DNA from: Planctomycetia bacterium | GTDB taxonomy: Bacteria; Planctomycetota; Planctomycetia; Pirellulales; JACPPG01 | Length of the DNA: 64,000 nucleotides | NCBI GenBank assembly: GCA_016191115.1 | Contig: JACPPG010000005.1 | Coordinates: forward strand, 23,119 to 87,118 | Direction of reading: 5' to 3' | In this document: piece by piece, positions 1-64,000 of the stretch | Layout: each line of letters begins with the position of its first letter | How positions within the stretch are numbered: position 1 is the stretch's first letter | Notes under the pieces: model-generated | The model's database searches: none | The model's input: the letters and a program-made list of their open reading frames with translations, nothing else | Told to the model about the DNA's origin: nothing | Made by a program: the position numbers and the translations under genes

Positions 1-1
1 G

Positions 2-3000
2 GCATTTTTCACCGGCGAAACCGCCAGTGGCTGGCAACAAGTCAATCTCGCCACGCCTGTCTACATCCAGGCAAACACCGTCTACATCGTTTCGTACTAC
101 GCCCCCAAGGGGCGCTACTCGGCCGATCGCAACTATTTCGTGTCGCAGGGCATCGATAACGGCCCGCTGCACGGCCTGTCGCAAGGCCCAAGCGGCCCCG
201 ATGGCGTGTTCGTCTACGGCAATAGCGCGTTTCCGACGAACACCTACCAGTCGTCGAACTACTATGTCGACGTCGTGATCAACACGGCCATCGTTAGCGA
301 CACAATGCGGCCCAAGATCATCTCGTACGCGGCCGCGGATGGGTCGAGCGTGCTCACGACGGATTCGTCGATCATCATCAAGTTCAGCGAGGCCCTGAAC
401 GCGGCGTCGGTCAACAGCACGAGCGTGCAACTCTTGAACCCCGATCTCACGAGCATCCCGCCCGGTTGCTGCGGCACGCCCGGTGGCTGGTGCACCGGCT
501 GCCCGTTACTGCAAGCCGCCTCGACGCGGGTCATCAACGCCACGGTCGTCTACGACGCGGTGAACTACACGGTGACGCTGACGCCGACTGCGCCGCTATC
601 CACCCTGCAGACTTACACGGTCTTTTTGAAGAGCGGTTCGCAGGGCGTATACGACGTGGCCGGCAACTCGCTCGCGGCCGATTCCGGCGCCTCGTTCCTC
701 ACACCCTCGCAGCCGGCTTCGACGCGGTCTACAATCTGGCCCACGTCCGCCACGCCCGCCACCGTCGACGTGGGCGAGGCAAAAGCGGTCGAGCTGGGCA
801 CGAAGTTCTACGCCGACACCAGCGGCACCATCGCCGGCATTGAGTTCTACAAGAGCGCCGCCAATACGGGCGTGCACACTGGCAGCCTGTGGTCGGCCAC
901 CGGGCAATTGCTGGCGACCGGCACGTTCACCGGCGAAACGGCCAGCGGCTGGCAACAGCTCACGTTCACCACGCCCGTGGCGGTCACGGCCGGCACCACG
1001 TACGTCGCTTCGTACCACACGGACAGCGGCCGTTTCTCGGTCGACAAGAACTACTTCACCTCGCAATTCAACAGCGGTTTGCTGCACGTTCCGGCCGACG
1101 GTGGCGTGTATCTCTACGGCACGGGCGGCTTCCCGACACAAACCAACCTGTCGAGCAACTATTGGGTGCAGCCGATCCTGCGTACTCCGATCACCACCGA
1201 CAATACGGCGCCGACAATCCTCAGCATCTCGCCGGCGGCCGGCACGACCGGCGTCTCCGTCACTCCGACGATCACCGCGCAGTTCAGCGAGGCGCTCGAT
1301 CCCACGACCGTCAGCACTAACACGCTGCGGCTGATGGACAACAGCAACCAACTGGTGCCCACCAGCGTGACGTACAACGAGCAGACGTTCATGGCGACCA
1401 TCGTGCCGACGTCGGCCTTGTCGTTCGGCGGCATGTACACGATCGTCGTCGCCGGCGGCGCGCAGGGCATTCGCGACATGGCCGGTAACCCGGTCGCCCT
1501 GACTACGGGATCGAGCTTTACCACCGTTGGTGCTCCGGTGCCCGATACGACGCCGCCGATGGTGATCGCGGTCAATCCGGCCAACAATGCCACAGGTTAC
1601 GCGGTGAACGGCGCGATCACGGTCACTTTCAGCGAACCGCTCAATGCCGCCTCGGTCAACGCGGCCAGCGTCATCCTGCTGAAGAACGCCCTGTCGCGGA
1701 TCGTGACGACCGTCACGTACAACGCGGCCAGCAATTCGATCACCATCACGCCCACCGCGCCGCTGGAGTACGGCAGCAACTACACGGTTTATCTTGTCGG
1801 CGGGGTGACGGGCATCCGCGACCTGTCGGACAACGCGATGACGCCGAACTACTCGTCGTCGTTCACGACCGTGGCCGCTCCGCCACCGGCTAGCCTGTGG
1901 AGCACCTCCACGACGCCTGGCACCGTCGACGGCGGCGACACACAGTCGATCGAAGTGGGCGTGAAATTCACGGCCGACTCCAATGGTTACATCATCGGAG
2001 TGCGCTTCTACAAGAGCGCGGCCAACACCGGCACGCACGTCGGCAATCTGTGGTCGGCAAGCGGGCAACTATTGGCCACCGGCACGTACTCCGGTGAGAC
2101 GGCCAGCGGATGGCAGACGCTCACGTTTGCCACGCCCGTCGCGATCACCGCCGGCACTACCTATACGGCATCATATCTGGCGCCGAAGGGGCGTTACGCG
2201 GCCGACACGAACTTCTTCAACGCGCAATTCAACAGCGGACCGCTGCACGTCCCCGCCAGCGGCGGCGTCTATCGGTACGGCGCCACGAGCGGCTTCCCCA
2301 CGAGCACGTTTTCGAAGAACAACTACTGGGTCGACGTGTTGTTCAGCCTCACGCCGCCGGCGGATACCACGCCGCCGACGGTGACCGCCATGTCCCCGGC
2401 CAATGGCGCGACGAACGTCCCGACGAACGTGGCCGCCACGGTGCGGTTCAGTGAGGCGATCAATACCACGTCGCTGTCGAGCAGCACGCTGCAGATCCTG
2501 GACGGCACGACGCTCGTGCCCGCCACGATCACCTACGACGCCAACACGAACACGGCGACGATCGCGCCGGTCAGCCCGTTGGCGAATTCCCGCACCTATA
2601 CGCTGTCGGCGACCGGCGGCATCCCGGGTCTCAAGGACACGTCCGGCAACAACCTGGCGCAGACCACTTCGACGACCTTCACGACGGCCGCCGTCGACGT
2701 GACGGCGCCGACGGTCACTTCGTTCAACCCCACGAATAACGCCAGCAGCGTGGCGACCAGCGCCACGGTAACGGTCACGTTCAGCGAGGCGGTCGATCCC
2801 ACGACCGTCAACGCGACGACCGTGTCGCTGCTCACCAACACGAACGCCGTTATGGCCGCGACGGTTAGCTACAATCCCGCGACCAGCACCGCGACGTTGA
2901 CCCCGACCAGTCCGCTGGCAAACTCCGCCAGCTACACGATCGTCGTGCAGGGTGGGGTGGCCGGCGTGCACGACCTTGCCGGCAACGCCCTGGCCGCGAA

Positions 3001-5044
3001 CGCGACGTCCGCTTTCCAAACCGTCGCTTCATCCAATGGCGGCGGTGGTGGCGGCACTGGTGGCACGACGAGCTCGTCGACGAGCTTGTGGACGACGACC
3101 ACTCCGGCCACGGCCGACGTCGGCGAGCCACAATCACTCGAATTGGGCGTCAAGTTCACTTCCAACGCCAATGGGTACATCACGGGCCTACGCTTCTACA
3201 AGAGCACCGCGAACACCGGCACTCACGTTGGCCACCTGTGGACGAGCTCCGGCCAGTTGTTGGCCACCGCCACGTTCACTGGCGAGACGGCCAGCGGCTG
3301 GCAGCAAGTCACGTTCGCCACGCCCGTAGCGATCACGGCCGGCACGACGTACGTAGCTTCGTACTTTGCCCCGAACGGCCACTTCGCCGTCAATCGCAGC
3401 TACTTCAAGAGCGCGTTCACGAGCGGACAACTGCAAGTCCCCGCCAATGGCGGCGTCTTCATGTATGGTGCGGCAAGCGCCTTCCCGACCCAGACCTACG
3501 GCAGCAGCAACTACTGGGTCGACGTGATGTTGTCGACGGCGCCGCCTGTCGACACGACTGCGCCGACGGTGACCGGTTTCAGCCCGGCCGGCGGCGCGAC
3601 GAACGTCGCCGTCAGTACGCCGATCACGATCACATTCAGCGAGGCGCTTAGCGCGGCTTCGGTCACCACGAGCACCGTGCGCTTGCTGGACGGCGCTACT
3701 CAAGTGGCGGCCACCGTGGCCTACAACGCCGGCAACAACACGGTCACGATCACGCCCACCGCGGCCCTCGCCAACTCGAAGGCGTACACGATTTCTGTCC
3801 TGGGCGGCGCGAGTGGCGTGAAGGACGCGGCCGGCAACGCCCTGGCGCAAACCGCCACGTCCACCTTCACGACCGTCGCGGCGCCGCCTGTCGATACGAC
3901 TGCGCCGACGGTGACCGGTTTCAGCCCGGCCGGTGGTGCGACAAGCGTCGCCGTCAATACGGCGATCACGGTGACATTCAGCGAAGCGCTTAGCGCGGCT
4001 TCGGTCACCACGAGCACCGTGCGGTTGCTGGACGGCAGCACGCAGGTGGCTGCCACCGTGGCCTACAATGCCGCGAATAACACCGTCACCGTCACGCCCA
4101 CCGCGGCCTTGGCCAACTCGAAGGCCTACACGATTTCTGTCCTGGGCGGCGCGAGTGGCGTGAAGGACGCGGCCGGCAATGCCCTGGCACAAACGGCCAC
4201 GTCGACCTTCACCACGGTCGCGGCAACGCCTCCCGACACGACTCCGCCCACCGTGACCGGTTTCAGCCCGGCCAGTGGCGCGACGAACGTCGCCATCAAC
4301 ACGGCGGTCACGGTGACGTTCAGCGAAGCGCTTAGCGCGGCCTCGGTCACCACGAGCACTGTCCGGCTGCTGGACGGTGCCACTCAGGTGGCGGCCAGCG
4401 CGTCCTACAACGCCACGAATAAGACGGTCACCATCACGCCCACGGCGGCCCTGGCCAACTCGAAGGTCTATACGATCTCGGTTGTGGGCGGCTCGGCAGG
4501 CGTGAAGGACGCGGCCGGCAATGCCTTGGCGCAGACCGCCACGTCGACCTTTACCACCGTCGCGGCGCCCGTCACGACGTCGAGCCTGTGGAGCGCTTCG
4601 ACGACGCCGAAGACAGTCGACGTCGGCGAGCCGCAAGCCATCGAGTTGGGCGTCAAGTTCACCGCCGACGTCAATGGCTACATCACGGGCATACGGTTCT
4701 ACAAGAGTTCGGCCAACACCGGCACGCACATCGGGAACCTGTGGAGCAGCACGGGCCAGCTTTTGGCCACGGCCACCTTCACCAACGAAACCGCTAGCGG
4801 CTGGCAGCAAGTCACTTTCTCGACGCCGGTGGCGGTCACGGCGGGCACGACGTACGTGGCCTCGTACTATGCACCCAACGGGCGCTTCTCGGTGAATCGC
4901 AACTACTTCGGCAGCGCGTTCACGAGCGGCCTGCTGCGCGTGCCCGCTAGCGGCGGTGTCTTTAAGTACGGCTCGTCGAGTGCATTCCCCGACCAGACGT
5001 TTAACGCCAGCAACTACTGGGTGGACGTGGTGTTCTCAAGCTAG
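2..5044 (+). CDS. Giant exported repeat protein (5' end outside window) with alternating DUF4082 domains and bacterial Ig-like (SbsA/Big_5-type) domains
   Basis: The frame of the 140..5044 ORF stays open back to nt 2. AFFTGETASGWQQV...YYAPKGRYSADRNYF is the tail of a further DUF4082 unit, so the listed start at 140 is internal. Five DUF4082-like units are present (..KF.....GYI.G.RFYKS.ANTG.H.G.LW...GQLLA...F.GETASGWQ..TF..PV....GTTY.ASY......). They are separated by 1-3 Ig-like units (DTT.PTV....P..GATNV......TFSEA...ASV...TV.LL). Stop at 5042-5044. Confidence 0.9.
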   Translation, partial: AFFTGETASGWQQVNLATPVYIQANTVYIVSYYAPKGRYSADRNYFVSQGIDNGPLHGLSQGPSGPDGVFVYGNSAFPTNTYQSSNYYVDVVINTAIVSDTMRPKIISYAAADGSSVLTTDSSIIIKFSEALNAASVNSTSVQLLNPDLTSIPPGCCGTPGGWCTGCPLLQAASTRVINATVVYDAVNYTVTLTPTAPLSTLQTYTVFLKSGSQGVYDVAGNSLAADSGASFLTPSQPASTRSTIWPTSATPATVDVGEAKAVELGTKFYADTSGTIAGIEFYKSAANTGVHTGSLWSATGQLLATGTFTGETASGWQQLTFTTPVAVTAGTTYVASYHTDSGRFSVDKNYFTSQFNSGLLHVPADGGVYLYGTGGFPTQTNLSSNYWVQPILRTPITTDNTAPTILSISPAAGTTGVSVTPTITAQFSEALDPTTVSTNTLRLMDNSNQLVPTSVTYNEQTFMATIVPTSALSFGGMYTIVVAGGAQGIRDMAGNPVALTTGSSFTTVGAPVPDTTPPMVIAVNPANNATGYAVNGAITVTFSEPLNAASVNAASVILLKNALSRIVTTVTYNAASNSITITPTAPLEYGSNYTVYLVGGVTGIRDLSDNAMTPNYSSSFTTVAAPPPASLWSTSTTPGTVDGGDTQSIEVGVKFTADSNGYIIGVRFYKSAANTGTHVGNLWSASGQLLATGTYSGETASGWQTLTFATPVAITAGTTYTASYLAPKGRYAADTNFFNAQFNSGPLHVPASGGVYRYGATSGFPTSTFSKNNYWVDVLFSLTPPADTTPPTVTAMSPANGATNVPTNVAATVRFSEAINTTSLSSSTLQILDGTTLVPATITYDANTNTATIAPVSPLANSRTYTLSATGGIPGLKDTSGNNLAQTTSTTFTTAAVDVTAPTVTSFNPTNNASSVATSATVTVTFSEAVDPTTVNATTVSLLTNTNAVMAATVSYNPATSTATLTPTSPLANSASYTIVVQGGVAGVHDLAGNALAANATSAFQTVASSNGGGGGGTGGTTSSSTSLWTTTTPATADVGEPQSLELGVKFTSNANGYITGLRFYKSTANTGTHVGHLWTSSGQLLATATFTGETASGWQQVTFATPVAITAGTTYVASYFAPNGHFAVNRSYFKSAFTSGQLQVPANGGVFMYGAASAFPTQTYGSSNYWVDVMLSTAPPVDTTAPTVTGFSPAGGATNVAVSTPITITFSEALSAASVTTSTVRLLDGATQVAATVAYNAGNNTVTITPTAALANSKAYTISVLGGASGVKDAAGNALAQTATSTFTTVAAPPVDTTAPTVTGFSPAGGATSVAVNTAITVTFSEALSAASVTTSTVRLLDGSTQVAATVAYNAANNTVTVTPTAALANSKAYTISVLGGASGVKDAAGNALAQTATSTFTTVAATPPDTTPPTVTGFSPASGATNVAINTAVTVTFSEALSAASVTTSTVRLLDGATQVAASASYNATNKTVTITPTAALANSKVYTISVVGGSAGVKDAAGNALAQTATSTFTTVAAPVTTSSLWSASTTPKTVDVGEPQAIELGVKFTADVNGYITGIRFYKSSANTGTHIGNLWSSTGQLLATATFTNETASGWQQVTFSTPVAVTAGTTYVASYYAPNGRFSVNRNYFGSAFTSGLLRVPASGGVFKYGSSSAFPDQTFNASNYWVDVVFSS
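3539..4564 (+). repeat. Three tandem 342-bp (114-codon) near-identical Ig-like domain repeats inside the giant protein gene
   Basis: Units start at 3539, 3881 and 4223 (GCGCCGCCTGTCGA.ACGACTGCGCCGACGGTGACCGGTTTCAGCCCGGCC...). By eye they are roughly nine-tenths identical at the nucleotide level, much closer than the other Ig-like units. Confidence 0.9.
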
Positions 5045-5097
5045 GAACGATTGGCCGCATAGCGTCGCCAATTCAGACGAGCCGCGCAAGTCGCGGA

Positions 5098-6165
5098 TCA
5101 AGCGGCCCGCGTACGGCGATTCCGCCGGAGCCAGTGGCGCGCCTGATTCAGCAACCACTTGCGGTTCTGCCGCAGGCGCCGCTCTTGCGCGCGGAACCGT
5201 TCGAGGAATAGCTCGATACGTGGCGCAGGCGCCGGGCGCCAGCCGGCCCAGGCGGTGCGATCGACGTACTTGAAGAACTCCCCGCGCATCGGATGCCGGC
5301 ACAGTGGCCGCCAGGGTTTGTCGCGCGTCGTAAAGTGCACGATGTACGGATCGTCGCGCAACTGCTCGAACGTCTGGCGATCGAACGGGCTCCGCTTCCA
5401 CGTCGGGTACGCATAGGCGTGCATGCCTTGGTTCCAACGCATGTCGAGCCGTCCCCACCGGTCCGCAAGCACCACGTTCAAGGCGTACTGATCCCACCAT
5501 TGGACGTGCTGACGGTTGCGGTCCAGGCATTCGAGCGCCAGTCGCGCGATGCCGGCACTCCGCCAGGCAGTCAAGTCGGCGAGCAGCACGCCGGCATTGA
5601 AATAGGCGGCGTCGGCCGGCAGTCCCAGCGCCTGAAAATTCGGCACGGGACGCGCCGATCCCATGTAGGGTGCACAAGACGGGTAGTTCGCCAGTGCCTC
5701 GGCCGCGTCCATGTAGGGCGCCGCACAGTCTTGCGCCGCCAGGCACCACGCGCCGGCAAAGTCGCTATCCCAAAGTCGTCCAAGATCGGCGCGGATCACG
5801 AGATCGGCGTCGAGGTAGATCGCGCGCCGCAAGTCGGCCGGCAACACACGCTCCATCAGGATGCGGAAGTAGGTGACAAGATTGACGTGCCCCGATTCCG
5901 GCAGCCCGGCCAGCTTTGAAGCATCGATCCGCAGCCACTCGACTTGATAGCGGCCGTCGGGCCAGGATCGCAGGAGCCGGTTCTTCGTGGCCTCAAGTAT
6001 GCCCGCGTCCAACACGTAGACGCGCAGCCGTCGATCGCCTGCCAGATTGTCGAGCGCCGAGCGGACGGTGGCCGCCAAGGGCATGGCGAAGTTTTCGTCC
6101 GCGGCCAGCACGACGATCGGGTGGCGGTCCGCGGGAACGGTGCCTGCTGCCTGCGTTGATGTCAC
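5098..6165 (-). CDS. Glycosyltransferase family 8 (LPS/glycogenin-type retaining GT)
   Basis: GT8 features are IVVLAADENFAMPLAATVRSA, the DxD motif in YLDADLVI, and YFNAGVLLADL. The first ~129 codons of the 5098..6552 ORF look non-coding and contain no Met. An in-frame GTG at 6165 (VTSTQAAG...) is the most plausible start, so the start is uncertain. Confidence 0.75.
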   Translation of the reverse strand: MTSTQAAGTVPADRHPIVVLAADENFAMPLAATVRSALDNLAGDRRLRVYVLDAGILEATKNRLLRSWPDGRYQVEWLRIDASKLAGLPESGHVNLVTYFRILMERVLPADLRRAIYLDADLVIRADLGRLWDSDFAGAWCLAAQDCAAPYMDAAEALANYPSCAPYMGSARPVPNFQALGLPADAAYFNAGVLLADLTAWRSAGIARLALECLDRNRQHVQWWDQYALNVVLADRWGRLDMRWNQGMHAYAYPTWKRSPFDRQTFEQLRDDPYIVHFTTRDKPWRPLCRHPMRGEFFKYVDRTAWAGWRPAPAPRIELFLERFRAQERRLRQNRKWLLNQARHWLRRNRRTRAA

Positions 6166-6529
6166 CAGGTGGCCTCCGAGCGCTCGTGCAGTCGCGCGTC
6201 CAAGCGATCCTGCCGTGAGGAGTGGTAGCCCCTTTATCGGCGAGACACACGACTTTTGCCGCAACGATGTGCTTGGCAGGAAGCAGAGATTCCTGCTAGC
6301 AACCCGCGACAGCGGCGCCCGAAGAGGAAGAATGCGAGTCAGATGGGGGACTTCGGCAGGCCGGACGGCGCCGGCGTCCGGGAGTATTCCGGCTTCGGTG
6401 ACATTACCGATGAGATCGGTGGATTCGACGGGTACACACCTGGCTTCGGTGCGCGCCGGGATAGAGGCTGGCAAAACGCGCGAAACTGGGAAAAGAGCGC
6501 AAGGGCCCCGTCGTGTGGATTCACATCGT

Positions 6530-7543
6530 ATGGGCACGACCTGCCTGATCACGAACTACAACTACGCCCGCTTCCTCGGCGATGCCCTGGACAGCGTGCT
6601 AGCGCAGAGCGTGCCGTTTGACGAGGTGATCGTTGTCGACGACGGTTCGACCGACGCGTCGACCGAGATCTTGGCCAAAATCCGCGCGCGGCATCCGGCG
6701 ATCAAGCTGGTTGCCAAAGACAACGGCGGCCAATTGTCCTCGTTCAACGAGGGCTTCGCGCGGGCGACCGGCGACATCGTGTTTTTTCTCGATAGCGACG
6801 ACGTCTACGAGCCGAACTACGTCGCGCAAGCACTGAAGGTCTACAGCCGCCATCCGTCCTGCGGGTTCGTGGCCTGTGGGCTTCGTCAGTTCGGACAGTC
6901 CGACGCCGTGAAACTGGCGTATCCGGGCGACCGCGATCTGGGCCATTCCGTGATCCTGGCATCTTTTTTGCGGGCATGGATCGGCGCACCGACGTCGTGC
7001 CTGTCGATGCGGCGCGAGGTGCTCGAAAAAATCCTGCCGCTTCCCTTCCGCGAGGATTGGCGGACGCGTGCCGACGATTGCCTGGTGTTCGGCGCGTCGC
7101 TGGCGGGCGCGCGGAAATACTATCTCGCGCAGCCGCTCGTGCGTTACCGCGTTCACGACGACAACAAGTTCTGCCGCAGCGTTCCGGACGAGGGCGCGGT
7201 GTATCGCCGCCGCCTGGCGATCAATCGGCTGTTCGAGCACCTCGAGCGCAAGCTGTGTTACAACGTCCCGCGGCTTGCCGACTTTCCTCACCGCGAGTTC
7301 TGCACGATTGCCCAGCCGACCTTTCGTCAGCTTGCCCAGTACGCGCGGATCGCGCTGGGCTCGCGCGTGTCCCTCGCCAGACGGTTCGCCTGCATCGGCG
7401 CCATGACGGGGCACTACCTGCGCACCAGGGCGGCGCGCCATTCAGACGCGGCAGCCCTCCCCACCGCATCGCCGCCGAACTCCACTACCACCATCGCGCC
7501 GCACAGCGCCAGACTGCGCGGAACCTTTACGGTTCGAGCTTGA
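6530..7543 (+). CDS. Glycosyltransferase family 2
   Basis: The ATG at 6530 gives MGTTCLITNYNYARFLGDALDSVLAQS..VIVVDDGSTD...FLDSDD, the GT2 N-terminal signature with DxD. The upstream 161 codons of the listed ORF are low-quality and overlap the divergent GT8 leader. Confidence 0.85.
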   Translation: MGTTCLITNYNYARFLGDALDSVLAQSVPFDEVIVVDDGSTDASTEILAKIRARHPAIKLVAKDNGGQLSSFNEGFARATGDIVFFLDSDDVYEPNYVAQALKVYSRHPSCGFVACGLRQFGQSDAVKLAYPGDRDLGHSVILASFLRAWIGAPTSCLSMRREVLEKILPLPFREDWRTRADDCLVFGASLAGARKYYLAQPLVRYRVHDDNKFCRSVPDEGAVYRRRLAINRLFEHLERKLCYNVPRLADFPHREFCTIAQPTFRQLAQYARIALGSRVSLARRFACIGAMTGHYLRTRAARHSDAAALPTASPPNSTTTIAPHSARLRGTFTVRA

Positions 7544-8597
7544 CGATGCGATCGTTCGAGCTGTCGGCGATGTACACCGCACCCGATGGGTGCACGAACA
7601 CGCCGTGGGGCTGCTTGAGCTGGGCCGCCAGGGGCGGGCCGCCCAGGCCGCTCGCGCCCGCTTCGCCGGCGCCTGCGATGCGGATCAGTTGGCGTTTGCC
7701 GGGCAGGTACTTGCGGATCAAGTGATTCTCGGTGTCGGCGATCAATACGTTGCCCGCAAGGTCGATGCACAAATGCTTGGGACCTTTGAGCGGCAACGGC
7801 TGGCGGCCGTTTTCATCCCGACAGTCGGCGCCGCGACCCACGAGCGTGTGAATGCGCCCCGTTGAGTCGACCACCCGCAGGGCGTCGCCGCTGCGTTCCA
7901 GAATGTAGACGTTGCCGTGGGCGTCGGCGGCTACCGCTCGTGGGTCGACGAGTGGGGAATTCCGAGCCTCGCCCCCTTCTGGCGGCACGCCGCGCTCGCC
8001 GTTGCCGGCCACGGTGTCGACCGTGCCGGTGGCCATGTCGATCGCGCGGACCCGGCGGTTGTCCAAGTCGGCGATAAACAGGCGATCCCCCATGGGCGAG
8101 AACGCCAGGCAATAGACGCCGCCGAACTCGGCGGCCATGGCCGGCCCGCCGTCACCGTTGAAACCCTTGCGGCCGGTGCCGGCGAATCGAGCGATGGTCC
8201 CGTGCCGCGGATCGACTTTTCGCACGCACTGGTTCCAGGTGTCGGCAACGTAGATCGCGCCATCCTTGCCGACGGCCAGGCTGTGCATGCCGTTGAACTG
8301 GGCCCGCCGCGCCGGGCCATCGTCGCCCGAGGCACCCTTGTCGCCGGTTCCCGCCAGGGTCGTCAGTAGGCCGCGCGGATCGACACGCAAGACACGGTGC
8401 CCTGTCATTTCGGCGATGTAGAAGTTGCCATCGCGATCGGCATCGACGGCGAACGGGCCGTGCAGCTTGGCGCGCGTGGCTGGCACGCCGTCCTTCTCCT
8501 CTTGCCCGCCGGCCACCAACACAAGCGTTTCGGCGTTCAGGGAGCGCGAGAGACAGCCGAGCAACATTCCGACGACCAACAGGTGAAGCAGGCGCAT
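7527..8597 (-). CDS. NHL-repeat beta-propeller protein, secreted
   Basis: There are six repeats of the type GDGGPA..A.F..P.G.AVD..GN.YIAD..N.R.R. A signal peptide MRLLHLLVVGMLLGCLSRSLNA starts at the internal ATG 8597. Confidence 0.8.
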   Translation of the reverse strand: MRLLHLLVVGMLLGCLSRSLNAETLVLVAGGQEEKDGVPATRAKLHGPFAVDADRDGNFYIAEMTGHRVLRVDPRGLLTTLAGTGDKGASGDDGPARRAQFNGMHSLAVGKDGAIYVADTWNQCVRKVDPRHGTIARFAGTGRKGFNGDGGPAMAAEFGGVYCLAFSPMGDRLFIADLDNRRVRAIDMATGTVDTVAGNGERGVPPEGGEARNSPLVDPRAVAADAHGNVYILERSGDALRVVDSTGRIHTLVGRGADCRDENGRQPLPLKGPKHLCIDLAGNVLIADTENHLIRKYLPGKRQLIRIAGAGEAGASGLGGPPLAAQLKQPHGVFVHPSGAVYIADSSNDRIVKLEP

Positions 8598-8843
8598 GTC
8601 GTTCCTTTTCCTTGTGGCATGCCAGCCGGCCATTTCAGAGCAGCCGTACAGGCGTCGCCGCCAATCTTACAAGGCGCCACGCGTGGGTGCCACAATGCCG
8701 CGACGCCATGCGCCCCGCAGGCCTCCTGCGCGCGGCATTTTGCCGTGCGCTTGCCGGCGGACTAGAATGCGCTTCGCCCGGCAAGTGCCGGTTATCCGAT
8801 CGCAATTCTGCGACGAACCGAGGGCGAGTCTCGTCGCCAAGGC

Positions 8844-10448
8844 ATGGGGATCAATTCGATGGGCGAGCTCGATCGCAGGACGTTCATCCGTGGATTGGGG
8901 GCGTCAATCACGCTGGCTTCGGGCGTTCAACTCGCGGTGCCCTCAAGCGCTACGGCGAGCCAAGCATCCAATGCCCACCTGACTAGAGCCAATCCCGAGT
9001 TCCTGGTCAGCCGCGCGCAAGCCCAGGCCTGGCACGTGGCCAAGGACTCGAAGGGCGGCCCGACGATCGCCGGCAGCCGTTCGTGGAAGCATTTCTTGGA
9101 GATCGTCGAGAACGAATTGCGGGCCGGCGGGGTCGTCGACGTGCTCCGGAATCCTTGGACCTACACGCGCTGGTCCACGACCGAGTGGCCCGACGATTCG
9201 AACTGGTCGCTCCACGTCGACGGCCAGAAGATCAAAGTCGCCAGCTATGGGTGCAACTCAGGCAAAACGCCCGCGGAGGGGATCACCGGCGAGCTCGTCG
9301 TTTTCCGGCAAGGAATGCCGGCCGCCGAACTCAAAGGCAAGATCGCCATCGTGCTGAAGCCGACGGCGGTGCAATACTACGAGGACCGGGCAGGGTCGAA
9401 GCCCCTATCCCGCCCGCCCAACCCGCTGAGCGTCGGCGACTATGAGTTCCTGTCGAGCGGCGAGTCGTTTCCCGATCCGCTCCGGCCGATGGCCCAGATG
9501 GACGCCGTCAGCCCGTTCACGCAGATGGGGCTTGGCGCCGACGAGCGCGCACTGACGGAAGCCGGCGCGGTCGGCGCCTTGATCGTCATTGGTCTGTCGT
9601 ACGAGGCGCTGGCGGGCATCTATACGTTTCCCGTGCCCGCGCTCTATGACCTGCCGACGCTGTACGTCGACCGCGACACCGGCGCAAGCCTTGTCGAGGC
9701 GGCAAAGTCCGGTAAGAAAGCCGTGCTGCGCCTGATCTCGCGGACCGAAGACGTGGAGACCTACCAGCTCTTTGGCTACTTGCCGGGCCGCGATTACAAG
9801 ACGCCGACCGACGAGCAGATCTTGTTGATCACGCACACCGACGGCCCATCGATCTCGCAGGAGAACGGGGCTCTTGGCATCCTCGGCATGGTGAAATACT
9901 TTTCGCACATCCCGCCAGCCGAGCGCCCGCGGACGCTGATGATCTTTCTCGATTGCCGCCACTACATGCCCGGCGCCGAGCGGGCCTTTGCCGCCCAGGA
10001 TTATTCCCAAAGTCACCCGGACATCTACCAGCTCGTCGTGGCCGCGATGGGTATCGAGCATCTCGGTCAGATTCAGGTCGCCGAAGGAGACGGCAAGCCC
10101 TACCACAAGACCGAATTGCCTGAAGTATCCTCGCTGTGGGTCAGCAAGAACCAGCAACTCATCGACATGGCCATCAAGGCGGTCAAAGACAATCGTCTGG
10201 CGCGCGTGCAGGTCCAGTGCCCCGACCGTCCCGGCGTGCACGGCAAGCCGCAGGGGCGGCAGTTCGGCCTGGGCGCCATTGCCGGACGGCTGGGCGTTGC
10301 GGGCGCATCGACGATGGGCATGATGGCGGCCTACTGGTCTTCGAAGGCCCGCATCGACTACTTCGACGCCAAGCACTTCGTCGACCAGGTGGCCACGATG
10401 AGCCAGATCTGCGGCGGACTGATGACCGCCGAGCTGGCGGCAAGGTAG
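8844..10448 (+). CDS. Tat-exported PA-domain / M28-like peptidase family protein (function uncertain)
   Basis: Twin-arginine motif ELDRRTFIRGLGAS. A PA-domain-like segment (ITGELVVF...GKIAIV). A downstream LITHTDGPS...LDCRHY region resembles M28-type aminopeptidase folds. Confidence 0.6.
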   Translation: MGINSMGELDRRTFIRGLGASITLASGVQLAVPSSATASQASNAHLTRANPEFLVSRAQAQAWHVAKDSKGGPTIAGSRSWKHFLEIVENELRAGGVVDVLRNPWTYTRWSTTEWPDDSNWSLHVDGQKIKVASYGCNSGKTPAEGITGELVVFRQGMPAAELKGKIAIVLKPTAVQYYEDRAGSKPLSRPPNPLSVGDYEFLSSGESFPDPLRPMAQMDAVSPFTQMGLGADERALTEAGAVGALIVIGLSYEALAGIYTFPVPALYDLPTLYVDRDTGASLVEAAKSGKKAVLRLISRTEDVETYQLFGYLPGRDYKTPTDEQILLITHTDGPSISQENGALGILGMVKYFSHIPPAERPRTLMIFLDCRHYMPGAERAFAAQDYSQSHPDIYQLVVAAMGIEHLGQIQVAEGDGKPYHKTELPEVSSLWVSKNQQLIDMAIKAVKDNRLARVQVQCPDRPGVHGKPQGRQFGLGAIAGRLGVAGASTMGMMAAYWSSKARIDYFDAKHFVDQVATMSQICGGLMTAELAAR

Positions 10449-10476
10449 CGTCCGCTCTTCGGCGACTCGGGAGTCC

Positions 10477-12666
10477 TCAACGCGGCAGGTTCCACCGCAC
10501 GACTTCGACGTGCGTCATATTGTCCGCGCCGCGGTAGGAATAGCTGGTCACCAGCGCGCCGTCTGTGAGCTGCACGGTGGGACCGAAGCCGCCACCCTGG
10601 GCCTGGCCGGCTGGCGTCTTGGCGTCGAGGACAAGCCGATCCTTGGCAAAGTCGAATGCGAAGCCATCGAGTGTTTCCTTGCCAAGCAAAGCGCGCACGC
10701 CCAGCGGCGGCTTCAGGTCGCGGACCGTGTACGTCAGCAGCAAGCGCTTATCACCCAGCCGCAAAAGCGACATGTACATTTCGCCATAGTCGCCAAAGTC
10801 GCGGTCCCGATCGAACGTGCGCCCCTCGTCGCTCGATGAGAAAAGGATGAAGTGATCGCTCTGGTCGTTGCCCGCCGCGATGGGTCGACCCGCGATGGGC
10901 AATTCGTTGCTGTCCACGCGGACAAAGGCCCACACCTTGCCGGATTGGGCCTGCCACAGCCAGGTCTCGCCGCCGAAGAAGCCGTAGACGCTTTTGAAGT
11001 CGCCCGGCTGGCACGGCCGATTCCGTTCCCACGTTGCTCCCCGGTCGCCAGAGCGCCACACGAAGTACGGCCCGCCTCCGCCGTCGTAGTCGACGCCCAG
11101 CAATAACGTGCCGTCGGACAGCTCGAGCACGTTGCGCGACGTGTGATTCGCGGCCTTCGGTTTGACGTCCTCCGATTCGACGCGGGTGGTGCTCCACGTT
11201 CGGCCGCGGTCAGCGGATCGATGCACAAAGCCGGTCGTGTATCCCCATGGGTTCCGCACGTCGGTCGCCAGCAGATGCCCGGTGATGAAGATCGTGCCGT
11301 CGCGCAGCATGGTAAGGTACGGCTCTCGCCCCAACAGGTCGAGCTTGTCCGGCCCCGTCCACGTCCGCCCGCCGTCCTTGGAGCGGAAGAGCAGCGTCTG
11401 CTCCAGAACCTTGTTGCCGTCGCGCTTGTGTTGGTGAAAACAGGTCAGCCAGAGCTCCCCGTCCGGCAGCAAGGCGATGCACGGTTTGTAGTCGTCGGGC
11501 TCGCCGAGGGGGACTCTTTCGCAGGGAAGCGAGTCGAACGCGAGCGCGCCGCGCGCCTGGACGGCGATCGGCTCGCTCGTCGCGCCGTCGCGCGACGTCT
11601 CACCGCATTTCTTCTTCCAAGCGGGATAGTCCTCTTCGAGGAGCCGGCGCGGACGATCGCTATACCATCCGTAGCCATTGCGGCGCTCGTAGCCGATTAG
11701 AGACAGGTCGTACTTTGCCGCGCCATCGCGATCCACGAAGATCGGCCGGTTGGTGCCGATCTCGTAAAACCGGGCCCACAGCGGCGGCGCAGCCGCGTCT
11801 TTGACGACGATTTTGTTTTTTCCGGTGGGCGACTTCTCGTCCGGCTCTTCGATCTGGCGGATGCCTTGCAGCCGGGCGTCCTTGAACCAGGCCACCGCCC
11901 CCTCGATGGCCCGCACAACTTCGTCGCTTGGCGAATCCAGGCTCATCAAGAGCCGCACGATCTCGACCGACTCGCTGCCGCTGAGACTCACCAGTTCGTA
12001 GCTGCGCGCGGGGCGAGGGCGAAAGTCGTTCTCGTCGTGCTGCGCACACCACGCGGTCAGCTTCCCGTCGACCTTGACCTGGCATTTGAGAATGCACTGG
12101 ACGCCCCGATCGAAGGCCTGCCCCGCCGCGGCCCTTCGCGGCTCATCGACGAAGTCGTACATCGGCAACGTGCGAATCTCACGCGCCAGTTGCATGAGGC
12201 GCACCATGGCGTTGTCGTTGAACGTGATGTGGCGAGCATAGCCGCCGCCTGGTGGAAATCGTTGGGGCCATCCACCGTTGGGATATTGTGCCTTGAGGAT
12301 GTATTCCAGCCCCTTGTCGAAGGTCTTGCGGTCGCGCTCGTCCTTCGCGGCGCGGTAGGAACGGGCCAAAAAACGTAGCTCGTCGGTCGTAGCGCCATTG
12401 TCGAACGTCGGTGGCGACGCCTGCTGTTCGGATTGCAACTTCCACGTCGTGTCGACATTCTTGGGCCAGCCCCCCACGTCGGATTGATGGGCGCGAATGT
12501 TCGCGGCGATTTGCTGGGCCTCCGTGCCGGCGAACCAATCATCGGTGTTCCGCAAGTATTGCCCAGGCCCCGTTGCGGCGCCGGCGGAATCGGAAGCGGC
12601 CAAAAGAAGAACGGCAGCCAGCACACGACCGATGGGTCGAAGAGAAGTCGCCAGGCGGGGCTTCAT
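10477..12666 (-). CDS. Fusion protein: PL10-type pectate lyase (PelA/Pel-15E-like) N-terminal half plus BNR/Asp-box sialidase-like beta-propeller C-terminal half
   Basis: Signal peptide MKPRLATSLRPIGRVLAAVLLLAASDSAGA from ATG 12666; the listed GTG at 12690 lies in the repeat flank. The N-terminal half has YILKAQYPNGGWPQRFPP....ITFNDNAM, typical of pectic acid lyase. The C-terminal half has four Asp-box motifs (SKDGGRTW, SADRGRTW, SGDRGATW, SSDEGRTF). Confidence 0.8.
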   Translation of the reverse strand: MKPRLATSLRPIGRVLAAVLLLAASDSAGAATGPGQYLRNTDDWFAGTEAQQIAANIRAHQSDVGGWPKNVDTTWKLQSEQQASPPTFDNGATTDELRFLARSYRAAKDERDRKTFDKGLEYILKAQYPNGGWPQRFPPGGGYARHITFNDNAMVRLMQLAREIRTLPMYDFVDEPRRAAAGQAFDRGVQCILKCQVKVDGKLTAWCAQHDENDFRPRPARSYELVSLSGSESVEIVRLLMSLDSPSDEVVRAIEGAVAWFKDARLQGIRQIEEPDEKSPTGKNKIVVKDAAAPPLWARFYEIGTNRPIFVDRDGAAKYDLSLIGYERRNGYGWYSDRPRRLLEEDYPAWKKKCGETSRDGATSEPIAVQARGALAFDSLPCERVPLGEPDDYKPCIALLPDGELWLTCFHQHKRDGNKVLEQTLLFRSKDGGRTWTGPDKLDLLGREPYLTMLRDGTIFITGHLLATDVRNPWGYTTGFVHRSADRGRTWSTTRVESEDVKPKAANHTSRNVLELSDGTLLLGVDYDGGGGPYFVWRSGDRGATWERNRPCQPGDFKSVYGFFGGETWLWQAQSGKVWAFVRVDSNELPIAGRPIAAGNDQSDHFILFSSSDEGRTFDRDRDFGDYGEMYMSLLRLGDKRLLLTYTVRDLKPPLGVRALLGKETLDGFAFDFAKDRLVLDAKTPAGQAQGGGFGPTVQLTDGALVTSYSYRGADNMTHVEVVRWNLPR

Positions 12667-12697
12667 GCTGAATCTTTCGCTATTTGGCACGTGGCCC

Positions 12698-12854
12698 CAG
12701 GGCCGTTCACAGATTCAAGCTTGCCGGCGGCGCACCGGCGGGAAAGTGGGACAGGCACCGAGACGCAACGCCCGTCTGAAAGGACTTGCGCTGTTTATGC
12801 TCGGAGCCAGTCCCATTTTCCCGCCTCGCCATTTTGAAAAACAGAATGGCCCTG
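12698..12854 (+). mobile_element. 157-bp MITE-like element, copy A
   Basis: CAGGGCCGTTCACAG...CAGAATGGCCCTG, near-identical to five other copies. The flanking 10-mers are CACGTGGCCC (12688-12697) and CACCTGCCCC (12855-12864), 8 of 10 identical. Confidence 0.85.
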
Positions 12855-13028
12855 CACCTGCCCCCAACACGCTTGACGCGGATATGAATGATGACAGACG
12901 GCGTGCGACGAGGCAACGTGGCGGGACAGCGTCGGCGCCCGGCCTCCAGGCGCGCGGGACCCTGGTCGTCTACGGGCGCAGTAGCCGTGCCGCGGCATCC
13001 TCGACGGCCGGCGTAATCGAACAACGAC

Positions 13029-14594
13029 TCAGCGATCCGTGGCGCCGTGGGGCAACGAATCGGCACTCAACCGCCGGGCATTGATCACCCAGTCGCCCGG
13101 CTGAAGTGGCGGTGGCGATTGCTCGCGCGGGACGTTGATGAACTCGGCGTTTCGGAACGCCGGCAACCTGTCGGGCGCGACTTCGCGCACTGCCAGCCCG
13201 GTCATTCCCTTCGTGACCCAGTAGCAGCCGGCGCTCGAGGCGCCGAACTCGTCGTAGACGAAACGCCTGGCGACCGGCTTGTCGGCATCCGGCATGACGA
13301 AGACGACGCGCCGCGGCTCAGGCGGACCGTTTCTGGCGGCCTGTTCGACATCGGCACAGATCGCGTCCCACTCGATCCGCGACGGGACGAAGAAGTAATT
13401 GTGCAAGTGATAGCGCGTCAGTACGAAGGCGATGCCGACGGCGCATGCCAGCCCTACGCCGGCCACTCGTTGCCTCCCCTGCCCGTCCGTCATCAGCCGC
13501 CGCAAGTATCCCGACGTTGCCAGAATAAGGAGAAACAGGATCGTGACGCCGATGGCCGCCCTCGTGCGCAGCGGGAAGTGATCGGACGCGATCACCAGGT
13601 TAGGAACGTACGATACCGGAATCAGGGCCATTAGCGCGGCGATGCGTAGGGCACGGCTTGACCGCGACCCCTCTAAACGCAGCCAAAGACCAATGGGCAC
13701 GAAGATGCCCAGGATGCACAGTTCCACGGGAAGCATCTGCCACTTCTCCCAGTGATCGACGAAGAAGTACGGAATGCAAGACTGTCCTACCGGCTGGAGT
13801 ACGAACCGGCCCGCCTTCTTGACCAGGTTCGTGGCGAGTTCCGCCCGCGACGCGATGTCGATGTTCCGCACTTCGTGGACCATCAGCTTGAACGTCAAAA
13901 AGCTTGCGCCCAATGCGGCGACGAGGACTGCCGCGTGGATTTCCCATCGCAGGATTTGCCGGCGGGACCCGCCCCCCTGGGCGGCCACGGCCATCACGAG
14001 CATCGTGACATAGAACATGGCCGCCGGCTGATAAATGGAGAAGGCGACAAACAACACTCCGGCGGCCGCCAGGCCCAGAACTGCGGACTGCCAGACTTTA
14101 TCCCGCCGGCTGCTGGCCACCGCCAGCCAGAACGCCGTCATCGCCGTCAGGCAGGAGTATGCAAAGGCGGCGCATGTGGCCCATACCGCGTAGACGTTGA
14201 ACGTCGGCAGCAGCGCGGTCAGCGACGCGACCGCGACCGCCAGCAGCCACGAGTACTTGAGTCGCCGCAGGGACGCGTAAATTCCGACGACGAGGAGATA
14301 GATGCCGACCAGGGAGGCCAGTCGTGGCCGCCACAAGTCGCCAACGGACTCGGCGCCGTACCACGTCGCTTGAAAGATCAATCCGCTGGCCCATCGTCCC
14401 GCGGCATTCCAGATTTCCAAGACAGGCACGGGCTCCCACAGCAGCCAGTAGTCGTCCCGGTGAGCAACCATACCGGTGAGGCAAACAGAATATGCTCCGA
14501 AGACCGTCGCGGCCAGCAACAATGCCGCGATGACGTGCCCACGCAAGGCGCCGCGGTTTGGTATGGTGGTGTCGGCGGTGGCTCTGGTGGTCAT
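13029..14594 (-). CDS. Polytopic membrane protein, GT-C/GtrC-like putative glycosyltransferase
   Basis: About 12 predicted TM helices followed by a C-terminal soluble domain. Last gene of an operon with a GtrB-like GT2 and a methyltransferase. The ATG at 14594 overlaps the upstream stop (ATGA). The family assignment is an inference from topology and context. Confidence 0.6.
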   Translation of the reverse strand: MTTRATADTTIPNRGALRGHVIAALLLAATVFGAYSVCLTGMVAHRDDYWLLWEPVPVLEIWNAAGRWASGLIFQATWYGAESVGDLWRPRLASLVGIYLLVVGIYASLRRLKYSWLLAVAVASLTALLPTFNVYAVWATCAAFAYSCLTAMTAFWLAVASSRRDKVWQSAVLGLAAAGVLFVAFSIYQPAAMFYVTMLVMAVAAQGGGSRRQILRWEIHAAVLVAALGASFLTFKLMVHEVRNIDIASRAELATNLVKKAGRFVLQPVGQSCIPYFFVDHWEKWQMLPVELCILGIFVPIGLWLRLEGSRSSRALRIAALMALIPVSYVPNLVIASDHFPLRTRAAIGVTILFLLILATSGYLRRLMTDGQGRQRVAGVGLACAVGIAFVLTRYHLHNYFFVPSRIEWDAICADVEQAARNGPPEPRRVVFVMPDADKPVARRFVYDEFGASSAGCYWVTKGMTGLAVREVAPDRLPAFRNAEFINVPREQSPPPLQPGDWVINARRLSADSLPHGATDR

Positions 14595-15499
14595 GACGTT
14601 GGGCCCTGTGATTCCGCCTCTGCCCGCGACGGCCCGCATGAAAGCGAAGCACGCTTTTGCGCGGCCACAAACATGATGTCCCCCGAGTTCACCCACATGC
14701 CCATGCGATTCTGGCCGCCGATGGGAATGAGCCGGCTTATTGCCGAGGCAGCGCTATGCGTGAACCCCTTTCGCAACGCCGTCAGGCTCGACAGGACGCT
14801 ATGAAGAGTTCGATAGACGCTGATGGCCTTGGCCTCCACGATGGCAAAGCCGTGCCTGGCCAAGAACTGCGTCATGGTCCGGCGCGAGAAGTATTGTAGA
14901 TGCGTCGGCGGGTGAATCATGCGCCAGCGGCGGCCGCGCAGGCGCGCGAGCGGCGAGCCGACATCGCCCGTCGTCAGAAAGAGCCAACCGCTGGGCGGCA
15001 AAAGCCTTTCAATGCGTTCGACGACAAGATCGGGACGCGGCAAATGCTCGATCGTGTCCCACAAGCAATAGGCTTGATACTCTCCCGCCGCGATTGGTGA
15101 AGTCAAGAAATCGCCCACGATGACCCGCTGCCCAAGCTCGCTCGCGGCGTGCGCGACCGCCTCGCCGCAGACGTCAATTCCCGCTGCTCGCGCGCCGTGC
15201 GCCGAGGCGTACTCCAGAAACAGCCCGTACGCGCAGCCGATTTCGAACACGGTGTTGACGTCGTCGGCCAGCCGCCGCATGTCCCGCCAGCGGGCGGCGA
15301 AGTTTTGCACGTGAACCTGCCGATCAGCGAGATAGTCGCCGTACTCTTGCCCGAAGAAATAGGCCTCGGTGTAGATTCCGGTCGCGGCGGCAGGCGTCGG
15401 TAATTCCGCGGCACGCATGAAACCGCAGTTCCGACACCGGCAGAGTATCTGCCAGCGAGGTTCCCAGTCTTGGGTCCCGCAGACGATGCACGAAATCAT
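14591..15499 (-). CDS. Class I SAM-dependent methyltransferase with N-terminal Cys4 zinc ribbon
   Basis: CIVCG....CRCRNCGF ribbon. SAM motif I VFEIGCAYGLF. The remaining motifs are consistent with the Methyltransf_11/23 type. Confidence 0.8.
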   Translation of the reverse strand: MISCIVCGTQDWEPRWQILCRCRNCGFMRAAELPTPAAATGIYTEAYFFGQEYGDYLADRQVHVQNFAARWRDMRRLADDVNTVFEIGCAYGLFLEYASAHGARAAGIDVCGEAVAHAASELGQRVIVGDFLTSPIAAGEYQAYCLWDTIEHLPRPDLVVERIERLLPPSGWLFLTTGDVGSPLARLRGRRWRMIHPPTHLQYFSRRTMTQFLARHGFAIVEAKAISVYRTLHSVLSSLTALRKGFTHSAASAISRLIPIGGQNRMGMWVNSGDIMFVAAQKRASLSCGPSRAEAESQGPTS

Positions 15500-15502
15500 C
15501 CG

Positions 15503-16552
15503 TCAGCCCTCGGCGCGCCGTTTGTTGCCCACGGTCGCCGGCCGGTGATCGGCATCTCCCGTCGCGTCTTCGGAGCGGGTTTGCTTCGGTGACGGCTCCT
15601 TCAGCAGGTATAGCGGCCGCTGTTTCGCCTCCTCGTAGACCACGGCAAGGTATTCTCCCAAAAGGCCCGTGAACGTGAGCTGCACGCCGCCGAGTATCAA
15701 GATGACGGAGATCGTGGAGGTCCAGCCCGGCTCGATGCGCTTGAAGAATAACCAGGCCGTTAGAATGTAGATCAGGTAGGCAAACCCAGCCGCCGAGACG
15801 AGCAGGCCCACCCGCGTCGCCATTCGCAAGGGCGCGGAGGAAAATGAGATCACTGCCGCCATGGCCAGGCGGAACATCTTGGCCAGGCCGTAGGAGCTCC
15901 TTCCCGCGAACCGAGGCGGCGCCTCGAAGGGGACAAACGTCCGGTTGTATCCGATCCAAGAGACGATCCCGCGCAGAAACCTCTGCCGCTCGCGCACCGC
16001 GAGCAGCGCCTGGTGCGCTCGCCGCGAGAGCAGGCAAAAGTCCGCCACCCCAGGCACAACGTAGGTGTCGCTGAGCAGATTGATGAGCCGATAGAAGATC
16101 CCGGAAGTCGCCGTCTTCCACCACGACGCGCCGCGCGTCGACTGGCGAACGGCGGAAACAATATCCGCCCCAGCCTGCCAGCGGGCCACCAAGTCGGGAA
16201 TCAGCGACGGCGGATGCTGCAAGTCGGCGTCCATCATGATGACGGCGTCGCCGTCGGCAGCATCCAAACCGGCGGTCAAGGCGATTTGATGTCCAAAGTT
16301 TCGCGACAGCGAAATGACGCGGACGGCTGGATCTTCTCGGGAAAGTTCCTCCAAAACCCGCGGCGTGGCATCGCTGCTGCCGTCGTCCACGAGCACAATC
16401 TCGCTTTGGCAATCCGCAAGACCTGCAAGCGTCTGTCGCAACGCTTCATGAAACCGCCGCAATCCGGCGGCCTCGTTGTAACACGGGGCGACAATGCACA
16501 GCTTGTAAACACCACCGGGAGAACGAGCGGCGGCGGTCCCGTCAGCAAACAT
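15503..16552 (-). CDS. GT2 polyprenyl-phosphate glycosyltransferase (GtrB/ArnC/DPM1-like)
   Basis: KLCIVAPCYNE, VLVDDGSSD, IMMDADLQHPP, and two C-terminal TM helices, as in bactoprenol glucosyl/4-amino-arabinose transferases. Confidence 0.85.
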   Translation of the reverse strand: MFADGTAAARSPGGVYKLCIVAPCYNEAAGLRRFHEALRQTLAGLADCQSEIVLVDDGSSDATPRVLEELSREDPAVRVISLSRNFGHQIALTAGLDAADGDAVIMMDADLQHPPSLIPDLVARWQAGADIVSAVRQSTRGASWWKTATSGIFYRLINLLSDTYVVPGVADFCLLSRRAHQALLAVRERQRFLRGIVSWIGYNRTFVPFEAPPRFAGRSSYGLAKMFRLAMAAVISFSSAPLRMATRVGLLVSAAGFAYLIYILTAWLFFKRIEPGWTSTISVILILGGVQLTFTGLLGEYLAVVYEEAKQRPLYLLKEPSPKQTRSEDATGDADHRPATVGNKRRAEG

Positions 16553-17715
16553 GGAGCGGGCCTATGGCGGCCGACCGTGAGGGAAGAGCGGGCAACAAAT
16601 GGCTGCTTTGAGTTTAGTCGGCCCAGGAGACGGAGCCAACCGAACTGTCCGGCGACTTGCCCAGGGCCGTTCACAGATTCAAGCTTGCCGGCGGCGCACC
16701 GGCGGGAAAGTGGGACAGGCACCGAGACGCAGCGTTGGTATGAAAGGGCTTGCGCTGTTTGTGCTCGGAGCCAGTCCCATTTTCCCGCCTCGCCATTTTG
16801 GCCCTTCCCGTCCGGCGGCCGGCGGCGGCGGTCTTCGTTCGGGCGATCGATTCGGCCCTCGGCACCGCGATCTTCGAGGGCCGCCCTGTTCTTGCGGAAT
16901 TCGTGGCGGAACCACAGGCGGCGCAATTCGACTTGCATCTCGTCATAGGGCAGGCTCAACAGCCGCGACCGTTCCTCGTCGCGAACCTCCTCTTTGAGGA
17001 ACTGCTGCAGTTCCTCCTCGCTCGGCCGGCGCAGGCCTGCGAACTGCTTTCCTGGCCCTCCATGCCGCCGCGCTTGCTCAAACCAGCTCCACAAAAGCTT
17101 CGCGCGCTCCGACGGCTTTTCCGCCTTGTCCAGCTTGTCTTGTGCCTCGGCCGAGAGTGACTCGCGCAACTGCTGCAAGGCCGCACGATCTTCGGGTGAC
17201 GGGCCAGGACGGGCTCCCTCCGGCTGCCGGGCCTGCCACCGCTTTCGCATGAAGTCGTGCTTCAGGAACCAGGCCTCGATCGCCTCCAAATCCTGGGGGC
17301 TCAGCTTGTTGGCCTGGCGGCGGCGCTGCGCTTCGAGAATCTTGTCGATCTTCTTCAGCCGCTCCGCTGGCTCAAGCGATGCCAGGTCCGCGCGGTCCCC
17401 GGGCGGCAGCTCGCTGAGCCAGTCGTGATAGTTCTGCATCACCTTCCGCAGGTCGTCCTTGTCCGCGGCCGTGTCCAAGTCGTCATTCAACCGGCGCAGG
17501 CGGTCCTGCTGCGCGGGGTCGAGCCGCTGGAAGCGCTGGAAGTTCTGCGACAGCCGCTCCTTCTCCTCCTCATCGGCTTGAGCGAGCCGGGCCCGACGCT
17601 CGGGCGTACCATCCGCGCCCGCGGCCGGCAGGGCCCACGTCAGGACGGCGGCCACGGCAGTCAGCGACCCAAGGACAAACGACGCCGCACGAAGTTTGGC
17701 ATGTCTAGCGATCAT
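16276..17715 (-). CDS. Exported coiled-coil/Arg-Glu-rich protein of the ECF operon (DUF3106-like); C-terminus apparently extended by read-through into MITE copy B
   Basis: A signal anchor (LGSLTAVAAVLTWALPAAGA) is followed by a charged helical region with RW/LSP..R repeats down to about nt 16806. Downstream of that point the frame runs through the repeat element, then overlaps the start of the GT2 gene by 277 nt before the first stop at 16276. The native coding part is probably 16806-17715. Confidence 0.6.
   Translation of the reverse strand: MIARHAKLRAASFVLGSLTAVAAVLTWALPAAGADGTPERRARLAQADEEEKERLSQNFQRFQRLDPAQQDRLRRLNDDLDTAADKDDLRKVMQNYHDWLSELPPGDRADLASLEPAERLKKIDKILEAQRRRQANKLSPQDLEAIEAWFLKHDFMRKRWQARQPEGARPGPSPEDRAALQQLRESLSAEAQDKLDKAEKPSERAKLLWSWFEQARRHGGPGKQFAGLRRPSEEELQQFLKEEVRDEERSRLLSLPYDEMQVELRRLWFRHEFRKNRAALEDRGAEGRIDRPNEDRRRRPPDGKGQNGEAGKWDWLRAQTAQALSYQRCVSVPVPLSRRCAAGKLESVNGPGQVAGQFGWLRLLGRLNSKQPFVARSSLTVGRHRPAPCLLTGPPPLVLPVVFTSCALSPRVTTRPPDCGGFMKRCDRRLQVLRIAKARLCSWTTAAAMPRRGFWRNFPEKIQPSASFRCRETLDIKSP
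16662..16805 (+). mobile_element. 157-bp MITE-like element, copy B (3' end rearranged)
   Basis: Same sequence as copy A, but 12 nt (AAAAACAGAATG) are missing before the terminal GGCCCT and no clean flanking duplication is present. It lies inside the 3' part of ORF 16276..17715. Confidence 0.8.
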
Positions 17716-18214
17716 GATCCCCCTCGGCGTCGAGGAAGCCGCGGTCTTTCAATTTTCGCAAGAACTCGATGTCATCGACCTGGCGATATTGCTCGAGGTT
17801 TTCGATCACCGGTAGATCGCGCAAAAGCTCGTCGTTGGTGCGGTTCGAGAGTCCGCTCACGGCGAAGTAGCCCACTAGCGCCGCGGCCGCGATCGATCCG
17901 CCCGCCACGAGCCACGCGCGGCGCCGGCGGCGCGGCAATTCGGCCTGGCGCGTTTCAAGGTCCTCCTCCGCCTTGACCGCGATCATCTCCACCGTGCTGC
18001 GCGCGAACGACTCGTCGACCTCGGTCCGCGGCAGCTCGTCGAGCAGGTGCCAGCAGTGCTCCAACTGGCGCAGCTCCTGGCGCACGCCCGGATCGGCCGC
18101 CATAGCCTGTTCGACGCGGCTCGACTCGTCGGCGTCCAATTCGCCGTCGAGATAGCTGACCAGTTGTTCTTCCAGCCCGCGGTCGCCGGCGTCGGGCTCT
18201 TTTGATTCGCTCAT
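17705..18214 (-). CDS. Anti-sigma factor (single-pass membrane)
   Basis: It sits directly downstream of the ECF sigma gene with a 4-nt gap. The N-terminal LVSYLDGELDADE....VEQ....P..RQEL is an anti-sigma motif without the Zn ligands. One TM helix (AWLVAGGSIAAAALVGYFAV). Confidence 0.75.
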   Translation of the reverse strand: MSESKEPDAGDRGLEEQLVSYLDGELDADESSRVEQAMAADPGVRQELRQLEHCWHLLDELPRTEVDESFARSTVEMIAVKAEEDLETRQAELPRRRRRAWLVAGGSIAAAALVGYFAVSGLSNRTNDELLRDLPVIENLEQYRQVDDIEFLRKLKDRGFLDAEGDHDR

Positions 18215-18218
18215 GGGT

Positions 18219-18926
18219 CTAGTCCGTGGTGGGGCGATCCCCTCGTTCCAGGTACGGTTGCAACACTTCTTTCAAGTTCACGCGGGCCCGCGACAAGAGC
18301 GACTTGATCGCTTCGGGCGACATGTCCATGGTCTCGGCGATGTCGGCGTAGCTCATGTTTTCGAACTTGCTCAAGAGCACGGCCATCCGCTGCCGCTCGT
18401 TGAGGCTCTCGATGGCCATGCGGACGATGTCGCGCATCTCGGCCTTGTCCAATTGCCGGGTCGGCATGAGCCCGCTGGCGGCCTGCGCCAACTGGTCGAG
18501 CGATCCGGCGCTTTGGGCGCCGCTGTCGCTGGTGGCCAGGTTGATTTCCCTGCGGCGCGAGCGGGAGCGGCGGGCGTTGGCGGCCACGTTGTTGGCGATG
18601 GTGAATAGCCATGTGGAAAACTTCGATCCCGGCACGTACCGCTTGCGCGATCGGTACACGCGCAGGAAGACTTCCTGCGCCAGGTCCTCGGCCTGGTCGC
18701 GGGCGCCCACCAGGTGCTCGAGCACCATGACCAGCCGGTTCTGGTAGCGGAGCATCAACTCCTCGAACGCCGTGGCGCTATCGGCGCGCACCTCGAGCAT
18801 CAGCCGCACGTCGGGATCGCGCAGCTCGTAGCGCTGGGCGGACGATTCGCTGACAACCAAGCGCGCGCCCTCGATACGGTCGTCGGGACTGGAAGACGCA
18901 GTGGCGAAGCCACGGGCCGCGTCCAT
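18219..18926 (-). CDS. ECF-type RNA polymerase sigma-70 family factor
   Basis: Region 2 (AEDLAQEVFLRVYRS) and region 4 HTH (MSYADIAETMDMSPEAIKSLLSRAR). The start may be an internal Met. Confidence 0.9.
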   Translation of the reverse strand: MDAARGFATASSSPDDRIEGARLVVSESSAQRYELRDPDVRLMLEVRADSATAFEELMLRYQNRLVMVLEHLVGARDQAEDLAQEVFLRVYRSRKRYVPGSKFSTWLFTIANNVAANARRSRSRRREINLATSDSGAQSAGSLDQLAQAASGLMPTRQLDKAEMRDIVRMAIESLNERQRMAVLLSKFENMSYADIAETMDMSPEAIKSLLSRARVNLKEVLQPYLERGDRPTTD

Positions 18927-19155
18927 TAGACAAGTCTAGGCGACCGACGGCCTTGCGGCCAAGCGTTCCGGTTGCGACGGTCTCTTTCGGCAGTTCCGGC
19001 TAGGAATTAAACCCCGCCATGGCCCGCCGGTGTCTTGAAAGGCCCTCCGCGCCAAAGCCGCCGCCAAATGGGCTCCGTCCGGGCCCTTCCGCTACAACGC
19101 GGTGGCCGGGCCTTCGCTGGCTGGCGCGGCGGGTTTCATGGTTCGGCCGCGGGAG

Positions 19156-20889
19156 TCATCTCCCCGGCGACGTTCCGCCAAATTCGGCGGCGAACGCCTT
19201 CGGGTTGAGCTCTTCGCCCGTGGCGTGTTTGGTGAGCGCGTTCCAGCTCAGGCTGCGGCCGAGGGCGAACACCTTCGAGCGCATGAACTCGCCCACTTGC
19301 TTGTTGTCGGTGTAAAACGCGCGGGCCGGGTTGTCGGTCTTGAGCACTTCGCGGGCGATCGCCTGATGGACCTGGCAGGCGAACAATTGCCCCATCATGT
19401 AGTTGTGGTAGTAGGCCGGGGCCGAGACGACGTGGATCTTGCTGGCGTAGTCGGGCGCGTTGCGCCCCTCGGGCCGCTTGAGCAACTGGTACTTCTCGAC
19501 CAGGTCCCACCACAGCTTGTTCAGGTCCTGGCCGGGATCGGCGTACATCGCCTTCTCGAATCGCAGCATCACCTGGCACCACCGCGAGAAGATCAAAAGC
19601 TGGTTGCGGCGCATCTTCATGCCGGTTTCCGTGTACGCGGCCGGGTCCGGCACCGCGACGCCCATCTTCACCAGCCACGCCCCGTTCTTCGAGAATCGCT
19701 CGAACATCATCGCCACGCCCTCGGTACACAGGATGTGCGCGTCGGTCCGCAGTACGTAGGGCATGCTCGGCGGGATGTTCTTGCTGCTGTAGACCGAATG
19801 GCCCAGCTCGTGCAACATCGTGCCCATCCAGTATTCGTTGGACACGATATTGGCAAGCACGCGCACATCTCCCTGCCGATCGATATCGGTGCAAAAGGCG
19901 TGCGGGCTTTTGCCGGGTTTTTCGTACAGGTCGCTGCGGGCGATCACGTCGTCGATGGAGAGGCCGATCCCCGCGTAGAACGTCCGGCACAGGCCCAGGA
20001 TGTCGGCCGAGGCAAACGGTGAATCCAGGTTGACGGTGAAAATGGCCGGGCTTTCCTGGAAGAACGGGTCGTGATAGTGCCAGGGGCGCAGCTCGTCGAC
20101 GTCGATTCCGTAGTTCAAGGAAAGCTTAGCGTCGATCTCGCGCTTGGCGTCGGCGAACGGCCGCCGTGTCAGATCGTCCAAGGCGTCGAACAGCTTCAGC
20201 ACCTCGGCCTGGCTCTGTTCGTTGAGCTCAAGCTGCATGGCGTGATAGTCGGCAAAGCCCAGCTTGCGTGCCGCTTCGTTGCGCAAGAGCACCAGTTGCT
20301 GGAGGTCCGCTTCGACCGCGCGACCCACTTCCTTACTCGCCTCCCAGACACTCTTGCGCTCCGCGGAGTCCTTCGATTCCTTGAGTATCTTGCGGACTTC
20401 GCTATCGGCGAGCTGCTTGTCGCCGACCTTGGCGCGATAGACGTTGAACGCCTTTTCGATTTCGTTGGCCTTGGCGGTGATCCGCTTCAGGAGCGCGGGA
20501 TCGACCTGTTTTTCCAGATAGATGAGATAGAGAATGTCGATCTGCCGCTTGACCAGCGGATCGGCGATGGGCGACGCTTTGATCGACTTGAGCTCGGCAA
20601 ATCGCCGCGAGTCGGCCAAAGCCTGGTCCAGCTTGTTCTGTGCCTCGACCTTGGCGGCGAAATCTTCATCCTTGCCGGTGGTGTTTGCGTTCCACCACGC
20701 CTGGTTGGCGGCGATCTCGAGCGGCCGGAGCTGCGCCTCGTGCTCGGCAATGAACGTGGCGGCCCGCTTGTCGTTTTCCGCTTCGTTCGCTCGCGCTGCG
20801 ATTGGCATGGCCGTCCCTTCCACTAGTGCCATCACGATCGAGAGCAAAACGGGCCAGCGCCGCGAAGGCGCGTCGGGGTAAGTCGCCAT
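19156..20889 (-). CDS. Zinc metallopeptidase, M2 (ACE-like) / M3-like family, exported
   Basis: HExxH in MLHELGHSVY. N-terminal ANQAWWNANTTGKDED resembles peptidyl-dipeptidase A family proteins. Probable start MATYP... at 20889, followed by a hydrophobic signal region. Confidence 0.75.
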   Translation of the reverse strand: MATYPDAPSRRWPVLLSIVMALVEGTAMPIAARANEAENDKRAATFIAEHEAQLRPLEIAANQAWWNANTTGKDEDFAAKVEAQNKLDQALADSRRFAELKSIKASPIADPLVKRQIDILYLIYLEKQVDPALLKRITAKANEIEKAFNVYRAKVGDKQLADSEVRKILKESKDSAERKSVWEASKEVGRAVEADLQQLVLLRNEAARKLGFADYHAMQLELNEQSQAEVLKLFDALDDLTRRPFADAKREIDAKLSLNYGIDVDELRPWHYHDPFFQESPAIFTVNLDSPFASADILGLCRTFYAGIGLSIDDVIARSDLYEKPGKSPHAFCTDIDRQGDVRVLANIVSNEYWMGTMLHELGHSVYSSKNIPPSMPYVLRTDAHILCTEGVAMMFERFSKNGAWLVKMGVAVPDPAAYTETGMKMRRNQLLIFSRWCQVMLRFEKAMYADPGQDLNKLWWDLVEKYQLLKRPEGRNAPDYASKIHVVSAPAYYHNYMMGQLFACQVHQAIAREVLKTDNPARAFYTDNKQVGEFMRSKVFALGRSLSWNALTKHATGEELNPKAFAAEFGGTSPGR

Positions 20890-21010
20890 TTCGTGCCGTT
20901 TCCAGGCGAGAAGAAGGTCTGATGATGCCGCAATCGACATGGTCCCGCCGCATGCCGGCAAGCCTACCTTACCGGCTGAAACCGCGATTTCAAGCGGGCC
21001 CGGCGCCTGC

Positions 21011-21167
21011 CAGGGCCATTATGTTTTTCAAAATGGCGAGGCGGGAAAATGGGACTGGCTCCGAGCAGAAACAGCGCAAGTCCTTTCAGACCAACGTTGC
21101 GTCTCGGTGCCTGTCCCACTTTCCCGCCGGTGCGCCGCCGGCAAGCTTGAATCTGTGAACGGCCCTG
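21011..21167 (-). mobile_element. 157-bp MITE-like element, copy C (inverted orientation)
   Basis: The reverse complement matches copies A/D/E/F end to end. The flanking 10-mers CGGCGCCTGC and TGTCGCCCGC are 7 of 10 identical. Confidence 0.85.
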
Positions 21168-21305
21168 TGTCGCCCGCCAAACCCGCCCGTGCAAGCACGG
21201 GAAAGCCCGATCGCTGTTAACGGAAATGTAACGGCCGTCCGGCCGGCGGCCAGCGTAGCTTATGGATAGGGGCAACGAGGTCGGAAACCAAGAGGAGGAC
21301 GGGCC

Positions 21306-21779
21306 ATGATGAGGGTTCTGACGCGAGGCGCGCAATGCGGTGTGGTGCTATTGGCCATGGCAACGGCCCAGCACGCTTTTGCCGCGCCGGCAGGGAGTTC
21401 CACGGGCGCAACTGGGACAAACGCGGCGGGCGTGAAGGCAAAAGCCATGCATGCCGCCGTCGCCAAGGCGCGCGTGCGACACATGGCGATGCAAAACGGC
21501 GCGGGCGCATCCGGCGCTCAAATCGGCTCCGGCACCGGGGCGACAGGGCAGAACATGGGCCAGAAGCTGCAGCAATTCCGCCACCATCGGCATCACCGGC
21601 ATGCCGCGACCGCGCAAAATGGCGCGTCGCAGGCCGGGGCGGGCCAGGGAGCCACTGGCGCGGCAGGCACGAATCTACCGCCGGCGACCGGCGCGAATCC
21701 GACCAGGGGTTTGCACAAGGCCACCGGCAAAGGACACGGGAGCAGCCAGGCGCCACACGCTACGGCCGGACGGTCGTAG
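21306..21779 (+). CDS. Secreted low-complexity Gly/Ala/Thr-rich protein with His-Arg cluster
   Basis: Strong SD (AAGAGGAGGA, 6 nt upstream of ATG). Signal peptide ...VVLLAMATAQHAFA. HHRHHRH motif. No recognisable domain. Confidence 0.6.
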   Translation: MMRVLTRGAQCGVVLLAMATAQHAFAAPAGSSTGATGTNAAGVKAKAMHAAVAKARVRHMAMQNGAGASGAQIGSGTGATGQNMGQKLQQFRHHRHHRHAATAQNGASQAGAGQGATGAAGTNLPPATGANPTRGLHKATGKGHGSSQAPHATAGRS

Positions 21780-21853
21780 CCGGTCGATATGAGGCTCTCC
21801 CATTTCATGCGGCGGCCGGTTCAGTCGGCCGCCGCTTTGCTTCGCGCGCGCTG

Positions 21854-23509
21854 TTAAAACTCACTCGATCTCGGCTTGTGGTCGGCGGCCGCGAACGCCT
21901 TCTCGAATCGCTCGCGGACGTTTGTCGCGTCCACTGAGTTTTGCGCCTTCAGGCTTTCCGCCAGGCCAAACAGCGACCAGCCGTTTTCCGGGTAGCGCTC
22001 GAGGTCGGCGCGGTACACCTTCTCGGCCTCGGCCGCGCGGCCGGCCGCCAGGAGCACCGCTCCCAGCGACTGGCGGACGGAATAGTACCAAGGCGGCGGC
22101 TCGTCGTAGGCCAGGTCGTCTTGCAGGCGGACGGCCTCTTGCAGCCGCGCCACGGCTTCGTCGGAGTGCCCCTCGTTCGCGGCTATCTTGCCGGCGAGCG
22201 TGCCCGTGGCGATCGACAGCAGATGGGCGACCGAGTGTCGCATGAACATCGTGTCGGCCGGCGTCGCCGATTGAATCTCGCGAAGCTGCTTGAGCTCGCC
22301 GCTCGCGTCGTCCAGCTTTGCCGTTTCGGCCAGGGCGATGCCGCGAGCGTAGTGCCAGATGCCGGTGGCATACCGCAACTCGGTCGAAGGCGGCGGCGCC
22401 GCCAGCACTTCGTCCCATAGGCCGAATCGAAGCGACGTGAACAAGCGAGTCGGCACGAACGCCTCGATCATCGGCATCTCGCGGACCGCCTCTTCGCCCA
22501 ATAGCTTGCTGACTTCGTCGGCCGCCTGGACCGCCTCGGCCCGGCACCCCGCGAAGCACAACGCGGCCCACAGGAAATGGACGTTGTGCGGGTAGTAGAA
22601 CATGGGGTAAATGCCCTCGGGCTTGTAGCGCTCGATATAGGCCCGGTCCGCCTTGACGGCGCGGCGATTGTTTTCGGCGGCGTCGTTATAGCGCCCGAGG
22701 CGCATATAGATGTGGGCCGGCATGTGAACCAGGTGGCCGGCCCCCGGCGCGAGGCCCGGCAAGCGGTCGGCGGCCGCCAGCGCGCGCTCGGGCCGCGTCG
22801 AGGCTTCGACGGCGTGGATGTAAAAGTGGCAGGCGCCCGGGTGGTTCGGATTCTTCTCCAGCACGCGCTCGAGCGTGGCGACGATCTCCTCGGTGCCGGG
22901 CTGCGGCTGGCCGTCGCGCGTCCACAAGTCCCACGGCCGCAGGTCCATTAGCGCCTCGGCATAGAGCACAGCGGCGTCGAGATCGTCCGGATATTTTTTC
23001 GCGAGCTCGCGCATGGCGTCGGCGTACGCGCGGTCGAGCGCTTTGCGATCGGCCGTTTCTGGAGAATCCGAGTGGCGCTTGGCCAGCGCCGCGATGTAGT
23101 CGACCTCCCACGGCGCGGCGATGCGGGCATAGCGCTGGGCCTTCTGGATCGCGGCCAAGGCCTGCTTTTCGCGCTCGGGATCGGCCTCGAGGTTGTAGTT
23201 CGGACCCAGGGAATAGGCCATGCCCCAGAAGGCCATCGCGCAGTGCGGATCGACGTCCTCGATGGCCTGGAAGGCCCGCAGCGCCTCGTTGTGATTGAAG
23301 GCGTACAGCAGGCGCAGTCCCTGGTTGAAGAAGGCTTGCGTCTGGGGAGCGGCGGTGGTGATCTTGTGCTCGTAATCGCCCAAGTCGGCGATCACGGGGA
23401 ATTTCTCGGGTCTGGGCGGCGGGTCTTGGGCGACGGCGCGTTGTGCCGTCGCCGCGGCAACGAGCGCGACAGCGGCCGGCACTGATAGAAGGACACAGGT
23501 GCGTCTCAT
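21854..23509 (-). CDS. Secreted TPR-repeat protein
   Basis: The internal ATG at 23509 gives MRRTCVLLSVPAAVALVAATAQRAVA, a signal peptide. The body consists of TPR-like helical repeats. The 165 codons upstream in the listed ORF cross a palindromic repeat and look non-coding. Confidence 0.8.
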   Translation of the reverse strand: MRRTCVLLSVPAAVALVAAATAQRAVAQDPPPRPEKFPVIADLGDYEHKITTAAPQTQAFFNQGLRLLYAFNHNEALRAFQAIEDVDPHCAMAFWGMAYSLGPNYNLEADPEREKQALAAIQKAQRYARIAAPWEVDYIAALAKRHSDSPETADRKALDRAYADAMRELAKKYPDDLDAAVLYAEALMDLRPWDLWTRDGQPQPGTEEIVATLERVLEKNPNHPGACHFYIHAVEASTRPERALAAADRLPGLAPGAGHLVHMPAHIYMRLGRYNDAAENNRRAVKADRAYIERYKPEGIYPMFYYPHNVHFLWAALCFAGCRAEAVQAADEVSKLLGEEAVREMPMIEAFVPTRLFTSLRFGLWDEVLAAPPPSTELRYATGIWHYARGIALAETAKLDDASGELKQLREIQSATPADTMFMRHSVAHLLSIATGTLAGKIAANEGHSDEAVARLQEAVRLQDDLAYDEPPPWYYSVRQSLGAVLLAAGRAAEAEKVYRADLERYPENGWSLFGLAESLKAQNSVDATNVRERFEKAFAAADHKPRSSEF

Positions 23510-23656
23510 GACTCGATCCCTTGTAGCAAGCCCGCTGGCCAGGTTCGGCAGACAAGTTCCCCGCGGCCGGGGAGGGGCATAAATGCCGCCAACAACACAA
23601 TCGGCAATGGCGCCCGCGGCGTCAAGCGCGTGAGGTTTGGCGGGCGCATTGGGGAT

Positions 23657-23745
23657 CGGGAGGGCGAGGCTCCTGCCGAGCCGCAGCCGCGAAAGACGTC
23701 GTTTTCGTCCCGGCTCGGCAGGAGCCTCGCCCAGCTTCGCCCTCC
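23657..23745. repeat. GC-rich palindromic repeat, GGGAGGGCGAGGCTCC.GCCGAGCCG family, copy 1
   Basis: The left arm at 23657-23682 pairs with CGGCTCGGCAGGAGCCTCGCC at 23710-23730. The right arm carries an extra CAGCTTCGCCCTCCC. Confidence 0.8.
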
Positions 23746-24104
23746 CGAGCTTGCGCGACGTAACCTGCGCGAGCCTGGGTCCCAAAAGAAGAAGCCACCA
23801 GGTCGCCCGGGAAAAGCGACCTGGTGGCGGCGCGGGGAAGGGCTGATCGAACCAGTGCGTCGGCGTTGCGGGATCGAAGGTGCCGCCTCGGGGTGCCAAC
23901 TCAAGTTGTCGGGCGGAGCGGGATGTCGACGCGAGGTTCAACCGGTCCGACTCGCCCGCATGCTTAAGGGGGAACGAGCGAGCGAGCCGGACGAGCAAGA
24001 CCATACCCGGCCTTTGTTCGAGGATCGTCAGCCGCCTGTTAGTTTCCCGTGTTAACCGGCAACGGAAATGAGGAATTAACGTGCAAACGCGAGCGCCGAA
24101 AGAG

Positions 24105-24188
24105 CGAGCCGCCGGGTTTATCCCGGCGGTCTTACGGTGGCGACAGGCGCTGTTCCCAAAGACCGCAGGGATAAACCCGGCGGCTCGC
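24105..24188. repeat. 28-bp-arm inverted repeat (GCGAGCCGCCGGGTTTATCCCGGCGGTCT / AGACCGCAGGGATAAACCCGGCGGCTCGC)
   Basis: Arms at 24105-24132 and 24160-24188 are complementary with one mismatch, with a 27-nt spacer. Confidence 0.8.
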
Positions 24189-24213
24189 TTGAGGTTCGCG
24201 GGCTGGCGTGCTG

Positions 24214-24258
24214 AAAGCGTGTTCTTCGTGCGAGAAAAAGCGTGTTCTTCGTGCGAGA
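24214..24258. repeat. Direct tandem duplication of a 22-bp unit (AAAGCGTGTTCTTCGTGCGAGA), period 23
   Basis: Unit copies at 24214-24235 and 24237-24258. Each unit contains a small GTTCT/AGAAC hairpin. Confidence 0.8.
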
Positions 24259-24261
24259 ACG

Positions 24262-24292
24262 AAAAAGGCCGGGCGGAAGCTCCACCCGGCCT
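24262..24292 (-). terminator. Rho-independent terminator of rpoD
   Basis: The minus-strand RNA reads AGGCCGGGUGG-AGCUUC-CCGCCCGGCCU, an 11-bp stem with one G-U pair, followed by UUUUU. It lies 28 nt after the rpoD stop. Confidence 0.8.
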
Positions 24293-24319
24293 TATTGATT
24301 TCTTCGATTCGCCGTTGCC

Positions 24320-25885
<1,566 letters not shown>

Positions 25886-26413
25886 TGCAACACTCCTGCG
25901 TGGGGTTGGGGTATAGGCAAGTCCAGACTCAGGGAAGATGCCGGCGCGCTTCCCTACCGTCGATCCGTGTCGCAGAGGCCAGGTAGGAGATCGCCTCCTG
26001 CTAGAGCCACGGCTTTATGAATGCGGCATTACCCTCGATCCGAGCAATTATCACAACTTGGGCCTCGAAAAGCCACCAAATTCTAACACCATTTTCCACC
26101 GCCACTCGCTCCGGCGGCTGATTGGCAGAGGATGCCGCATGGGCAAGATCAACCACGCCTCATGGGGCTAAAAACGTATCTCAGTCTCAAGTTATTTTAC
26201 CCATCTTAACAATCGGAGGTTTCGGACCGCCGCCTCGCCGAGCGAGCCGCCCACCTCGCCTGAAGAGCGCCCACAAGCCCGACGCCGCTGCCTTCGGTGG
26301 CACGCGGCTGGACACCTTCGATCGTGTGACACGCTTTCGCCGTGCGCAGTCAAGATGACTGGATGGCGAACCACCCGAATGGAGCGAGGCGTGGTCGAGA
26401 CTTGCGCCTGCGT

Positions 26414-27139
26414 CTATTTCACGAACTTCACAAACGGATCAACGTCGGCATCGCGATGCCGCTGGTATTCGGTGCCATCGGCGATCCGCTCGGCTGTCTC
26501 CTTGCCGAAGAGTCGCTCGATCACGGCCAGCGACATGTCGATCCCGGCCGACACGCCCGACGATGTCACGCGATTGCCGTCGTCGACCCAGCGGGCTTCC
26601 TTGACCCAGTCTGTCTTTTCGCCTTGCGCCACGGCGAGACTGAAGTACTGTTTGTTCGACGTGGCGCGGCGGCCGTCGAGCAATCCCGCCTTGGCCAAGA
26701 GAGCCGATCCGGAGCAGACGCTCATCACGATCTCGGCCTTCTCGGCGCGGCCGCGCAGCCAGGCGAGCATCTCTTCGTTTTTGAGTTCCGTCAGCGTGCC
26801 GAAGCCGCCGGGGACGAGAATCATGTCCAATGGCGGGCAATCCTCAAAGCCGTAATCCGCGACGACCTTCGGACCCTGCGTGCTGGCCACCGGTCCGGCC
26901 TTCTGGGCGACCATCACCAGCTTGACCCGTCCGGCGAGGTTGCCGAACATCTCGGCCGGCCCGTACACGTCCAACAGCTCGAAACGCGGATACAGCACGA
27001 TGCCCAGCGTGCGGGGCTTCGGCTGTTGTTCGTCCTGAGCCTGGACAACGGTTGCGGTGAGCACCAGGGCGGCCAACACGCCGAGAACGACCGAAAGACG
27101 GAACGGCGCGTTTTTGAAGAATTGCGACTGCATGGCCAT
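26414..27139 (-). CDS. DJ-1/PfpI family protein (class I glutamine amidotransferase-like), exported
   Basis: LVPGGFG and the nucleophile elbow VCSGSALLAKAG. A signal peptide begins at MAMQSQFFKNAPFRLSVVLGVLAALVLTATVVQA (ATG 27139 or 27133). Confidence 0.85.
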   Translation of the reverse strand: MAMQSQFFKNAPFRLSVVLGVLAALVLTATVVQAQDEQQPKPRTLGIVLYPRFELLDVYGPAEMFGNLAGRVKLVMVAQKAGPVASTQGPKVVADYGFEDCPPLDMILVPGGFGTLTELKNEEMLAWLRGRAEKAEIVMSVCSGSALLAKAGLLDGRRATSNKQYFSLAVAQGEKTDWVKEARWVDDGNRVTSSGVSAGIDMSLAVIERLFGKETAERIADGTEYQRHRDADVDPFVKFVK

Positions 27140-27233
27140 GAGCTCCGTTGAAAGAAACCAAGAACCCGCCATCGCGCCGAGAGGCATTATTGGCCGTTGC
27201 CACGCGCCGGGCAACGGGGGAAGGCAGGCCCCC

Positions 27234-27260
27234 GGGAGGGCGAAGCAGCCTCGCCCTCCC
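27234..27260. repeat. Miniature hairpin related to the GGGAGGGCGA... palindrome family
   Basis: GGGAGGGCGA-AGCAGCC-TCGCCCTCCC: a 10-bp stem that uses the outermost arm sequence of the family. Confidence 0.6.
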
Positions 27261-27330
27261 GACGCGCGGTTGCGCAATCGGTGGCCTCGCTCGGCGGGCG
27301 CGCTTGTTCCATCGGCAAGCGCGAGATAGC

Positions 27331-28167
27331 ATGACCGGTCGACGTGGAGAAACCATCGGCACGAACGGGAGGCGGCTTGACGTGACGCTCGCGGGGAAAG
27401 TCGCACTGGTGACCGGCGCCAGTCGGGGGATCGGCCGAGCCACGGCGATCGCGCTGGCTGAAGCGGGCGCCAGCGTCGTCATTAACTATCATTCCCACGC
27501 CGACGAAGCGGAGAGCGCCGTTGCCGCGGCCCGCGCCGCGGGGGGGCAGGCTGTCGCGCTCGCGGCCGACGTGGCGGACCGGCAGGCCGTCGAGGGGCTC
27601 GTCGAGCAAACGATTGCCCGTTTCGGACGCCTCGACATCGCGGTCACCAACGCCGTGTACAGCGACCGCGATTTGTTCTTCCAGGCCGATCTCGACGGCT
27701 TTGCCCGCACGATCCAGGTCACCATGTGGGGCGCGTTTTACACGCTGCGGGCGGCCAGCCGGCAAATGATCGCTGCGGGAGGAGGCGGCTCGATCGTCGT
27801 AGTGAGCTCGCCGCACGCGTTCATTCCGGTTCCCCGCTCGATGGCCTACAACATGTCGAAGGCGGCGATCGACCAGATGGCGCGCACGGCCGCCATCGAG
27901 CTGGTGGAGCATCGGATTCGCGTGAACATCGTGCATCCTGGCTGGATCGACACGCCCGGCGAGCGGAAGTTTGCCACCGAGGAGCAAATCCAGCGCGGCG
28001 GCGAGAACCTCCCCTGGAACCGGCTGGGGCGGCCCGAGGAAATCGCCCGCGGCGTCGTTTTCCTCTGCGATCCGGCTAGCGACTACATCACCGGCTCGGC
28101 CCTGAAGATCGATGGCGGGGCGACGCTGCCGTGGTGGGCGTCGCGCGGGTCGGCTGTGCCCGAGTAG
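27331..28167 (+). CDS. Short-chain dehydrogenase/reductase (FabG-like)
   Basis: [12 protein letters not shown] cofactor motif, NAV, and catalytic YNMSKAA (YxxxK). Start assigned to ATG 27331; a nearer GTG is possible. Confidence 0.85.
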   Translation: MTGRRGETIGTNGRRLDVTLAGKVALVTGASRGIGRATAIALAEAGASVVINYHSHADEAESAVAAARAAGGQAVALAADVADRQAVEGLVEQTIARFGRLDIAVTNAVYSDRDLFFQADLDGFARTIQVTMWGAFYTLRAASRQMIAAGGGGSIVVVSSPHAFIPVPRSMAYNMSKAAIDQMARTAAIELVEHRIRVNIVHPGWIDTPGERKFATEEQIQRGGENLPWNRLGRPEEIARGVVFLCDPASDYITGSALKIDGGATLPWWASRGSAVPE

Positions 28168-28201
28168 ACCGGAATCCCTTTTGACTGCGCGCGTGCGGAC
28201 G

Positions 28202-28741
28202 ATGACGATCGAGTACCTGTTGCCGTGCACCTGCGGTGAGAAGCTTGCGGTGGACCGAAGCCAGGCGGGGCTGTCGGTGCGCTGCCGGTGCGGTGCGGAA
28301 CTGGCCGTGCCGACGCTGCGCGGGCTGGCGGCGCTCGAGCGGGCGCCGGCGGAGGCCGAGCCGTCGCAGGAGTGGGGGCCGCGGCAGGCGCTTTGGCTGG
28401 CCGGGGGCTGGGTCGCGGCCTTGGGCGTTCTGGCGGTGGTCGTGCTGTGGCTTATGGCGCCGCGCTATCCGCAATCCCAGATCGACGAGCAGTTGGAGAT
28501 TGTCCGCAGGGCGGCCGACATTGAAGCGATGACGCCCAAGCAGGCTCTCGACCTCTGGAATGCGCTGGCGGAGGGCCTGAATCGTCAAACGCCGCCGGGG
28601 ATCGTCGCGTACGGCGAGGCGGCGGTCATCTACCGTTCGCGGATGCGGATGGCGCTTGTGGTTGCGGGCGCAGGTCTGGTGCTACTCGGTGCAGCGTTTC
28701 TTGTACCCAAGCCCGGTCCGGCGCGCTCACCGCGCCCCTGA
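28202..28741 (+). CDS. Zinc-ribbon membrane protein, function unknown
   Basis: MTIEYLLPCTCGEKLAV....VRCRCGAEL (Cys4 ribbon) followed by two TM helices. Confidence 0.65.
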   Translation: MTIEYLLPCTCGEKLAVDRSQAGLSVRCRCGAELAVPTLRGLAALERAPAEAEPSQEWGPRQALWLAGGWVAALGVLAVVVLWLMAPRYPQSQIDEQLEIVRRAADIEAMTPKQALDLWNALAEGLNRQTPPGIVAYGEAAVIYRSRMRMALVVAGAGLVLLGAAFLVPKPGPARSPRP

Positions 28742-28747
28742 CACATT

Positions 28748-28866
28748 GGGGGGCGGGCATCCTGCCCGCCTTCTGAAGCGCGAGACGACATGCCGCCTCG
28801 CGAGCGTCCCCATGCGCGCTTGAGACATTTCGCAAGCGCCAAAGGCGGGCAGGATGCCCGCCCCCC
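28748..28866. repeat. Large inverted repeat GGGGGGCGGGCATCCTGCCCGCC / GGCGGGCAGGATGCCCGCCCCCC between convergent genes
   Basis: 23-bp arms at 28748-28770 and 28844-28866 are perfectly complementary. Each arm is itself a small hairpin (GGGCA TCC TGCCC). The 73-nt spacer has internal AAGCGCG/CGCGCTT pairing. It probably acts as a bidirectional terminator. Confidence 0.75.
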
Positions 28867-28871
28867 GAACT

Positions 28872-30125
28872 CTACGCCTTGCGGAAGACGCGCTTCGTTT
28901 CCACCAGGGCCGCGGCGAGCTGCTCGACTTCGGCGAGCGTGTTGTAGAAGTAGAAGCTCGCCCGCACGCTGGCGTTCGTGCCCAGACGCTTGTGCAGCGG
29001 CATGGCGCAGTGATGCCCCGCCCGCGCGGCGATCCCGTGCCGGTCGAGAATCTGCGCGACGTCGTGGGCGTGGATCCCTTCGAGAGTAAAGCTGACGATG
29101 CCTGCCTTATGCTCGGGAGCGGGGCCGAGCAGCCGCACGCCGCCGACGCTCTGAAGCACCTGATGAGCGCGGATCGTCAGCATGCGCTCGTACTCGTGGA
29201 TCCTCTCCAATCCGATCGCGTGGAGGTAGTCGATCGCGGTCCCCAGGCCGATGGCGGGCACGATCGGGGGCGTGCCGGCCTCGAACTTGGCCGGCAGCTC
29301 GGCCGGCTCGAACGTGTCGAGCTTGACGCGGCGGATCATGCTGCCGCCGCCCAAGAAAGGCGGCATTGCATCCAACAGCTCCCGCCGTCCGTATAAGATG
29401 CCCACGCCCGAGGGTCCCAGCATCTTGTGCCCGCTGAAGGCCAGAAAATCGACGCCCAGCGCCTGCACGTCCGTCGGCAGGTGCGGCACGCTCTGCGCGG
29501 CGTCAACCAGCACGAGCGCGCCTGCCGCATGCGCCTGGCGCGCGATCTCGGCCACGGGATTGATCGTGCCCACCACGTTTGACACGGCCGCGACGGCGAC
29601 CAGCTTCGGGCGGCGACTCAAAAGCGCGGGTAGCGCGTCCATCGCGAGCCGCCCGTCGTCGGTGATCGGAATGTGCCGCAGCACGGCGCCGCGTTCCTGG
29701 GCAAGCTGCTGCCAGGGGACGAGGTTCGAGTGGTGCTCCATCTCGGTGAGCAGGATCTCATCGCCCGCTCCGACGTTCTTGCCGCCCCAGCTTCGCGCGA
29801 CGAGGTTGATCCCCTCGGTCGTGCCGTAGGTGAAGATCACTTCTTCGCGATGCCGAGCATTGATGAAGGCACGGGCCTTCTCGCGCGCCTCCTCGTACAG
29901 GTCGGTGCTCTGGTCGCTAAGCCAATGGATGCCGCGATGGACGTTGGCGTACTGCTTTTCGTAGACGTCCACGAGCGACTGGATCACCTGCCGCGGACGC
30001 TGCGTCGTGGCGGCGTTGTCGAGGTACACAAGCGGCACGTCGCCGTGCAGGCGCACCGAGAGGATCGGGAAATCTTCCCGCAACGTCTCGGGATCCAGCG
30101 GCAATACGGGCGCCAACGTGCTCAT
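28872..30125 (-). CDS. sufS: Cysteine desulfurase SufS (class V aminotransferase)
   Basis: PLP-lysine motif FSGHKMLGPSGVG and active-site RAGHHCAMP. The ATG at 30125 overlaps the sufU stop (ATGA). The upstream part of the listed 570-aa ORF is the sufU region read in another frame. Confidence 0.9.
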   Translation of the reverse strand: MSTLAPVLPLDPETLREDFPILSVRLHGDVPLVYLDNAATTQRPRQVIQSLVDVYEKQYANVHRGIHWLSDQSTDLYEEAREKARAFINARHREEVIFTYGTTEGINLVARSWGGKNVGAGDEILLTEMEHHSNLVPWQQLAQERGAVLRHIPITDDGRLAMDALPALLSRRPKLVAVAAVSNVVGTINPVAEIARQAHAAGALVLVDAAQSVPHLPTDVQALGVDFLAFSGHKMLGPSGVGILYGRRELLDAMPPFLGGGSMIRRVKLDTFEPAELPAKFEAGTPPIVPAIGLGTAIDYLHAIGLERIHEYERMLTIRAHQVLQSVGGVRLLGPAPEHKAGIVSFTLEGIHAHDVAQILDRHGIAARAGHHCAMPLHKRLGTNASVRASFYFYNTLAEVEQLAAALVETKRVFRKA

Positions 30126-30562
30126 GGGGATCGTTGCTTCTGTGCGGAAGGCTGGTCGCTCGTCGGCTGCCCATTGTTGGCCACCGGAGAATAAATCGCC
30201 GACTGCAGCACGCGCCAGCTCAACAGGCAGCACTTCTGCCGGTTGGGCGTGAGCTTCGCGCCGAACAGCCGCAGCATGTCCTCGGCCGTGAACTGCTTCA
30301 CTTCTTCGACCGACTTCTGATCGAAGCGCTCGACCAGCATCGAGGCGGCCGCCTGGCTGATGCAGCAGCCGTCGCCGTCGAAGTAGATGTCCTTGATCGC
30401 GCCCGCCGGGTCCACCGCCAGCTCGATCCGCACGACGTCGCCGCACAGCGGGTTGTCGTCCTCGTGCGCGTGCGTCGGGTGCGCACCGTGGCCGCGATGG
30501 TACGGCTCTTCGTAGTGCTCCAGGATGTTCTCCTGGTACAGCTCGTCTTCGGGTTCGGGCAT
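30122..30562 (-). CDS. NifU/IscU-type Fe-S cluster scaffold (SufU-like)
   Basis: ILEHY..P.H, NPLCGD, GDGCCIS and NRQKCCLL supply the conserved Cys ligands. Translationally coupled to sufS. Confidence 0.85.
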   Translation of the reverse strand: MPEPEDELYQENILEHYEEPYHRGHGAHPTHAHEDDNPLCGDVVRIELAVDPAGAIKDIYFDGDGCCISQAAASMLVERFDQKSVEEVKQFTAEDMLRLFGAKLTPNRQKCCLLSWRVLQSAIYSPVANNGQPTSDQPSAQKQRSP

Positions 30563-30688
30563 GACAAGACCGCAAGCGCTTCAATGGCGGCCGGGTGGGA
30601 ACGGTAGAAGCCGCGAATCACTCTACCACAAGTGTAGGACCGCCCTAGCGGAGCGACAACCCGAGGCACGTGGCGATATCGGCACACT

Positions 30689-30753
30689 AGCCCGAAGCGC
30701 CAGCGAGGGAGAACCGCGGCGAGGCCCTCGCTTGCGCACTTGCGCTTCGGGCT
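30689..30753. promoter_or_regulatory. Nested hairpin between the ccp stop and the suf operon start
   Basis: AGCCCGAAGCGC (30689-30700) pairs with GCGCTTCGGGCT (30742-30753). The inner stem is GCGAGGG (30703-30709) with CCCTCGC (30725-30731). No U-tract is present, so the role (terminator or operator) is unknown. Confidence 0.4.
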
Positions 30754-30787
30754 GGTGTGGAGCGTCGGGTTAGCGCACCCTCGGCCA

Positions 30788-32149
30788 TTACTTCGGCAGC
30801 CGCCCGCGCTCGACTTTCGGGAACGCGCCCGTCGTGGCGTGCATGAACGCCACTAGGTCTTGCTTGTCCTGGGCGGTGAGGTTGAGCTTCTTGATCTTCG
30901 CGTCGAGCGTCGGGTTGGGATGGCCTCCCTTGTCGTACCACTCGACCACTTCCTCGAGCGTCTTGTGGGCGCCGTTGTGCATATACGGGGCCGAGAGCGC
31001 GACGTTGCGGACCGTGGGAGTCTTGAAGGCGCCCTTGTCCTTCTCTTGCTTGGTCTCGTTGTATCGGCCCAAGTCCGGTTCCGTGGCGTCCATACCCACG
31101 CCCAGGTTGTGGTACAGCTCGTCGGCGAGATTAGGCCCGACGTGGCAGGCCGTACAGGAGCCCTTGTCGGTGAAAAATATCTCTCGGCCCCGCTTGGCGC
31201 TCTCAGACATGGGATGCGCGTCGGCCAGCGCCTTGAGCGCCTCATACTCTTTGTACAAATCCGGGTCGTCCTTCTTCAGCTCCTCCAGGTCCTGGCCGGC
31301 GAAACCGCGGAGCTTTTCATTGAAATCAAACGGCGACGGACCGGTGACGATCGCCCGCTCGAAGCTGGCAATGGCCTTGGCGATGTTGTCGATGTTGACG
31401 CTGTCGTCTCCGAAGACCTTGTCGAACTGCATCGGGTAGCCCTCGATCCCTTTGACCGTGGCGACGGCCTGCTCGTGCGTGTTGGCCATCTCGATGGGGT
31501 TGGCGATGGGCCCCTTGGCCTGCTCCTCGAGGCTTGCCGCGCGGCCGTCCCAGAATTGCAGCGCACTCTGGATGCGGTTATACGAGACGGGCGAATTGCG
31601 GCCGCCCATCTGATCGCGGACGCCGACTCCGAATTGCGTGTGCGCGGCGTATCCCTGCTCGGGGTCGTGGCAGCTTGCGCAACTGATCGTGCCGTCGCTG
31701 GAAAGGCGGGTGTCGAAATAGAGCTGCCGGCCCAGCTCGATCTTGGCCCGCGTCAGCGGGTTGGCGTCCAGGCCCTTGACGGCCTGTAGACCAGCGTCGA
31801 GCCCCAGTGGCAGGGCGATGTCGAGCGTCTCATGATTCTTCGGGTCGTCGACCCAGGCTTTGATCTGCTCAACAGTGAGATCGCCATCGCCGGGAATGCC
31901 GGCGGTCAGCTCGGGCGAGCCGAGCAGGACCTTGCCCTCCGGCACGGTGATGCCGTCGGTGTAGCTGGCGGGCTCGGCGTCAGCGGCCTCGGCGCCATTC
32001 GCACCGGCTTCGGCTTTTGCCGTCTTGCTGGCGCCCGCCTTGCCGGTCGTCCCCTTTTTGTCGGCCGTCTGGGTGCAGCCGGCAGCCACGAGCAAGATGG
32101 CACACACCAGGGGAGTCACCGCGTGCACCATGTGGAAACGAGCGTGCAT
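30788..32149 (-). CDS. Di-haem cytochrome c peroxidase (CCP/MauG family), lipoprotein
   Basis: Two CxxCH motifs (CASCH, CTACH). The lipobox LLVAAGC follows start MHARFHMVHAV... (ATG 32149). The upstream 45 codons of the ORF are unlikely to be coding. Confidence 0.9.
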   Translation of the reverse strand: MHARFHMVHAVTPLVCAILLVAAGCTQTADKKGTTGKAGASKTAKAEAGANGAEAADAEPASYTDGITVPEGKVLLGSPELTAGIPGDGDLTVEQIKAWVDDPKNHETLDIALPLGLDAGLQAVKGLDANPLTRAKIELGRQLYFDTRLSSDGTISCASCHDPEQGYAAHTQFGVGVRDQMGGRNSPVSYNRIQSALQFWDGRAASLEEQAKGPIANPIEMANTHEQAVATVKGIEGYPMQFDKVFGDDSVNIDNIAKAIASFERAIVTGPSPFDFNEKLRGFAGQDLEELKKDDPDLYKEYEALKALADAHPMSESAKRGREIFFTDKGSCTACHVGPNLADELYHNLGVGMDATEPDLGRYNETKQEKDKGAFKTPTVRNVALSAPYMHNGAHKTLEEVVEWYDKGGHPNPTLDAKIKKLNLTAQDKQDLVAFMHATTGAFPKVERGRLPK

Positions 32150-32287
32150 GATCGAATCCCTTTGTTCTTTGCGTGGAAAAACGGCGGATCCGTTGGCGCG
32201 CCGCACAAAACACCGGCGCGCGAGGCCCGAAGGACCAGCAGTATCCGATAAAACAAGAGGCGCTTCAAGCGGCGGGAGGAGCAATTG

Positions 32288-32444
32288 CAGGGCCGTTCAC
32301 AGATTCAAGCTTGCCGGCGGCGCACCGGCGGGAAAGTGGGACAGGCACCGCGACGCAACGTTGGTCTGAAAGGACTTGCGCTGTTTATGCTCGGAGCCAG
32401 TCCCATTTTCCCGCCTCGCCATTTTGAAAAACAGAATGGCCCTG
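32288..32444 (+). mobile_element. 157-bp MITE-like element, copy D
   Basis: Full-length copy flanked by a perfect 11-bp direct repeat AGGAGCAATTG (32277-32287 and 32445-32455). Confidence 0.9.
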
Positions 32445-32732
32445 AGGAGCAATTGGCGAACCGTAGGGTGCTCTGCGAGCACCGGAGGTCCGATCTTGTG
32501 CGCACAGTGCACACAACACCGCCCGTGGCGGCCGTCTGCGAGCCGCTAGTGGCCGTGCCTACCACCGCTGGAACCGGAAGCGAACGACCGGCGTAGCCAT
32601 CTTCGATTTGCCCCAGACGCGTGCCCGCGCTCGCGACGACCACACGTCGCTCACCGGGTTTCCCTGGATGTAGCTGCAGGGCGCTCTGCGAGGACCTGCG
32701 CGTCCGCGCGATTCCGGTGTCCGCAGGACACC

Positions 32733-33164
32733 CTACGAAATCGCGGCGATCGCACGAAACGTCGCCTCGTCCAGGAACACCGCCTCGCGCGTGAGTTGAA
32801 TCATCACGGCAGTCCCCGGCCAGCCACAAGCCGACAGGAGCCGATCGAACTGTTCGGCGGGGCAGGTCCCCTTCAAATCGACGAACAAAAGTCGCCCGTC
32901 GCGGTCGTAAAGCACGCCGTCGACTTGCCAGCAGCGATCGCTCGTGGCCGGAGACACCCACACGAACGAGCCATCGGGCTCGATGTACATTCGCGGCAGT
33001 CGGGCCAGCGCCGCGGCGGCCGCTTCAAAGCTCACGGGAAACGCCGTCGCCAGCCCCTCGGGCGACAATTGCAACGTGGGATAAGCGCGGCCGCGGCGCG
33101 AAATCGTGCCGGCCGCGGTCACGTCGGCCGGGCGGGCGTGCAGGGTGATGTGGAAGGAGTACAT
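32733..33164 (-). CDS. Hypothetical protein
   Basis: 143-codon ORF with protein-like composition and no motif I recognise. It is bounded by repeat elements on both sides. Confidence 0.5.
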   Translation of the reverse strand: MYSFHITLHARPADVTAAGTISRRGRAYPTLQLSPEGLATAFPVSFEAAAAALARLPRMYIEPDGSFVWVSPATSDRCWQVDGVLYDRDGRLLFVDLKGTCPAEQFDRLLSACGWPGTAVMIQLTREAVFLDEATFRAIAAIS

Positions 33165-33171
33165 CGGGAGT

Positions 33172-33263
33172 CGGGAGGGCGAGGCTCCCGCCGAGCCGAA
33201 CTCTTTGAGTGATTAGATCGACGTCAATTGTAGCGCCGGCTCAGCAGGAGCTTCGCCCTCCCG
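33172..33263. repeat. GC-rich palindromic repeat, GGGAGGGCGAGGCTCCCGCCGAGCCG family, copy 2
   Basis: The left arm 33172-33198 pairs with the right arm 33236-33263 (three mismatches, 37-nt spacer). The right arm overlaps the last codons of cutA. Confidence 0.8.
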
Positions 33264-33594
33264 TGTTATCCGACTGTGGCGGCACCTCCGCGTCGATCCA
33301 ATCGAGATACGCCTGGCTTCCCGACGCGATCGGTGTGGCCACGATTTCGGGCACCTGGTAGGGGTGCAGCTCGCGGATCGCCGTCTCAACGCGCGCGTAC
33401 AGGTCGCCGCGGGTTTTGGCGATGCATTGCCATTCGGTGGCAGTCTGCACTTTGCCTTCCCAGCGAAAAGTGCTGGTGATCGGCCCCGCCACTTGCACGC
33501 AAGCGGCCAGCCGCCGTTCGACGAGCGCCGCGGCGATCCGCTGCGCATCTTCCTTTGTCTCTGCGGTGGTGATGACTTGGATGTAGTTGGGCAT
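33241..33594 (-). CDS. cutA: Divalent-cation tolerance protein CutA
   Basis: Typical CutA1 sequence (A..IA..LVE..LAACV......S.F.W.G......E......KT.......V...I...HPY..PEI). Confidence 0.85.
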   Translation of the reverse strand: MPNYIQVITTAETKEDAQRIAAALVERRLAACVQVAGPITSTFRWEGKVQTATEWQCIAKTRGDLYARVETAIRELHPYQVPEIVATPIASGSQAYLDWIDAEVPPQSDNTGGRSSC

Positions 33595-33600
33595 GAAGAA

Positions 33601-33632
33601 GCGACTAGCAATCGGCGACTAGCGACTAGCAA
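33601..33632. repeat. Cluster of CTAG-containing GCGACTAGC motifs
   Basis: GCGACTAGCAATCGGCGACTAGCGACTAGCAAG has three CTAG tetramers in 32 bp. One supplies the TAG stop of the upstream oxidoreductase gene. Confidence 0.7.
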
Positions 33633-34594
33633 GAACGATCAATCATGGCGTGACGCACGGCGTCGAGCGCCTTCATGTTGGCCAGGCCGTCCTCGGCGGG
33701 ATCGACGAGTCTTCCCGCCGCCACGCTGGCGCAAAAGCACTCGATCTGAGCCGCATATTGATCGGTTGCCGGAAAGTGGATCGTCTCTTCCCCGCCGCCG
33801 GACCGGACGATCAGCTCCGTCTGCCCGCGCGGCAAAACGCCGCCGGGAAACGAAATCGCGCCTTTCGTGCCGACGATCTCCAGCCGGTTGCGGTAGGGGC
33901 ACTCGAAGCTCGAATCCAATAGCGCCATGCGGTCCCCCGGAAAACGCAGCAGCATGGAAAGCGTCATATCCACGCCCGTCTGATAGCGAGCGGCGCGGGC
34001 AACGACCTCCACCGGTTCCGCGCCGTTGAACAGCCGCGCGGCGTTGATACCGTAACAGCCCAGGTCCGAGAGCGATCCGCCACCGTGGCGCGGATCGAGC
34101 CGCCAATCGCCGCGGTCGATATCGAACGAGAAATCCATCGTCACCAGCCGCAGCTCGCCCAGCAGACCGTCGGCGAGCATCTTCCGCGCGTGAGCGACGC
34201 GGGGATGGTGGCGCCACATAAACGCTTCCATCAAGAGCACGCCGCGCTGGTGACACGCGTCGACCATGGACTGAGCCTGCCGGGCGTCGAGCGCGAGCGG
34301 TTTTTCGCACAGCACGTGCTTGCCGGCTTGGGCCGCGGCGACGGTCCACGGCAGGTGCAACTCGTTCGGCAACGGAACGTAGACGGCGTCGATTTCGCGG
34401 TCGGCCAGGAGCGCCTCGTAGGAGCCGTGGGCCGTGGGGATGGCAAACTCGTCGGCCCAAGCGCGGGCGGCCGCGCCGTCGCGGCTGGCAATCGCCGCCA
34501 GCCGGGCACCGGGCGCCTGCTGAAATGCCCCAATCAACGCGCGACGCACGATGCGAGCACAGCCCAGGACGCCGAAGTTCAAGGGGCGAGGCAT
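33626..34594 (-). CDS. Gfo/Idh/MocA family NAD(P)-dependent oxidoreductase
   Basis: The ATG at 34594 gives MPRPLNFGVLGCARIVRR, the Rossmann N-terminus. EKP motif (VLCEKPLA). The upstream 96 codons of the ORF are discarded. Confidence 0.85.
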   Translation of the reverse strand: MPRPLNFGVLGCARIVRRALIGAFQQAPGARLAAIASRDGAAARAWADEFAIPTAHGSYEALLADREIDAVYVPLPNELHLPWTVAAAQAGKHVLCEKPLALDARQAQSMVDACHQRGVLLMEAFMWRHHPRVAHARKMLADGLLGELRLVTMDFSFDIDRGDWRLDPRHGGGSLSDLGCYGINAARLFNGAEPVEVVARAARYQTGVDMTLSMLLRFPGDRMALLDSSFECPYRNRLEIVGTKGAISFPGGVLPRGQTELIVRSGGGEETIHFPATDQYAAQIECFCASVAAGRLVDPAEDGLANMKALDAVRHAMIDRSC

Positions 34595-34732
34595 GCCGGG
34601 AAATCTACCACTGGCGCCGCCTGAGTCATAGAGCTTGGTCGTGCCGCGCGCCGTTGGCTGCGCCGCGCATGGCGGCATGGGCGACGCCGGCGCATAATGA
34701 CACGCGCTGCTCAACTTCCCCGGTTGTTTCTT

Positions 34733-35653
34733 ATGCGCGAGCCCGAAGCCTACCTCGGCGGCACGTTCGTCCCGCTCTCCCAAGCGCGGATACCGCTCTA
34801 CGATACGGGCTTCATGCTCGGCGCGACCGTGTCCGAGCAACTGCGAACCTTTAGCGGCCGGATCTTTCGGCTGGAAGAGCACCTCGCGCGGCTAAGCCGC
34901 TCCCTGGCCATCGTAGGTATTGAACTGCCGCGCGCGGCGTGCGATCTGGCGGGCATTGCCGAAGAGCTCGTCGGGCGGAACTATCGCCTCGTCGAGGAGG
35001 GCGACGATCTGGGATTGTCCATGTTTGTCACGCCCGGGCCGTACTCAACCCTCGCCGGCCGTGATGCAAGGCCCGGGCCCACCGTGGGGTTGCACACATA
35101 CTCGCTCCCCTTTCATTTGTGGCGGGACAAGTACGAGTCGGGCGAGAGGCTGGTGACGCCGCAGGTTCGCCAGGTGCCGCCGGAATGCTGGCCCGCCGAA
35201 TTGAAATGCCGCAGTCGCGTGCACTATTATCTCGCCGACCAGCAGGCGCGGCAGATCGAGCCGGGCGCCCGTGCCTTGATGACGGACGGCGGCGGCTGCG
35301 TCTTGGAGACGTCGACCTCGAATCTGCTGGCCTATCGGGAGGGGGAAGGACTGGTCTCGCCTCCCTTGCGTTCGATCCTGCCGGGAATCAGCCTGGCAGT
35401 GACGCTCGAACTGGCCGCCGCAGCCGGGATCGCGCGCCGGGAGCGCGAATTGTCGATCGACGACGTGCGAACGGCCCAAGAGGCAATGCTCACCAGCACG
35501 CCCAACTGCCTCTTGCCAGCCACGCACCTAAACGGCGCGGCGATCGGAGGAGGCATGCCGGGCCCGATCTACCGCCGGCTTCTGGCAGCATGGAACGAGC
35601 TGGCAGGACTGGACATCGTGGAGCAGGCGCGCCGCTTTGCCTCGCGCGCATGA
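34733..35653 (+). CDS. Class IV (fold type IV) PLP aminotransferase / aminodeoxychorismate-lyase-like
   Basis: The N-terminal G.F.P...A.I...D.GF..G..V.E..R and the C-terminal ..EA.LTST......P...L.G segments fit BCAT/DAAT/ADCL-type enzymes. Confidence 0.75.
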   Translation: MREPEAYLGGTFVPLSQARIPLYDTGFMLGATVSEQLRTFSGRIFRLEEHLARLSRSLAIVGIELPRAACDLAGIAEELVGRNYRLVEEGDDLGLSMFVTPGPYSTLAGRDARPGPTVGLHTYSLPFHLWRDKYESGERLVTPQVRQVPPECWPAELKCRSRVHYYLADQQARQIEPGARALMTDGGGCVLETSTSNLLAYREGEGLVSPPLRSILPGISLAVTLELAAAAGIARRERELSIDDVRTAQEAMLTSTPNCLLPATHLNGAAIGGGMPGPIYRRLLAAWNELAGLDIVEQARRFASRA

Positions 35654-35700
35654 TCCGCCCTGCGCCGGATGCCGCGACCTGCGCGCAGCGCGCTTCGCAA

Positions 35701-35771
35701 AGAGGCCGGTGGGAGTCGAACCCACTTTGACCGGGTTGCAGCCGGTTGCCGGGCCGTCTGGCTCCAGCCTC
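35701..35771 (-). tRNA. tRNA-Cys (anticodon GCA)
   Basis: The minus strand reads GAGGCTG GA GCCAGACGGCCCGGC A ACCGG CTGCAAC CCGGT CAAA GTGGG TTCGACT CCCAC CGGCCTC T. It has a 7-bp acceptor stem (one G-U), a CU-GCA-AC anticodon loop, a TTCGACT T-loop and the U73 discriminator typical of tRNA-Cys. CCA is not encoded. Confidence 0.85.
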
Positions 35772-35948
35772 GCTCTTGGTCTGCCCAGCGCGAACCGGGG
35801 CAGATGTACGATTACATCGGTTCTACGAGGGGTACGGCTTAAGGGCGGGCCTAATGGGTGGTTGTGACACCCGTTGGGCGTGCTATCACGCGTACTTCGG
35901 GTTCGATTGTCTTTCCGGATTTGACGCTAGGGCTTTTCCGAACAAGAG

Positions 35949-38228
35949 TTGCGCGGGGTAGTGTGCACCGGACTGCGCGGCGGCCGCCGGAATGGTCCGG
36001 GCAAATGCGTGGGCCACGTCGTCGCCGCGGACGGGTCCCCGGTTCAAACCGGAAGTCTCCTGGGGAGAGGTCTTGTGGGATTGCGCCGAACCAAGCCAAC
36101 GCGCCGACGTGCCGTCACGATGGTGCTTGCCGCCTTCATGATGGTTGGCCTGCTGGGCATGGTGGCCTTCGCCATGGACGTGGGCTACGTGGTGCTCGTG
36201 CGCAGTCAGCTTCAGGCTGCCGCCGACTCGGCCGCCATGGCCGCCGCGGCGGTGATGGGCAACGATCCCAAGGAAGCTCTCAGCACCGCCCGTCAGTACG
36301 CCGCCTATCACGTTGCCGGCGGCGCGAACGTGCAACTCGTCGACGCCGACGTTGAGTTCGGCGTGTGGGACACGACGACCCGCACGTTTATGCCCATGAA
36401 CACGGCCGGGAACGCGATTCGCATCACGGCGCGACGCGACGAGAACGCGGGTGGCGAGGCGCCGCTGTTCTTTGCCCGCGTGCTGGGACAGAACAGCTTC
36501 AGCATGTCGGCCTCGGCCGTGGCGATGTGCAATCCGCGCGACATTGCGTTCGTCGTGGATCTGTCGGGATCGATGAACGACGACACCGAGCCGGCGTGGG
36601 CCACGGCAGCGATCAACAGCGCGTTCGGCGGCATGTCCGGCGACGCGTTGATGCAAGCCGTGTACAGCGACTTCAATTTCGGGTCGTTCCCCGGCACGCT
36701 GCAATACGTCGGCGAGCCGCTGAGCGTCGTGACTACCTCGAGCGCGTATGCGGCCCTGACAAGCGACGTGGGACCATTGTCGCTACCGGCCGTGCCGGCG
36801 GCCTACCGGATTCTACCGACGGACAACGAGGCGCAGCGGAAGGTGAAGGGATATAGCTGGATCATCGACAATCAGCTTGCGGTGATCATGCCCAACGCCA
36901 AGCCCACGCCCGACAGCACGCAGAACTACGCGTACTACGAGAAGTATCTGGACTACATCATGCGGAGCTTGACGATCGCGCCGCCGCCGTCGCCGAGCCC
37001 GAGTCCGTCTCCCAGTCCATCCCCATCCCCTTCACCGTCTCCCAGCCCGTCGCCGGCGCCGGCGCCGCCATCTCCTCCCCCACCCCCGGCCCCTCCGCCC
37101 ACGCCGAAACCGCCGCCGATCGGCGTGTGGCCCAGCGATCCGGGCATACGGCTCGTCTCGCTCGGCGGTTTGCTTGAGAACCCGAGCGGCGCGGGAGGCA
37201 ACCGGCGCGTTCCCGACAACCTGCTGGCGATGAACTCCGGCGGCGTGTGGACCGAGCTGGTGCTGCCGCAACTGGCCTTGGGCGCAAGCTATTCGGCGAC
37301 GACGCCGCCGTTGAGCCGCGGGACGCTGCCCCCCAGCCAGAGCAGCTACCGGATCGACGGATTCAATAATCCCAACACCGCGGCCTATCCTGGGCTCAGC
37401 ATCAGCGTGCCGCGCTCGTACCGCAACTACGTGGGCTACCGCACGTACGCGCAGTTCCTGATGGACTACGGCCGGGACGTCAAGGTTGTGGCATCACTCT
37501 ACGGGACGCTGTCGCTCAATAGCGGCGCCGCGCCCACGCACATGGAAGGGACGGCGGGGGGCACGTTCATGTTCCCGCCGCGCGAGCAACCGACGCACGC
37601 GGCCCGTCGTTCGTTGATCGCCGCGCTGAAAGTGGTCAAGGACCAGAACATCAACGTTCCGGCCGCGAATCAGCGCGACTGGGTTTCGATCGTCAGTTTC
37701 GACAAAGTGGCCGCTTTGACGTTAGCTCTGACCTCGGACTATGACGCGGTCATGCAGGCCTGTACGCAGTTGCAGGCCGTCGGCGATATCGGGGCATCCA
37801 CCGCGACCGAAGCCGGATTGAGCACGGCCATTGCCCATTTGTCAGGCGCCGGGCGACAGAACACGAACAAAGATATCGTCCTCTTGACCGACGGAATCCC
37901 CAACACTTACTCGAGCTCCTCGCAGACCATCAACGGTTACATCAACGCCAACCCAAACGCCGATTTCTACAACGACGGTTCCTATTGGACCGACGCGGCC
38001 CTGATGCAAGTCTCCAAGGCGCGCGGCAAGAACTGGCGCGTGTACGCCGTGGGTCTGGGTGGCGGCTGCGACTACAACTTCATGGACCGCGTCGCCCGGC
38101 TGGGCGGCACGGCCGACGCCGCCGGCCAGAGTCCGCGCGGGACGGGCGACCCCATGTCGTACGAGCAGACGCTGACCAAGATTTTCAAGGATATTATTAC
38201 ACAGCCCCAAGTTCGCCTCGTGCAGTGA
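35949..38228 (+). CDS. TadE/TadG-like N-terminal domain protein with von Willebrand factor A domains and a Pro/Ser-rich linker
   Basis: N-terminal membrane/pseudopilin-like segment RRRAVTMVLAAFMMVGLLGMVAFAMDVGYVVLVRSQLQAAADSAA. MIDAS motif DIAFVVDLSGSMND. A (SP)n/(P)n tract at about 36990-37110. A second vWA-like region (VSIVSF...VLLTDGIPN). The exact start is uncertain and may lie downstream of 35949. Confidence 0.8.
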   Translation: MRGVVCTGLRGGRRNGPGKCVGHVVAADGSPVQTGSLLGRGLVGLRRTKPTRRRAVTMVLAAFMMVGLLGMVAFAMDVGYVVLVRSQLQAAADSAAMAAAAVMGNDPKEALSTARQYAAYHVAGGANVQLVDADVEFGVWDTTTRTFMPMNTAGNAIRITARRDENAGGEAPLFFARVLGQNSFSMSASAVAMCNPRDIAFVVDLSGSMNDDTEPAWATAAINSAFGGMSGDALMQAVYSDFNFGSFPGTLQYVGEPLSVVTTSSAYAALTSDVGPLSLPAVPAAYRILPTDNEAQRKVKGYSWIIDNQLAVIMPNAKPTPDSTQNYAYYEKYLDYIMRSLTIAPPPSPSPSPSPSPSPSPSPSPSPSPAPAPPSPPPPPAPPPTPKPPPIGVWPSDPGIRLVSLGGLLENPSGAGGNRRVPDNLLAMNSGGVWTELVLPQLALGASYSATTPPLSRGTLPPSQSSYRIDGFNNPNTAAYPGLSISVPRSYRNYVGYRTYAQFLMDYGRDVKVVASLYGTLSLNSGAAPTHMEGTAGGTFMFPPREQPTHAARRSLIAALKVVKDQNINVPAANQRDWVSIVSFDKVAALTLALTSDYDAVMQACTQLQAVGDIGASTATEAGLSTAIAHLSGAGRQNTNKDIVLLTDGIPNTYSSSSQTINGYINANPNADFYNDGSYWTDAALMQVSKARGKNWRVYAVGLGGGCDYNFMDRVARLGGTADAAGQSPRGTGDPMSYEQTLTKIFKDIITQPQVRLVQ

Positions 38229-38293
38229 CGAGAGGACGCCGCACGTCACCTTCCCCGAGCGGGGGCATTGGCTCGCGCCAGCGCGTCCCCGCC

Positions 38294-38450
38294 CTGGGCC
38301 GTTCACAGATTCAAGCTTGCCGGCGGCGCACCGGCGGGAAAGTGGGACGGGCACCGAGACGAAACGTTGGTCTGAAAGGGCTTGCGCTGTTTATGCTCGG
38401 AGCCAGTCCCATTTTCCCGCCTCGCCATTTTGAAAAACAGAATGGCCCTG
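38294..38450 (+). mobile_element. 157-bp MITE-like element, copy E
   Basis: Full-length copy whose first bases are CTGGGCC instead of CAGGGCC. It is flanked by a perfect 10-bp direct repeat CGTCCCCGCC (38284-38293 and 38451-38460). Confidence 0.9.
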
Positions 38451-38567
38451 CGTCCCCGCCACGTTTGCTCGTCGCGGGCGATCGGCCGAGTTACAATAGC
38501 AGCATCGTTCGCCACGGCCGGCACGGCGATCGATTCTCAACCGGACCCTCTATCGCGCGGGCATAGC

Positions 38568-39749
38568 ATGATTCACTTGAAGCTCCTCGGTCCCCTCGCC
38601 GTTTGTTGCCTTACGGTCGTGTTCTCCGGCTGCTCGCGGTCGTCGTCGGACGCCGTGGCTTTGCCAACCGAGGGCCGCACCAGCCATGCCGACGGGCGCG
38701 TGGAAATCATCTCCCAGGTTTACGACATCGACCGCATCTACCGCTCGATGACCGGGCCGTGGAGCGCGAACCAGGTCCAGCTCGTCGAGGGGGATCGGCC
38801 GGAACTGGTATGGATCACCGGCTGCCACGTCGAAATGGTCGGCTCCGACGGCGCTACCAGCATGCCCGAGCAGTTCATGTGCCACGCCAACCTGGACTAC
38901 GACGTGGAGAAGCACAGCGAGCTGTTTCACTTCACGAAGCGGCTGGACGGTCGGCTGTTCACGCTGTCGCAGGGTCAGTTGCACGTCGAGTTTCCCAAGG
39001 GGTTCGGCATCCCCGTGATGTCGAACGAGGCCCTGGACCTGGCCACGCAAGTGCTCAACTTGAACGTCAAGGATCGGGCGTTCCAGGTGCGGCACAAGGT
39101 ACACGTCGATTTCGTGCGCGATCGCGACGCCGCCGAGCCCTTCAAGCCGCTGTACGAGTGCGGCGTGTCGAGCATGGTGTCGCTCGAGGGACGCAGCCTG
39201 GTCTTCGATCAAGGCGATGAGCCCGAGCACGGGCCGTGCAAGTCGTGCTGCATCCCCGGCGCCAAGGCCACCGACTGGGAGCACCAGAACGATTCGCTGG
39301 GCCGCATGTACAGCGGACACTGGGTGATCAAACCGGGCCGCGAAGAGAACCGTACCCGGGCCACGACTATCATGTCGCTTCCCTTCGACACCACGGTGCA
39401 TCACATCGCCGTGCACCTGCACCCGTTCGCCGAATCGCTCGAGCTCGTTGACCTGACGACCGGCGCCTCGATCTTCAAAAGCCACGCCCGCAATTTCGAG
39501 GATCAGATCGGGCTGGCGCACGTGGACTACTTCTCGAGCGCCGAAGGAGCGCCACTGCCAAAAGACCACGAGTACGAGCTGGTAAGCGTGTACAACAACA
39601 CGACCTGCCAGGACCAGGACTCGATGGCGGTGATGTACCTGTACCTGCTGGACAAGGAATTCAAGAAGCCGGAGATCACGGCAGCCTCTTCCGACGAGAC
39701 GCAGGCCGGCACGGAGCCGCTGAAGACGGCGCCCGGGGCGGCGGGGTAG
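38568..39749 (+). CDS. Lipoprotein of unknown function with clustered His motifs
   Basis: The ATG at 38568 gives MIHLKLLGPLAVCCLTVVFSGC (lipobox). The body contains FMCHANLDYD and TTVHHIAVHLHPF, a possible metal site. The upstream part of the listed ORF is MITE sequence. Confidence 0.7.
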   Translation: MIHLKLLGPLAVCCLTVVFSGCSRSSSDAVALPTEGRTSHADGRVEIISQVYDIDRIYRSMTGPWSANQVQLVEGDRPELVWITGCHVEMVGSDGATSMPEQFMCHANLDYDVEKHSELFHFTKRLDGRLFTLSQGQLHVEFPKGFGIPVMSNEALDLATQVLNLNVKDRAFQVRHKVHVDFVRDRDAAEPFKPLYECGVSSMVSLEGRSLVFDQGDEPEHGPCKSCCIPGAKATDWEHQNDSLGRMYSGHWVIKPGREENRTRATTIMSLPFDTTVHHIAVHLHPFAESLELVDLTTGASIFKSHARNFEDQIGLAHVDYFSSAEGAPLPKDHEYELVSVYNNTTCQDQDSMAVMYLYLLDKEFKKPEITAASSDETQAGTEPLKTAPGAAG

Positions 39750-39752
39750 AGG

Positions 39753-40016
39753 CTACGGCACGCCGATCACCTTCTCGGCGTCGTTCTCGGTGGCTCCGGA
39801 TAGTCTCATGGCGTCGCCCACTTTTTGCTGGAGGCGATCGAGCTTCACCATCGCAGCCGCGCGCTCGGATGCTGTCGACTCTTTACAGGGGATGACCCCA
39901 TACCGCGCTCTCCCCGACTCGTCTTCCACGACGATGCCCTCGCCTTCCGTGACCTTGGCCAAGAACGAGCGAACGGGCTCGCTAAGGTGGGTGATTGTGA
40001 TTCGCTGCCAGCTCAT
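39753..40016 (-). CDS. Small Phd/YefM-like antitoxin-domain protein (no adjacent toxin)
   Basis: In the 87-aa product, ITITHLSEPVRSFLAKVTEGEGIVVEDESGRARYGVIP resembles the Phd/YefM N-terminal fold pattern. No partner ORF was found. Confidence 0.5.
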   Translation of the reverse strand: MSWQRITITHLSEPVRSFLAKVTEGEGIVVEDESGRARYGVIPCKESTASERAAAMVKLDRLQQKVGDAMRLSGATENDAEKVIGVP

Positions 40017-40114
40017 GAAAGACTCCTTGCGTCCATCCAGCGCGAGAACCGTGCGACAACCAGCACCGCGGCGGTCGGACCCCCCTCTGACTATACGTCA
40101 ACCCCGCCGCCCCT

Positions 40115-41098
40115 TCACCCCAGCAGCCAGCGGGCCAGGTTGAAGTAGATCAACAACGTCGCCATGTCGGCGATGGCCAGGGCGATGGGGCCGGCCGCCA
40201 CTTGTGGATCGCGGCGCGCCATCCGCAGCAGGTTGGGCATGGCCAGCCCGATCGTCGCGGCGCAGGCCACGCCGCCGGCAATGCCCCCCATGAGCGCCAG
40301 GGCGAAACGCGGCTGGCCGAGCCACACGAGCGCCACGACCGCCACCAGCGCCCCGCACGCGCCGCCCAGCAAAACGCCCGTCGCCAGCTCGCGGCGCAGC
40401 TTCGTGGCCAGGCTTGCCCACCGCGGCGTCTGCCCGTGCAGCATCGCGATCGCCAGCGTCACGGATTGAATGCTGACGCTTTCGGCCAGGGCCAGCACGA
40501 CCGGCATGAAGAGCGCCAGGGCGACCGTCTGCTGCAACTGGGCCTCGAACAGTTTCGACAGTAAGGCCGCCAGAATGCCTCCGCCGATATTGGCCAGCAA
40601 CCACGGGAAGCGGCCGGCGAACGCGGCCGCCGCGCTGGCCTGCTGCGCTTCGGCGACGTGTACGCCGATCATCTGAAAGACGTCCTCTTGTCGCGCGGAT
40701 CGGTCGAGCTCCGCCAGCTCGTCGGTGTACAGGTCGATATCGACGACGCCGACGATGCGGCGGTCGGCATCGACCACGGGAAACGCCAGCAGGCGATGCA
40801 TGAGAAAGAATTCGCACGCTTCGAGCACGGTAGCGGCGCGAGGGATCGCAATCACGTTTTCGACCATGATGTCGGCCAGCCGGGTGGCAGCGTCGCTCAA
40901 CAGCAGGCGGCGCGTGGGAATCACGCCCGCCAGGCGCCCGTCGGCGTCCACGACGTAGAAATAGATGATCCGCGATTGCGGCTTCTCGGCGTGTACGGCG
41001 GCCAGGGCCTCGCCGACCGTCTGATCGACGCGCAGCCGCGTGTAGTCGCGGTGCATGCCGTCTTCAACGGAGTCGTGCAAACCGGTGCTTTTCAGCAT
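40115..41098 (-). CDS. mgtE: Magnesium transporter MgtE-type (CBS pair plus MgtE membrane domain; lacks the long N-domain)
   Basis: Two CBS motifs are followed by five TM helices with the MgtE signature ...ALFMPVVLALAESVSIQS... and PQVAAGPIALAIADMATLLIYF. Confidence 0.8.
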   Translation of the reverse strand: MLKSTGLHDSVEDGMHRDYTRLRVDQTVGEALAAVHAEKPQSRIIYFYVVDADGRLAGVIPTRRLLLSDAATRLADIMVENVIAIPRAATVLEACEFFLMHRLLAFPVVDADRRIVGVVDIDLYTDELAELDRSARQEDVFQMIGVHVAEAQQASAAAAFAGRFPWLLANIGGGILAALLSKLFEAQLQQTVALALFMPVVLALAESVSIQSVTLAIAMLHGQTPRWASLATKLRRELATGVLLGGACGALVAVVALVWLGQPRFALALMGGIAGGVACAATIGLAMPNLLRMARRDPQVAAGPIALAIADMATLLIYFNLARWLLG

Positions 41099-41109
41099 GG
41101 CCGCGCGAC

Positions 41110-42969
41110 CTAAGACCCGGCGGGCGGACCGGCCGCGCCTCGCGCCTCGGCCAAGGCGCCGTTCGGCTGCTGCTTCGCGCGCTCTTCGAGCGCGGCATCG
41201 AGAATCGCCATGACGTCGGGGACTTGCGCGGCCCGCTGCGTTTCGGCCTCGAGTTGGACGACCGTTTCCTGTTCTTTCTGCATATTGATCCGGTGGTTGG
41301 CCGCGTCAAACAACCCCAAGTTCGCGCCTTCGTATCCTTTCAGCTTTTTGACGCTTTCCATGCCTTGACTCGTCGCGTCGGCCCAGTGAGATGCCAGCTT
41401 CCGCGCGCTGTCGGCGTCGACGATTTGTTTTATGTCGGCCAGCAACTGCTCCTGTATCTTCATGATCTTCGCGGGGAGCTCGAGCATCTCCTTCTTCTCG
41501 CCCGGCTTAAGGTCCTTGCGGCGTGGAGGAGGGGCATCGGATGGCGCGGGCGCCGGCGCCGCCTCACCATCAGCGGAGGCGTAGGCCGCCAGCATGCGGA
41601 CGATCGGGATACGGCCCCGCCAGTTGACCGTGCTCGGCGGCGCGGCGTTTGGGGACGGGGCCGGCGCTTTGGCGGGCGTCCCCGGGTCGGGGGTGTTGTC
41701 AGGAGCCGCGGGCGTGCGAGCGGCGGCGGGGGTCCCCGGATTGGCCGCCGGCGAAGCGGAGGGAGGCGTTCCCGTCGGCATCGGATTCGGCATCGCCGGC
41801 TGCGCGCCCGGCGGTTGAGTGAAACTGCCGCCCGGTGGCGCCACGGGATTGCGCGGCGCGGGCGCCGGTGCAGGCGGCGCCTTTGCCGTTGGTTGCGGGT
41901 TGGTCGGCGCGGGCGCTGGTGCCTGAGCGACCTGCGGGGAGCCGGCCGGCCGTGGCGCGGCGCCGCCGCCCGAACCCGTGAACGCCCACACGAGGATCAG
42001 ACCCACCACGAGCGCCGTGACGCCCGCCGCGCCTCCGTATACCGCGATTGCCGGCATGCCCAGGATTGTCCCGGCCTTGGCTCTTCGGCCGGACGACTTG
42101 GACGGCGTCAGCAGCGCGCCTCCAGCGGACGGCTCGGCGGCCGCTGCCGCCAGGGGAGCGCCTTCGCCCAGCGCGTCGAGAATGCCCACGTTCAGATCCT
42201 GCCCCGAGCCCGACGCATCATCCAATGAAACGGCGGCGCCACCTTGGTCCGCGACAGGCTCGCCCGCTTTCTCCTGCTTCTCCGGCACGCGCTGCTTCTT
42301 CTTGCAGCGTGGGCAAGTAATCTGCCGACCGGCGGCGGCCGCGGGAATGCGGATCTTCGCGCCGCAGCTCGTGCAAACGATCCGTTGCCGCTCGTCAGCG
42401 GCCGTTTTTGGCGCCGCGTCGCCACCAGCGGTCGTCGGTAATGCACCGCTGGCTGCTGGCGCCGCGGCCGAACGACTCGCCACCTTTCCGGACCCTTCTC
42501 CCAATGGAGCCAGACTGAAGTCCTCGTCCACGGCCGAATCGGCGGTGGGGGATGCGTCAGGTCTTGGTATCGAGCGTTCCCCTTGGTTTGTCGAGGCGAC
42601 CGGTTCAGCGGGCGCCGCCTTGCCACTCGCGGCGACCTTGCCCGGATGCTCCTCAATCGGCGCCAGGCCGATGTTGCTGTCCCCGGCGGGCGAGCGCAGC
42701 GGCGCGGAGCCGCCCCCAACGGGAGGGCTGGGCTGCCGCAGACGGCTGGTGATCGAGAACGGGGCCGGCTCGGACTTGGCTGGCTGGCTCGGAGAAGCTT
42801 CGGCCGCCGGCGCGCCCTCGAGCGGCACCAGGTCCATCCCGTCCTCGGTCTCAATGGCCGGAACCGTGATGGCCGCCTGGCAGTGCGGGCAGCGACCGCG
42901 CTGGCCGCCGTACTTCTCCTTCATCCGAAGGATCGCCCCGCAACTCGGGCAATTGAATACGATGATCAT
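41110..42969 (-). CDS. Double zinc-ribbon membrane protein with long Pro/Ala-rich low-complexity regions
   Basis: The ATG at 42969 gives MIIVFNCPSCGAILRMKEKYGGQRGRCPHCQ. A second ribbon CTSCGAKIRIP....ITCPRCKK. One TM helix (AIAVYGGAAGVTALVVGLILVWAF). P/A-rich spacers. Confidence 0.75.
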   Translation of the reverse strand: MIIVFNCPSCGAILRMKEKYGGQRGRCPHCQAAITVPAIETEDGMDLVPLEGAPAAEASPSQPAKSEPAPFSITSRLRQPSPPVGGGSAPLRSPAGDSNIGLAPIEEHPGKVAASGKAAPAEPVASTNQGERSIPRPDASPTADSAVDEDFSLAPLGEGSGKVASRSAAAPAASGALPTTAGGDAAPKTAADERQRIVCTSCGAKIRIPAAAAGRQITCPRCKKKQRVPEKQEKAGEPVADQGGAAVSLDDASGSGQDLNVGILDALGEGAPLAAAAAEPSAGGALLTPSKSSGRRAKAGTILGMPAIAVYGGAAGVTALVVGLILVWAFTGSGGGAAPRPAGSPQVAQAPAPAPTNPQPTAKAPPAPAPAPRNPVAPPGGSFTQPPGAQPAMPNPMPTGTPPSASPAANPGTPAAARTPAAPDNTPDPGTPAKAPAPSPNAAPPSTVNWRGRIPIVRMLAAYASADGEAAPAPAPSDAPPPRRKDLKPGEKKEMLELPAKIMKIQEQLLADIKQIVDADSARKLASHWADATSQGMESVKKLKGYEGANLGLFDAANHRINMQKEQETVVQLEAETQRAAQVPDVMAILDAALEERAKQQPNGALAEARGAAGPPAGS

Positions 42970-43126
42970 GACTGCGCCAGCGTAATTGAACTGCCGTTCG
43001 AGGGTGGGAAGCTCCCGCAAATTCGAGGCATGATCCCCGGCCGCGGCCGAACTTATGGCGGGGTAGGGGCGGAACGTCCATCATCGCCTGTTCTGGCCGT
43101 AAAGACAAGAAAGGGACCACCCGAGA

Positions 43127-43283
43127 CAGGGCCGTTCACAGATTCAAGCTTGCCGGCGGCGCACCGGCGAGAAAGTGGGACAGGCACCGAGACGCAACGT
43201 TCGTCTGAAAGGACTTGCGCTGTTTATGCTCGGAGCCAGTCCCATTTTCCCGCCTCGCCATTTTGAAAAACAGAATGACCCTG
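43127..43283 (+). mobile_element. 157-bp MITE-like element, copy F
   Basis: Full-length copy flanked by a perfect 10-bp direct repeat CCACCCGAGA (43117-43126 and 43284-43293). Confidence 0.9.
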
Positions 43284-43345
43284 CCACCCGAGATACCCTC
43301 GCGGCAGGGCTTTTTAGCCCATTTTTCCCGGTCCGCCGGCGTCGC

Positions 43346-43371
43346 CTGGCTAGTCGCGCTGGCTAGTCGCG
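43346..43371. repeat. Tandem 13-bp CTAG-containing unit (CTGGCTAGTCGCG x2)
   Basis: Its reverse complement shares the core GCGACTAGC with the cluster at 33601-33632. It lies 63 bp from MITE copy F. Confidence 0.7.
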
Positions 43372-43482
43372 CTTGTCGAGCCACCGCCTTGATCGGCAGC
43401 CGCGATCGACCATGATGATGGCGGCCAGCCGTTGGCAATGCCGCCTGAGCCACTTTCGGTCCTCTAGCCGGAGGGTGAAACC

Positions 43483-44493
43483 TTGACGCCGACCGATGTT
43501 CGAAGGCACACAAGCGCGGGGCAGACACCGGCAGCTTGGACACGCCAGTTGTCGAGCGTGCCCCATGCCGCCGTTTCGGTATTGGCGATCGGCTGCTGGT
43601 TGGCGGTCGCCGGCGGGACGTTCGCCGCCGAACCGGCCCCGGCCGACGCCGACGGCATCACGGTGCATCTCAATCTTCGCTACCGCGAGGGCGGCAGCAA
43701 GCAATGCGTGCTCGATCTCGCCGTGCCGAAGCAGCGCGCGGAAAAGCCTCGGCCGGCGATCCTTGTCATTCATGGCGGCGGATGGCTGGAAGGGGACAAA
43801 TCCAGCTTCGCTTCCGACCAGCATGGCACGCCCGCGAACATCGTCGAGTTCGCCCGGCTCGGCTTCGTCGCGGCGACGATCAACTATCGGCTGTCGGGCG
43901 AGGCGCCCTTCCCCGCGGCGCTCGACGATTGCCGGTGCGCTGTGCGCTGGCTGCGGGCGCATGCGCGCGAATATCACGTCGATCCCTCGCGCATCGGCGC
44001 CTACGGCAATTCGGCCGGCGGCCACCTGGCACTCTTGTTGGCGCTGACCGATCGGCCCACGGACGCCGGCGACGGTGAGCCGTTGGCCAAGGAATCGAGC
44101 CGCGTGCAGGCGGCCGCGAGCGACAGCGGACCGCTGGACCTTCTCTATCAGCACGAGCACAACCAGCTCCGTGTCGTCGTCGAGAAGTTCATGGGCGGAC
44201 CACCCGACGACGCGCGCCGCGAGCAGTACCGCCGGGCGTCGCCCACGATGTATTTCGCCGAGAAGCTACCGCCGCTCTTGTTGATCCACGGCGCAGTCGA
44301 CGAGCAGGTCGACGTGCGGACCGCGGACGAGTTCGTCGCCGCTATTAGCCGAAACGGACCCAGCGACTTAAGCTACATTCGTCTGGCCCATGTCGGGCAC
44401 TGCCCGCACTCGCTTGTGCGCGTGCCCTATCTACGGCAGGTCGTGACCGATTTCTTCACGCGCGCGCTCGCGGCAGCGACGCACGGCGAATAG
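43483..44493 (+). CDS. Alpha/beta-hydrolase esterase/lipase (Abhydrolase_3-like), exported
   Basis: Oxyanion HGGGW and nucleophile elbow GNSAGGH. N-terminal hydrophobic signal region. The start could be an internal codon. Confidence 0.85.
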   Translation: MTPTDVRRHTSAGQTPAAWTRQLSSVPHAAVSVLAIGCWLAVAGGTFAAEPAPADADGITVHLNLRYREGGSKQCVLDLAVPKQRAEKPRPAILVIHGGGWLEGDKSSFASDQHGTPANIVEFARLGFVAATINYRLSGEAPFPAALDDCRCAVRWLRAHAREYHVDPSRIGAYGNSAGGHLALLLALTDRPTDAGDGEPLAKESSRVQAAASDSGPLDLLYQHEHNQLRVVVEKFMGGPPDDARREQYRRASPTMYFAEKLPPLLLIHGAVDEQVDVRTADEFVAAISRNGPSDLSYIRLAHVGHCPHSLVRVPYLRQVVTDFFTRALAAATHGE

Positions 44494-44769
44494 CCGCGCT
44501 GCTGCAACCCGTTAGCGCGCTTGGCAACGGTGTACCCGCCGCGGCCGGGTTGGTCGCCAACCGTTCATCGCCGCGGTCGCTGCCGTCAATTCAGTTGCGT
44601 CGCTTGCCGGCTGCGCGGTGAGGTCGGGCCGCAACCGAAGCTGCCGAAGGAGCTTTCGCCGCTACGCCGCACTCGTCCGCCTGTTCGGCATACAAAATGC
44701 CGCTCTCCTCGGTGTTGTAAGCAAAATCTTCAAACAACTTTTAGGGGGGAAAGCGAAGGGAGGACCACC

Positions 44770-45486
44770 ATGCGATCTCACATGCGACTTGCGGTAATGA
44801 TCGGCTTGTGCGTCTCGTTGGGCGCCTGCCGGGCGTTTGCACAACAGGCGGCGCCAGTGCATCCAAAGGCGACGAACGTGCAGGCGTCGCCGTTCTTTCG
44901 CGTCAGCACCATGACCGGAATGGCGGTCAAGAACCGCCAAGGCCAGCCGATCGGTAGCGTCGAAGACATGCTCGTCGACATTCACGACGGGCAAGTCCGC
45001 TACGTGATCATGTCGTTCGGCGGCTTTCTGGGCGTGGGGAACAAGCTGTTCCCGATTCCCTGGCACCAGTTGACGCTGAAGTACGACGAGAAGGAAACGT
45101 TCTTTGTCGCGGACGTCTCGCGGCAATTCCTGGAAAAAGCGCCCAGCTTTCACCGCCAGGACTGGCCCGACATGACCAGCGAATGGGTATCGGCGGTTGA
45201 GTCGCTGTTCCCGACGCACGCGGGGATCGTCGTGGGAGTCACGAGCGACCACCTCACGATGACGAACCTGAATGGTAGCGGCCAGCATGCGCACGTCGTG
45301 GCCACGGATGCCGAGATCACGCGCGACGGCCAGGCCGTCCGCCTGAAAGACCTGCAGAAGGGGGACCACGTGAAGGTGACAACGGCCGAACAGGCCGGCA
45401 TCCGCGTGGCGACGAAGATCGAAGCCACCTCGGCGGCGGCCGAGCAGGGCGCGCGCGTGGAGGAGGCGACCACGCGCACCCGGTAA
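44770..45486 (+). CDS. PRC-barrel domain protein, exported
   Basis: SD GGGAGG is 7 nt before ATG 44770. Signal peptide MRSHMRLAVMIGLCVSLGACRAFA. The PRC-barrel pattern is G..V.N..G...G.V.D...D...G.V.Y.I.SFGGFLG.G.K...IPW. Confidence 0.8.
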   Translation: MRSHMRLAVMIGLCVSLGACRAFAQQAAPVHPKATNVQASPFFRVSTMTGMAVKNRQGQPIGSVEDMLVDIHDGQVRYVIMSFGGFLGVGNKLFPIPWHQLTLKYDEKETFFVADVSRQFLEKAPSFHRQDWPDMTSEWVSAVESLFPTHAGIVVGVTSDHLTMTNLNGSGQHAHVVATDAEITRDGQAVRLKDLQKGDHVKVTTAEQAGIRVATKIEATSAAAEQGARVEEATTRTR

Positions 45487-45561
45487 CGACCGTCGTGGCT
45501 TTCAATGCCGGCGCGCTGCTGGACAAGCGAGTGGCAACACGCGCGGTTAAGCAGCGCGCGG

Positions 45562-46575
45562 CTATTGATACACGCCTACCGGCATTCCTTCCGCGCGCGT
45601 CACCAGATAGCGGACGGTGCGGAAGTCGAGTTGCTCGCTCAGAAAGGTCACGCTGCCGTCGCACAACAGCACGTGGGCGCCGCCCGGGTGCATGCTGAAG
45701 ATCTCGCCGTTGGGTCCGCAATTCGACAGTGCCCAGGAGCAATCGGCCGGGCCGCCCAGCGGAACGCTGTTATTGTTGATGACCCGCTTGATGTTTCCGA
45801 GGGTCGAGTTCCCGGCGCCGGAGATGCCGAAGCCGTTGTCGGGCTCGGCCCAGCGGTTCATGGCGCGATGGCCGCTTGGCGTGGGCGCGTCGGCGTCGTT
45901 GCCCGCGGCGATCACTGGATCGACGTACGGCGAAGGCACGAACGGCGGCAGCGTCTCGTAGTTGATCGGGTTGTCCTCGGCCAGGGCGATCGTCTGGCTC
46001 AAGCCATCGGTGATTTGCGCAAGCCGCGTGCCGCCCAGGCCCAAGGCGCCGTCCATTCGCGTGGCATTGTTGCCGAGGCCCGTCGCCGGATCGATGTCCA
46101 CGTGGACCGTGGCCGAGTAGTCGGTCTGCCCGTAGCCCTGCGGGTCGTCCTCGGCCAGGCCGTTGCTGGGGCAGAGGAACGAAGGGATGCGCGTGCGGGC
46201 CGCCGCCTGATTGCCGGCGGCGCGTTTGTCGTTGTAGGCGAACGTTGGGTCCATCATGTTGGCAAGTTGTATCTCTTCCATGAACGGCAGCAGCATGGTG
46301 AACGTCGATTGCAGGTCGAAGCTCGTCTGGTTGGTTTTGGGGATCGTCCCCTGGCCGCCGGTGGGGAGCACGGACTTCGTGCCCTCGAAATTGTGCAGGG
46401 CAACCCCGCACTGCCGCAGATTGTTCTTGCACTGCGCTTTGCGGGCGGCCTCGCGGGCGGCCTGCACCGCCGGCAGCAGTAGCGCGATCAAGACACCGAT
46501 GATCGCGATCACGACCAAAAGCTCGACAAGGGTAAAACCGCGCGGCCGGGGGCATCGATTCGCTGGCGATGTCAT
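45562..46575 (-). CDS. DUF1559 domain protein with prepilin-type N-terminal methylation motif and H-X9-DG C-terminal motif
   Basis: [41 protein letters not shown] at the N-terminus (ATG 46575, SD GGGAGG) and [14 protein letters not shown] near the C-terminus. This family is expanded in Planctomycetota. Confidence 0.9.
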
Positions 46576-46951
46576 GATTGGTTCCTCCCATGAATAGGAG
46601 TTGTTGTTGCGATGCGCGTCGCGGAAAGCGCGCCTCCGCGGCAACGAGGCCGCAGGAGTAATCCGCGAGGCCTCTCGGACACGGACGAAATCAGGACGGA
46701 CGCGTTGGCAGGAGTCGCCCCATGGGCGGAGCGACTGGTCATTTTCAGGCGGGATGGTTGTCGAATTGCTGCGGACGCCACGGCGAGGCCGAGGCTGCGA
46801 ACGCATCAACAACCACGGATGAGTATCTCGCGCCGCCGGCTGATTGCAAGCAGAAAACTGGGCCACTTTTGCGGCTCGCAGCGACCGTCGTTTGTGAATT
46901 TAAGTATCATTTTAGAAATGACTTACGTGCCACAATCTTGGGCCTGTCGTG

Positions 46952-47326
46952 TCACGTGATCTGGCCCCGACATGTCCACTGTCGGCGGCTACTTGAGCAC
47001 CCGCTTCTCGTGCAGCCAGCAGCCGATGACGCCGGATAGCCACCCGCCGGGCGACCAAAGGGCATTTTCGCCTCCTTCGGCGGCGGTACCCGGATTGCGT
47101 GCCCGGCGTGGCCAAACACCTTGATCGTGAAGTCTTTTCGCGCGTCGTCCTTGATGCGCTCGACGATCTTGGCCGCGTCGCGGCGGATTTGCACTTGGCC
47201 GGCCAAGGTCTTTGGGTCGGCGGCCGTGGCGGTCGACGCTGCAATCGCATAGCCAAAGGCGACTGCCAGGTGAATCCAGCGGACAGAATCCCAGCTCTCC
47301 TTCGAAAAGGCGAGCAAAGCAGCCAA
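46952..47326 (-). CDS. Possible small secreted protein (weak; C-terminal frame doubtful)
   Basis: The signal-like IHLAVAFGYAIAASTATA and a plausible ~60 aa are followed by Cys/Ser/Arg-rich junk. Another frame gives a more protein-like tail (NALWSPGGWLSGVIGCWLHEKRVLK, stop at 46989-46991). Confidence 0.3.
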   Translation of the reverse strand: MAALLAFSKESWDSVRWIHLAVAFGYAIAASTATAADPKTLAGQVQIRRDAAKIVERIKDDARKDFTIKVFGHAGHAIRVPPPKEAKMPFGRPAGGYPASSAAGCTRSGCSSSRRQWTCRGQIT

Positions 47327-47688
47327 GCTAGAGAGCCTGGTCGCGGGAGTCAGAAAAGTCGCGCCGACCGGATCGCAGCGGGCGAGTTCGCCAAAATCGG
47401 GAGCGGCACCGGCTGGATCGTTCGCACCCGGTCAACCCCCCGTCCGGCGAGCGCCGTTGGAGCGCCAAAACCAGCCGGCGGGTCGCTCGACCGTATCCGC
47501 GCCTCCGTCGGCGGTGAATGACGGGTTTCCTTGCGCGAAGCGCCGACCGGATCAATTCCTCCGCGTGGCGACGAGTCCTGGAGTTGCTCGTCAAACGCGG
47601 ATATGCTTCTGTCTTTCCAGTCGTCCTCGACTGGGTAAAGTGGTTCATTTGCGGGCGGTCGGCATCCGCCGAGGCGAGATGGCCCTTC

Positions 47689-48651
47689 ATGACGACAACC
47701 TCATTGCCGCGGCGCCGCAAAAGGGCCAAGAGCCATCCCGCGCGATTGCCTAAGGCTCGCGGTCGGCACCCGATCCTGTGGGCCTACACGCTCCCGATTG
47801 TGATCATCCACGCGCTGGCGCTATTGGCATGCATTCCGTGGCTGTTCAGTTGGACGGGCCTGGCGGTGATGCTGGTCGGAGTGCACATGTTCGGCAACCT
47901 CGGGATCAACCTGGGCTACCATCGGTTGTTGACGCATCGCAGCTTTCAAACGCCCAAGTGGTTGGAACATTGCTTTTCGGTCGTCGCGCTGTGCTGCATG
48001 CAGGATACTCCGGCCCGCTGGGTCGCCACGCATCGTCTGCACCACAGTCATGCCGACGGCCCCGACGACCCGCACTCTCCGCTGGATGATTTCGTGTGGG
48101 GGCACATCGGGTGGCTCTTCCGCCGTAGTCCGGCATTGCACGATATCGCCTTGTACCAGACGTACGCCCGCGACTTGCTGGCCGATCCGTTCTATATGCG
48201 GCTGGAAAAGCGGCCTGCCCTGGCCGGGTTCATCTACCTGGCGCACGCGGCGCTGTTCTTCCTCGTGGGGTTGGTGGGTGGCCGACTGTGGTGGGGCGAT
48301 TGGGCCGCGGGGCTGCAGTTCGGCGCCAGCCTATTGGTCTGGGGAGTGATCGTCCGCACGGTGGTCGTGTGGCACATCACCTGGAGCGTGAATTCGGTCA
48401 CGCATATGTTCGGCTACCGCAGCTACGACACCCCCGAGAACAGCCGCAACAACTGGCTCGTGGCCGTGCTGAGCGCCGGCGAGGGCTGGCACAACAACCA
48501 CCATTGGGACCCGTCCAGTGCCCGCGTCCAGCACCGCTGGTGGGAGCTGGACACGACGTTCTACACAATCTGGCTGCTCGAAAAGGTCGGGCTGGCCTGG
48601 GCGGTCATCGCGCCCCGGCATAGTCGTCGCACGGCGCGCGATCGCGAATAG
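47689..48651 (+). CDS. Membrane fatty-acid (acyl-CoA/acyl-lipid delta-9 type) desaturase
   Basis: Three histidine boxes (HRLLTH, HRLHHSH, HNNHH) and four TM helices. Start at ATG 47689. Confidence 0.9.
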   Translation: MTTTSLPRRRKRAKSHPARLPKARGRHPILWAYTLPIVIIHALALLACIPWLFSWTGLAVMLVGVHMFGNLGINLGYHRLLTHRSFQTPKWLEHCFSVVALCCMQDTPARWVATHRLHHSHADGPDDPHSPLDDFVWGHIGWLFRRSPALHDIALYQTYARDLLADPFYMRLEKRPALAGFIYLAHAALFFLVGLVGGRLWWGDWAAGLQFGASLLVWGVIVRTVVVWHITWSVNSVTHMFGYRSYDTPENSRNNWLVAVLSAGEGWHNNHHWDPSSARVQHRWWELDTTFYTIWLLEKVGLAWAVIAPRHSRRTARDRE

Positions 48652-48690
48652 ACTGCCTGCGCCCGTTTTCGCACGCTCCTCATCCGGCAC

Positions 48691-49614
48691 TCAGCGCCGC
48701 GTCGCCGCCCGCCGCCAGCGGCGCATCATCACCAGCGCACACGCGCCCACAAACGCCAGGCCGATCCCGGCCGGCTCGGGCACCGCGTTGACGATCACGT
48801 CGTCCAGGATCGGCTGCGTGCCGAAGGCCGACATGCCGTACGCGCTCAAGTCCATCCCTCCCCAACTGACGAATGCGACGTCCACCGGTTGCGAGGCGTT
48901 GAGCGGCGTGAACGAGAATTCAAAAAGGTGCGAAAGGCCGTACTGAATCGCGTTGGGCACCGCCAGCCATTGGATGGGATCGCCTGGCAGCACGTTGGTC
49001 ACCCGCAGCCCGATGATGCCGGCCCCCGTGAAACCCTGGTTGGTCGAGTTCTCTTCGCCCGAGATCCAGAAGCTCAAGCTGTACGAAGGCGCCGGCGTCA
49101 GTTCGGTGTGGACTAACTGGTGCAAAATGACCGGGGCACCGGCCACCGACGTGAAGGTCGGCGGTGCCGGGAACGTGACGGTCGCGTTGGCGTTGAACGT
49201 CGGCTGCTGGCTGACGGTGGTGCCGGCGCTCGTGTGAAAATCGACGGCGGCCCGCCCATCCGGCAGCACGTCGCTCAGCCGCAGGTGATACGGCGTCGGC
49301 AGGCCGTCGTTCCCCCATCGCGCCGTGCTATTGGCGCCGCTGCTCAACCAGCCCGGCGGAACGGCGTAGGGCGAGTTGAGGGGGTTGGCCCAAAAGTTGG
49401 CGTTGGCAAGTCCGTCGGGCGGGGCCGCAATCTCGAAGCTGCCGTTGACGACGATGTTGCCGGCATGGGTCGTGCCCAAGCCGCTGGCAATCGTCAGCGC
49501 GGCCTGCGCCGGGGACGCGAGACACAAGAGGAGGGCGCAGCCGAGACAGGGCGAGAGCGTGGACAGGACGATTCTCAGGGCATCGGGGCGGGTTTTGCGT
49601 GCGTGGCGAATCAT
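48691..49614 (-). CDS. PEP-CTERM sorting-domain protein
   Basis: C-terminal VPEPAGIGLAFVGACALVMMRRWRR. The signal peptide starts at ATG 49614 (MIRHARK...CLASPAQA). Confidence 0.85.
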   Translation of the reverse strand: MIRHARKTRPDALRIVLSTLSPCLGCALLLCLASPAQAALTIASGLGTTHAGNIVVNGSFEIAAPPDGLANANFWANPLNSPYAVPPGWLSSGANSTARWGNDGLPTPYHLRLSDVLPDGRAAVDFHTSAGTTVSQQPTFNANATVTFPAPPTFTSVAGAPVILHQLVHTELTPAPSYSLSFWISGEENSTNQGFTGAGIIGLRVTNVLPGDPIQWLAVPNAIQYGLSHLFEFSFTPLNASQPVDVAFVSWGGMDLSAYGMSAFGTQPILDDVIVNAVPEPAGIGLAFVGACALVMMRRWRRAATRR

Positions 49615-49724
49615 TGGCGTTCTCCGACAAATCGAGGAAAGGCTTCGAGGAAACAGACCCGCGGCCAGCTTAACCTGCGGCGGGGCGCGGGCAAGCGCGA
49701 CTTTGGGATTTTCGCGTGTCGGCA

Positions 49725-49849
49725 CAGGAGAACTGCAAAGTCCGGGGTCTGGCTCATTTTGTCGGCACCTGCGGTTCTCGATTCTTCCGACGGACTTTCG
49801 GCCGACAAATGTGCCTGACCCCCTCTCCCAGGACTTTGCAGTTCTCCCG
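49725..49849 (+). mobile_element. Second MITE-like family (about 125 bp, 19-bp TIR), copy 1
   Basis: CAGGAGAACTGCAAAGTCC ... GGACTTTGCAGTTCTCCCG gives TIRs matching at 18 of 19 positions. The interior is largely self-complementary (CATTTTGTCGGC / GCCGACAAATG). Confidence 0.8.
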
Positions 49850-49895
49850 CTTGTCGCCACGCATTTCTTGCCTCTGCCCGCTCGAAACGTGTACC

Positions 49896-51317
49896 GTGGG
49901 TGCGGCGTCATGTTCAAGGGAACGACCTCGCGTGGCACTCTCGCTCAAATCCGTCTGCCGGCGACTGTTCACGACCACGTACGCGCCGGACCCCACGCTC
50001 CGCACGTTCCTCGACCGCGCCCAGACGCAGCGGGGCGAGCTGGCCGAGGTGACGGTGGCCGTTCTCGACGCGCGCGAGAGCGAGCAATTCTTTGGCGTCC
50101 ACGTGGCCCGGCGGGGGATTCAGCCGGTTTACCTGCGGATCGCGAATCGGTCGGCTCAAAGCCTGCGGCTGCAGCCGGTGAGCATCGACCCGAACTACTA
50201 CACGCCGCTGGAAGCCGCCGGGGTGAATCATTTCTCGATCGCCAAGCGCCTTTCGGCGTTCGGCGTCCTGGCCATTTGGTTCCTCGTGCCTTTGCTCGTC
50301 TTTGCGCCGCTGAAACTGATCACGGCCTATCGGGCGAATCGCCGGATGAGCGAGTTCTTCCGCGCGCACGCGTTCCATCTCCGCCCGATCCCGCCCGGCG
50401 AGTTGGCGGAAGGCTTCGTCTTCACGCCGCTCGATGCCGGCACCAAAGTCGTGCACGTGCGATTGCAAGCGACGGGCGAATCGCTCGACGAGATGATTCG
50501 CACGGCCCAGGCCGCCGCGGCGAAACGCGACCCGGCTGCACGCTCGCCAGAATCGACCGCCGCGGCTCCGGCGAGTGCCGAGTTTGTCTTCTCGATCCCC
50601 GTCCCCGGCATCGCCGCCGACTATCTTCGCCGCGACTTTGAGACGCTCATCCCGCCCGGCGCGCTGGTGTCTTGCAACGTCCGCACGTTGGTCGAGCGGG
50701 TGTGTGCCATGCCCGCCGCCACTACCAACGCCAAGGACGCGCGTCCGGGCGATCCGGCCAATCTGGTCGTGATCGGCGATTTTGACAGGCTGATGAGCGG
50801 GTTCGCCGCGCGGTGGGATGAAAGCGAGACGATCTCGCTGGCGACGTGCTGGAAAACGGTGCGGGCGTTTCTCCTCGGCTCGGACTACCGTTATTCGCCG
50901 GTCAGCCCGTTGCACCTGTTCGGCCGCAGCCAGGACGTCGCCTTGCAGCGGACGCGGCGATCGATCAACGAGCGATTGCACCTGCGGCTGTGGCTGACGC
51001 CGCTCGTGTTCCGCGGGCAGCCGGTGTGGGTCGGCCAGGTCAGCCGCGACATCGGCGTGCGATTCACGACGCGGGCTTGGAACCTGACGACGCACCGCAT
51101 CGACCCCGATGTCGACGAAGCGAGAGACTACGTTCTGGAGGACCTGCTTCAGGCCGGCCGGATCGAGGCGGCCGGGTACGTCGACGGCGTCGGCCCCTGC
51201 GACCGCGCGTCGCCGCGGCACAACCTCACCGGCGACCCGTACTTCACCGACGGCAAGCGGGCCGTGATCCTGCTGTCGAGCATGCGGACGACGCCGCTTT
51301 TCGTGGCGTGGAGCTGA
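49896..51317 (+). CDS. LssY-like C-terminal domain protein
   Basis: The C-terminal region INERLHLRLW.....G.PVWVGQVSRDIG.........THRIDPDVDEAR matches my memory of the LssY_C family. The first 45 codons of the listed ORF are MITE sequence. In-frame GTGs at 49896 and 49932 are candidate starts. Confidence 0.65.
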   Translation: MGAASCSRERPRVALSLKSVCRRLFTTTYAPDPTLRTFLDRAQTQRGELAEVTVAVLDARESEQFFGVHVARRGIQPVYLRIANRSAQSLRLQPVSIDPNYYTPLEAAGVNHFSIAKRLSAFGVLAIWFLVPLLVFAPLKLITAYRANRRMSEFFRAHAFHLRPIPPGELAEGFVFTPLDAGTKVVHVRLQATGESLDEMIRTAQAAAAKRDPAARSPESTAAAPASAEFVFSIPVPGIAADYLRRDFETLIPPGALVSCNVRTLVERVCAMPAATTNAKDARPGDPANLVVIGDFDRLMSGFAARWDESETISLATCWKTVRAFLLGSDYRYSPVSPLHLFGRSQDVALQRTRRSINERLHLRLWLTPLVFRGQPVWVGQVSRDIGVRFTTRAWNLTTHRIDPDVDEARDYVLEDLLQAGRIEAAGYVDGVGPCDRASPRHNLTGDPYFTDGKRAVILLSSMRTTPLFVAWS

Positions 51318-51325
51318 TTGCGTAG

Positions 51326-52345
51326 CTACAGCACGTCGCGGCGCAGTTGGGGGAATACTTTCGAGACCTTGGCGAGCAAATAGTCGCCGTACGTGCCGCT
51401 GACCTCGTGGACGCTCGCGCGGTCCCAACGCTCGTGCCGATCGTCTTCGAGCGCGTGGCCGGCGAGCTCCTCGATGGGCCGTACCTCGGCCGCAAAGTTG
51501 GGATCGAAAAAGAACGGGAACGACAGCCGGTCGCGGCCGCTTTTGTTCAGCACGCGATGCGGCGTCGAGCGGTACAGGCCGCGCGTCAGTCGATCGAGCA
51601 TGTCGCCGATATTGCAGATGAACGAGCCGGGGATCGGTGGCGCGTCGACCCACCGGCTGCGGCTTTTCACTTGCAATCCGCCCACCTCGTCCTGCCAGAG
51701 CATCGTCAATAGTCCGTAGTCGGTGTGCTCGCCGACGCCCCAGCGGGCATCATCGGCGGGCCGTGGCGGCGGCGCGGGATAGTTGAAAATGCGAAAGAGT
51801 ATCAGCGGATCGCCCGTGTAGCGGTCGGCGAAATAATTTTCGTCGAGGCCAAGGCTGAGCGAGATGCCGGCCATCAGCCGGTGGCCCAATTGCGTCATCG
51901 CGGCCAGGTATTCGAGCACCACTTCGCGGAACGACGGGATGTCGGGAAAGAGATTCGCGCCGCACAGCGGCGTGCCGGCAAGCACCGCCAAGTCATCCGC
52001 CGGCAGCTCGGCCCCGAAGTAGAGCCCCTCCTTTTGATCGGGCTTGCCCGAGGTCAGCTCGTCACCGACGGCGAAATAGCCGCGCCAGGCACGGCCGCCG
52101 CGGGCCATGGCGATGTTCATCTTTTCGGCCGCGCTCAAGGCGAAGAACTGCCGGCTGAGCTGTTCCAGGCACGGGCACAGCCCACGGTCGACCCCATGTC
52201 CGACAACGTAGAAGAAGCCAGACTCGCGGCACGCCGCGCCAATTTGCCGGGCCACGTCCTCGCGCGCGGGCGCCCCGGCCACGAGCGGCGCGACGTCGAT
52301 CACAGGAACTTGTGCAAACTCGGCGAGTGGTGAGGTCGACGTCAT
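51326..52345 (-). CDS. 2-oxoglutarate/Fe(II)-dependent oxygenase (isopenicillin N synthase-like family)
   Basis: N-terminal VPVIDV.....GFFYV.GHG. HxD in EHTDYGLLT. Distal STPHRV and RLSFPFF. Start at ATG 52345. Confidence 0.85.
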
Positions 52346-52540
52346 CGAAGCTTGCTCAGTCGTAGCCGTAGGGTGCTCCGCGAGCACCATTTCATCGGCC
52401 TCGTGCAGGATACTCGACGGAAGATGGAACCGCCAAGAACGCCAAGGCCGCCAAGGTTTGCGGTAGGGTGCGGTACAATGCGCGCGGTTCCCGTCGCCCA
52501 GGCAAGCCCCCCACAACGCGCGCGAGCGCTGGAGTCCCTC

Positions 52541-53122
52541 ATGAGCAAAGGACGGCTGGAAGCGTTTAGCGACGCCGTGATCGCGATCATCATCACGATC
52601 ATGGTGCTGGAGCTCAAGGCGCCGGAAGACGCGGAATTGGTCGCGCTACGGCCCCTTGTGCCGGCCCTCTTGAGCTACGTGCTCAGCTTCGTGTTCGTCG
52701 GCATTTATTGGAACAACCATCACCACCTGCTGCAGGCGGTGCGGCACGTCGACGGCCGGGCCCTGTGGGCGAACATGCATTTGCTGTTCTGGATTTCCCT
52801 CATCCCGTTCGTCACCAGTTGGATGGGTTCATCCCGCTTTGCCGCCTGGCCCGTCGCCGCGTACGGTGTGATCCTGCTCATGGCGGCCGTGGCGTACCTG
52901 ATTCTGACGCGCGTGCTGGTGGCCCGGCACGGCAAGGATTCGCCGCTGGCCGTGGCCGTCGGGGCCGACGTGAAGGGCAAGCTGTCCTTGGTGCTCTATG
53001 CGGTCGCCGTGCCGGCGACGTTCGTCCATCGCGGGATCGCCTGCGCGATTTACGTCCTGGTGGCGGTGATGTGGCTCGTGCCTGACCGGCGCATCGAACG
53101 GACGCTTATCGAGGCGGGCTAA
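52541..53122 (+). CDS. TMEM175-family (DUF1211) potassium channel
   Basis: Signature [20 protein letters not shown] at the N-terminus and six TM helices. Start at ATG 52541. Confidence 0.85.
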
Positions 53123-53187
53123 GGGCCTTGCCTCCGTCGATAGAATACGTGCGTACAGGAAAGCGTGTTTCCGCAGGGAGGAGAAGA

Positions 53188-54057
53188 ATGTCCACCAAGC
53201 AAATCAAGAGAATCGTCCGCGATGTGCCTGGCCATTGGGTCGGCGACGGCTTCCCGGTCCGCAGCCTGTTCACGTACGCGGAAGCGGACCTGTTCGACCC
53301 GTTCTTGCTCTTGGACTACGCCGCGCCGCACACGTTCGCCCCGTCGTCGGGCGAGCCGCGCGGCGTCGGTGAGCATCCTCACCGCGGCTTCGAGACGGTT
53401 ACGATCGTTTACCAAGGGGAGCTCGAGCATCGGGACTCGGCGGGCCACCACGGCGCGATCGGTCCCGGCGACGTGCAATGGATGACGGCCGCCTCGGGCG
53501 TGGTACACGAGGAGTTCCACAGCCAGCGGTTCGCCCGCGCTGGCGGCACGTTCGAGGTGGTGCAGCTTTGGGTGAACTTGCCGGCGCGCGACAAGATGTC
53601 GGCGCCCCGGTATCAGGAGATCCTGGATCGGCAGATTCCGGTTGTGAAGCTGCCGGACGGGGCCGGAAGTGTGCGCGTGATCGCCGGCGAGCTAGCAGGC
53701 ACGAAAGGCCCGGCGCTGACATTCACGCCGGTGCAGCTTTGGGACGTGCAGTTGAGCGCCGGCGGCGCGGCGACGCTGCCGCTCGTGGACAATCACACGA
53801 CGGCGCTGGTCGTGCAAAGAGGCGACTCCACTGTGAATGATACCGAGACGGTTGCCGACGCCAGCCTGGTCCTGTTCGACCGCGCAGGCGATCAGATATC
53901 GCTCAAGGCGAAAGGTGAAGGCCGAGTCCTGCTGCTTTCCGGTCAGCCGATCGGCGAACCGGTCGTGGGGCAGGGACCGTTCGTCATGAACACCCGCGAC
54001 GAGATCCAACAAGCCATCCGCGACTTCCAGGCCGGCCGCATGGGGCGGCTTGCGTAG
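53188..54057 (+). CDS. Pirin family protein
   Basis: HPHRGFETVTIVYQGELEHRDS metal-binding motif and a bicupin length. SD GGGAGGAG lies before ATG 53188. Confidence 0.9.
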   Translation: MSTKQIKRIVRDVPGHWVGDGFPVRSLFTYAEADLFDPFLLLDYAAPHTFAPSSGEPRGVGEHPHRGFETVTIVYQGELEHRDSAGHHGAIGPGDVQWMTAASGVVHEEFHSQRFARAGGTFEVVQLWVNLPARDKMSAPRYQEILDRQIPVVKLPDGAGSVRVIAGELAGTKGPALTFTPVQLWDVQLSAGGAATLPLVDNHTTALVVQRGDSTVNDTETVADASLVLFDRAGDQISLKAKGEGRVLLLSGQPIGEPVVGQGPFVMNTRDEIQQAIRDFQAGRMGRLA

Positions 54058-54349
54058 TTGCCCGCGCCCAGCCTGTAGGTCAGGCAGGCCCCTGCCTGAC
54101 AAGCGCCGCGCAAGCGGCTTGCCGCGCATCTGTCCGCTTCGTTCGGCCAGGGCGACGAATAGATCCTGACGATCCGCCGCGGCCCGCATGGCCGACACGG
54201 CGGCCTGCCGCGCCTCGCGCATTTCTCGGTGGGGTCGCCCGGGCGGTGCAAGAGCTCCAGCCATTGCACGCCCAAGGCTCCCGCACGCGCAGCGGGCAGT
54301 GTATTATAGGGCCTTAGTTCGCTCGAATTGCTTCCTGGCACGAGGCCGG

Positions 54350-54473
54350 CAGGAGAACGGCAAAGTCCTGGGAGAGGGGGTCAGGCACATTTTTCGGCCG
54401 AAGGTCCTTCGGGAGAATTGAAAACCGCGTGCGCCGAAAAATGGGCCGGACCCCGGACTTTGCAGTTCTCCTG
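54350..54473 (-). mobile_element. Second MITE-like family, copy 2 (inverted relative to copy 1)
   Basis: CAGGAGAACGGCAAAGTCC ... GGACTTTGCAGTTCTCCTG. It is flanked by CGAGGCCGG (54341-54349) and CGAGGCCGC (54474-54482), an 8-bp direct repeat CGAGGCCG. Confidence 0.85.
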
Positions 54474-54603
54474 CGAGGCCGCGGCACAAACCCGTGGCTT
54501 GCCGTTCGTCGGTTCCGGGCGAGTCGTCGAGGACGGCGTCCATCCTTGCGGCCCACCCGATTCGACTCGCCTCCGAAGGTCGACCGTCTACCGAATACCT
54601 CAC

Positions 54604-56025
54604 ATGCTCTTTCCCCTGCCGCTAGCGCCGTTCGAGTCCTACATGCTGGCGGACGATCGCGCCGCGTATCCGATGGTGTTCTATCTTCGCCTGAGCCTGT
54701 CGGGCGAATTGGATGGTGCCCGGTTCGAGGCCGCCATGCGATGCGCCGTGGACCGGCACCCATTGCTACGGTCGATTGTTCGCGAAGCGGCGGGCGAGCA
54801 ATGCTGGACGCTGGTCGAGAATCCGCTGGCCAACTTCGATTCTCGCGATAGCGACGAGCCGATCGATCGCGACAAAGGTCGCTTGGACCTGACGCGGCAA
54901 GCGGGTCTGCGCGTGTGGGTCCGCCGATCGCCGCCGCGGACCACGGCATTGATCGAGTTCCATCACTCGTGCTGCGACGGCGTCGCGGCCGTGCAGTTCG
55001 TCGAGGAAGTGCTGCTGGCTTACGCGAGCACGCAGCCAGGCGCGGCCGGTGACGCGACGCCGCGTTTCCGGCTGCTCGATCCCGAGCGGCTGCTAAGGCG
55101 CGCGCGGTTTGGACTGGGGCTCGCGCGGCGACTGCTGCGGTTGCCGCTTGCACCGGTGGGGGCCTACGGACTGGCCGAGTTCTTTTGGAATCGGCCGGCG
55201 GCGGTTGCCGCCGAAGCGCCCGACGACAGGGCCGGCGCCATTTCAATCCTCGCGCCGGCCTTTCACAGCCACACGGTGGGCTCGCGCCAACTGGCGAACC
55301 TGCGGTGGGTGGCGCGGCGACAGGGCAAGACCGTCAACGACCTGCTGTTGCGCGACCTGCTCATGGCGATCGAGGACTGGAATACCCGTCACGGCCGCGA
55401 CGCCGGCGCGTGTTTTCGGATTACGGTCCCGATCAGCCTTCGCCAGGCGGCCGACGAGTCGCTGCCGGCCACGAACGTCGTATCGATGTTTTTCATCGAT
55501 CGCCGGCCGGGACGGTTCGCTTCGCCGCGACGCCTGTTGGCCAGCGTTCGCCGCGACACATGGCTCGTCAAGCGCTTCCGGCTGGGACTGGTGTTCGCGT
55601 TCTTCGTGCCGTGGTTGAATCGCTTTCGCGGCGTGCGGACGGCGCTGATGTACAACGACCGATGCATGTCCACCGCCGTCCTGAGCAACCTGGGAACGCA
55701 ATTTGAGGCGACCGACTTGCCGCGCTGCCGCGGACGGATCACGGCGGGCGATGCCGTGGTCGAGGCGATTGACTTCCTGCCCCCCCTTCGCCCGCTGACG
55801 CGCGTCGCCCTGGGCGTCATCACGTATGCCGATCAATTGACCATGACCTTGCACTACGACGGGCGTTCCCTGTCGTCCGTGGCGGCCGCCGGCTTCCTGG
55901 CGTCGCTGGTCGCGGGCGTCGACGACACATCCGCCGGCCGCCGCGACGGCGTCCCCCTTCCTCCCCATGCCGAGCGGCCATTGACCGTCGACGACGGCGT
56001 GGAGCACGCAGGCGCCAGTGCATAG
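54604..56025 (+). CDS. Stand-alone condensation-domain (HHxxxDG) acyltransferase-like protein
   Basis: The ATG at 54604 gives MLFPLPLAPFESYML. Catalytic motif HHSCCDGVA. The length and layout match NRPS C-domain / PapA5 / WS-DGAT superfamily members. Confidence 0.7.
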   Translation: MLFPLPLAPFESYMLADDRAAYPMVFYLRLSLSGELDGARFEAAMRCAVDRHPLLRSIVREAAGEQCWTLVENPLANFDSRDSDEPIDRDKGRLDLTRQAGLRVWVRRSPPRTTALIEFHHSCCDGVAAVQFVEEVLLAYASTQPGAAGDATPRFRLLDPERLLRRARFGLGLARRLLRLPLAPVGAYGLAEFFWNRPAAVAAEAPDDRAGAISILAPAFHSHTVGSRQLANLRWVARRQGKTVNDLLLRDLLMAIEDWNTRHGRDAGACFRITVPISLRQAADESLPATNVVSMFFIDRRPGRFASPRRLLASVRRDTWLVKRFRLGLVFAFFVPWLNRFRGVRTALMYNDRCMSTAVLSNLGTQFEATDLPRCRGRITAGDAVVEAIDFLPPLRPLTRVALGVITYADQLTMTLHYDGRSLSSVAAAGFLASLVAGVDDTSAGRRDGVPLPPHAERPLTVDDGVEHAGASA

Positions 56026-56303
56026 CGAGGGCAGGCGGCGGGAGCGCCTCGGATGCTTGCCTCGTAGCCGCGGAACGTCTGGTAGCGTCGCCCGGCAGGG
56101 CCGGGACACTTACGGAATATCCCCCTTGCGCTTCTGGGCGAACGAGCACTTTCAGTATACGTCTGGGCCCTCATGCGCCGTGACTTGTCCGATAGCGCAA
56201 CTATGGACCGGCCAAGCGCGCTGCGTCAAACCGACTCGGTCTCTCATATGTTCCGTGGCTGACAGTTGCTGCGTCACGCTACGCAAGTGCTATATTTACC
56301 GGC

Positions 56304-57068
56304 ATGACGCGGCTGATTCTCATCACTGTCGCAACGCTTTTGGCGCTGTGGATACTGCTCAATTTGGGCATTGTCCCGGAGCCGCTCGCGAGGCTCTTCG
56401 AGCCGCTCGTGGGGCTTGCCTGTTCGCTCGCCATACCCGCCCTCATCATCACGTCGTATGCCGCGCCGGGGCTGTTGCGGGACGTGGCCGATGACGCGCG
56501 CCACCTGTGGCACCGCGTGCGGACGCGGCGGCACGACATCGATGAATTGGAAGTCAAGATCGCCCACCTGGATCGGCCGTACCACATGCACCAATTGGGA
56601 CTGATCTACGCGGCCCAGGGGCGCATCGCCAAAGCCCGGCCTTGGTTCGAGCGGGCCTTGGCCAAGGATCCGGACGCCGTGGAAACGAAGTACCACCTGG
56701 CGTGTTGCGATTTCGCGCAGAAGCAGTACGCGACCGCGGCCGACCTGCTCGAGCAAGTTCACGCCAAAAGACCGGACTACGACTACGGCATGGCCTACCT
56801 GCGATTGGCGCAATCACAGCAGCTTGCCGGCAATCTCGCGCGCGCGGGCGAGGTCTATCAGACCCTGCTGCGTTTCTATCCCGGACATCCCGAGGGGACG
56901 TACTACTACGCGCTGTTAAAGGCCGACGACCATGCGCCCGACGAAGCGCGGCAGTTGATGCGCGACGTCATCTTCACGGTCCGCCACAGCCCAGGATTTC
57001 ATCGCCGCCGCAACCGTCATTGGGCGCTCAAGGCGCAGTGGTGGCTGTGGCGGCACCGGCGCGTCTGA
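56304..57068 (+). CDS. Membrane-anchored TPR-repeat protein
   Basis: Two N-terminal TM helices are followed by TPR-like repeats (GLIYAAQGRIAKARPWFERALAKDP...). Confidence 0.7.
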   Translation: MTRLILITVATLLALWILLNLGIVPEPLARLFEPLVGLACSLAIPALIITSYAAPGLLRDVADDARHLWHRVRTRRHDIDELEVKIAHLDRPYHMHQLGLIYAAQGRIAKARPWFERALAKDPDAVETKYHLACCDFAQKQYATAADLLEQVHAKRPDYDYGMAYLRLAQSQQLAGNLARAGEVYQTLLRFYPGHPEGTYYYALLKADDHAPDEARQLMRDVIFTVRHSPGFHRRRNRHWALKAQWWLWRHRRV

Positions 57069-57091
57069 CGCGCCGGCGGAGGTATGAGCTG

Positions 57092-57907
57092 ATGCGAACA
57101 CAGGCAGAAAAGGCCGTCGCCTTCCGCGCCCTCCATGAGCGGGATCGCGCCTTCCTCATCCCGAACCCGTGGGACATCGGCACGGCGCGGGTGTTGGCGC
57201 ACCTGGGATTTGAGGCCCTGGCGACAACGAGCGCCGGGTTTGCGTTCTCCCTCGGACAGCGCGACAACACTATCGACCGGGCCCGGGTGCTGGCCCACGC
57301 GGCCACGATTGTGGCCGCCACCGACCTGCCGGTCAGCGCCGATCTGGAGCACGGCTTTGGCGACGATGCCGCGACCGTGGCCGAGACCGTCCGGTTGGCC
57401 GTGGACGTGGGGCTGGCCGGTGCCTCGATCGAGGACTCGACCGGCCGGCCAGACGATCCGATCTACGATCACGCGCTGGCGTCCGAGCGAATCCAGGCCG
57501 CCGCCGAGGCCGCCCATGCGCGACCATTCCCTTTCATGCTCACCGCGCGGGCGGAGAACTACCTCGTCGGCCGGCGCGACCTGGCGGACACGATTCGGCG
57601 GCTTCAATCGTACCGGGACGCCGGCGCCGACGTGTTGTACGCGCCAGGGCTGGCGAACAAGGACGACATCGCCGCCGTGGTCAGCTCGGTGGATCGGCCC
57701 GTGAACGTCTTGATGGGCCTGGCGGGCGTTCCGTTGAGTCTGGCCGTGCTTTCGGAAATCGGCGTGAAGCGCGTCAGCGTGGGTAGCGCACTGTGCCGCG
57801 CCGCGCTGGGCGCCTTTCTTCGCGCCGCCCGCGAGATGCAAGAGCGCGGAACATTTTCCTTCGCCGACCAGGCGCCGACGTTCAAGGAGATTCGCGCGAT
57901 GTTTTAA
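57092..57907 (+). CDS. Isocitrate lyase/PEP mutase superfamily enzyme (2-methylisocitrate lyase / oxaloacetate decarboxylase-like)
   Basis: F..LH......L.PNPWD.G.A.......GF.A..T.S.G.A and the later EDS..... motif. Start at ATG 57092. Confidence 0.8.
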   Translation: MRTQAEKAVAFRALHERDRAFLIPNPWDIGTARVLAHLGFEALATTSAGFAFSLGQRDNTIDRARVLAHAATIVAATDLPVSADLEHGFGDDAATVAETVRLAVDVGLAGASIEDSTGRPDDPIYDHALASERIQAAAEAAHARPFPFMLTARAENYLVGRRDLADTIRRLQSYRDAGADVLYAPGLANKDDIAAVVSSVDRPVNVLMGLAGVPLSLAVLSEIGVKRVSVGSALCRAALGAFLRAAREMQERGTFSFADQAPTFKEIRAMF

Positions 57908-57909
57908 TA

Positions 57910-57985
57910 GGCTTGAGGCTTGAGGAAACAGGCTTGAGGCTTGAGATCCGAGACTTGAGGAAGGGAGCCTCAAGCCTCTCCCTAG
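57910..57985. repeat. GGCTTGAG micro-tandem repeats plus inverted copy between convergent genes
   Basis: AGGCTTGAGGCTTGAGG AAAC AGGCTTGAGGCTTGAG ATCCGAGACTTGAGG AAGGGAG CCTCAAGCCTC. It has five direct (G)ACTTGAG/GGCTTGAG units and one inverted unit able to form a hairpin, so it is probably a bidirectional terminator. Confidence 0.7.
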
Positions 57986-58551
57986 AGTTGCCCGCAATCG
58001 GCAATGACTATCTTGGCCGAGGTCTTGCCGGACTGGGAGCCCAGGCCCTCGATCTTCTTCACCACGTCCATGCCTTCGACCACGTTGCCGAAGACGACGT
58101 GCTTGCCGTCGAGCCAGGGCGTCTGCACGGTGCAGAGAAAGAATTGCGAGCCGTTGGTGTTGGGGCCGGCGTTGGCCATGCTGAGAACGCCGGCTCCGGT
58201 GTGCTTGAGCGTGAAGTTCTCGTCGGGGAACTTGTTGCCGTAGATCGACTTGCCGCCGGTGCCGTCGCCGTTGGTGAAGTCGCCTCCCTGGCACATGAAC
58301 TGCGGAATGACGCGGTGGAACGCGCTCCCCTTGTAGCCGAAGCCCTTCTCGCCCGTGCACAGCGCGCGGAAGTTCTCGGCCGTTTTGGGCACGACGTCCG
58401 ACCGAAGCTCAATGACGATCCGGCCGACCATTTTTCCATCGGCCGTGACATCGAGAAAGCACCGGGGAAGCTTCTTGTCGTCGGCCGCATTGGCCAGCGA
58501 GGTGCTGAGGGCCAAGCCGAGGATTGCAAAGGCGATCAGTTGCGGGATCAT
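57982..58551 (-). CDS. Cyclophilin-type peptidyl-prolyl cis-trans isomerase, exported
   Basis: [16 protein letters not shown] and [15 protein letters not shown] hallmarks. Signal peptide [22 protein letters not shown] from ATG 58551. Confidence 0.9.
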
Positions 58552-58710
58552 GCGTGACTCCTGTACGGGATGCTCTCTGGCCACGCGCCAAGATAGCCGC
58601 GGGCGGTGCGGTGCGTCAAACGCTCGACTGCTATCATGGAGGCAACTCGCACACCGCGCAGGGCCGGTCTGCCGAGTGATGCGCTACGAACAAACCGCGG
58701 AGAACCCAAC

Positions 58711-59139
58711 ATGTCGCTTCTGGACGGACGCGTGATGCTGGGCGACACACTGTTGTTTGAAGGCCGCCTGTGGGTGGAAGAGCCCGGCAAGGGCCGCCCG
58801 GCCGTGTGGAAGGCGGGCTTTTTCTCCCCGCAGACGTTGCCGATGATCAAGGGAGAGTGCCGGCTGGAATTGAAAGACGGGCGGTGTGGCTTGATGTCGT
58901 GCAACAAGGCGCAGCCGGGAATGACCGGCGGCACCCACCTGCAGTTTCAAGGCATGGGCCCACTGGCCGCGTCCGATGACCAGCCCGCGGAGGAAGAAGC
59001 CACCGAACGCCTCGAGCTGCCACTGTCCCCGTCCGAGCTCGATCAATTCGAGCGGGCGGCGCGGCGCGGCAAGCTTACCCTCTCGGAATGGGTTCGCGAC
59101 CGGCTGTCGCAAGCGGCAAAGCGCGAGCTGGGGGCATAG
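58711..59139 (+). CDS. Hypothetical protein with C-terminal ribbon-helix-helix (CopG-like) segment
   Basis: The C-terminal LELPLSPSELDQFERAARRGKLTLSEWVRDRL is RHH-like. The N-terminal 90 aa are unassigned. Start at ATG 58711. Confidence 0.55.
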   Translation: MSLLDGRVMLGDTLLFEGRLWVEEPGKGRPAVWKAGFFSPQTLPMIKGECRLELKDGRCGLMSCNKAQPGMTGGTHLQFQGMGPLAASDDQPAEEEATERLELPLSPSELDQFERAARRGKLTLSEWVRDRLSQAAKRELGA

Positions 59140-59184
59140 GCGGCCGGGGGCCGACGATGGCACAGGGCCAGGGGAGCGCATCGC

Positions 59185-60456
59185 ATGACGTCAAACCTGA
59201 CCGAGCGATACTTGAAGACGCGCCGCCTCACGGAGCACTTGTGCGAGCCGCTGGAGGTGGAGGATTTCGTCGTGCAGTCCATGCCCGACGCCAGTCCCAC
59301 CCGCTGGCACCTGGCGCACACTACGTGGTTCTTCGAAACGTTCGTGCTGGCACGATGGGAGGCGGGCTACCGGCCCTTCAGCGGCGACTACCAGGTCCTC
59401 TTCAATTCCTACTACAACAGCGTTGGCGAGCCTTTCCCTCGCTCGCGACGTGGGCTCTTGACGCGGCCGACCGTGGCCGAGGTGTTCGAGTATCGCCACG
59501 CCGTCGACGAGCGGATGGCGCGGCTGCTGGGCGCGCGTGAGGGCGGCGGTTCGGAGGAAATCGCCCGCGTCGTCGAGTTGGGCATCAACCACGAACAGCA
59601 GCATCAGGAGTTGATCCTCACCGACATCAAGCACGCCTTCTCGTGCAACCCGCTCTGGCCGGCGTATCGACCCAGGCCGGACGGTGCGACGGCGATAACC
59701 GTGAAAGCGAGCGGCTGGACCGCCAAGGGCGGCGGCGTCGTGGAGATCGGGCACGCGGGACACGCGTTTGCCTTCGACAATGAGCATCCTCGGCACCGGG
59801 TCTTCTTGCAGCCGTTCGACATCCAGGATCGGCTGGTGACGGCGGGCGAATTCCTCGAGTTCATCGGGGATGGCGGCTACCGTCGGCCGGAGCTGTGGTT
59901 GTCGCTCGGCTGGTCGACCGTGCGCGAGCAGAACTGGACCGCGCCCTTGTACTGGGTCGAGCGGGACGGCGCGTGGCATCAATTCTCGCTGGGCGGGCTG
60001 CGGCCCCTCGATGTGGCAGAACCGGTATGCCACGTCAGCTTCTTCGAGGCCGACGCCTTCGCCCGGTGGCGCGGCGCGCGGCTGCCGACCGAAGCCGAAT
60101 GGGAGCACGCGGCGGCTGGCGTCGCGCTGTCCGGCAGTTTCGTCGAGAGCGAGCGATACCGTCCCAGGCCCGTCGACGGAACCGGCGCCGGGCTCGCGCA
60201 AATGTACGGCGAGTTGTGGCAGTGGACGGCCAGCCCCTACACGCCGTACCCCGGCTACGTCGTGCCGGAGGGCGCGCTCGGCGAGTACAACGGCAAATTC
60301 ATGTGCAACCAATACGTGTTGCGTGGCGGCTCGTGCGCGACGCCCGCCGGGCACGTCCGCGCGACCTATCGCAATTTTTTCCCGCCCGAAGCGCGGTGGC
60401 AATTCACCGGCATCCGCTTGGCCCGCGACGCGCAGAACAGCGCGACGGCACGATGA
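59185..60456 (+). CDS. egtB: Ergothioneine biosynthesis sulfoxide synthase EgtB (DinB-like plus FGE-sulfatase domains)
   Basis: [35 protein letters not shown] (iron-binding His residues), and the C-terminal FGE-type domain ending GIRLARD. Confidence 0.85.
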
Positions 60457-60515
60457 CAAGCGTGCGCGCTCGCGTTGACCGTCCAAGCCTGCTCGCGCAT
60501 GCTGGGAGTGGCACT

Positions 60516-60588
60516 CGGGAGGGCGAGGCTCCCGCCGAGCCGTGGCGTCAGCAAGAAGGCACGGCTCGGCGGGAGCCTCGCCCTCCCG
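60516..60588. repeat. GC-rich palindromic repeat, GGGAGGGCGAGGCTCCCGCCGAGCCG family, copy 3 (perfect)
   Basis: CGGGAGGGCGAGGCTCCCGCCGAGCCGTG (60516-60544) pairs with CACGGCTCGGCGGGAGCCTCGCCCTCCCG (60560-60588) across a 15-nt loop. It lies between egtB and the ABC ATPase gene. Confidence 0.85.
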
Positions 60589-60621
60589 GTTGCCCTGCTC
60601 CAGGCACATGAGACCCAAACG

Positions 60622-61346
<725 letters not shown>

Positions 61347-61350
<4 letters not shown>

Positions 61351-62891
61351 AACATCGGTCGACCGTCAAATTTTTCGGACTCATGGTGGTGCTGCTGGCG
61401 GCTGGGCTTATCCCGCTGCCCCGCCGGGCCGTGCAAGTGCGCATCGGATCGAAGAAGTTCACCGAATCGGTGATCCTGGGCGAGATGCTGCGCCTCCTGG
61501 TAGAAGACGCGGGGCTCGAGGCGGCCCATTACCGCGAGTTCGGCGGGACGCGGATCGTGTTCGACGCGCTCGTAGCGGGCGAAATCGACGTCTATCCCGA
61601 GTACACCGGCACGATTGCCCAGGAGATCTTTGCCGGCCAAAACGTGCCGGACAAGGCGGCGATGCGCGCCCTGCTCGCCGAGAAGGGGATCGGCATATCC
61701 GAGTCGTTGGGTTTCAGCAACACGTACGCGCTGGCCCTGACGCGCAAGCGCGCCGCCGAGCTGGGGCTGGCGCGCGTTTCGGACCTGAAGCGTCTGCCGG
61801 AGCTACGGATCGCCATAACCCATGAGTTCCTCGATCGCGGCGATGGCTGGCCGGCACTGACGCGGCACTATGACCTTCAACATCGCAACGTCGCGGGCGT
61901 GGACCACGACGTGGCTTATCGCGAATTGCTGGCCGGCGAGATCGACCTGATCGACGTGTACTCGACCGACGCCATGATTCGCCGCGGCGACCTGGTGCTG
62001 CTCGAGGACGACCAGAACTTCTTTCCCCGCTACGACGCCGTGTGGCTTTACCGGCTTGCCACCGCCGAGCGCTATCCGGCGATGCTGGCGGCCATCGAGC
62101 GGGTGCAAGGGCTACTGTCCGAGGCGGCGATGCAGTCGCTCAACGACGAGGTCGAGGCCGGCCGCGCGAGCGAAACTCAGGCGGCAGCCGAATTTCTCAA
62201 TCGGCAGGTCGGGCTGAACGTCGAAGTGCGCGAGCCGTCGCGAACGCGGATGATCGCGCGGCACGTGATCGAACATCTGGATCTGGTGCGGCGGTCGCTT
62301 TTGCCGGCGATCGTCGTGGGCATCGCGCTCGGAATCTTTTGCCAGCGCCGCCCGCGAGCCGGCCGGTTCGTTCTGCCGGCGGTGGGGCTACTGCAAACGA
62401 TCCCTTCGCTGGCCCTGCTCGTGCTATTGTTGCCGCTGGTTGCCGCGCTGGGCTACCACAGCATTGGCGAAGGGTCGGTGACGGCCGTGACGGCGCTATT
62501 CTGCTATTGCCTGCTCCCCATCGTGCGAAATACGTACACGGGCATCGACGGCATCCAGCGCGGCACGATTGAGTCGGCGACCGTATTGGGCCTCGGCCCG
62601 ATGGCGCGGTTGATCGAAATCGAGCTGCCAATCGCGCTACCGACCATATTGGCCGGAATCCGCACGTCGGCCGTGCAAAACGTGGGCTTCGCGACGTTGG
62701 GCGCGATCATTGGCGCCGGGGGCCTGGGCCAGCCGATCCTAAGGGGCATCCGCGTCAACGACGTGTCGCTGATCCTGGCCGGCGCCATTCCCGCCGCCCT
62801 GTTGGCGCTCGTTTTGCAGGTGTCAATCGACGCGATCGAATGGCTGGTCGTCCCGCGCGGCTTGAAGCGCGGAGCCGCCGTGCAAGAATGA
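61347..62891 (+). CDS. Fused quaternary-amine substrate-binding domain plus ABC permease (OpuC/EgtU-like)
   Basis: The N-terminal half is an OpuAC-type binding domain (IGSKKFTES.ILGEM......G........GGT...F.AL..GEIDVYPEYTGT). The C-terminal half is a BPD-type permease with the EAA-like loop (IESATVLGLGPMARLIEIELP). Confidence 0.85.
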
Positions 62892-62916
62892 ACGGGCACA
62901 AGTGCCGGTACGGAGA

Positions 62917-63207
62917 ATGAGCATGAAAGCGATCTGGAACGACAAGATCATTGCCGAAAGCGCCGACACCGTGGTCGTCGAAGGAAACCACTATTTTCCG
63001 CCGGACAGCGTGAACGCCGAATATCTCCGCGATAGCAGCACCACCACCGCGTGCGGCTGGAAGGGGACGGCCCAGTATTACGACCTTTTCGTGGATGGAA
63101 AGACGAATCCTGGCGCGGCGTGGTACTACCCGGCGCCAAAAGAAGCGGCCCAACAGATCAAGGGGCGGATAGCGTTCTGGAAAGGCGTGAACGTTGTTGA
63201 CGGGTAG
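62917..63207 (+). CDS. DUF427 domain protein
   Basis: A..NG.VIAES.....V.EGN.YFP...V........S...T.C.WKG.A.YY pattern. The start is ATG 62917 or 62923. Confidence 0.75.
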   Translation: MSMKAIWNDKIIAESADTVVVEGNHYFPPDSVNAEYLRDSSTTTACGWKGTAQYYDLFVDGKTNPGAAWYYPAPKEAAQQIKGRIAFWKGVNVVDG

Positions 63208-63214
63208 CGAACAG

Positions 63215-63242
63215 GCGGCTCGGCGGGAGCCTCGCCTTCCCT
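63215..63242. repeat. Solo arm of the GGGAGGGCGAGGCTCCCGCCGAGCC palindrome family
   Basis: GGCGGCTCGGCGGGAGCCTCGCCTTCCC has no partner arm nearby. It lies just after the DUF427 stop. Confidence 0.65.
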
Positions 63243-63286
63243 AGGACGCAACCACGAAGTGCAAGATGGCAAAGTGGAAAACAGCG

Positions 63287-63742
63287 TCAGGTCACGTCGA
63301 GAATCGTCAAACCGCATGCGGCAGAGGCCACGGCGAGGAGTTTCTTGTCCGCCGCCACGAACCCGGCGACCGCGCCGCGGCGGTGCAATGCCTGAGCCGT
63401 CGCCAGATGAATAGCGTCGACCGTCCGAATGCTGTGTGTCATGCCGTGTGTAGCGAAGATGGTAGCGGCTCCTTCGAGGCGACGGCTGCTGACCGCGGCT
63501 ACGTTCAGAATCCCAGTCCCCACGTCCTCTTCCAATCGGGCGATCAGCCTGGCGAAATCTGCTTCGGCAAGGACTCGCTCGCGAACGAGGCGTGCAAACG
63601 CGGAATGGATCTCGACTATCGCTATCCGTGAAATGAACAACCGGTTGTCTGCCGCGGCGAACAGGGCATCAACACCGGTTGAACCGTGCTCTTGGTGGTA
63701 GCGCTTCACCAGGGCGCTAGAGTCGAGGAAGTAACGAGCCAT
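63287..63742 (-). CDS. vapC: PIN-domain ribonuclease toxin VapC
   Basis: The ATG at 63742 gives MARYFLDSSALVKRY (first acidic residue). Later IAIVE and TVDAIHLATA motifs. Its start lies 2 nt after the antitoxin stop. Confidence 0.8.
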   Translation of the reverse strand: MARYFLDSSALVKRYHQEHGSTGVDALFAAADNRLFISRIAIVEIHSAFARLVRERVLAEADFARLIARLEEDVGTGILNVAAVSSRRLEGAATIFATHGMTHSIRTVDAIHLATAQALHRRGAVAGFVAADKKLLAVASAACGLTILDVT

Positions 63743-63743
63743 C

Positions 63744-64000
63744 TTAACGCTCGTCTCGTTCCTCAGAAATACGATCTGCCAACGACCCCCTGAAGGCACT
63801 CAGCGTCCGCCGCACTTCCTCCAGCGAAGGCGCGCGTCCCAGCCCTTGACGGCACGAGTCCATAAACTCATCATCGAGCAAGTCTTCAACATTGGCCAGA
63901 TCACCCACTTGAGTCGGCGGGGATTCCACGTTCAACGACACACGCTGGCCATTGGCAAGCTGTACGGGATTCTCGGGACGAAACACCCCATTCTCAAAGA
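63744..64000 (-). CDS. DUF104-family antitoxin (5' end runs off the window)
   Basis: The frame stays open to nt 64000 and reads ..FENGVFRPENPVQLANGQRVSLNV, the DUF104 antitoxin signature. The listed start at 63986 is therefore internal. Confidence 0.7.
   Translation of the reverse strand, partial: FENGVFRPENPVQLANGQRVSLNVESPPTQVGDLANVEDLLDDEFMDSCRQGLGRAPSLEEVRRTLSAFRGSLADRISEERDER

Follow-up and report, generated by a model that had tools for sequence, protein, structure and literature searches.

The 64-kb window, by which we mean the whole stretch of DNA analyzed here, comes from a Planctomycetia bacterium MAG (NCBI) and harbors a 157-bp element in six copies. The element is non-coding, forms a hairpin and has CAGGGCC termini. 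These repeats represent a MITE, for which an ISAs1-family transposase encoded elsewhere in the genome probably supplies mobility in trans. All six copies reported in an initial annotation of the sequence were reproduced by alignment at the same positions and on the same strands, and two internal probes of 20-25 nt gave six matches each in the window versus none expected. Searches of the window with nhmmer and blastn using the element as query revealed no seventh or diverged copy. The density of copies, which had been called very high, is indeed so for the window itself, but the copies are not significantly clustered inside it (P about 0.09). Pairwise identity among the window copies is 95-98%, and at 11 of the 14 variable sites just one copy deviates from the others. 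Each copy differs from the consensus by about 1.7% substitutions, most of which are private. Such a pattern is indicative of a recent burst of copies with a single source.

The window copies are located in intergenic DNA near gene ends. Copy A (12698-12854, plus strand) is full length with 157 bp; a pectate lyase gene (10477-12690, minus strand) has its 5' end on one side of it, and the stop codon of a 555-aa ORF (13029) lies on the other. Copy B (16662-16800, plus strand) survives as a remnant of 139 bp and has lost the last 18 nt at its right end. The other four copies are full length. Copy C (21011-21167, minus strand) is positioned upstream of an M3 peptidase gene (19156-20961, minus strand), copy D (32288-32444, plus strand) is nearest to the consensus, copy E (38294-38450, plus strand) carries the tip variant CTGGGCC and has a plus-strand gene on each side, and copy F (43127-43283, plus strand) occupies a divergent intergenic region. 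In an independent Logan assembly (run SRR12113392), four contigs, which derive from the same organism as the window MAG, carry seven MITE/flank junctions with 100% identity. The right junction of copy A was confirmed by contig L021, the junction of copy C at 21011 by L019, the left junction of copy D by L013, and the right junction of copy E as well as the left junction of copy F by L020. As seven junctions are reproduced in an independent assembly, the repeats are not an assembly artefact.

The element terminates in CAGGGCCGTTC and CAGGGCCATTC, with the tip consensus CAGGGCC(G/A)TTC. The clean terminal inverted repeat comprises 11 bp (10/11 matching). Over 23 nt the two ends match at 16 positions, and a second conserved block, TTCAA, is found at nt 17-21. 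Complementarity of the arms runs through most of the element and results in a near-complete hairpin, with z-scores of -6.3 and -4.6 for the fold. Six-frame translation yields short peptides only, and no Pfam or ISAs1 match is present inside the element. A TGA at a distance of 18 nt from the right tip has counterparts in several ISAs1 elements and was considered as a possible remnant of a transposase-coding region; this was rejected, as the peptide is unlike the C-terminus of YhhI. An outward-facing TTGAA(T/A) hexamer lies 15 nt from each tip. It can be speculated that these hexamers are a source of hybrid promoters; a consensus scan of the element, however, gave neither promoter-like nor terminator-like sites.

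Host DNA is duplicated on both sides of the element. As originally reported, the duplications are perfect at copies D (32277-32287 / 32445-32455, AGGAGCAATTG, 11/11), E (38284-38293 / 38451-38460, CGTCCCCGCC, 10/10) and F (43117-43126 / 43284-43293, CCACCCGAGA, 10/10), the one at copy D being 11 bp instead of 10 bp long. The flanking 10-mers have decayed at copies A (12688-12697 CACGTGGCCC / 12855-12864 CACCTGCCCC, 8/10) and C (21001-21010 CGGCGCCTGC / 21168-21177 TGTCGCCCGC, 7/10). Among 200,000 random site pairs placed 157 bp apart in the same window, a 10/10 match had a probability of 3.5e-5, at least eight matches of about 1e-3 and at least seven of about 5e-3. The decayed duplications at copies A and C are significant, and their two and three mismatches, respectively, exceed what is expected from the copy divergence of roughly 2-3%. 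For copy B, an undeleted allele in the Logan assembly shows a perfect 10-bp duplication, GGCAAGTCGC. The terminal inverted repeats, the 10-bp (once 11-bp) duplications and the lack of coding capacity bear out the interpretation as a non-autonomous transposable element.

The absence of a transposase gene from the window, noted before, was confirmed: no transposase or integrase domain was detected in about 50 window ORFs, and tblastn of the window with an ISAs1 transposase was empty as well. The partner had been described as unknown; the CAGGGC tip together with the 10-bp duplication narrows it to the ISAs1 family, the partner itself being deduced from these features and no transposase having been found. 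ISfinder quotes a duplication range of 8-10 bp for ISAs1. Inverted repeats of this family start with CAGGG and the direct repeats have 10 bp (PMC11946415); ISArsp11, for example, has CAGGGCTGATG... ends and a 10-bp direct repeat (PMC6305408). A panel of nine authentic ISAs1 elements was drawn from Proteobacteria, Actinomycetota and Cyanobacteriota. Of these, eight start with CAGGG (most of them with CAGGGC) and one with CACGG, and the duplication is perfect with 10 bp in seven, 9 bp long in one and absent in one. The E. coli H-repeat/ISEc1, ISRm21, ISPa60 and ISArsp11 share with the MITE both CAGGG(C) at the two ends and the 10-bp duplication. They differ from it in size and content, since ISAs1 elements span 1.17-1.8 kb and encode DDE_Tnp_1_assoc and DDE_Tnp_1, and the clean inverted repeat of the MITE has 11 bp compared to 14-22 bp quoted for ISAs1. 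Under this reading, an ISAs1-family DDE transposase with DDE_Tnp_1_assoc and DDE_Tnp_1 domains, presumed to be encoded elsewhere in the planctomycete genome and to act in trans, would recognize the CAGGGC-type terminal repeats and cleave at the tips. The cut tips would then be joined to a target opened with a 10-bp stagger, and gap repair would produce the duplication.

It is unlikely, but deserves consideration, that the MITE depends on a partner outside ISAs1, namely a strict-sense IS4-family or an undescribed DDE transposase with a stagger of about 10 bp. Inward of the 6-nt tip, similarity of the MITE to the sampled ISAs1 members is not above background, and past this tip its ends match ISAs1 ends at 8-12 of 20 positions versus 12 of 20 for IS4, which is no closer. 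As no sampled ISAs1 end shows extended similarity beyond the 6-nt tip, the assignment to this family relies on CAGGGC and the length of the duplication. The DDE_Tnp_1 domain is common to ISAs1 and IS4 transposases. According to PMC2266710, IS4-family elements also give duplications of about 10 bp, so that this feature does not separate the families. However, the two IS4-family members from E. coli K-12 that served as controls do not have CAGGG ends: IS4 ends with TAATGCC and makes a 12-bp duplication, and IS186 ends with CATAAGC, whereas CAGGG and an exact 10-bp duplication prevail in the ISAs1 panel. A further element with related ends is ISPlr1 of Planktothrix, whose inverted repeat CAGGGCTGTTTCA is identical to the left tip of the MITE at 9 of 13 positions and whose direct repeats also have 10 bp; its family is not named in the paper (PMC4766695). 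ISPlr1 is a full-length autonomous cyanobacterial IS with a reported specificity for GC-rich palindromic repeats (PMC4766695), and no such preference is evident at the six MITE sites.

Copy B may bear on the decay of the element. Its 3' end, described as rearranged in the initial annotation, is not rearranged in place: the Logan allele is intact, and the window allele has suffered a 110-bp deletion. The extent of this copy had been given as 16662-16805; bases 16801-16805 are host DNA that resembles the tip by chance, and the remnant ends at 16800, with the deletion junction between 16800 and 16801. The surviving duplication at 16652-16661, GCGACTTGCC, is the reverse complement of GGCAAGTCGC. 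On Logan contig L019, 92 nt of host DNA and then the 18-nt tip occupy the place of the deletion, which thus differs between two assemblies that are otherwise 100% identical. A canonical insertion probably came first, followed by loss of 110 bp comprising the tip and the 3' end of the neighboring gene. This orphan gene (16801-17715, minus strand) is located downstream of a pair of genes for an anti-sigma factor (17705-18214) and an ECF sigma factor (18219-18926). In the window allele its last 24 codons and the stop codon are gone, and the reading frame continues through copy B to 16276, with a GC3 of 0.81 before the MITE, 0.60 inside and 0.66 after it. The native length was taken from the Logan allele and not from relatives; the homologue search gave matches in the same organism only.

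At least four further copies are present on other contigs (24-156 kb) that share the annotation 'MAG ... [Planctomycetia bacterium]' and probably belong to the same MAG as the window. These copies abut coding sequence or lie inside it, and they are fused to gene 3' ends. A DUF1501 gene is truncated and a Ser/Thr kinase gene is cut inside the kinase domain. Four independent gene-MITE fusions (P0122, P0123 and P0124 on other contigs and the window's copy B) are each missing the outermost 15-20 nt of the element and adjoining host DNA. Such tip loss might result from one-ended cleavage at the tip, or from structure-specific cleavage of an extruded hairpin, with subsequent resection and joining of the ends. 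Outside of this organism, blastn against 72,556 plasmids and a scan of viral contigs gave no match to the element. In JGI metagenomes nothing similar was found apart from one match (L001), which was rejected as a chance 20-mer in a coding region with unrelated flanks. We regard the MITE family as a genuine lineage-restricted and recently amplified one in one uncultured planctomycete.

The copies could instead be immobile relics whose transposase has since been lost from the lineage. No transposase was found in the 64 kb, two duplications have decayed, and the Logan assembly, which represents one read set, shows no empty-site allele. This explanation is nevertheless distinctly improbable, as it fits poorly with an identity of 95-98% and mostly private changes, with insertions in the DUF1501 and kinase genes that have not been purged, and with a tip deletion that distinguishes the two assemblies. 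High identity, unpurged insertions and the difference between the assemblies point to very recent activity.

Copy D is situated next to a promoter-like block (32240-32270, minus strand; GCTTGAAG...TTTTATCGGATACT), which consists of TTGAAG, 17 nt and GATACT, lies upstream of a CCP_MauG cytochrome c peroxidase gene and is conserved with three Pirellulales relatives. The TTGAAG lies 8 bp downstream of the end of the copy D duplication. None of the three relatives has the element in the orthologous intergenic spacer, and the proposed mobility of the element has thus withstood this comparison. The same locus bears on the suggestion that the repeats are a conserved structured RNA gene or a cis-regulatory hairpin (a terminator, a stabilizer or an sRNA family) repeated for its function. 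Both strands fold very stably, and copies lie near gene ends and promoters. However, the spacers of the relatives do without the element although the promoter block is conserved there, copies are flanked by target-site duplications, their orientation with respect to neighboring genes is inconsistent, some of them disrupt genes, and terminator-like or promoter-like signals are absent. Rfam gave no match at the gathering score, and relaxed searches returned only miRNA-hairpin noise with 14-19 bits versus thresholds of 70-137. A functional RNA or hairpin is therefore highly improbable. Spread of a REP/REPIN-type palindrome by a RAYT (IS200/IS605-like Y1) transposase would account for the palindromic architecture and intergenic location, but has a negligible probability for a 157-bp element with a CAGGG head and 10-bp duplications, since REPs have 20-40 bp and GTAG or CGTC heads (PMC3733652). 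Target duplications are not known to accompany REPs.

MITEs disrupt genes, move promoters and break assemblies, and in this way reshape bacterial genomes. Their documentation is sparse for Planctomycetota and for the ISAs1 family; in the open-access literature searched, neither an ISAs1-derived MITE nor a characterized MITE in Planctomycetota was found. It is conceivable, though doubtful, that the element is the first described ISAs1-derived MITE and the first characterized one in Planctomycetota, and that it is still attacked by a live transposase through one-ended cleavage at the tip. If so, this route would let a MITE immobilize itself and truncate or fuse adjoining genes, and the recurrent deletions of the ~18-nt tip plus flank, if they are biological, offer a small testable clue to the decay of such elements. 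Damage in this genome affects the DUF1501 gene, the Ser/Thr kinase gene and the end of the ECF-sigma-linked gene, and one copy has come to lie 8 bp from a conserved promoter-like block. The element has a defined consensus, and its diagnostic signature of CAGGGCCRTTC tips and a 10-bp duplication can be used for the annotation of this MAG, for the search for the partner transposase and for flagging contig breaks induced by repeats.

As a mobile element it is new but of an ordinary kind, and it does not overturn current understanding. With bacterial MITEs in general it shares its small size, the lack of coding capacity, the hairpin fold, the presence of many mostly intergenic copies, terminal inverted repeats, target duplications and the dependence on a transposase acting in trans, while its sequence family is a different one. 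Examples of such MITEs are MaeMITEa-h of Microcystis (PMC2779907). The Correia elements of Neisseria, ERIC/IRU and the IS231-derived MIC231 are others.

The repeated element is an authentic MITE with ISAs1-type ends that amplified recently and is restricted to one lineage. The initial annotation listed six near-identical copies of 157 bp, and these were recovered by alignment of the intervals A (12698-12854, +), B (16662-16805, +, with the element itself ending at 16800), C (21011-21167, -), D (32288-32444, +), E (38294-38450, +) and F (43127-43283, +). All but B have the full length; B falls short at the 3' end. Two internal probes each gave six exact matches in the window against none in 100 shuffles, and a profile built from the copies detected no seventh or diverged copy within the 64 kb. 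Pairwise identity between copies is 95-98%, and 11 of 14 variable sites differ in one copy only. A star-like pattern of this sort is what a recent burst from a single source would leave. Element position 100 (32387 in D, 16761 in B) is the sole tri-allelic site of the family, with A in four copies, G in copy B and C in copy C. The density described previously as very high holds for the window (one copy per 10.7 kb); clustering of the copies inside it is not significant (P ~0.09). The window has a G+C content of ~65% and harbors ordinary chromosomal genes, namely those for a pectate lyase, glycosyltransferases, ECF and RpoD-type sigma factors, MgtE, cysteine desulfurase, NifU and a planctomycete-typical DUF1559/N-methyl protein. 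According to GC3-based gene calls, A, C, D, E and F are intergenic and located near gene ends, in no consistent orientation to the adjoining genes. An ORF of 1634 aa that runs off the window start (140-5044, +) contains five DUF4082 and eight Big_5 Ig-like repeats with CopC-like similarity, and shows an atypical codon-position GC (GC1 0.51 < GC2 0.58).

The tips of the element are CAGGGCCGTTC and CAGGGCCATTC, and TTCAA at nt 17-21 forms a second block common to both ends. The arms are complementary through most of the element length, and either strand is predicted to fold into a single long hairpin with folding energies of -81 and -71 kcal/mol (z-scores of -6.3 and -4.6). No Rfam family matches the element at gathering score and a relaxed Rfam search returned only sub-threshold miRNA-hairpin noise; the only Rfam match of the window, a tRNA at 35701-35771 (-; RF00005, 44.5 bits), is unrelated to the MITE copies. 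A consensus scan of the element found neither sigma-70-like promoter nor intrinsic terminator patterns. At each end, an outward-facing TTGAA(T/A) hexamer is found at a distance of exactly 15 nt from the tip (nt 17-22; 32304-32309 and 32423-32428 in D). It is similar to the -35 of a conserved local promoter (TTGAAG). Together with flanking DNA, these hexamers could give rise to hybrid promoters; the consensus scan called none.

The copies are flanked by direct repeats matching at 11/11 positions in D, 10/10 in E and F, 8/10 in A and 7/10 in C. In a null of 200,000 pairs of random sites spaced by 157 bp in window DNA, the chance of a 10/10 match is 3.5e-5, of at least eight matches ~1e-3 and of at least seven ~5e-3. 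The duplications are perfect at D, E and F and decayed at A and C, as first described. The two mismatches in A and three in C exceed the prediction from 2-3% divergence between copies; A and C could be older insertions; alternatively, gene conversion may have homogenised the copies.

An origin of the repeats as an assembly artefact was ruled out by the Logan assembly of run SRR12113392, which contains the same organism. Four of its contigs are 100% identical to the window (L013 over 2.6 kb, L019 over 4.25 kb, L020 over 4.7 kb and L021 over 3.9 kb). Each ends 26-40 nt into a MITE, and five of the six ends co-linear with the window stop 26-28 nt into it, as expected of a short-k de Bruijn graph at a multi-copy repeat. 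Seven MITE/flank junctions are confirmed by these contigs, and their reproduction in an independent assembly excludes an artefact.

Copy B had been regarded as rearranged at its 3' end. This end is indeed altered, but L019 points to a canonical insertion that later suffered a deletion. Past window position 16801 the contig contains 110 nt that are absent from the window (L019 4251-4360; window 16800/16801). The first 92 nt are host DNA, in which the final 24 codons and TGA of an orphan gene are followed by GGCAAGTCGC; the remaining 18 nt are the intact MITE tip CAGGGCCATTCTGTTTTT. As GGCAAGTCGC also borders the opposite end of B in the window, B was a canonical insertion flanked by a perfect 10-bp duplication. 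The window allele arose later, by a 110-bp deletion whose junction has no more than 1 nt of microhomology. Missing from it are the 24 codons and stop of the orphan gene, one of the duplication copies and the tip of 18 nt. This indel is the only difference between the NCBI MAG contig and the Logan assembly over ~15 kb. L019 crosses the breakpoint without branching, which indicates that the deleted allele is absent or rare in SRR12113392. GC3 is 0.81 ahead of copy B and 0.60-0.66 inside and beyond it, and the long ORF that spans B (16276-17715) results from reading through non-coding sequence. It reaches 479 codons because the G at element position 100 in B removes the only in-frame minus-strand stop. 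The orphan gene is the last member of an apparent operon (16807-18926, -), after an ECF sigma factor (18219-18926) and a zf-HC2 anti-sigma factor (17705-18214). Among 5.8 billion proteins, the only homologue of its charged secreted product is its own Logan copy.

Orthologous loci were compared in three Pirellulales MAGs (66-68% protein identity), in which the local gene order is kept and the spacer upstream of the peroxidase gene measures 257-313 bp. No trace of the element was found by nhmmer in 88 kb (best E = 0.53). After in-silico excision of the element and one duplication copy, the window spacer aligns with those of the relatives over the ribosome-binding region and a block resembling a promoter (TTGAAG, 17 nt, GATACT). 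The spacer orthologous to that of D thus exists in all three MAGs without the element. This shows that the copy is not fixed at the orthologous site, and the interpretation as a mobile element, against which such fixation in distant relatives was to count, withstood the comparison. The block (32240-32270, -) is located upstream of the CCP_MauG peroxidase gene, is conserved in the three MAGs, as is the ribosome-binding region, and may serve as an example of a planctomycete promoter; the duplication of D lies 8 bp upstream of it.

The cytochrome c peroxidase adjoining D is 100% identical to MBI2823305.1, annotated as 'MAG: ... [Planctomycetia bacterium]' and encoded on a contig of 90.7 kb. The next-best homologue among 5.8 billion proteins is only 70% identical, so none of the recorded relatives is close. 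At the DNA level, the element had no match in plasmids or viral contigs and nothing beyond one chance 20-mer in JGI metagenomes. When a concatenated six-frame translation of the element was used as query against the protein collection, MITE-derived stretches were found in four proteins only (P0122-P0125). All are annotated 'MAG ... [Planctomycetia bacterium]' and encoded on other contigs of 24-156 kb, and thus probably originate from the same MAG as the window. The family was not detected in other organisms in any of these collections. In all four, the 3' end of a genuine gene runs into a MITE, the genes encoding a condensation/WS-DGAT-like enzyme, a DUF1501 protein, an ABC-2 permease and a Ser/Thr kinase. 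The DUF1501 gene is missing the final ~19 of the 390 model positions, and the kinase ends at model position 160/263, right after the DFG motif, in a more diverged MITE copy (77% at the peptide level). This indicates that the family is dispersed in the genome and also strikes coding sequence.

In P0122, P0123 and P0124 the MITE-derived tail starts 15-20 nt inside the element, and copy B is broken at 18 nt. These are four independent fusions lacking the terminal repeat and flanking DNA. That deletions are the events observed follows from ascertainment, as read-through ORFs arise only from stop-removing events; this does not account for the near-constant breakpoint on the MITE side. Such constancy could stem from transposase cleavage at one end with subsequent end joining, from structure-specific cleavage of the hairpin or from an artefact of the MAG pipeline.

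ISAs1 elements have CAGGG ends and 8-10-bp repeats. Inverted repeats of 14-22 bp starting with CAGGG and 10-bp direct repeats are described for this family (PMC11946415), ISArsp11 has the inverted repeat CAGGGCTGATGCAAAGTCG and 10-bp direct repeats (PMC6305408), and ISPlr1, whose family is not stated, has CAGGGCTGTTTCA and 10-bp direct repeats (PMC4766695). The H-repeat transposase YhhI of E. coli K-12 (DDE_Tnp_1_assoc and DDE_Tnp_1), which is flanked by CAGGG tips, matched 891 plasmid records in tblastn. From ten annotated loci taken, eight plasmid loci with clear ends were combined with the K-12 H-repeat into a panel of nine. Eight members start with CAGGG (most with CAGGGC) and one with CACGG; seven show perfect 10-bp duplications, one a 9-bp duplication and the old H-repeat none. 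The controls differ, with ends TAATGCC and a 12-bp duplication in IS4 and ends CATAAGC in IS186. This indicates that the window element has ISAs1-type ends. Inside the 6-nt tip, it is no closer to the sampled ISAs1 elements (8-12/20) than to IS4 (12/20), and IS4-family elements likewise make ~10-bp duplications (PMC2266710). As initially annotated, the window contains no transposase gene: no transposase, integrase or recombinase domain occurs among ~50 ORFs scanned, and an ISAs1 transposase gave no tblastn match. The element is almost certainly a MITE, and its assignment to ISAs1 is likely; no partner transposase was found in the window. No described ISAs1-derived or planctomycete MITE was found in the searchable literature. 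ISPlr1 was reported to target GC-rich palindromes (PMC4766695), and a preference of ISAs1 for palindromic targets is possible. ISRm21 from S. meliloti pSymB (L005 445-600, 1739-1789) sits within a longer inverted or dispersed host repeat with 37-nt arms that are 95% complementary, so that its 10-bp duplication CCCTTGAGGG belongs to repeated sequence.

Follow-up and report, generated by a model that had tools for sequence, protein, structure and literature searches.

A dispersed 157-bp palindromic element with ISAs1-like termini, probably a MITE, in an uncultured planctomycete

Introduction

Insertion sequences of the ISAs1 family have terminal repeats of 14–22 bp that begin with CAGGG, and their insertion gives a 10-bp direct repeat (PMC11946415). 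At the other end of the size range are short dispersed repeats that form hairpins. The Correia/nemis, ERIC and RUP elements are co-transcribed with their neighbours and fold into long RNA hairpins; the Bacillus bcr1 and Neisseria nemis MITEs are likewise transcribed, and bcr1 shows compensatory changes (PMC3184786). That transposons can seed regulatory stem-loops is an idea already established in other bacteria. The literature searched contained no report of MITEs from Planctomycetota and none of MITEs derived from ISAs1.

Here we analyze a 157-bp element that is repeated in a 64,000-nt stretch of planctomycete DNA, referred to below in its full length as the window. The element is small, it has inverted ends, it is flanked by duplications of fixed length, and it occurs as dispersed, near-identical copies; it follows that the element is to be classed as a MITE. 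Our proposal, which we hold to be very probably correct, is that it is a MITE moved by a DDE transposase whose gene lies elsewhere in the genome and which most likely belongs to the ISAs1 family, and that the hairpin follows from the palindromic architecture of the element. The initial annotation had suggested a mobile structured RNA. The mobility and the stable hairpin are upheld, the latter for either strand, but the inverted ends and 10–11-bp duplications make the mobility that of a DNA transposon.

Six Copies of the Element in the Window

The six copies counted in the initial annotation are all placed, five on the + strand and one on the − strand. When the copies are aligned together with their flanks, they are found to have common, sharp boundaries, CAGGGCCGTT...AATGGCCCTG, in unrelated gene contexts, and the mean identity among the six is 97%. 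The copies are spaced 4–16 kb apart among housekeeping genes, without a cassette array. With genes called from codon-position GC and Pfam, all six copies lie 31–157 nt upstream of the likeliest start codon of a gene transcribed away from the element.

Copy A (12698–12854, + strand) is 31 nt upstream of the ATG at 12666 of a minus-strand pectate-lyase gene, and this ATG opens a signal peptide. Copy B (16662–16807, +) has lost 11 nt close to its right end. It occupies the 3′ end of a real gene on the minus strand and is 109 nt upstream of the ATG, at 16552, of a GT2 gene. Copy C (21011–21167, −) is the sole inverted copy in the window and is found about 70 nt upstream of a minus-strand gene for an M3-type peptidase. 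In copy D (32288–32444, +), the hairpin is tipped by GAAA, and the change A64C is found in this copy alone. Copy E (38294–38450, +) lies between two plus-strand genes, 65 nt past the stop codon of a gene for a Tad/VWA protein. Copy F (43127–43283, +) lies between divergent genes and has two stem changes, G44A and G152A, both of which create A.C on the + strand.

An open reading frame on the minus strand, 16276–17715, runs through copy B and overlaps the next gene. Its coding signal is real only upstream of copy B, where GC3 is 0.81; GC3 is then about 0.6. In the frame of this ORF, the A100G change of copy B abolishes a stop codon that is present in the intact copies.

No coding capacity was found in the element. 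Its six-frame translations match no protein family, only the tails that the element itself has given to six proteins of the same genome: the frame-0 peptide has no match in the protein collection, and the other five frames, searched as a concatenate, gave the six proteins.

Two further features of the window are recorded here. A very long ORF at 2–5044 on the + strand, open at the start of the window, consists of ~342-nt tandem repeats and of larger units of about 1.2 kb, and it probably encodes a repetitive surface or adhesin-like protein. A tRNA gene at 35701–35771 on the − strand is the only match at the Rfam gathering level.

Ends and Target-Site Duplications

Each terminal inverted repeat consists of CAGGGCC(G/A)TTC, five unmatched bases and TTCAA, and the outermost bases of the element are CAGGGCC…GGCCCTG. 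In every intact copy, CAGGGCCGTTC...TTCAA pairs with CAGGGCCATTC...TTCAA at both ends. The left terminal repeat of copy D (32288–32308, + strand) is CAGGGCCGTTCACAGATTCAA, and the right one (32424–32444) reads CAGGGCCATTCTGTTTTTCAA on the other strand. The two match at 15 of 21 positions, including 10 of the outer 11. These repeats are presumed to be the ends that a transposase binds. Neither solo element ends nor a transposase were found in the window.

Three copies are bordered by perfect direct duplications. For copy D the duplication is 11 bp, AGGAGCAATTG, with 11/11 identity between the left (32277–32287) and right (32445–32455) sides. The duplications are 10 bp for copy E (CGTCCCCGCC, 38284–38293 and 38451–38460) and for copy F (CCACCCGAGA, 43117–43126 and 43284–43293). 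A 10/10 match at the spacing of the element is found at 3.5e-5 of random window positions. Decayed duplications border copies A and C. In copy A, CACGTGGCCC at 12688–12697 and CACCTGCCCC at 12855–12864 agree at 8 of 10 bp, and in copy C the segments 21001–21010 and 21168–21177 agree at 7 of 10. Copy B, a terminally deleted copy, has no recognisable target duplication in its flanks.

The hexamers TTGAAT and TTGAAA, which are −35-like and face outward, lie 15 nt from each terminus (12698–12718, 12834–12854 and the equivalent segments of the other copies). A −35-like hexamer near the terminus is the geometry that IS elements use to form hybrid promoters. No convincing −10 element follows the terminal TTGAAT/TTGAAA in the flank of any copy.

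Copies Elsewhere in the Genome and Searches beyond It

At least six more copies are present on six other contigs of the same Planctomycetia bacterium MAG, where they form element-derived tails of annotated proteins, here P0121 to P0126. These proteins, with locus tags beginning HYX69_, and the window proteins MBI2823292/3, encoded on a 90.7-kb contig, belong to the same MAG by exact look-up. Proteins MBI2824409, MBI2825336 and MBI2826212 are also of this MAG. The annotations are a Ser/Thr kinase, an ABC transporter permease, a DUF5615 PIN-like protein and three hypothetical proteins. The element-derived peptides are near-identical, form the ends of these proteins or lie within them, and are chimeric or spurious C-termini that arose from MITE insertions.

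Nucleotide changes in these six copies were inferred from amino-acid differences, each of which leaves a unique or near-unique nucleotide change. The P0121 tail covers element positions 13–153 and has no visible change. P0122 covers positions 2–157, and the inferred changes are C105T, G63A, A100G, A87G and C79A; a duplication is seen in this protein as DPPN...DPPN, which is probably 11 bp in the DNA. P0123 (positions 13–156) has an inferred G77A and a loop change at 142 or 144. P0124 and P0125 both cover positions 18–137, with C69A and A87G inferred for the former and A87G, T129G and a transversion at 48 or 50 for the latter. P0126 (positions 2–85) has an inferred G35C. P0124 and P0125 share the point at which they cease to resemble the element, left of position 18; P0126 ceases to resemble it right of position 85. 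These three may be truncated or rearranged copies, or they may belong to a subfamily with a different left end. The variants 87G, 79A, 100G and 69A are common to copies on different contigs, which points to subfamilies derived from different master copies.

The arrangement between copies A and B is also present in sample SRR12113392. A Logan contig of that sample (L073, 3859 bp) corresponds to window positions ~12829–16687 and carries the GT2 and methyltransferase genes. One end of the contig lies 26 nt inside copy A and the other equally deep, 26 nt, in copy B, as a multi-copy repeat would cause in a short-read assembly. Thus, the MITE copies account both for assembly breaks at these sites and for the near-identical spurious tails on the kinase, the ABC permease, the PIN-like protein and the hypothetical proteins.

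Searches in other collections gave no further copies. The 16-mer GGCGGGAAARTGGGAC, run against a 596-Gb genome collection, is too short a pattern: it gave 72 chance matches, none of which has the element by blastn. Neither of two metagenome scans, of which the first used a 26-mer from the inner arms and the second a degenerate 30-mer for either terminus, found anything, nor did one scan of viral sequences, and blastn against plasmid and phage collections gave no match. The initial annotation had also called for a covariance-model search in other Planctomycetota, and no relatives appeared in about 95 kb of the nearest Pirellulales loci plus three planctomycete contigs. For the flanking Tad/VWA protein, the closest homologues are proteins of Pirellulales MAGs that are only ~55% identical.

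The Hairpin and Its Possible Maintenance

Both the hairpin and the repetition of the element are far beyond chance. The long bulged hairpin described in the initial annotation is confirmed by folding. As + strand RNA, copy D has a predicted energy of −81.3 kcal/mol (z = −6.25), and none of 200 shuffled sequences folds as well; as − strand RNA the energy is −71.4 kcal/mol (z = −4.6). In most copies the + RNA is more stable by about 10 kcal/mol, copy F being an exception in which the − strand RNA is the more stable. Folded as DNA, the two strands are equal, at −40.6 and −40.1 kcal/mol. The element is one long imperfect palindrome throughout, and a hairpin would be expected from such an architecture on either strand.

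The helices listed earlier are all found in the family consensus. The reading of them fails for copy D itself, which has GGCACCGCG rather than GGCACCGAG; its A64C change adds a C.U mismatch at pair 64–104. The GAAA tip is invariant in 6/6 window copies. The two wobble pairs noted earlier are indeed confined to one strand, but the count is three, as U80.G85, which closes the GAAA loop, had been missed. The fixed wobbles of the consensus are therefore G8.U150, G49.U119 and U80.G85, along with a mismatch, A60.A108. In the 49-pair structure, 95.2% of the cells are paired on the + strand versus 88.2% on the mirrored − strand. The mirrored structure has no wobble at the three fixed sites, and the minimum-energy fold of the − strand has three G.U pairs at other sites.

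Substitutions among the copies are concentrated at the apex. Of the 17 substitutions in the six window copies, 11 fall in columns 66–100, where 3.8 are expected (P = 2e-4; P = 2e-3 if the triple change in copy A is taken as a single event). This bears out the earlier remark on clustering: the concentration of differences at the apex and at position 100 is real. The outer ~65 nt of each arm are the best conserved, and conservation falls to its minimum at the center of the palindrome. There are no compensatory pairs among the six window copies, which, being 97% identical, give no power to detect them. One is seen outside the window: in the P0122 copy, as inferred from the protein, the pair G63–C105 has become A–U. 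In a simulation that placed the observed numbers of substitutions randomly, one or more such changes appeared in 4–6% of trials.

Together, the apical clustering and the compensatory change hint that more than transposition keeps the stem intact. They fit an RNA structure and a DNA structure equally well and do not separate the two. The new A–U pair is Watson–Crick on both strands, and a DNA-level explanation is equally good.

What might maintain the stem as DNA is either intrastrand template switching, by which a quasi-palindrome could transfer a mutation between its arms, or the need of transposition-competent master copies for intact subterminal arms, in which case new copies would derive from masters whose arms are intact. 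We regard such an explanation as possible, though not probable. It accommodates the equal folding of the two DNA strands, the conservation of the outer ~65 nt of the arms over the palindrome center and the symmetry between the arms of the double change G63A plus C105T; the occurrence of 87G, 79A, 100G and 69A on different contigs, indicative of subfamilies derived from masters, is also as expected. Template switching is put forward here as a conjecture, though, and the double change is a single one with a chance of ~0.05. DNA-level maintenance also leaves the one-strand bias of the fixed mismatched transitions (3/3) unexplained, though these are not significant.

The Candidate Transposase

The termini point to ISAs1. 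CAGGG ends were verified on seven annotated ISAs1-family elements, and CAGGG ends together with perfect 10-bp duplications were found in 5/5 elements of the family: ISAs1 of Aeromonas, ISPa60 of Klebsiella, and elements of Tistrella, Azotobacter and Rhodococcus. The ends of the E. coli H-repeat (yhhI) are CAGGGAAAGATC and CAGGGCAAGATT. In comparison with the ISAs1 elements sampled, the likeness of the ends of the 157-bp element stops at CAGGG(C). A tblastn search of the window with nine ISAs1 transposases gave nothing significant. An ISAs1-type transposase is, from the termini and duplications, the probable candidate for mobilisation. The relationship is not that of a simple internal-deletion derivative, because ISAs1 terminal repeats span 14–22 bp and the element is palindromic throughout.

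Another family with duplications of 10–12 bp, for example the IS231, ISH8 or IS4Sa subgroups of IS4, might have moved the MITE instead, but we consider this unlikely. Members of the IS4 subgroups make duplications of 8–13 bp and have ends that begin with CA, as tabulated in ISfinder. The 10–11-bp duplications of the element are in that range, its ends agree with those of the ISAs1 elements examined only in CAGGG(C), and a parent element was not found in the window. To our knowledge, the ends of the IS4 subgroups are CAT or CT and not CAGGG. Against an IS4-type transposase, then, stands the combination of CAGGG termini with a 10-bp duplication, which is the hallmark of ISAs1 (PMC11946415) and which held in all five of the intact ISAs1-family elements.

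With an ISAs1-type transposase as the preferred candidate, a simple course of events can be proposed. A DDE transposase encoded elsewhere and acting in trans would recognise the CAGGGCC(G/A)TTC...TTCAA ends, would excise or copy the element, and would integrate it by cuts staggered by 10 bp, occasionally 11. Repair of the staggered cuts would yield the flanking direct duplications. The insertions are found in short intergenic leaders, 31–157 nt before start codons, and in the 3′ ends of genes, and those at 3′ ends make chimeric C-terminal tails. A copy that is co-transcribed with its neighbour would place a very stable stem-loop in the RNA, which could change the stability or the translation of the mRNA. 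Such an effect on host RNA appears to be incidental rather than selected on one strand. We infer the mobilising transposase, both its existence and its identity, as well as the mobilisation in trans and the effects on RNA, from these features of the copies. Because the copies are near-identical and have intact duplications, they suggest that an ISAs1-like transposase was recently active in this uncultured planctomycete lineage.

Is the Hairpin Selected as RNA from One Strand?

The initial annotation had proposed that selection acts on an RNA transcribed from the strand with the G.U pairs. In this proposal the hairpin would be a regulatory, processing or protein-binding module, and transposition would be only its vehicle. 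The analysis does not support it.

The asymmetry itself is the first point. The three fixed G.U pairs are all on one strand, and the + RNA is more stable by some 10 kcal/mol in most copies, as RNA selection would have it. The fixed wobbles are identical in all copies, so they are inherited and must be counted once, as 3:0 (two-sided p = 0.25). A bias of three out of three inherited sites is within chance, and in copy F the − RNA is the more stable.

Changes that have arisen among the copies are the second point; a comparison of G.U with A.C among copies had been advised, and the new transitions in the stem are balanced, two of + type to three of − type. New G.U on the + strand is found at position 71 (copy B) and at position 87 (copies B and E, P0122, P0124 and P0125), of which the latter reads as a subfamily polymorphism in the sequences compared. 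New A.C on the + strand, which forms a wobble only on the − strand, is found at 44 and 152 (copy F) and at 77 (P0123).

The third point is the orientation of the copies. Transcription of the flanking genes would give the proposed strand in only 4 of the 11 scorable copies (C, E, P0124 and P0125) and the opposite strand in 7 (A, B, D, P0121, P0122, P0123 and P0126). The orientation of the twelfth copy, F, is ambiguous, as it lies between divergent genes. Scanning copy D and its surroundings for consensus signals turned up neither a sigma-70-type promoter nor an intrinsic terminator. The scan of the window at the Rfam gathering threshold matched a tRNA and not the element, and a permissive Rfam scan restricted to the element yielded nothing but miRNA-hairpin noise below threshold. 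Nor does folding as DNA set the two strands apart, at −40.6 versus −40.1 kcal/mol.

Other observations agree with selection on RNA: the invariance of the GAAA tip in all six window copies, the avoidance of the long stems by substitutions (P = 2e-4), and the compensatory change from G–C to A–U at pair 63–105 in one copy, with a chance of ~0.05. The last is Watson–Crick on both strands. There is also precedent in the transcribed bcr1 and nemis MITEs and in the compensatory changes of bcr1 (PMC3184786). Weighing these points, we judge selection of the hairpin as RNA from the G.U strand to be very doubtful. The same low likelihood attaches to its more specific form, in which a mobile RNA module, such as an RNase processing site, an mRNA stabiliser or an sRNA precursor, would have been spread into leaders by ISAs1-type transposition with the G.U strand as the functional one. 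With 12 mostly near-identical copies, statistical power is low, so the data fail to support a strand-specific RNA role but do not refute it. Were the hairpin indeed selected as RNA, the element would be another case, like bcr1 or Correia, of a transposon seeding regulatory stem-loops in leaders.

A long and imperfect palindrome that has extrahelical bases and whose fold differs between the strands also brings to mind a REP/BIME palindrome moved by RAYT, an IS200/IS605-derived palindrome or an integron attC site, all of which depend on hairpins in single-stranded DNA, but these readings are scarcely credible and are rejected: such systems lack the 10-bp target duplications and the CAGGG inverted ends, whereas the 157-bp element has 10–11-bp duplications and symmetric CAGGG inverted ends; REPs measure 20–40 bp (PMC3733652); and the near-identical copies lie 4–16 kb apart among housekeeping genes, with no cassette array.

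Comparison with Known Systems

The preferred reading, a MITE moved by an ISAs1-like transposase, adds modestly to the catalogue of MITEs, which are themselves an ordinary kind of element. Its likenesses are several. Like REP and BIME sequences, the element is a GC-rich, intergenic palindrome that forms a hairpin. REPs are 20–40 bp long, lack target duplications and are tied to RAYT transposases, in contrast to an element of 157 bp with duplications.

The window holds a second, unrelated family of palindromic repeats, REP-like in appearance and placed at the ends of genes or between them (23662–23732, 33177–33258, 60516–60588 and 63217–63237). Its arms are GGGAGGGCGAGGCTCC(C/T)GCCGAGCC and GGCTCGGC(G/A)GGAGCCTCGCCCTCCC, with a variable loop of ~20–40 nt between them. 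The family surfaced as weak covariance-model matches, and seven arm matches were found versus 0.04 expected.

In size, the 157-bp element is like Correia/nemis of Neisseria, ERIC of enterobacteria and RUP of pneumococcus, all of which are intergenic inverted-repeat MITEs of 100–160 bp. In those elements the duplications are TA or otherwise short, and other transposases move them; none among them is known to have CAGGG ends or a 10-bp duplication.

The bcr1 element of the Bacillus cereus group, a MITE of ~155 bp, is similar in size, and it too is dispersed, bordered by direct repeats and able to form a stable RNA fold. The direct repeats of bcr1 are 5 bp, its fold is a two-stem, cruciform-like one, and its sequence and host phylum are unrelated to those of our element. 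Compensatory changes are described for bcr1 (PMC3184786), as against one, inferred, for the element.

Turning to the ISAs1 family, the differences are of size and content: the element has 157 bp and no transposase gene, compared with 1.2–1.6 kb for members of the family. Some of its duplications are 11 bp, and there is no sequence similarity past CAGGG(C). What the element has in common with ISAs1, ISPa60 and ISEc1/H-repeat is the same CAGGG termini, imperfect inverted repeats of ~20 bp and a 10-bp duplication.

Follow-up and report, generated by a model that had tools for sequence, protein, structure and literature searches.

Insertion sequences (ISs) of the ISAs1 family are bounded by inverted repeats (IRs) of 14–22 bp that start with CAGGG, and show direct repeats (DRs) of 10 bp (PMC11946415). 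In one of them, ISArsp11, the IR is CAGGGCTGATGCAAAGTCG and the DR is also 10 bp long (PMC6305408). Among short palindromic repeats, REPs carry a GTAG tag (PMC3733652). The literature we searched holds no description of an ISAs1-derived MITE, nor of the experimental mobilisation of one. Here we analyzed two inverted sequences found in a 64-kb window, the whole stretch of Planctomycete DNA under study. We conclude, with a probability of around 0.9, that both are copies of a non-autonomous MITE carrying the terminal inverted repeats (TIRs) of a Planctomycete clade of ISAs1-family ISs of 1.24–1.28 kb. The initial annotation had already taken them for MITE-like elements, and every check proposed there that was run came out in favour. 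As mobile DNA the element is nothing out of the ordinary; its link to a particular transposase family is now established.

Our repeat search of the window recovered both copies as inverted pairs, at exactly the coordinates first annotated (Table 1). In a pairwise alignment, they showed a global identity of 0.89 over the element, within the 85–90% estimated by eye, and the similarity ended at the ends of the TIRs, the flanks being unrelated. The 19-bp length given for the TIRs was also right: they have the sequence CAGGAGAACKGCAAAGTCC, and match each other at 18 of 19 positions within each copy. The 17-mer GGAGAACNGCAAAGTCC occurs four times in the window, corresponding to the four element ends, with a chance expectation of 0.57 and none of 100 shuffles reaching four occurrences. 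Using nhmmer, the subfamily profile matched only copy 1 and copy 2 in the window. In copy 1, the arms enclose a variable centre of ~35 nt and an 8-nt bulge, CTCTCCCA. With 124–125 nt, the element is without coding capacity, and the open reading frames crossing the copies are start-codon artefacts of the neighbouring genes.

Table 1. Position of the two MITE copies, their parts and their flanking duplications in the window.
Feature	Position	Strand	Remarks
MITE copy 1, 125 nt	49725-49849	+ (orientation of subfamily alignment)	nhmmer E 2e-27
Left TIR of copy 1, CAGGAGAACTGCAAAGTCC	49725-49743	+	identical to left end of ISAs1-type ISs
Interior of copy 1	49744-49830	+	arms GGGGTCTGGCTCATTTTGTCGGC / GCCGACAAATGTGCCTGACCCC conserved, complementary
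Right TIR of copy 1, GGACTTTGCAGTTCTCCCG (+-strand reading)	49831-49849	-	
Left TSD of copy 1, CGTGTCGGCA	49715-49724		8/10 vs 49850-49859
Right TSD of copy 1, CTTGTCGCCA	49850-49859		
MITE copy 2, 124 nt	54350-54473	- (inverted vs copy 1)	nhmmer E 3.7e-30
TIR of copy 2, CAGGAGAACGGCAAAGTCC	54350-54368	+	
TIR of copy 2, GGACTTTGCAGTTCTCCTG (+-strand reading)	54455-54473	-	
Left flanking duplication of copy 2, CGAGGCCGG	54341-54349		8/9 vs 54474-54482
Right flanking duplication of copy 2, CGAGGCCGC	54474-54482		

A search for further copies, suggested in the initial annotation, found them at unrelated loci in many genomes. Scanning genomes with the TIR 17-mer gave at least 109 loci, and the real elements were almost all in Planctomycetota MAGs, taxon counts from this genome-collection scan being lower bounds. 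Together with the window, these loci provided at least 42 MITE-sized TIR pairs lying 92 to 167 nt apart, at least 40 or so of them further copies in Planctomycete MAGs. Several lone 17-mer matches in non-Planctomycete genomes, with no partner TIR, are due to chance. The subfamily of the window copies comprises at least 13 copies from at least nine genomes, at unrelated loci, with conserved arms and a variable centre. Regarding plasmids, a distant blastn search of PLSDB gave no match to copy 1. Independent Logan contigs from the same sample (SRR12113392) stop 28–29 nt into each copy, as a repeat would be expected to cause. The LssY_C and condensation-like proteins had identical counterparts on short Logan contigs alone.

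We then tabulated the target-site duplications (TSDs), as had been proposed, and flanking duplications proved to be the rule. Among 41 copies from other genomes, the family TSD is 10 bp and directly abuts the CAGG...CCTG ends. At this length and position, 12 of the 41 copies have a perfect duplication, 10 match at 9/10 and 4 at 8/10, so that 26 reach at least 8/10, while the maximum in the displaced control was 6/10. The 8-bp duplication initially assigned to the family has to be corrected to this length, and the 2-nt offset described for copy 1 vanishes with a 10-bp abutting reading, which matches at 8/10. For copy 2, CGAGGCCG is indeed present on both sides, with the left one 1 nt away from the TIR, but the best reading is a duplication of 9 bp, not 8, with a match of 8/9. 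Against our reading, neither window copy has a perfect TSD, and copy 2 suits 9 bp better than 10 bp. The mutual identity of 89%, together with duplications decayed to 8/10 and 8/9, suggests that the window copies are old insertions. Before insertion, the site of copy 1 would be expected to read ...GGGATTTTCG-C[G/T]TGTCG[G/C]CA-CGCATTTCTTG..., and that of copy 2 ...CTTCCTGGCA-CGAGGCCG[G/C]-GGCACAAACCC....

Neither an ISAs1 transposase nor a further TIR was found in the 64-kb window, which also counts against our reading. An IS with matching 19-bp TIRs, which the initial annotation had advised looking for, does exist in another Planctomycetota MAG and encodes an ISAs1-family transposase. This 1.24-kb IS (locus L026, positions 343-1580) has the same ends as the MITE and carries the domains DDE_Tnp_1_assoc (PF13808) and DDE_Tnp_1 (PF01609), together with NF033564 (ISAs1). 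Its frameshift-corrected transposase of 374 aa scored 161.9 bits against NF033564 (cutoff 70), covering model positions 1–313 of 314. A tblastn search of the window and of the 109 genome loci with this transposase detected L026 alone. When we scanned metagenomes with the same transposase, we obtained 80 loci, with more than 45 full-length ISs of 1.24 to 1.28 kb bounded by CAGGAGAACTGCAAAGTC...GACTTTGCAGTTCTCCTG, several of them with perfect 10-bp TSDs (e.g. L111, L125, L127 and L157). The ends of the MITE match those of the ISAs1 ISs over 18–19 nt; its 19-bp TIR starts with CAGGA, a G to A change at position 5 from the usual CAGGG of the family, and this is a further point against our reading. 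This partner IS clade is found in Planctomycetes, in genomes of the Pirellulales/Thermoguttaceae type.

Two further observations concern the partner clade itself. Its transposase is split by a -1 frameshift that is conserved and falls at an A/G run, within the sequences CGAAAAAAAGGGG and TAAAAGGGGGC. ISAs1-family elements are usually described as single-ORF, and in the literature searched we found no description of ISAs1 frameshifting. Besides, four metagenome contigs contain IRR-10 bp-IRL junctions. To our knowledge, the mechanism of ISAs1 transposition has not been worked out.

The interior had been described as self-complementary and the whole unit as able to form one hairpin, and the folding analysis bears this out. 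On either strand, each copy folds as one long hairpin of -67 to -71 kcal/mol, with z values from -6.4 to -8.7 and none of 200 shuffles as stable. In the alignment of 13 copies, 96.5% of the cells are paired and compensatory changes occur at 4–5 pairs (4 of them interior), a count of 5 being reached by none of 500 shuffles; covariation keeps the hairpin. We also observed no similarity between the 87-nt interior of the MITE and the interior of the IS. The palindromic core is not derived from the IS and lengthens the TIR pairing to ~35 base pairs, which makes the unit a single extended hairpin when in single-stranded DNA or RNA. As to its movement, an ISAs1-family DDE transposase from a full-length IS elsewhere would recognise the CAGGAGAACTGCAAAGTC ends, excise or copy the 125-nt unit and insert it through a 10-bp staggered cut, which would yield the 10-bp TSD. 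The MITE would be mobilised in trans, by a cut-and-paste or a copy-out mode of transposition.

Regarding the genes around the copies, copy 1 is found upstream of two of them, 111 nt from the start of the PEP-CTERM gene (ATG at 49614, - strand) and ~83 nt from that of the LssY_C gene, likely a GTG (49932). The condensation-like gene (ATG at 54604) starts 130 nt away from copy 2, which lies 5' of it. The distance from copy 2 to the pirin gene (53128-54057) is ~290 nt, and, as pirin is on the + strand, the copy sits 3' of it. Hence the 5' intergenic siting attributed to both copies is right for copy 1 and for the condensation-like gene, and wrong for pirin. Being 83–130 nt upstream of three start codons, the copies could be part of 5' UTRs and could influence the neighbouring genes. 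Scans revealed no terminators or sigma-70-like promoters near either copy, although promoters of Planctomycetes may depart from the sigma-70 consensus. The orientation relative to the downstream genes is opposite in copy 1 and copy 2, and the genes beside the copies show no relationship to one another, whether within the window or from genome to genome. Conservation of the two loci as syntenic regulatory sequences in relatives, which the initial annotation named as evidence against a MITE, is unsupported. The closest LssY_C orthologues, at 78% and 73% amino-acid identity, stand among other genes and are not syntenic, and the nearest condensation-like homologue is a paralogue, with 57%.

One could argue from this siting, and from a very stable hairpin maintained by compensatory changes, in favour of a conserved structured regulatory RNA (a 5'-UTR element, an sRNA or an attenuator), palindromic by chance and copied because it regulates several genes. 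We consider this very unlikely. No Rfam family was matched at gathering or permissive thresholds, the matches being at chance level (E 0.2–0.5), and the opposite orientations, the unrelated neighbour genes and the lack of terminator-like or sigma-70-like sites in our scans all speak against it. So do the 10-bp direct duplications flanking the copies and the identity of their ends with those of a transposase-encoding IS. A secondary effect of the inserted MITE at the RNA level is possible.

The long hairpin would also suit a REP/REPIN-type unit, moved as a single-stranded hairpin by a RAYT or an IS200/IS605-type HUH transposase and not by a DDE enzyme. Some cores of sister subfamilies begin with GTAG (GTAGCAGGCAC..., GTAGCACGG...), the REP tag, and similar cores occur without the TIRs. 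However, the ends of the window subfamily carry neither a GTAG nor a CGTC tag and match the ISAs1 ends, and 10-bp duplications are the rule here, while HUH-mediated insertion produces no target duplication. In an unsystematic look, no RAYT-like gene was seen beside any copy, and we regard this origin as still less probable than a regulatory RNA. We give the least credence to each copy being the in-situ remnant of a full-length IS after internal deletion, that is, an independent decay product. Ends like those of a full-length IS and decayed duplications around both copies would agree with it, but the 87-nt interior is unlike that of the IS, and the presence of this same interior in so many genomes, at unrelated loci, rules out independent deletions. 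We likewise rejected the idea that the MITE derives from the IS through internal deletion, as the interiors do not match. What we retain is a MITE with ISAs1-type ends: the identity of the TIRs with those of the ISs, the transposase family, the TSD length and the copies in multiple genomes at unrelated loci are all observed.

We detected at least six subfamilies in which the same 19-bp TIRs enclose unrelated, strongly self-complementary cores. In the same genomes, these palindromic cores are also found bare or enclosed by TIRs of a quite different kind. A tentative and rather doubtful idea is that ISAs1-type ends are a portable ‘mobilisation cassette’, repeatedly joined to pre-existing hairpin modules, and that the partner clade uses programmed -1 frameshifting and maybe a circular or tandem IRR-10 bp-IRL junction. 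If so, the hairpin would be the selected part, bringing the ends together for the transposase or acting at the RNA level, and MITE families in Planctomycetes would combine TIRs and REP-like hairpins as modular chimeras. Should they be confirmed, mobile-DNA specialists would have an interest in the modular cores, the -1 frameshift and the IRR-10 bp-IRL junctions.

The window holds another repeat family, of 157 nt, with CAGGG...CCCTG ends and 10-bp duplications. Since it shares this end pattern and duplication length, both repeat families of the window look ISAs1-type, and calling them unrelated was too strong. Annotators should mask both the 125-nt hairpins and the 157-nt repeats as MITEs of the ISAs1 type, and not take them for regulatory motifs or for start-codon extensions of the ORFs alongside; they also interrupt short-read assemblies. 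A widespread Planctomycete repeat is now linked to a defined transposase clade, with its TIR and its 10-bp TSD, and its copies are natural substrates for the study of ISAs1 transposition.

By comparing the window elements with known systems, we find that they resemble RAYT-mobilised REPs and REPINs as short intergenic palindromic repeats, with GTAG in some sister-subfamily cores, but differ in their DDE-type TIRs, their 10-bp TSD and their ends without GTAG. Like the classical bacterial MITEs (Correia/NEMIS of Neisseria, ERIC/IRU, RUP and Nezha), they are non-coding units in the range of ~100–200 nt with TIRs and a TSD, which form one long hairpin and lie in intergenic regions near gene starts (PMC3733652). 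In contrast to these, they come from another parent IS family and a host of the phylum Planctomycetota, and the same TIRs surround several unrelated cores. From the ISAs1 family (e.g. ISAs1, ISArsp11 and the Frankia elements Francci3_2330/2941) they differ in being 125 nt long and encoding nothing, in having an A and not a G as base 5, and in a partner clade with a transposase split by the conserved -1 frameshift. Nevertheless, they share with that family the 10-bp target duplication (PMC11946415), full-length partners of 1.24–1.28 kb with an NF033564 transposase, and a 19-bp repeat that starts with CAGG, contains TGCAAAGTC and, with both the CAGG and this block included, is the same as the IR of ISArsp11 at 13 of 19 positions (PMC6305408).

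The two copies of the element, which are reverse complements of each other, are present as the initial annotation described them and share a global identity of 0.89. When they were aligned together with 25 nt of flank per side, their similarity was limited exactly to CAGG...CC(C/T)G, and the flanks were unrelated. The 17-mer of the terminal inverted repeat (TIR), GGAGAACNGCAAAGTCC, is found four times in the window, always as an element end, against a chance expectation of 0.57 (0 of 100 shuffles reached four). The proposal that the whole unit forms one long hairpin was borne out for both copies on both strands, with energies of -67 to -71 kcal/mol and z from -6.4 to -8.7. A subfamily profile search revealed no third copy in the window.

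The 8-bp flanking duplication did not hold: among 41 testable copies, the bases abutting the ends gave a sharp optimum at 10 bp, with 12 perfect duplications, 10 matching at 9/10 and 4 at 8/10, while no more than 6/10 matched when, as a control, the right 10-mer was shifted by 30 nt. Exceptions were two copies with 11-bp duplications and a few that fit 9 bp. At copy 1, the bases immediately next to the element are CGTGTCGGCA / CTTGTCGCCA (8/10), which explains the 2-nt offset seen earlier with an 8-mer. Copy 2 has CGAGGCCGG / CGAGGCCGC, a 9-bp duplication matching at 8/9 or, alternatively, a 10-bp one with a 1-nt deletion. In some other genomes MITE copies are 95–98% identical to each other. 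Because the window copies are only 89% identical and their duplications have decayed, they are probably old and possibly immobile.

Further copies exist in many other genomes. Using a 17-mer scan of a collection with one genome per species, we obtained at least 109 loci which, together with the window, gave at least 42 TIR pairs spaced 92–167 nt. Clustering on the interiors alone separated at least six subfamilies, and that of the window copies has at least 13 members in at least nine genomes. Among the loci listed, the real elements come from Planctomycetota MAGs (Thermoguttaceae, Lacipirellula, Bythopirellula, Pirellulales and 'Planctomycetaceae'), with the exception of one in a Granulosicoccus-labelled MAG (L020). 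Single 17-mer matches in unrelated phyla had no partner TIR and were discarded as chance. Two Logan contigs assembled independently from the same sample (SRR12113392; L190:1-29 and L192:1-28) break off within the right-hand TIR region of the two window copies, 28–29 nt in, as expected in k-mer assembly of a repeat with more copies than these two. Hence, these MITEs fragment short-read assemblies.

An IS with matching TIRs was also found. In a Planctomycetota MAG contig (L026), two TIRs 1.24 kb apart enclose two overlapping ORFs with DDE_Tnp_1_assoc and DDE_Tnp_1 domains and a match to NCBIfam NF033564, 'ISAs1 family transposase'. Joining the frames at an A AAA AAG site yields a 374-aa protein that scores 161.9 bits against this model (cutoff 70), over positions 1–313 of 314. 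With this protein as query, a metagenome scan returned 80 loci, more than 45 of them with complete elements of 1.24–1.28 kb and a few of 1.34–1.58 kb; all complete elements have ends CAGGAGAACTGCAAAGTC...GACTTTGCAGTTCTCCTG, and perfect 10-bp duplications flank several of them. No ISAs1-type transposase is encoded within the 64-kb window. The L026 element lies inside an IS701-family transposase gene (L026:2-345; DDE_5 / NF049999) with no recognisable 10-bp duplication around it, which may reflect either the nesting of one IS in another or a chimeric assembly.

In 39 of the 43 full-length ISs with the MITE's TIRs, a -1 shift at one shared codon position (aa 227–229) interrupts the transposase; it lies on a conserved slippery A/G run: CGAAAAAAAGGGG (CGA AAA AAG GGG), TAAAAGGGGGC or GAAAAAAGGGGG. 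Of 42 elements, not one contains an uninterrupted ORF that reaches 350 aa; in L110, L146 and L153, three ISs that are more distantly related, the transposase is in one frame. The joined protein aligns across the whole ISAs1 model, and the split suggests programmed frameshifting or transcriptional slippage. The ISAs1 family is usually described as single-ORF. In four metagenome contigs, the right end (IRR) of the same IS is also joined head to tail to its left end (IRL) across a spacer of 9–10 bp, for example ...GTTCTCCTG CGGTGAGCGG CAGGAGAAC... Possible explanations are circle junctions, tandem dimers and assembly effects; genuine junctions would hint that ISAs1-type elements transpose by a copy-out-paste-in pathway.

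Coordinates of the features in the window and in other loci
Feature	Position	Strand	Remarks
MITE copy 1	49725-49849		
MITE copy 2	54350-54473		inverted relative to copy 1
PEP-CTERM protein	signal-peptide Met at 49614	-	Pfam
LssY_C protein	likely GTG start 49932	+	Pfam; start backed by 100% identical 461-aa database protein
Pirin	53128-54057	+	Pfam
Condensation-like protein	ATG 54604	+	Pfam
157-nt repeat	12698-12854		
157-nt repeat	16662-16800		truncated
157-nt repeat	21011-21167	-	
157-nt repeat	32288-32444		
157-nt repeat	38294-38450		
157-nt repeat	43127-43283		
Frameshift site	~nt 775-810 of each IS		L026:343-1580 and L112-L186
IRR-IRL junctions	L126:1-60, L167:450-500, L176:1838-1885, L181:1353-1400		spacer 10 bp, once 9 bp
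Palindromic cores	L012:4939-5095, L012:803-930, L012:5262-5340, L037:6822-6935, L007:885-995, L023:690-750, L004:7565-7641		examples; others exist

In an alignment of the 13 subfamily members, the first TIR (19 bp) leads into a conserved arm (GGGGTCTGGTCCATTTTTCGGC) and then a variable centre of some 35 nt; after it come the complementary arm (CCGAAAACATGGACCTGACCCC), a bulge of 8 nt and the second TIR. The consensus fold has 35 pairs with 96.5% of cells paired, and five pairs show compensatory double changes, such as T:A to A:T (L042, L073), C:G to G:C (L084) and T:A to C:G (window copies, L098). None of 500 shuffles reached these values, and slid controls gave 0–2. This covariation shows that the palindromy is maintained, with the constraint acting either on DNA (hairpin/cruciform, or drawing the two ends together) or on RNA. 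The interior shows no similarity to that of the full-length ISs, so the MITE is not a simple internal-deletion derivative. In-situ deletion remnants of a full-length IS are likewise excluded by an interior that is common to the copies and not IS-derived.

According to these results, every defining trait that could be tested is that of a typical bacterial MITE, and its parent family is ISAs1. We put at roughly 90% the probability that an ISAs1-clade DDE transposase mobilises the 125-nt element; it would act in trans on the TIRs and cut the target with a 10-bp stagger. One could argue that such a hairpin is a structured regulatory RNA, but this is unlikely given two oppositely oriented copies beside unrelated genes, flanked by target-site duplications, with ends that are IS ends and no Rfam match. 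We also consider RAYT-driven mobilisation as a REP/REPIN improbable, as the element ends lack the GTAG tag and duplications are present.

Regarding the surroundings, the placement of both copies in 5' intergenic regions stands for copy 1, which lies 111 nt from the PEP-CTERM start and 83 nt from the LssY_C start, and therefore in a divergent promoter region. For copy 2 it stands by half, this copy being 5' of the condensation-like gene (130 nt upstream) and 3' of pirin (~290 nt downstream). No sigma-70-like promoter or intrinsic terminator was predicted in or beside either copy. We infer that the stable hairpin, if transcribed, would fall in 5' UTRs, and that the copies might affect neighbouring genes. 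The collections searched contained no close relative of the source genome: identity to LssY_C orthologues does not exceed 78%, and their neighbours differ, and the best homologue of the condensation-like protein is a 57% paralogue.

The window also carries six copies of a 157-nt repeat, five of them full-length and 96–98% identical, which the initial annotation took for an unrelated MITE family. Since its ends, CAGGGCC...GGCCCTG (CAGGGCCGTTCACAG...AATGGCCCTG), and its 10-bp duplications (CGTCCCCGCC, CCACCCGAGA and GGAGCAATTG, the last extending to 11 bp, AGGAGCAATTG) are of ISAs1 type, it probably represents another MITE family within the same IS family, and a younger one. Separately, positions 1-5100 hold long tandem or dispersed coding repeats with periods of 342 and ~1188 nt (families D1, D2 and D4-D10), probably a giant repetitive surface protein.

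Each subfamily with these TIRs has its own, strongly palindromic core (interior-only fold z from -3 to -11), so that at least six unrelated cores lie between the same 19-bp ISAs1-type TIRs. The same genomes also contain these cores naked or enclosed by quite different TIRs (in L012, for example, GGTAACCGTTCACGG ends flank the B core, and in L037 AGTGATACCGTTT ends flank the C core), which suggests that TIRs and hairpin modules combine modularly. A short GC-rich palindromic repeat, GGGAGGGCGAGGCTCCCGCCGAGCCG, is found in the window at 23647-23701, 33162-33198, 33219-33266, 60506-60594 and ~63216, singly or as a 40-nt inverted pair (60510-60549 / 60555-60594), and without ISAs1 TIRs. This REP-like hairpin family is of a kind that, in other genomes, makes up the cores of MITEs.

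Bacterial MITEs are well known as a kind of element; the literature searched contained no report of ISAs1-derived MITEs or of MITE families in Planctomycetes. Some of the cores begin with GTAG, as REPs do (PMC3733652). The 10-bp DRs published for ISAs1 fit the duplications measured here; the family's inverted repeats are 14–22 bp long and begin with CAGGG (PMC11946415). ISArsp11, with the inverted repeat CAGGGCTGATGCAAAGTCG and a 10-bp DR (PMC6305408), agrees with the TIR described here at 13 of 19 positions, including the TGCAAAGTC block.
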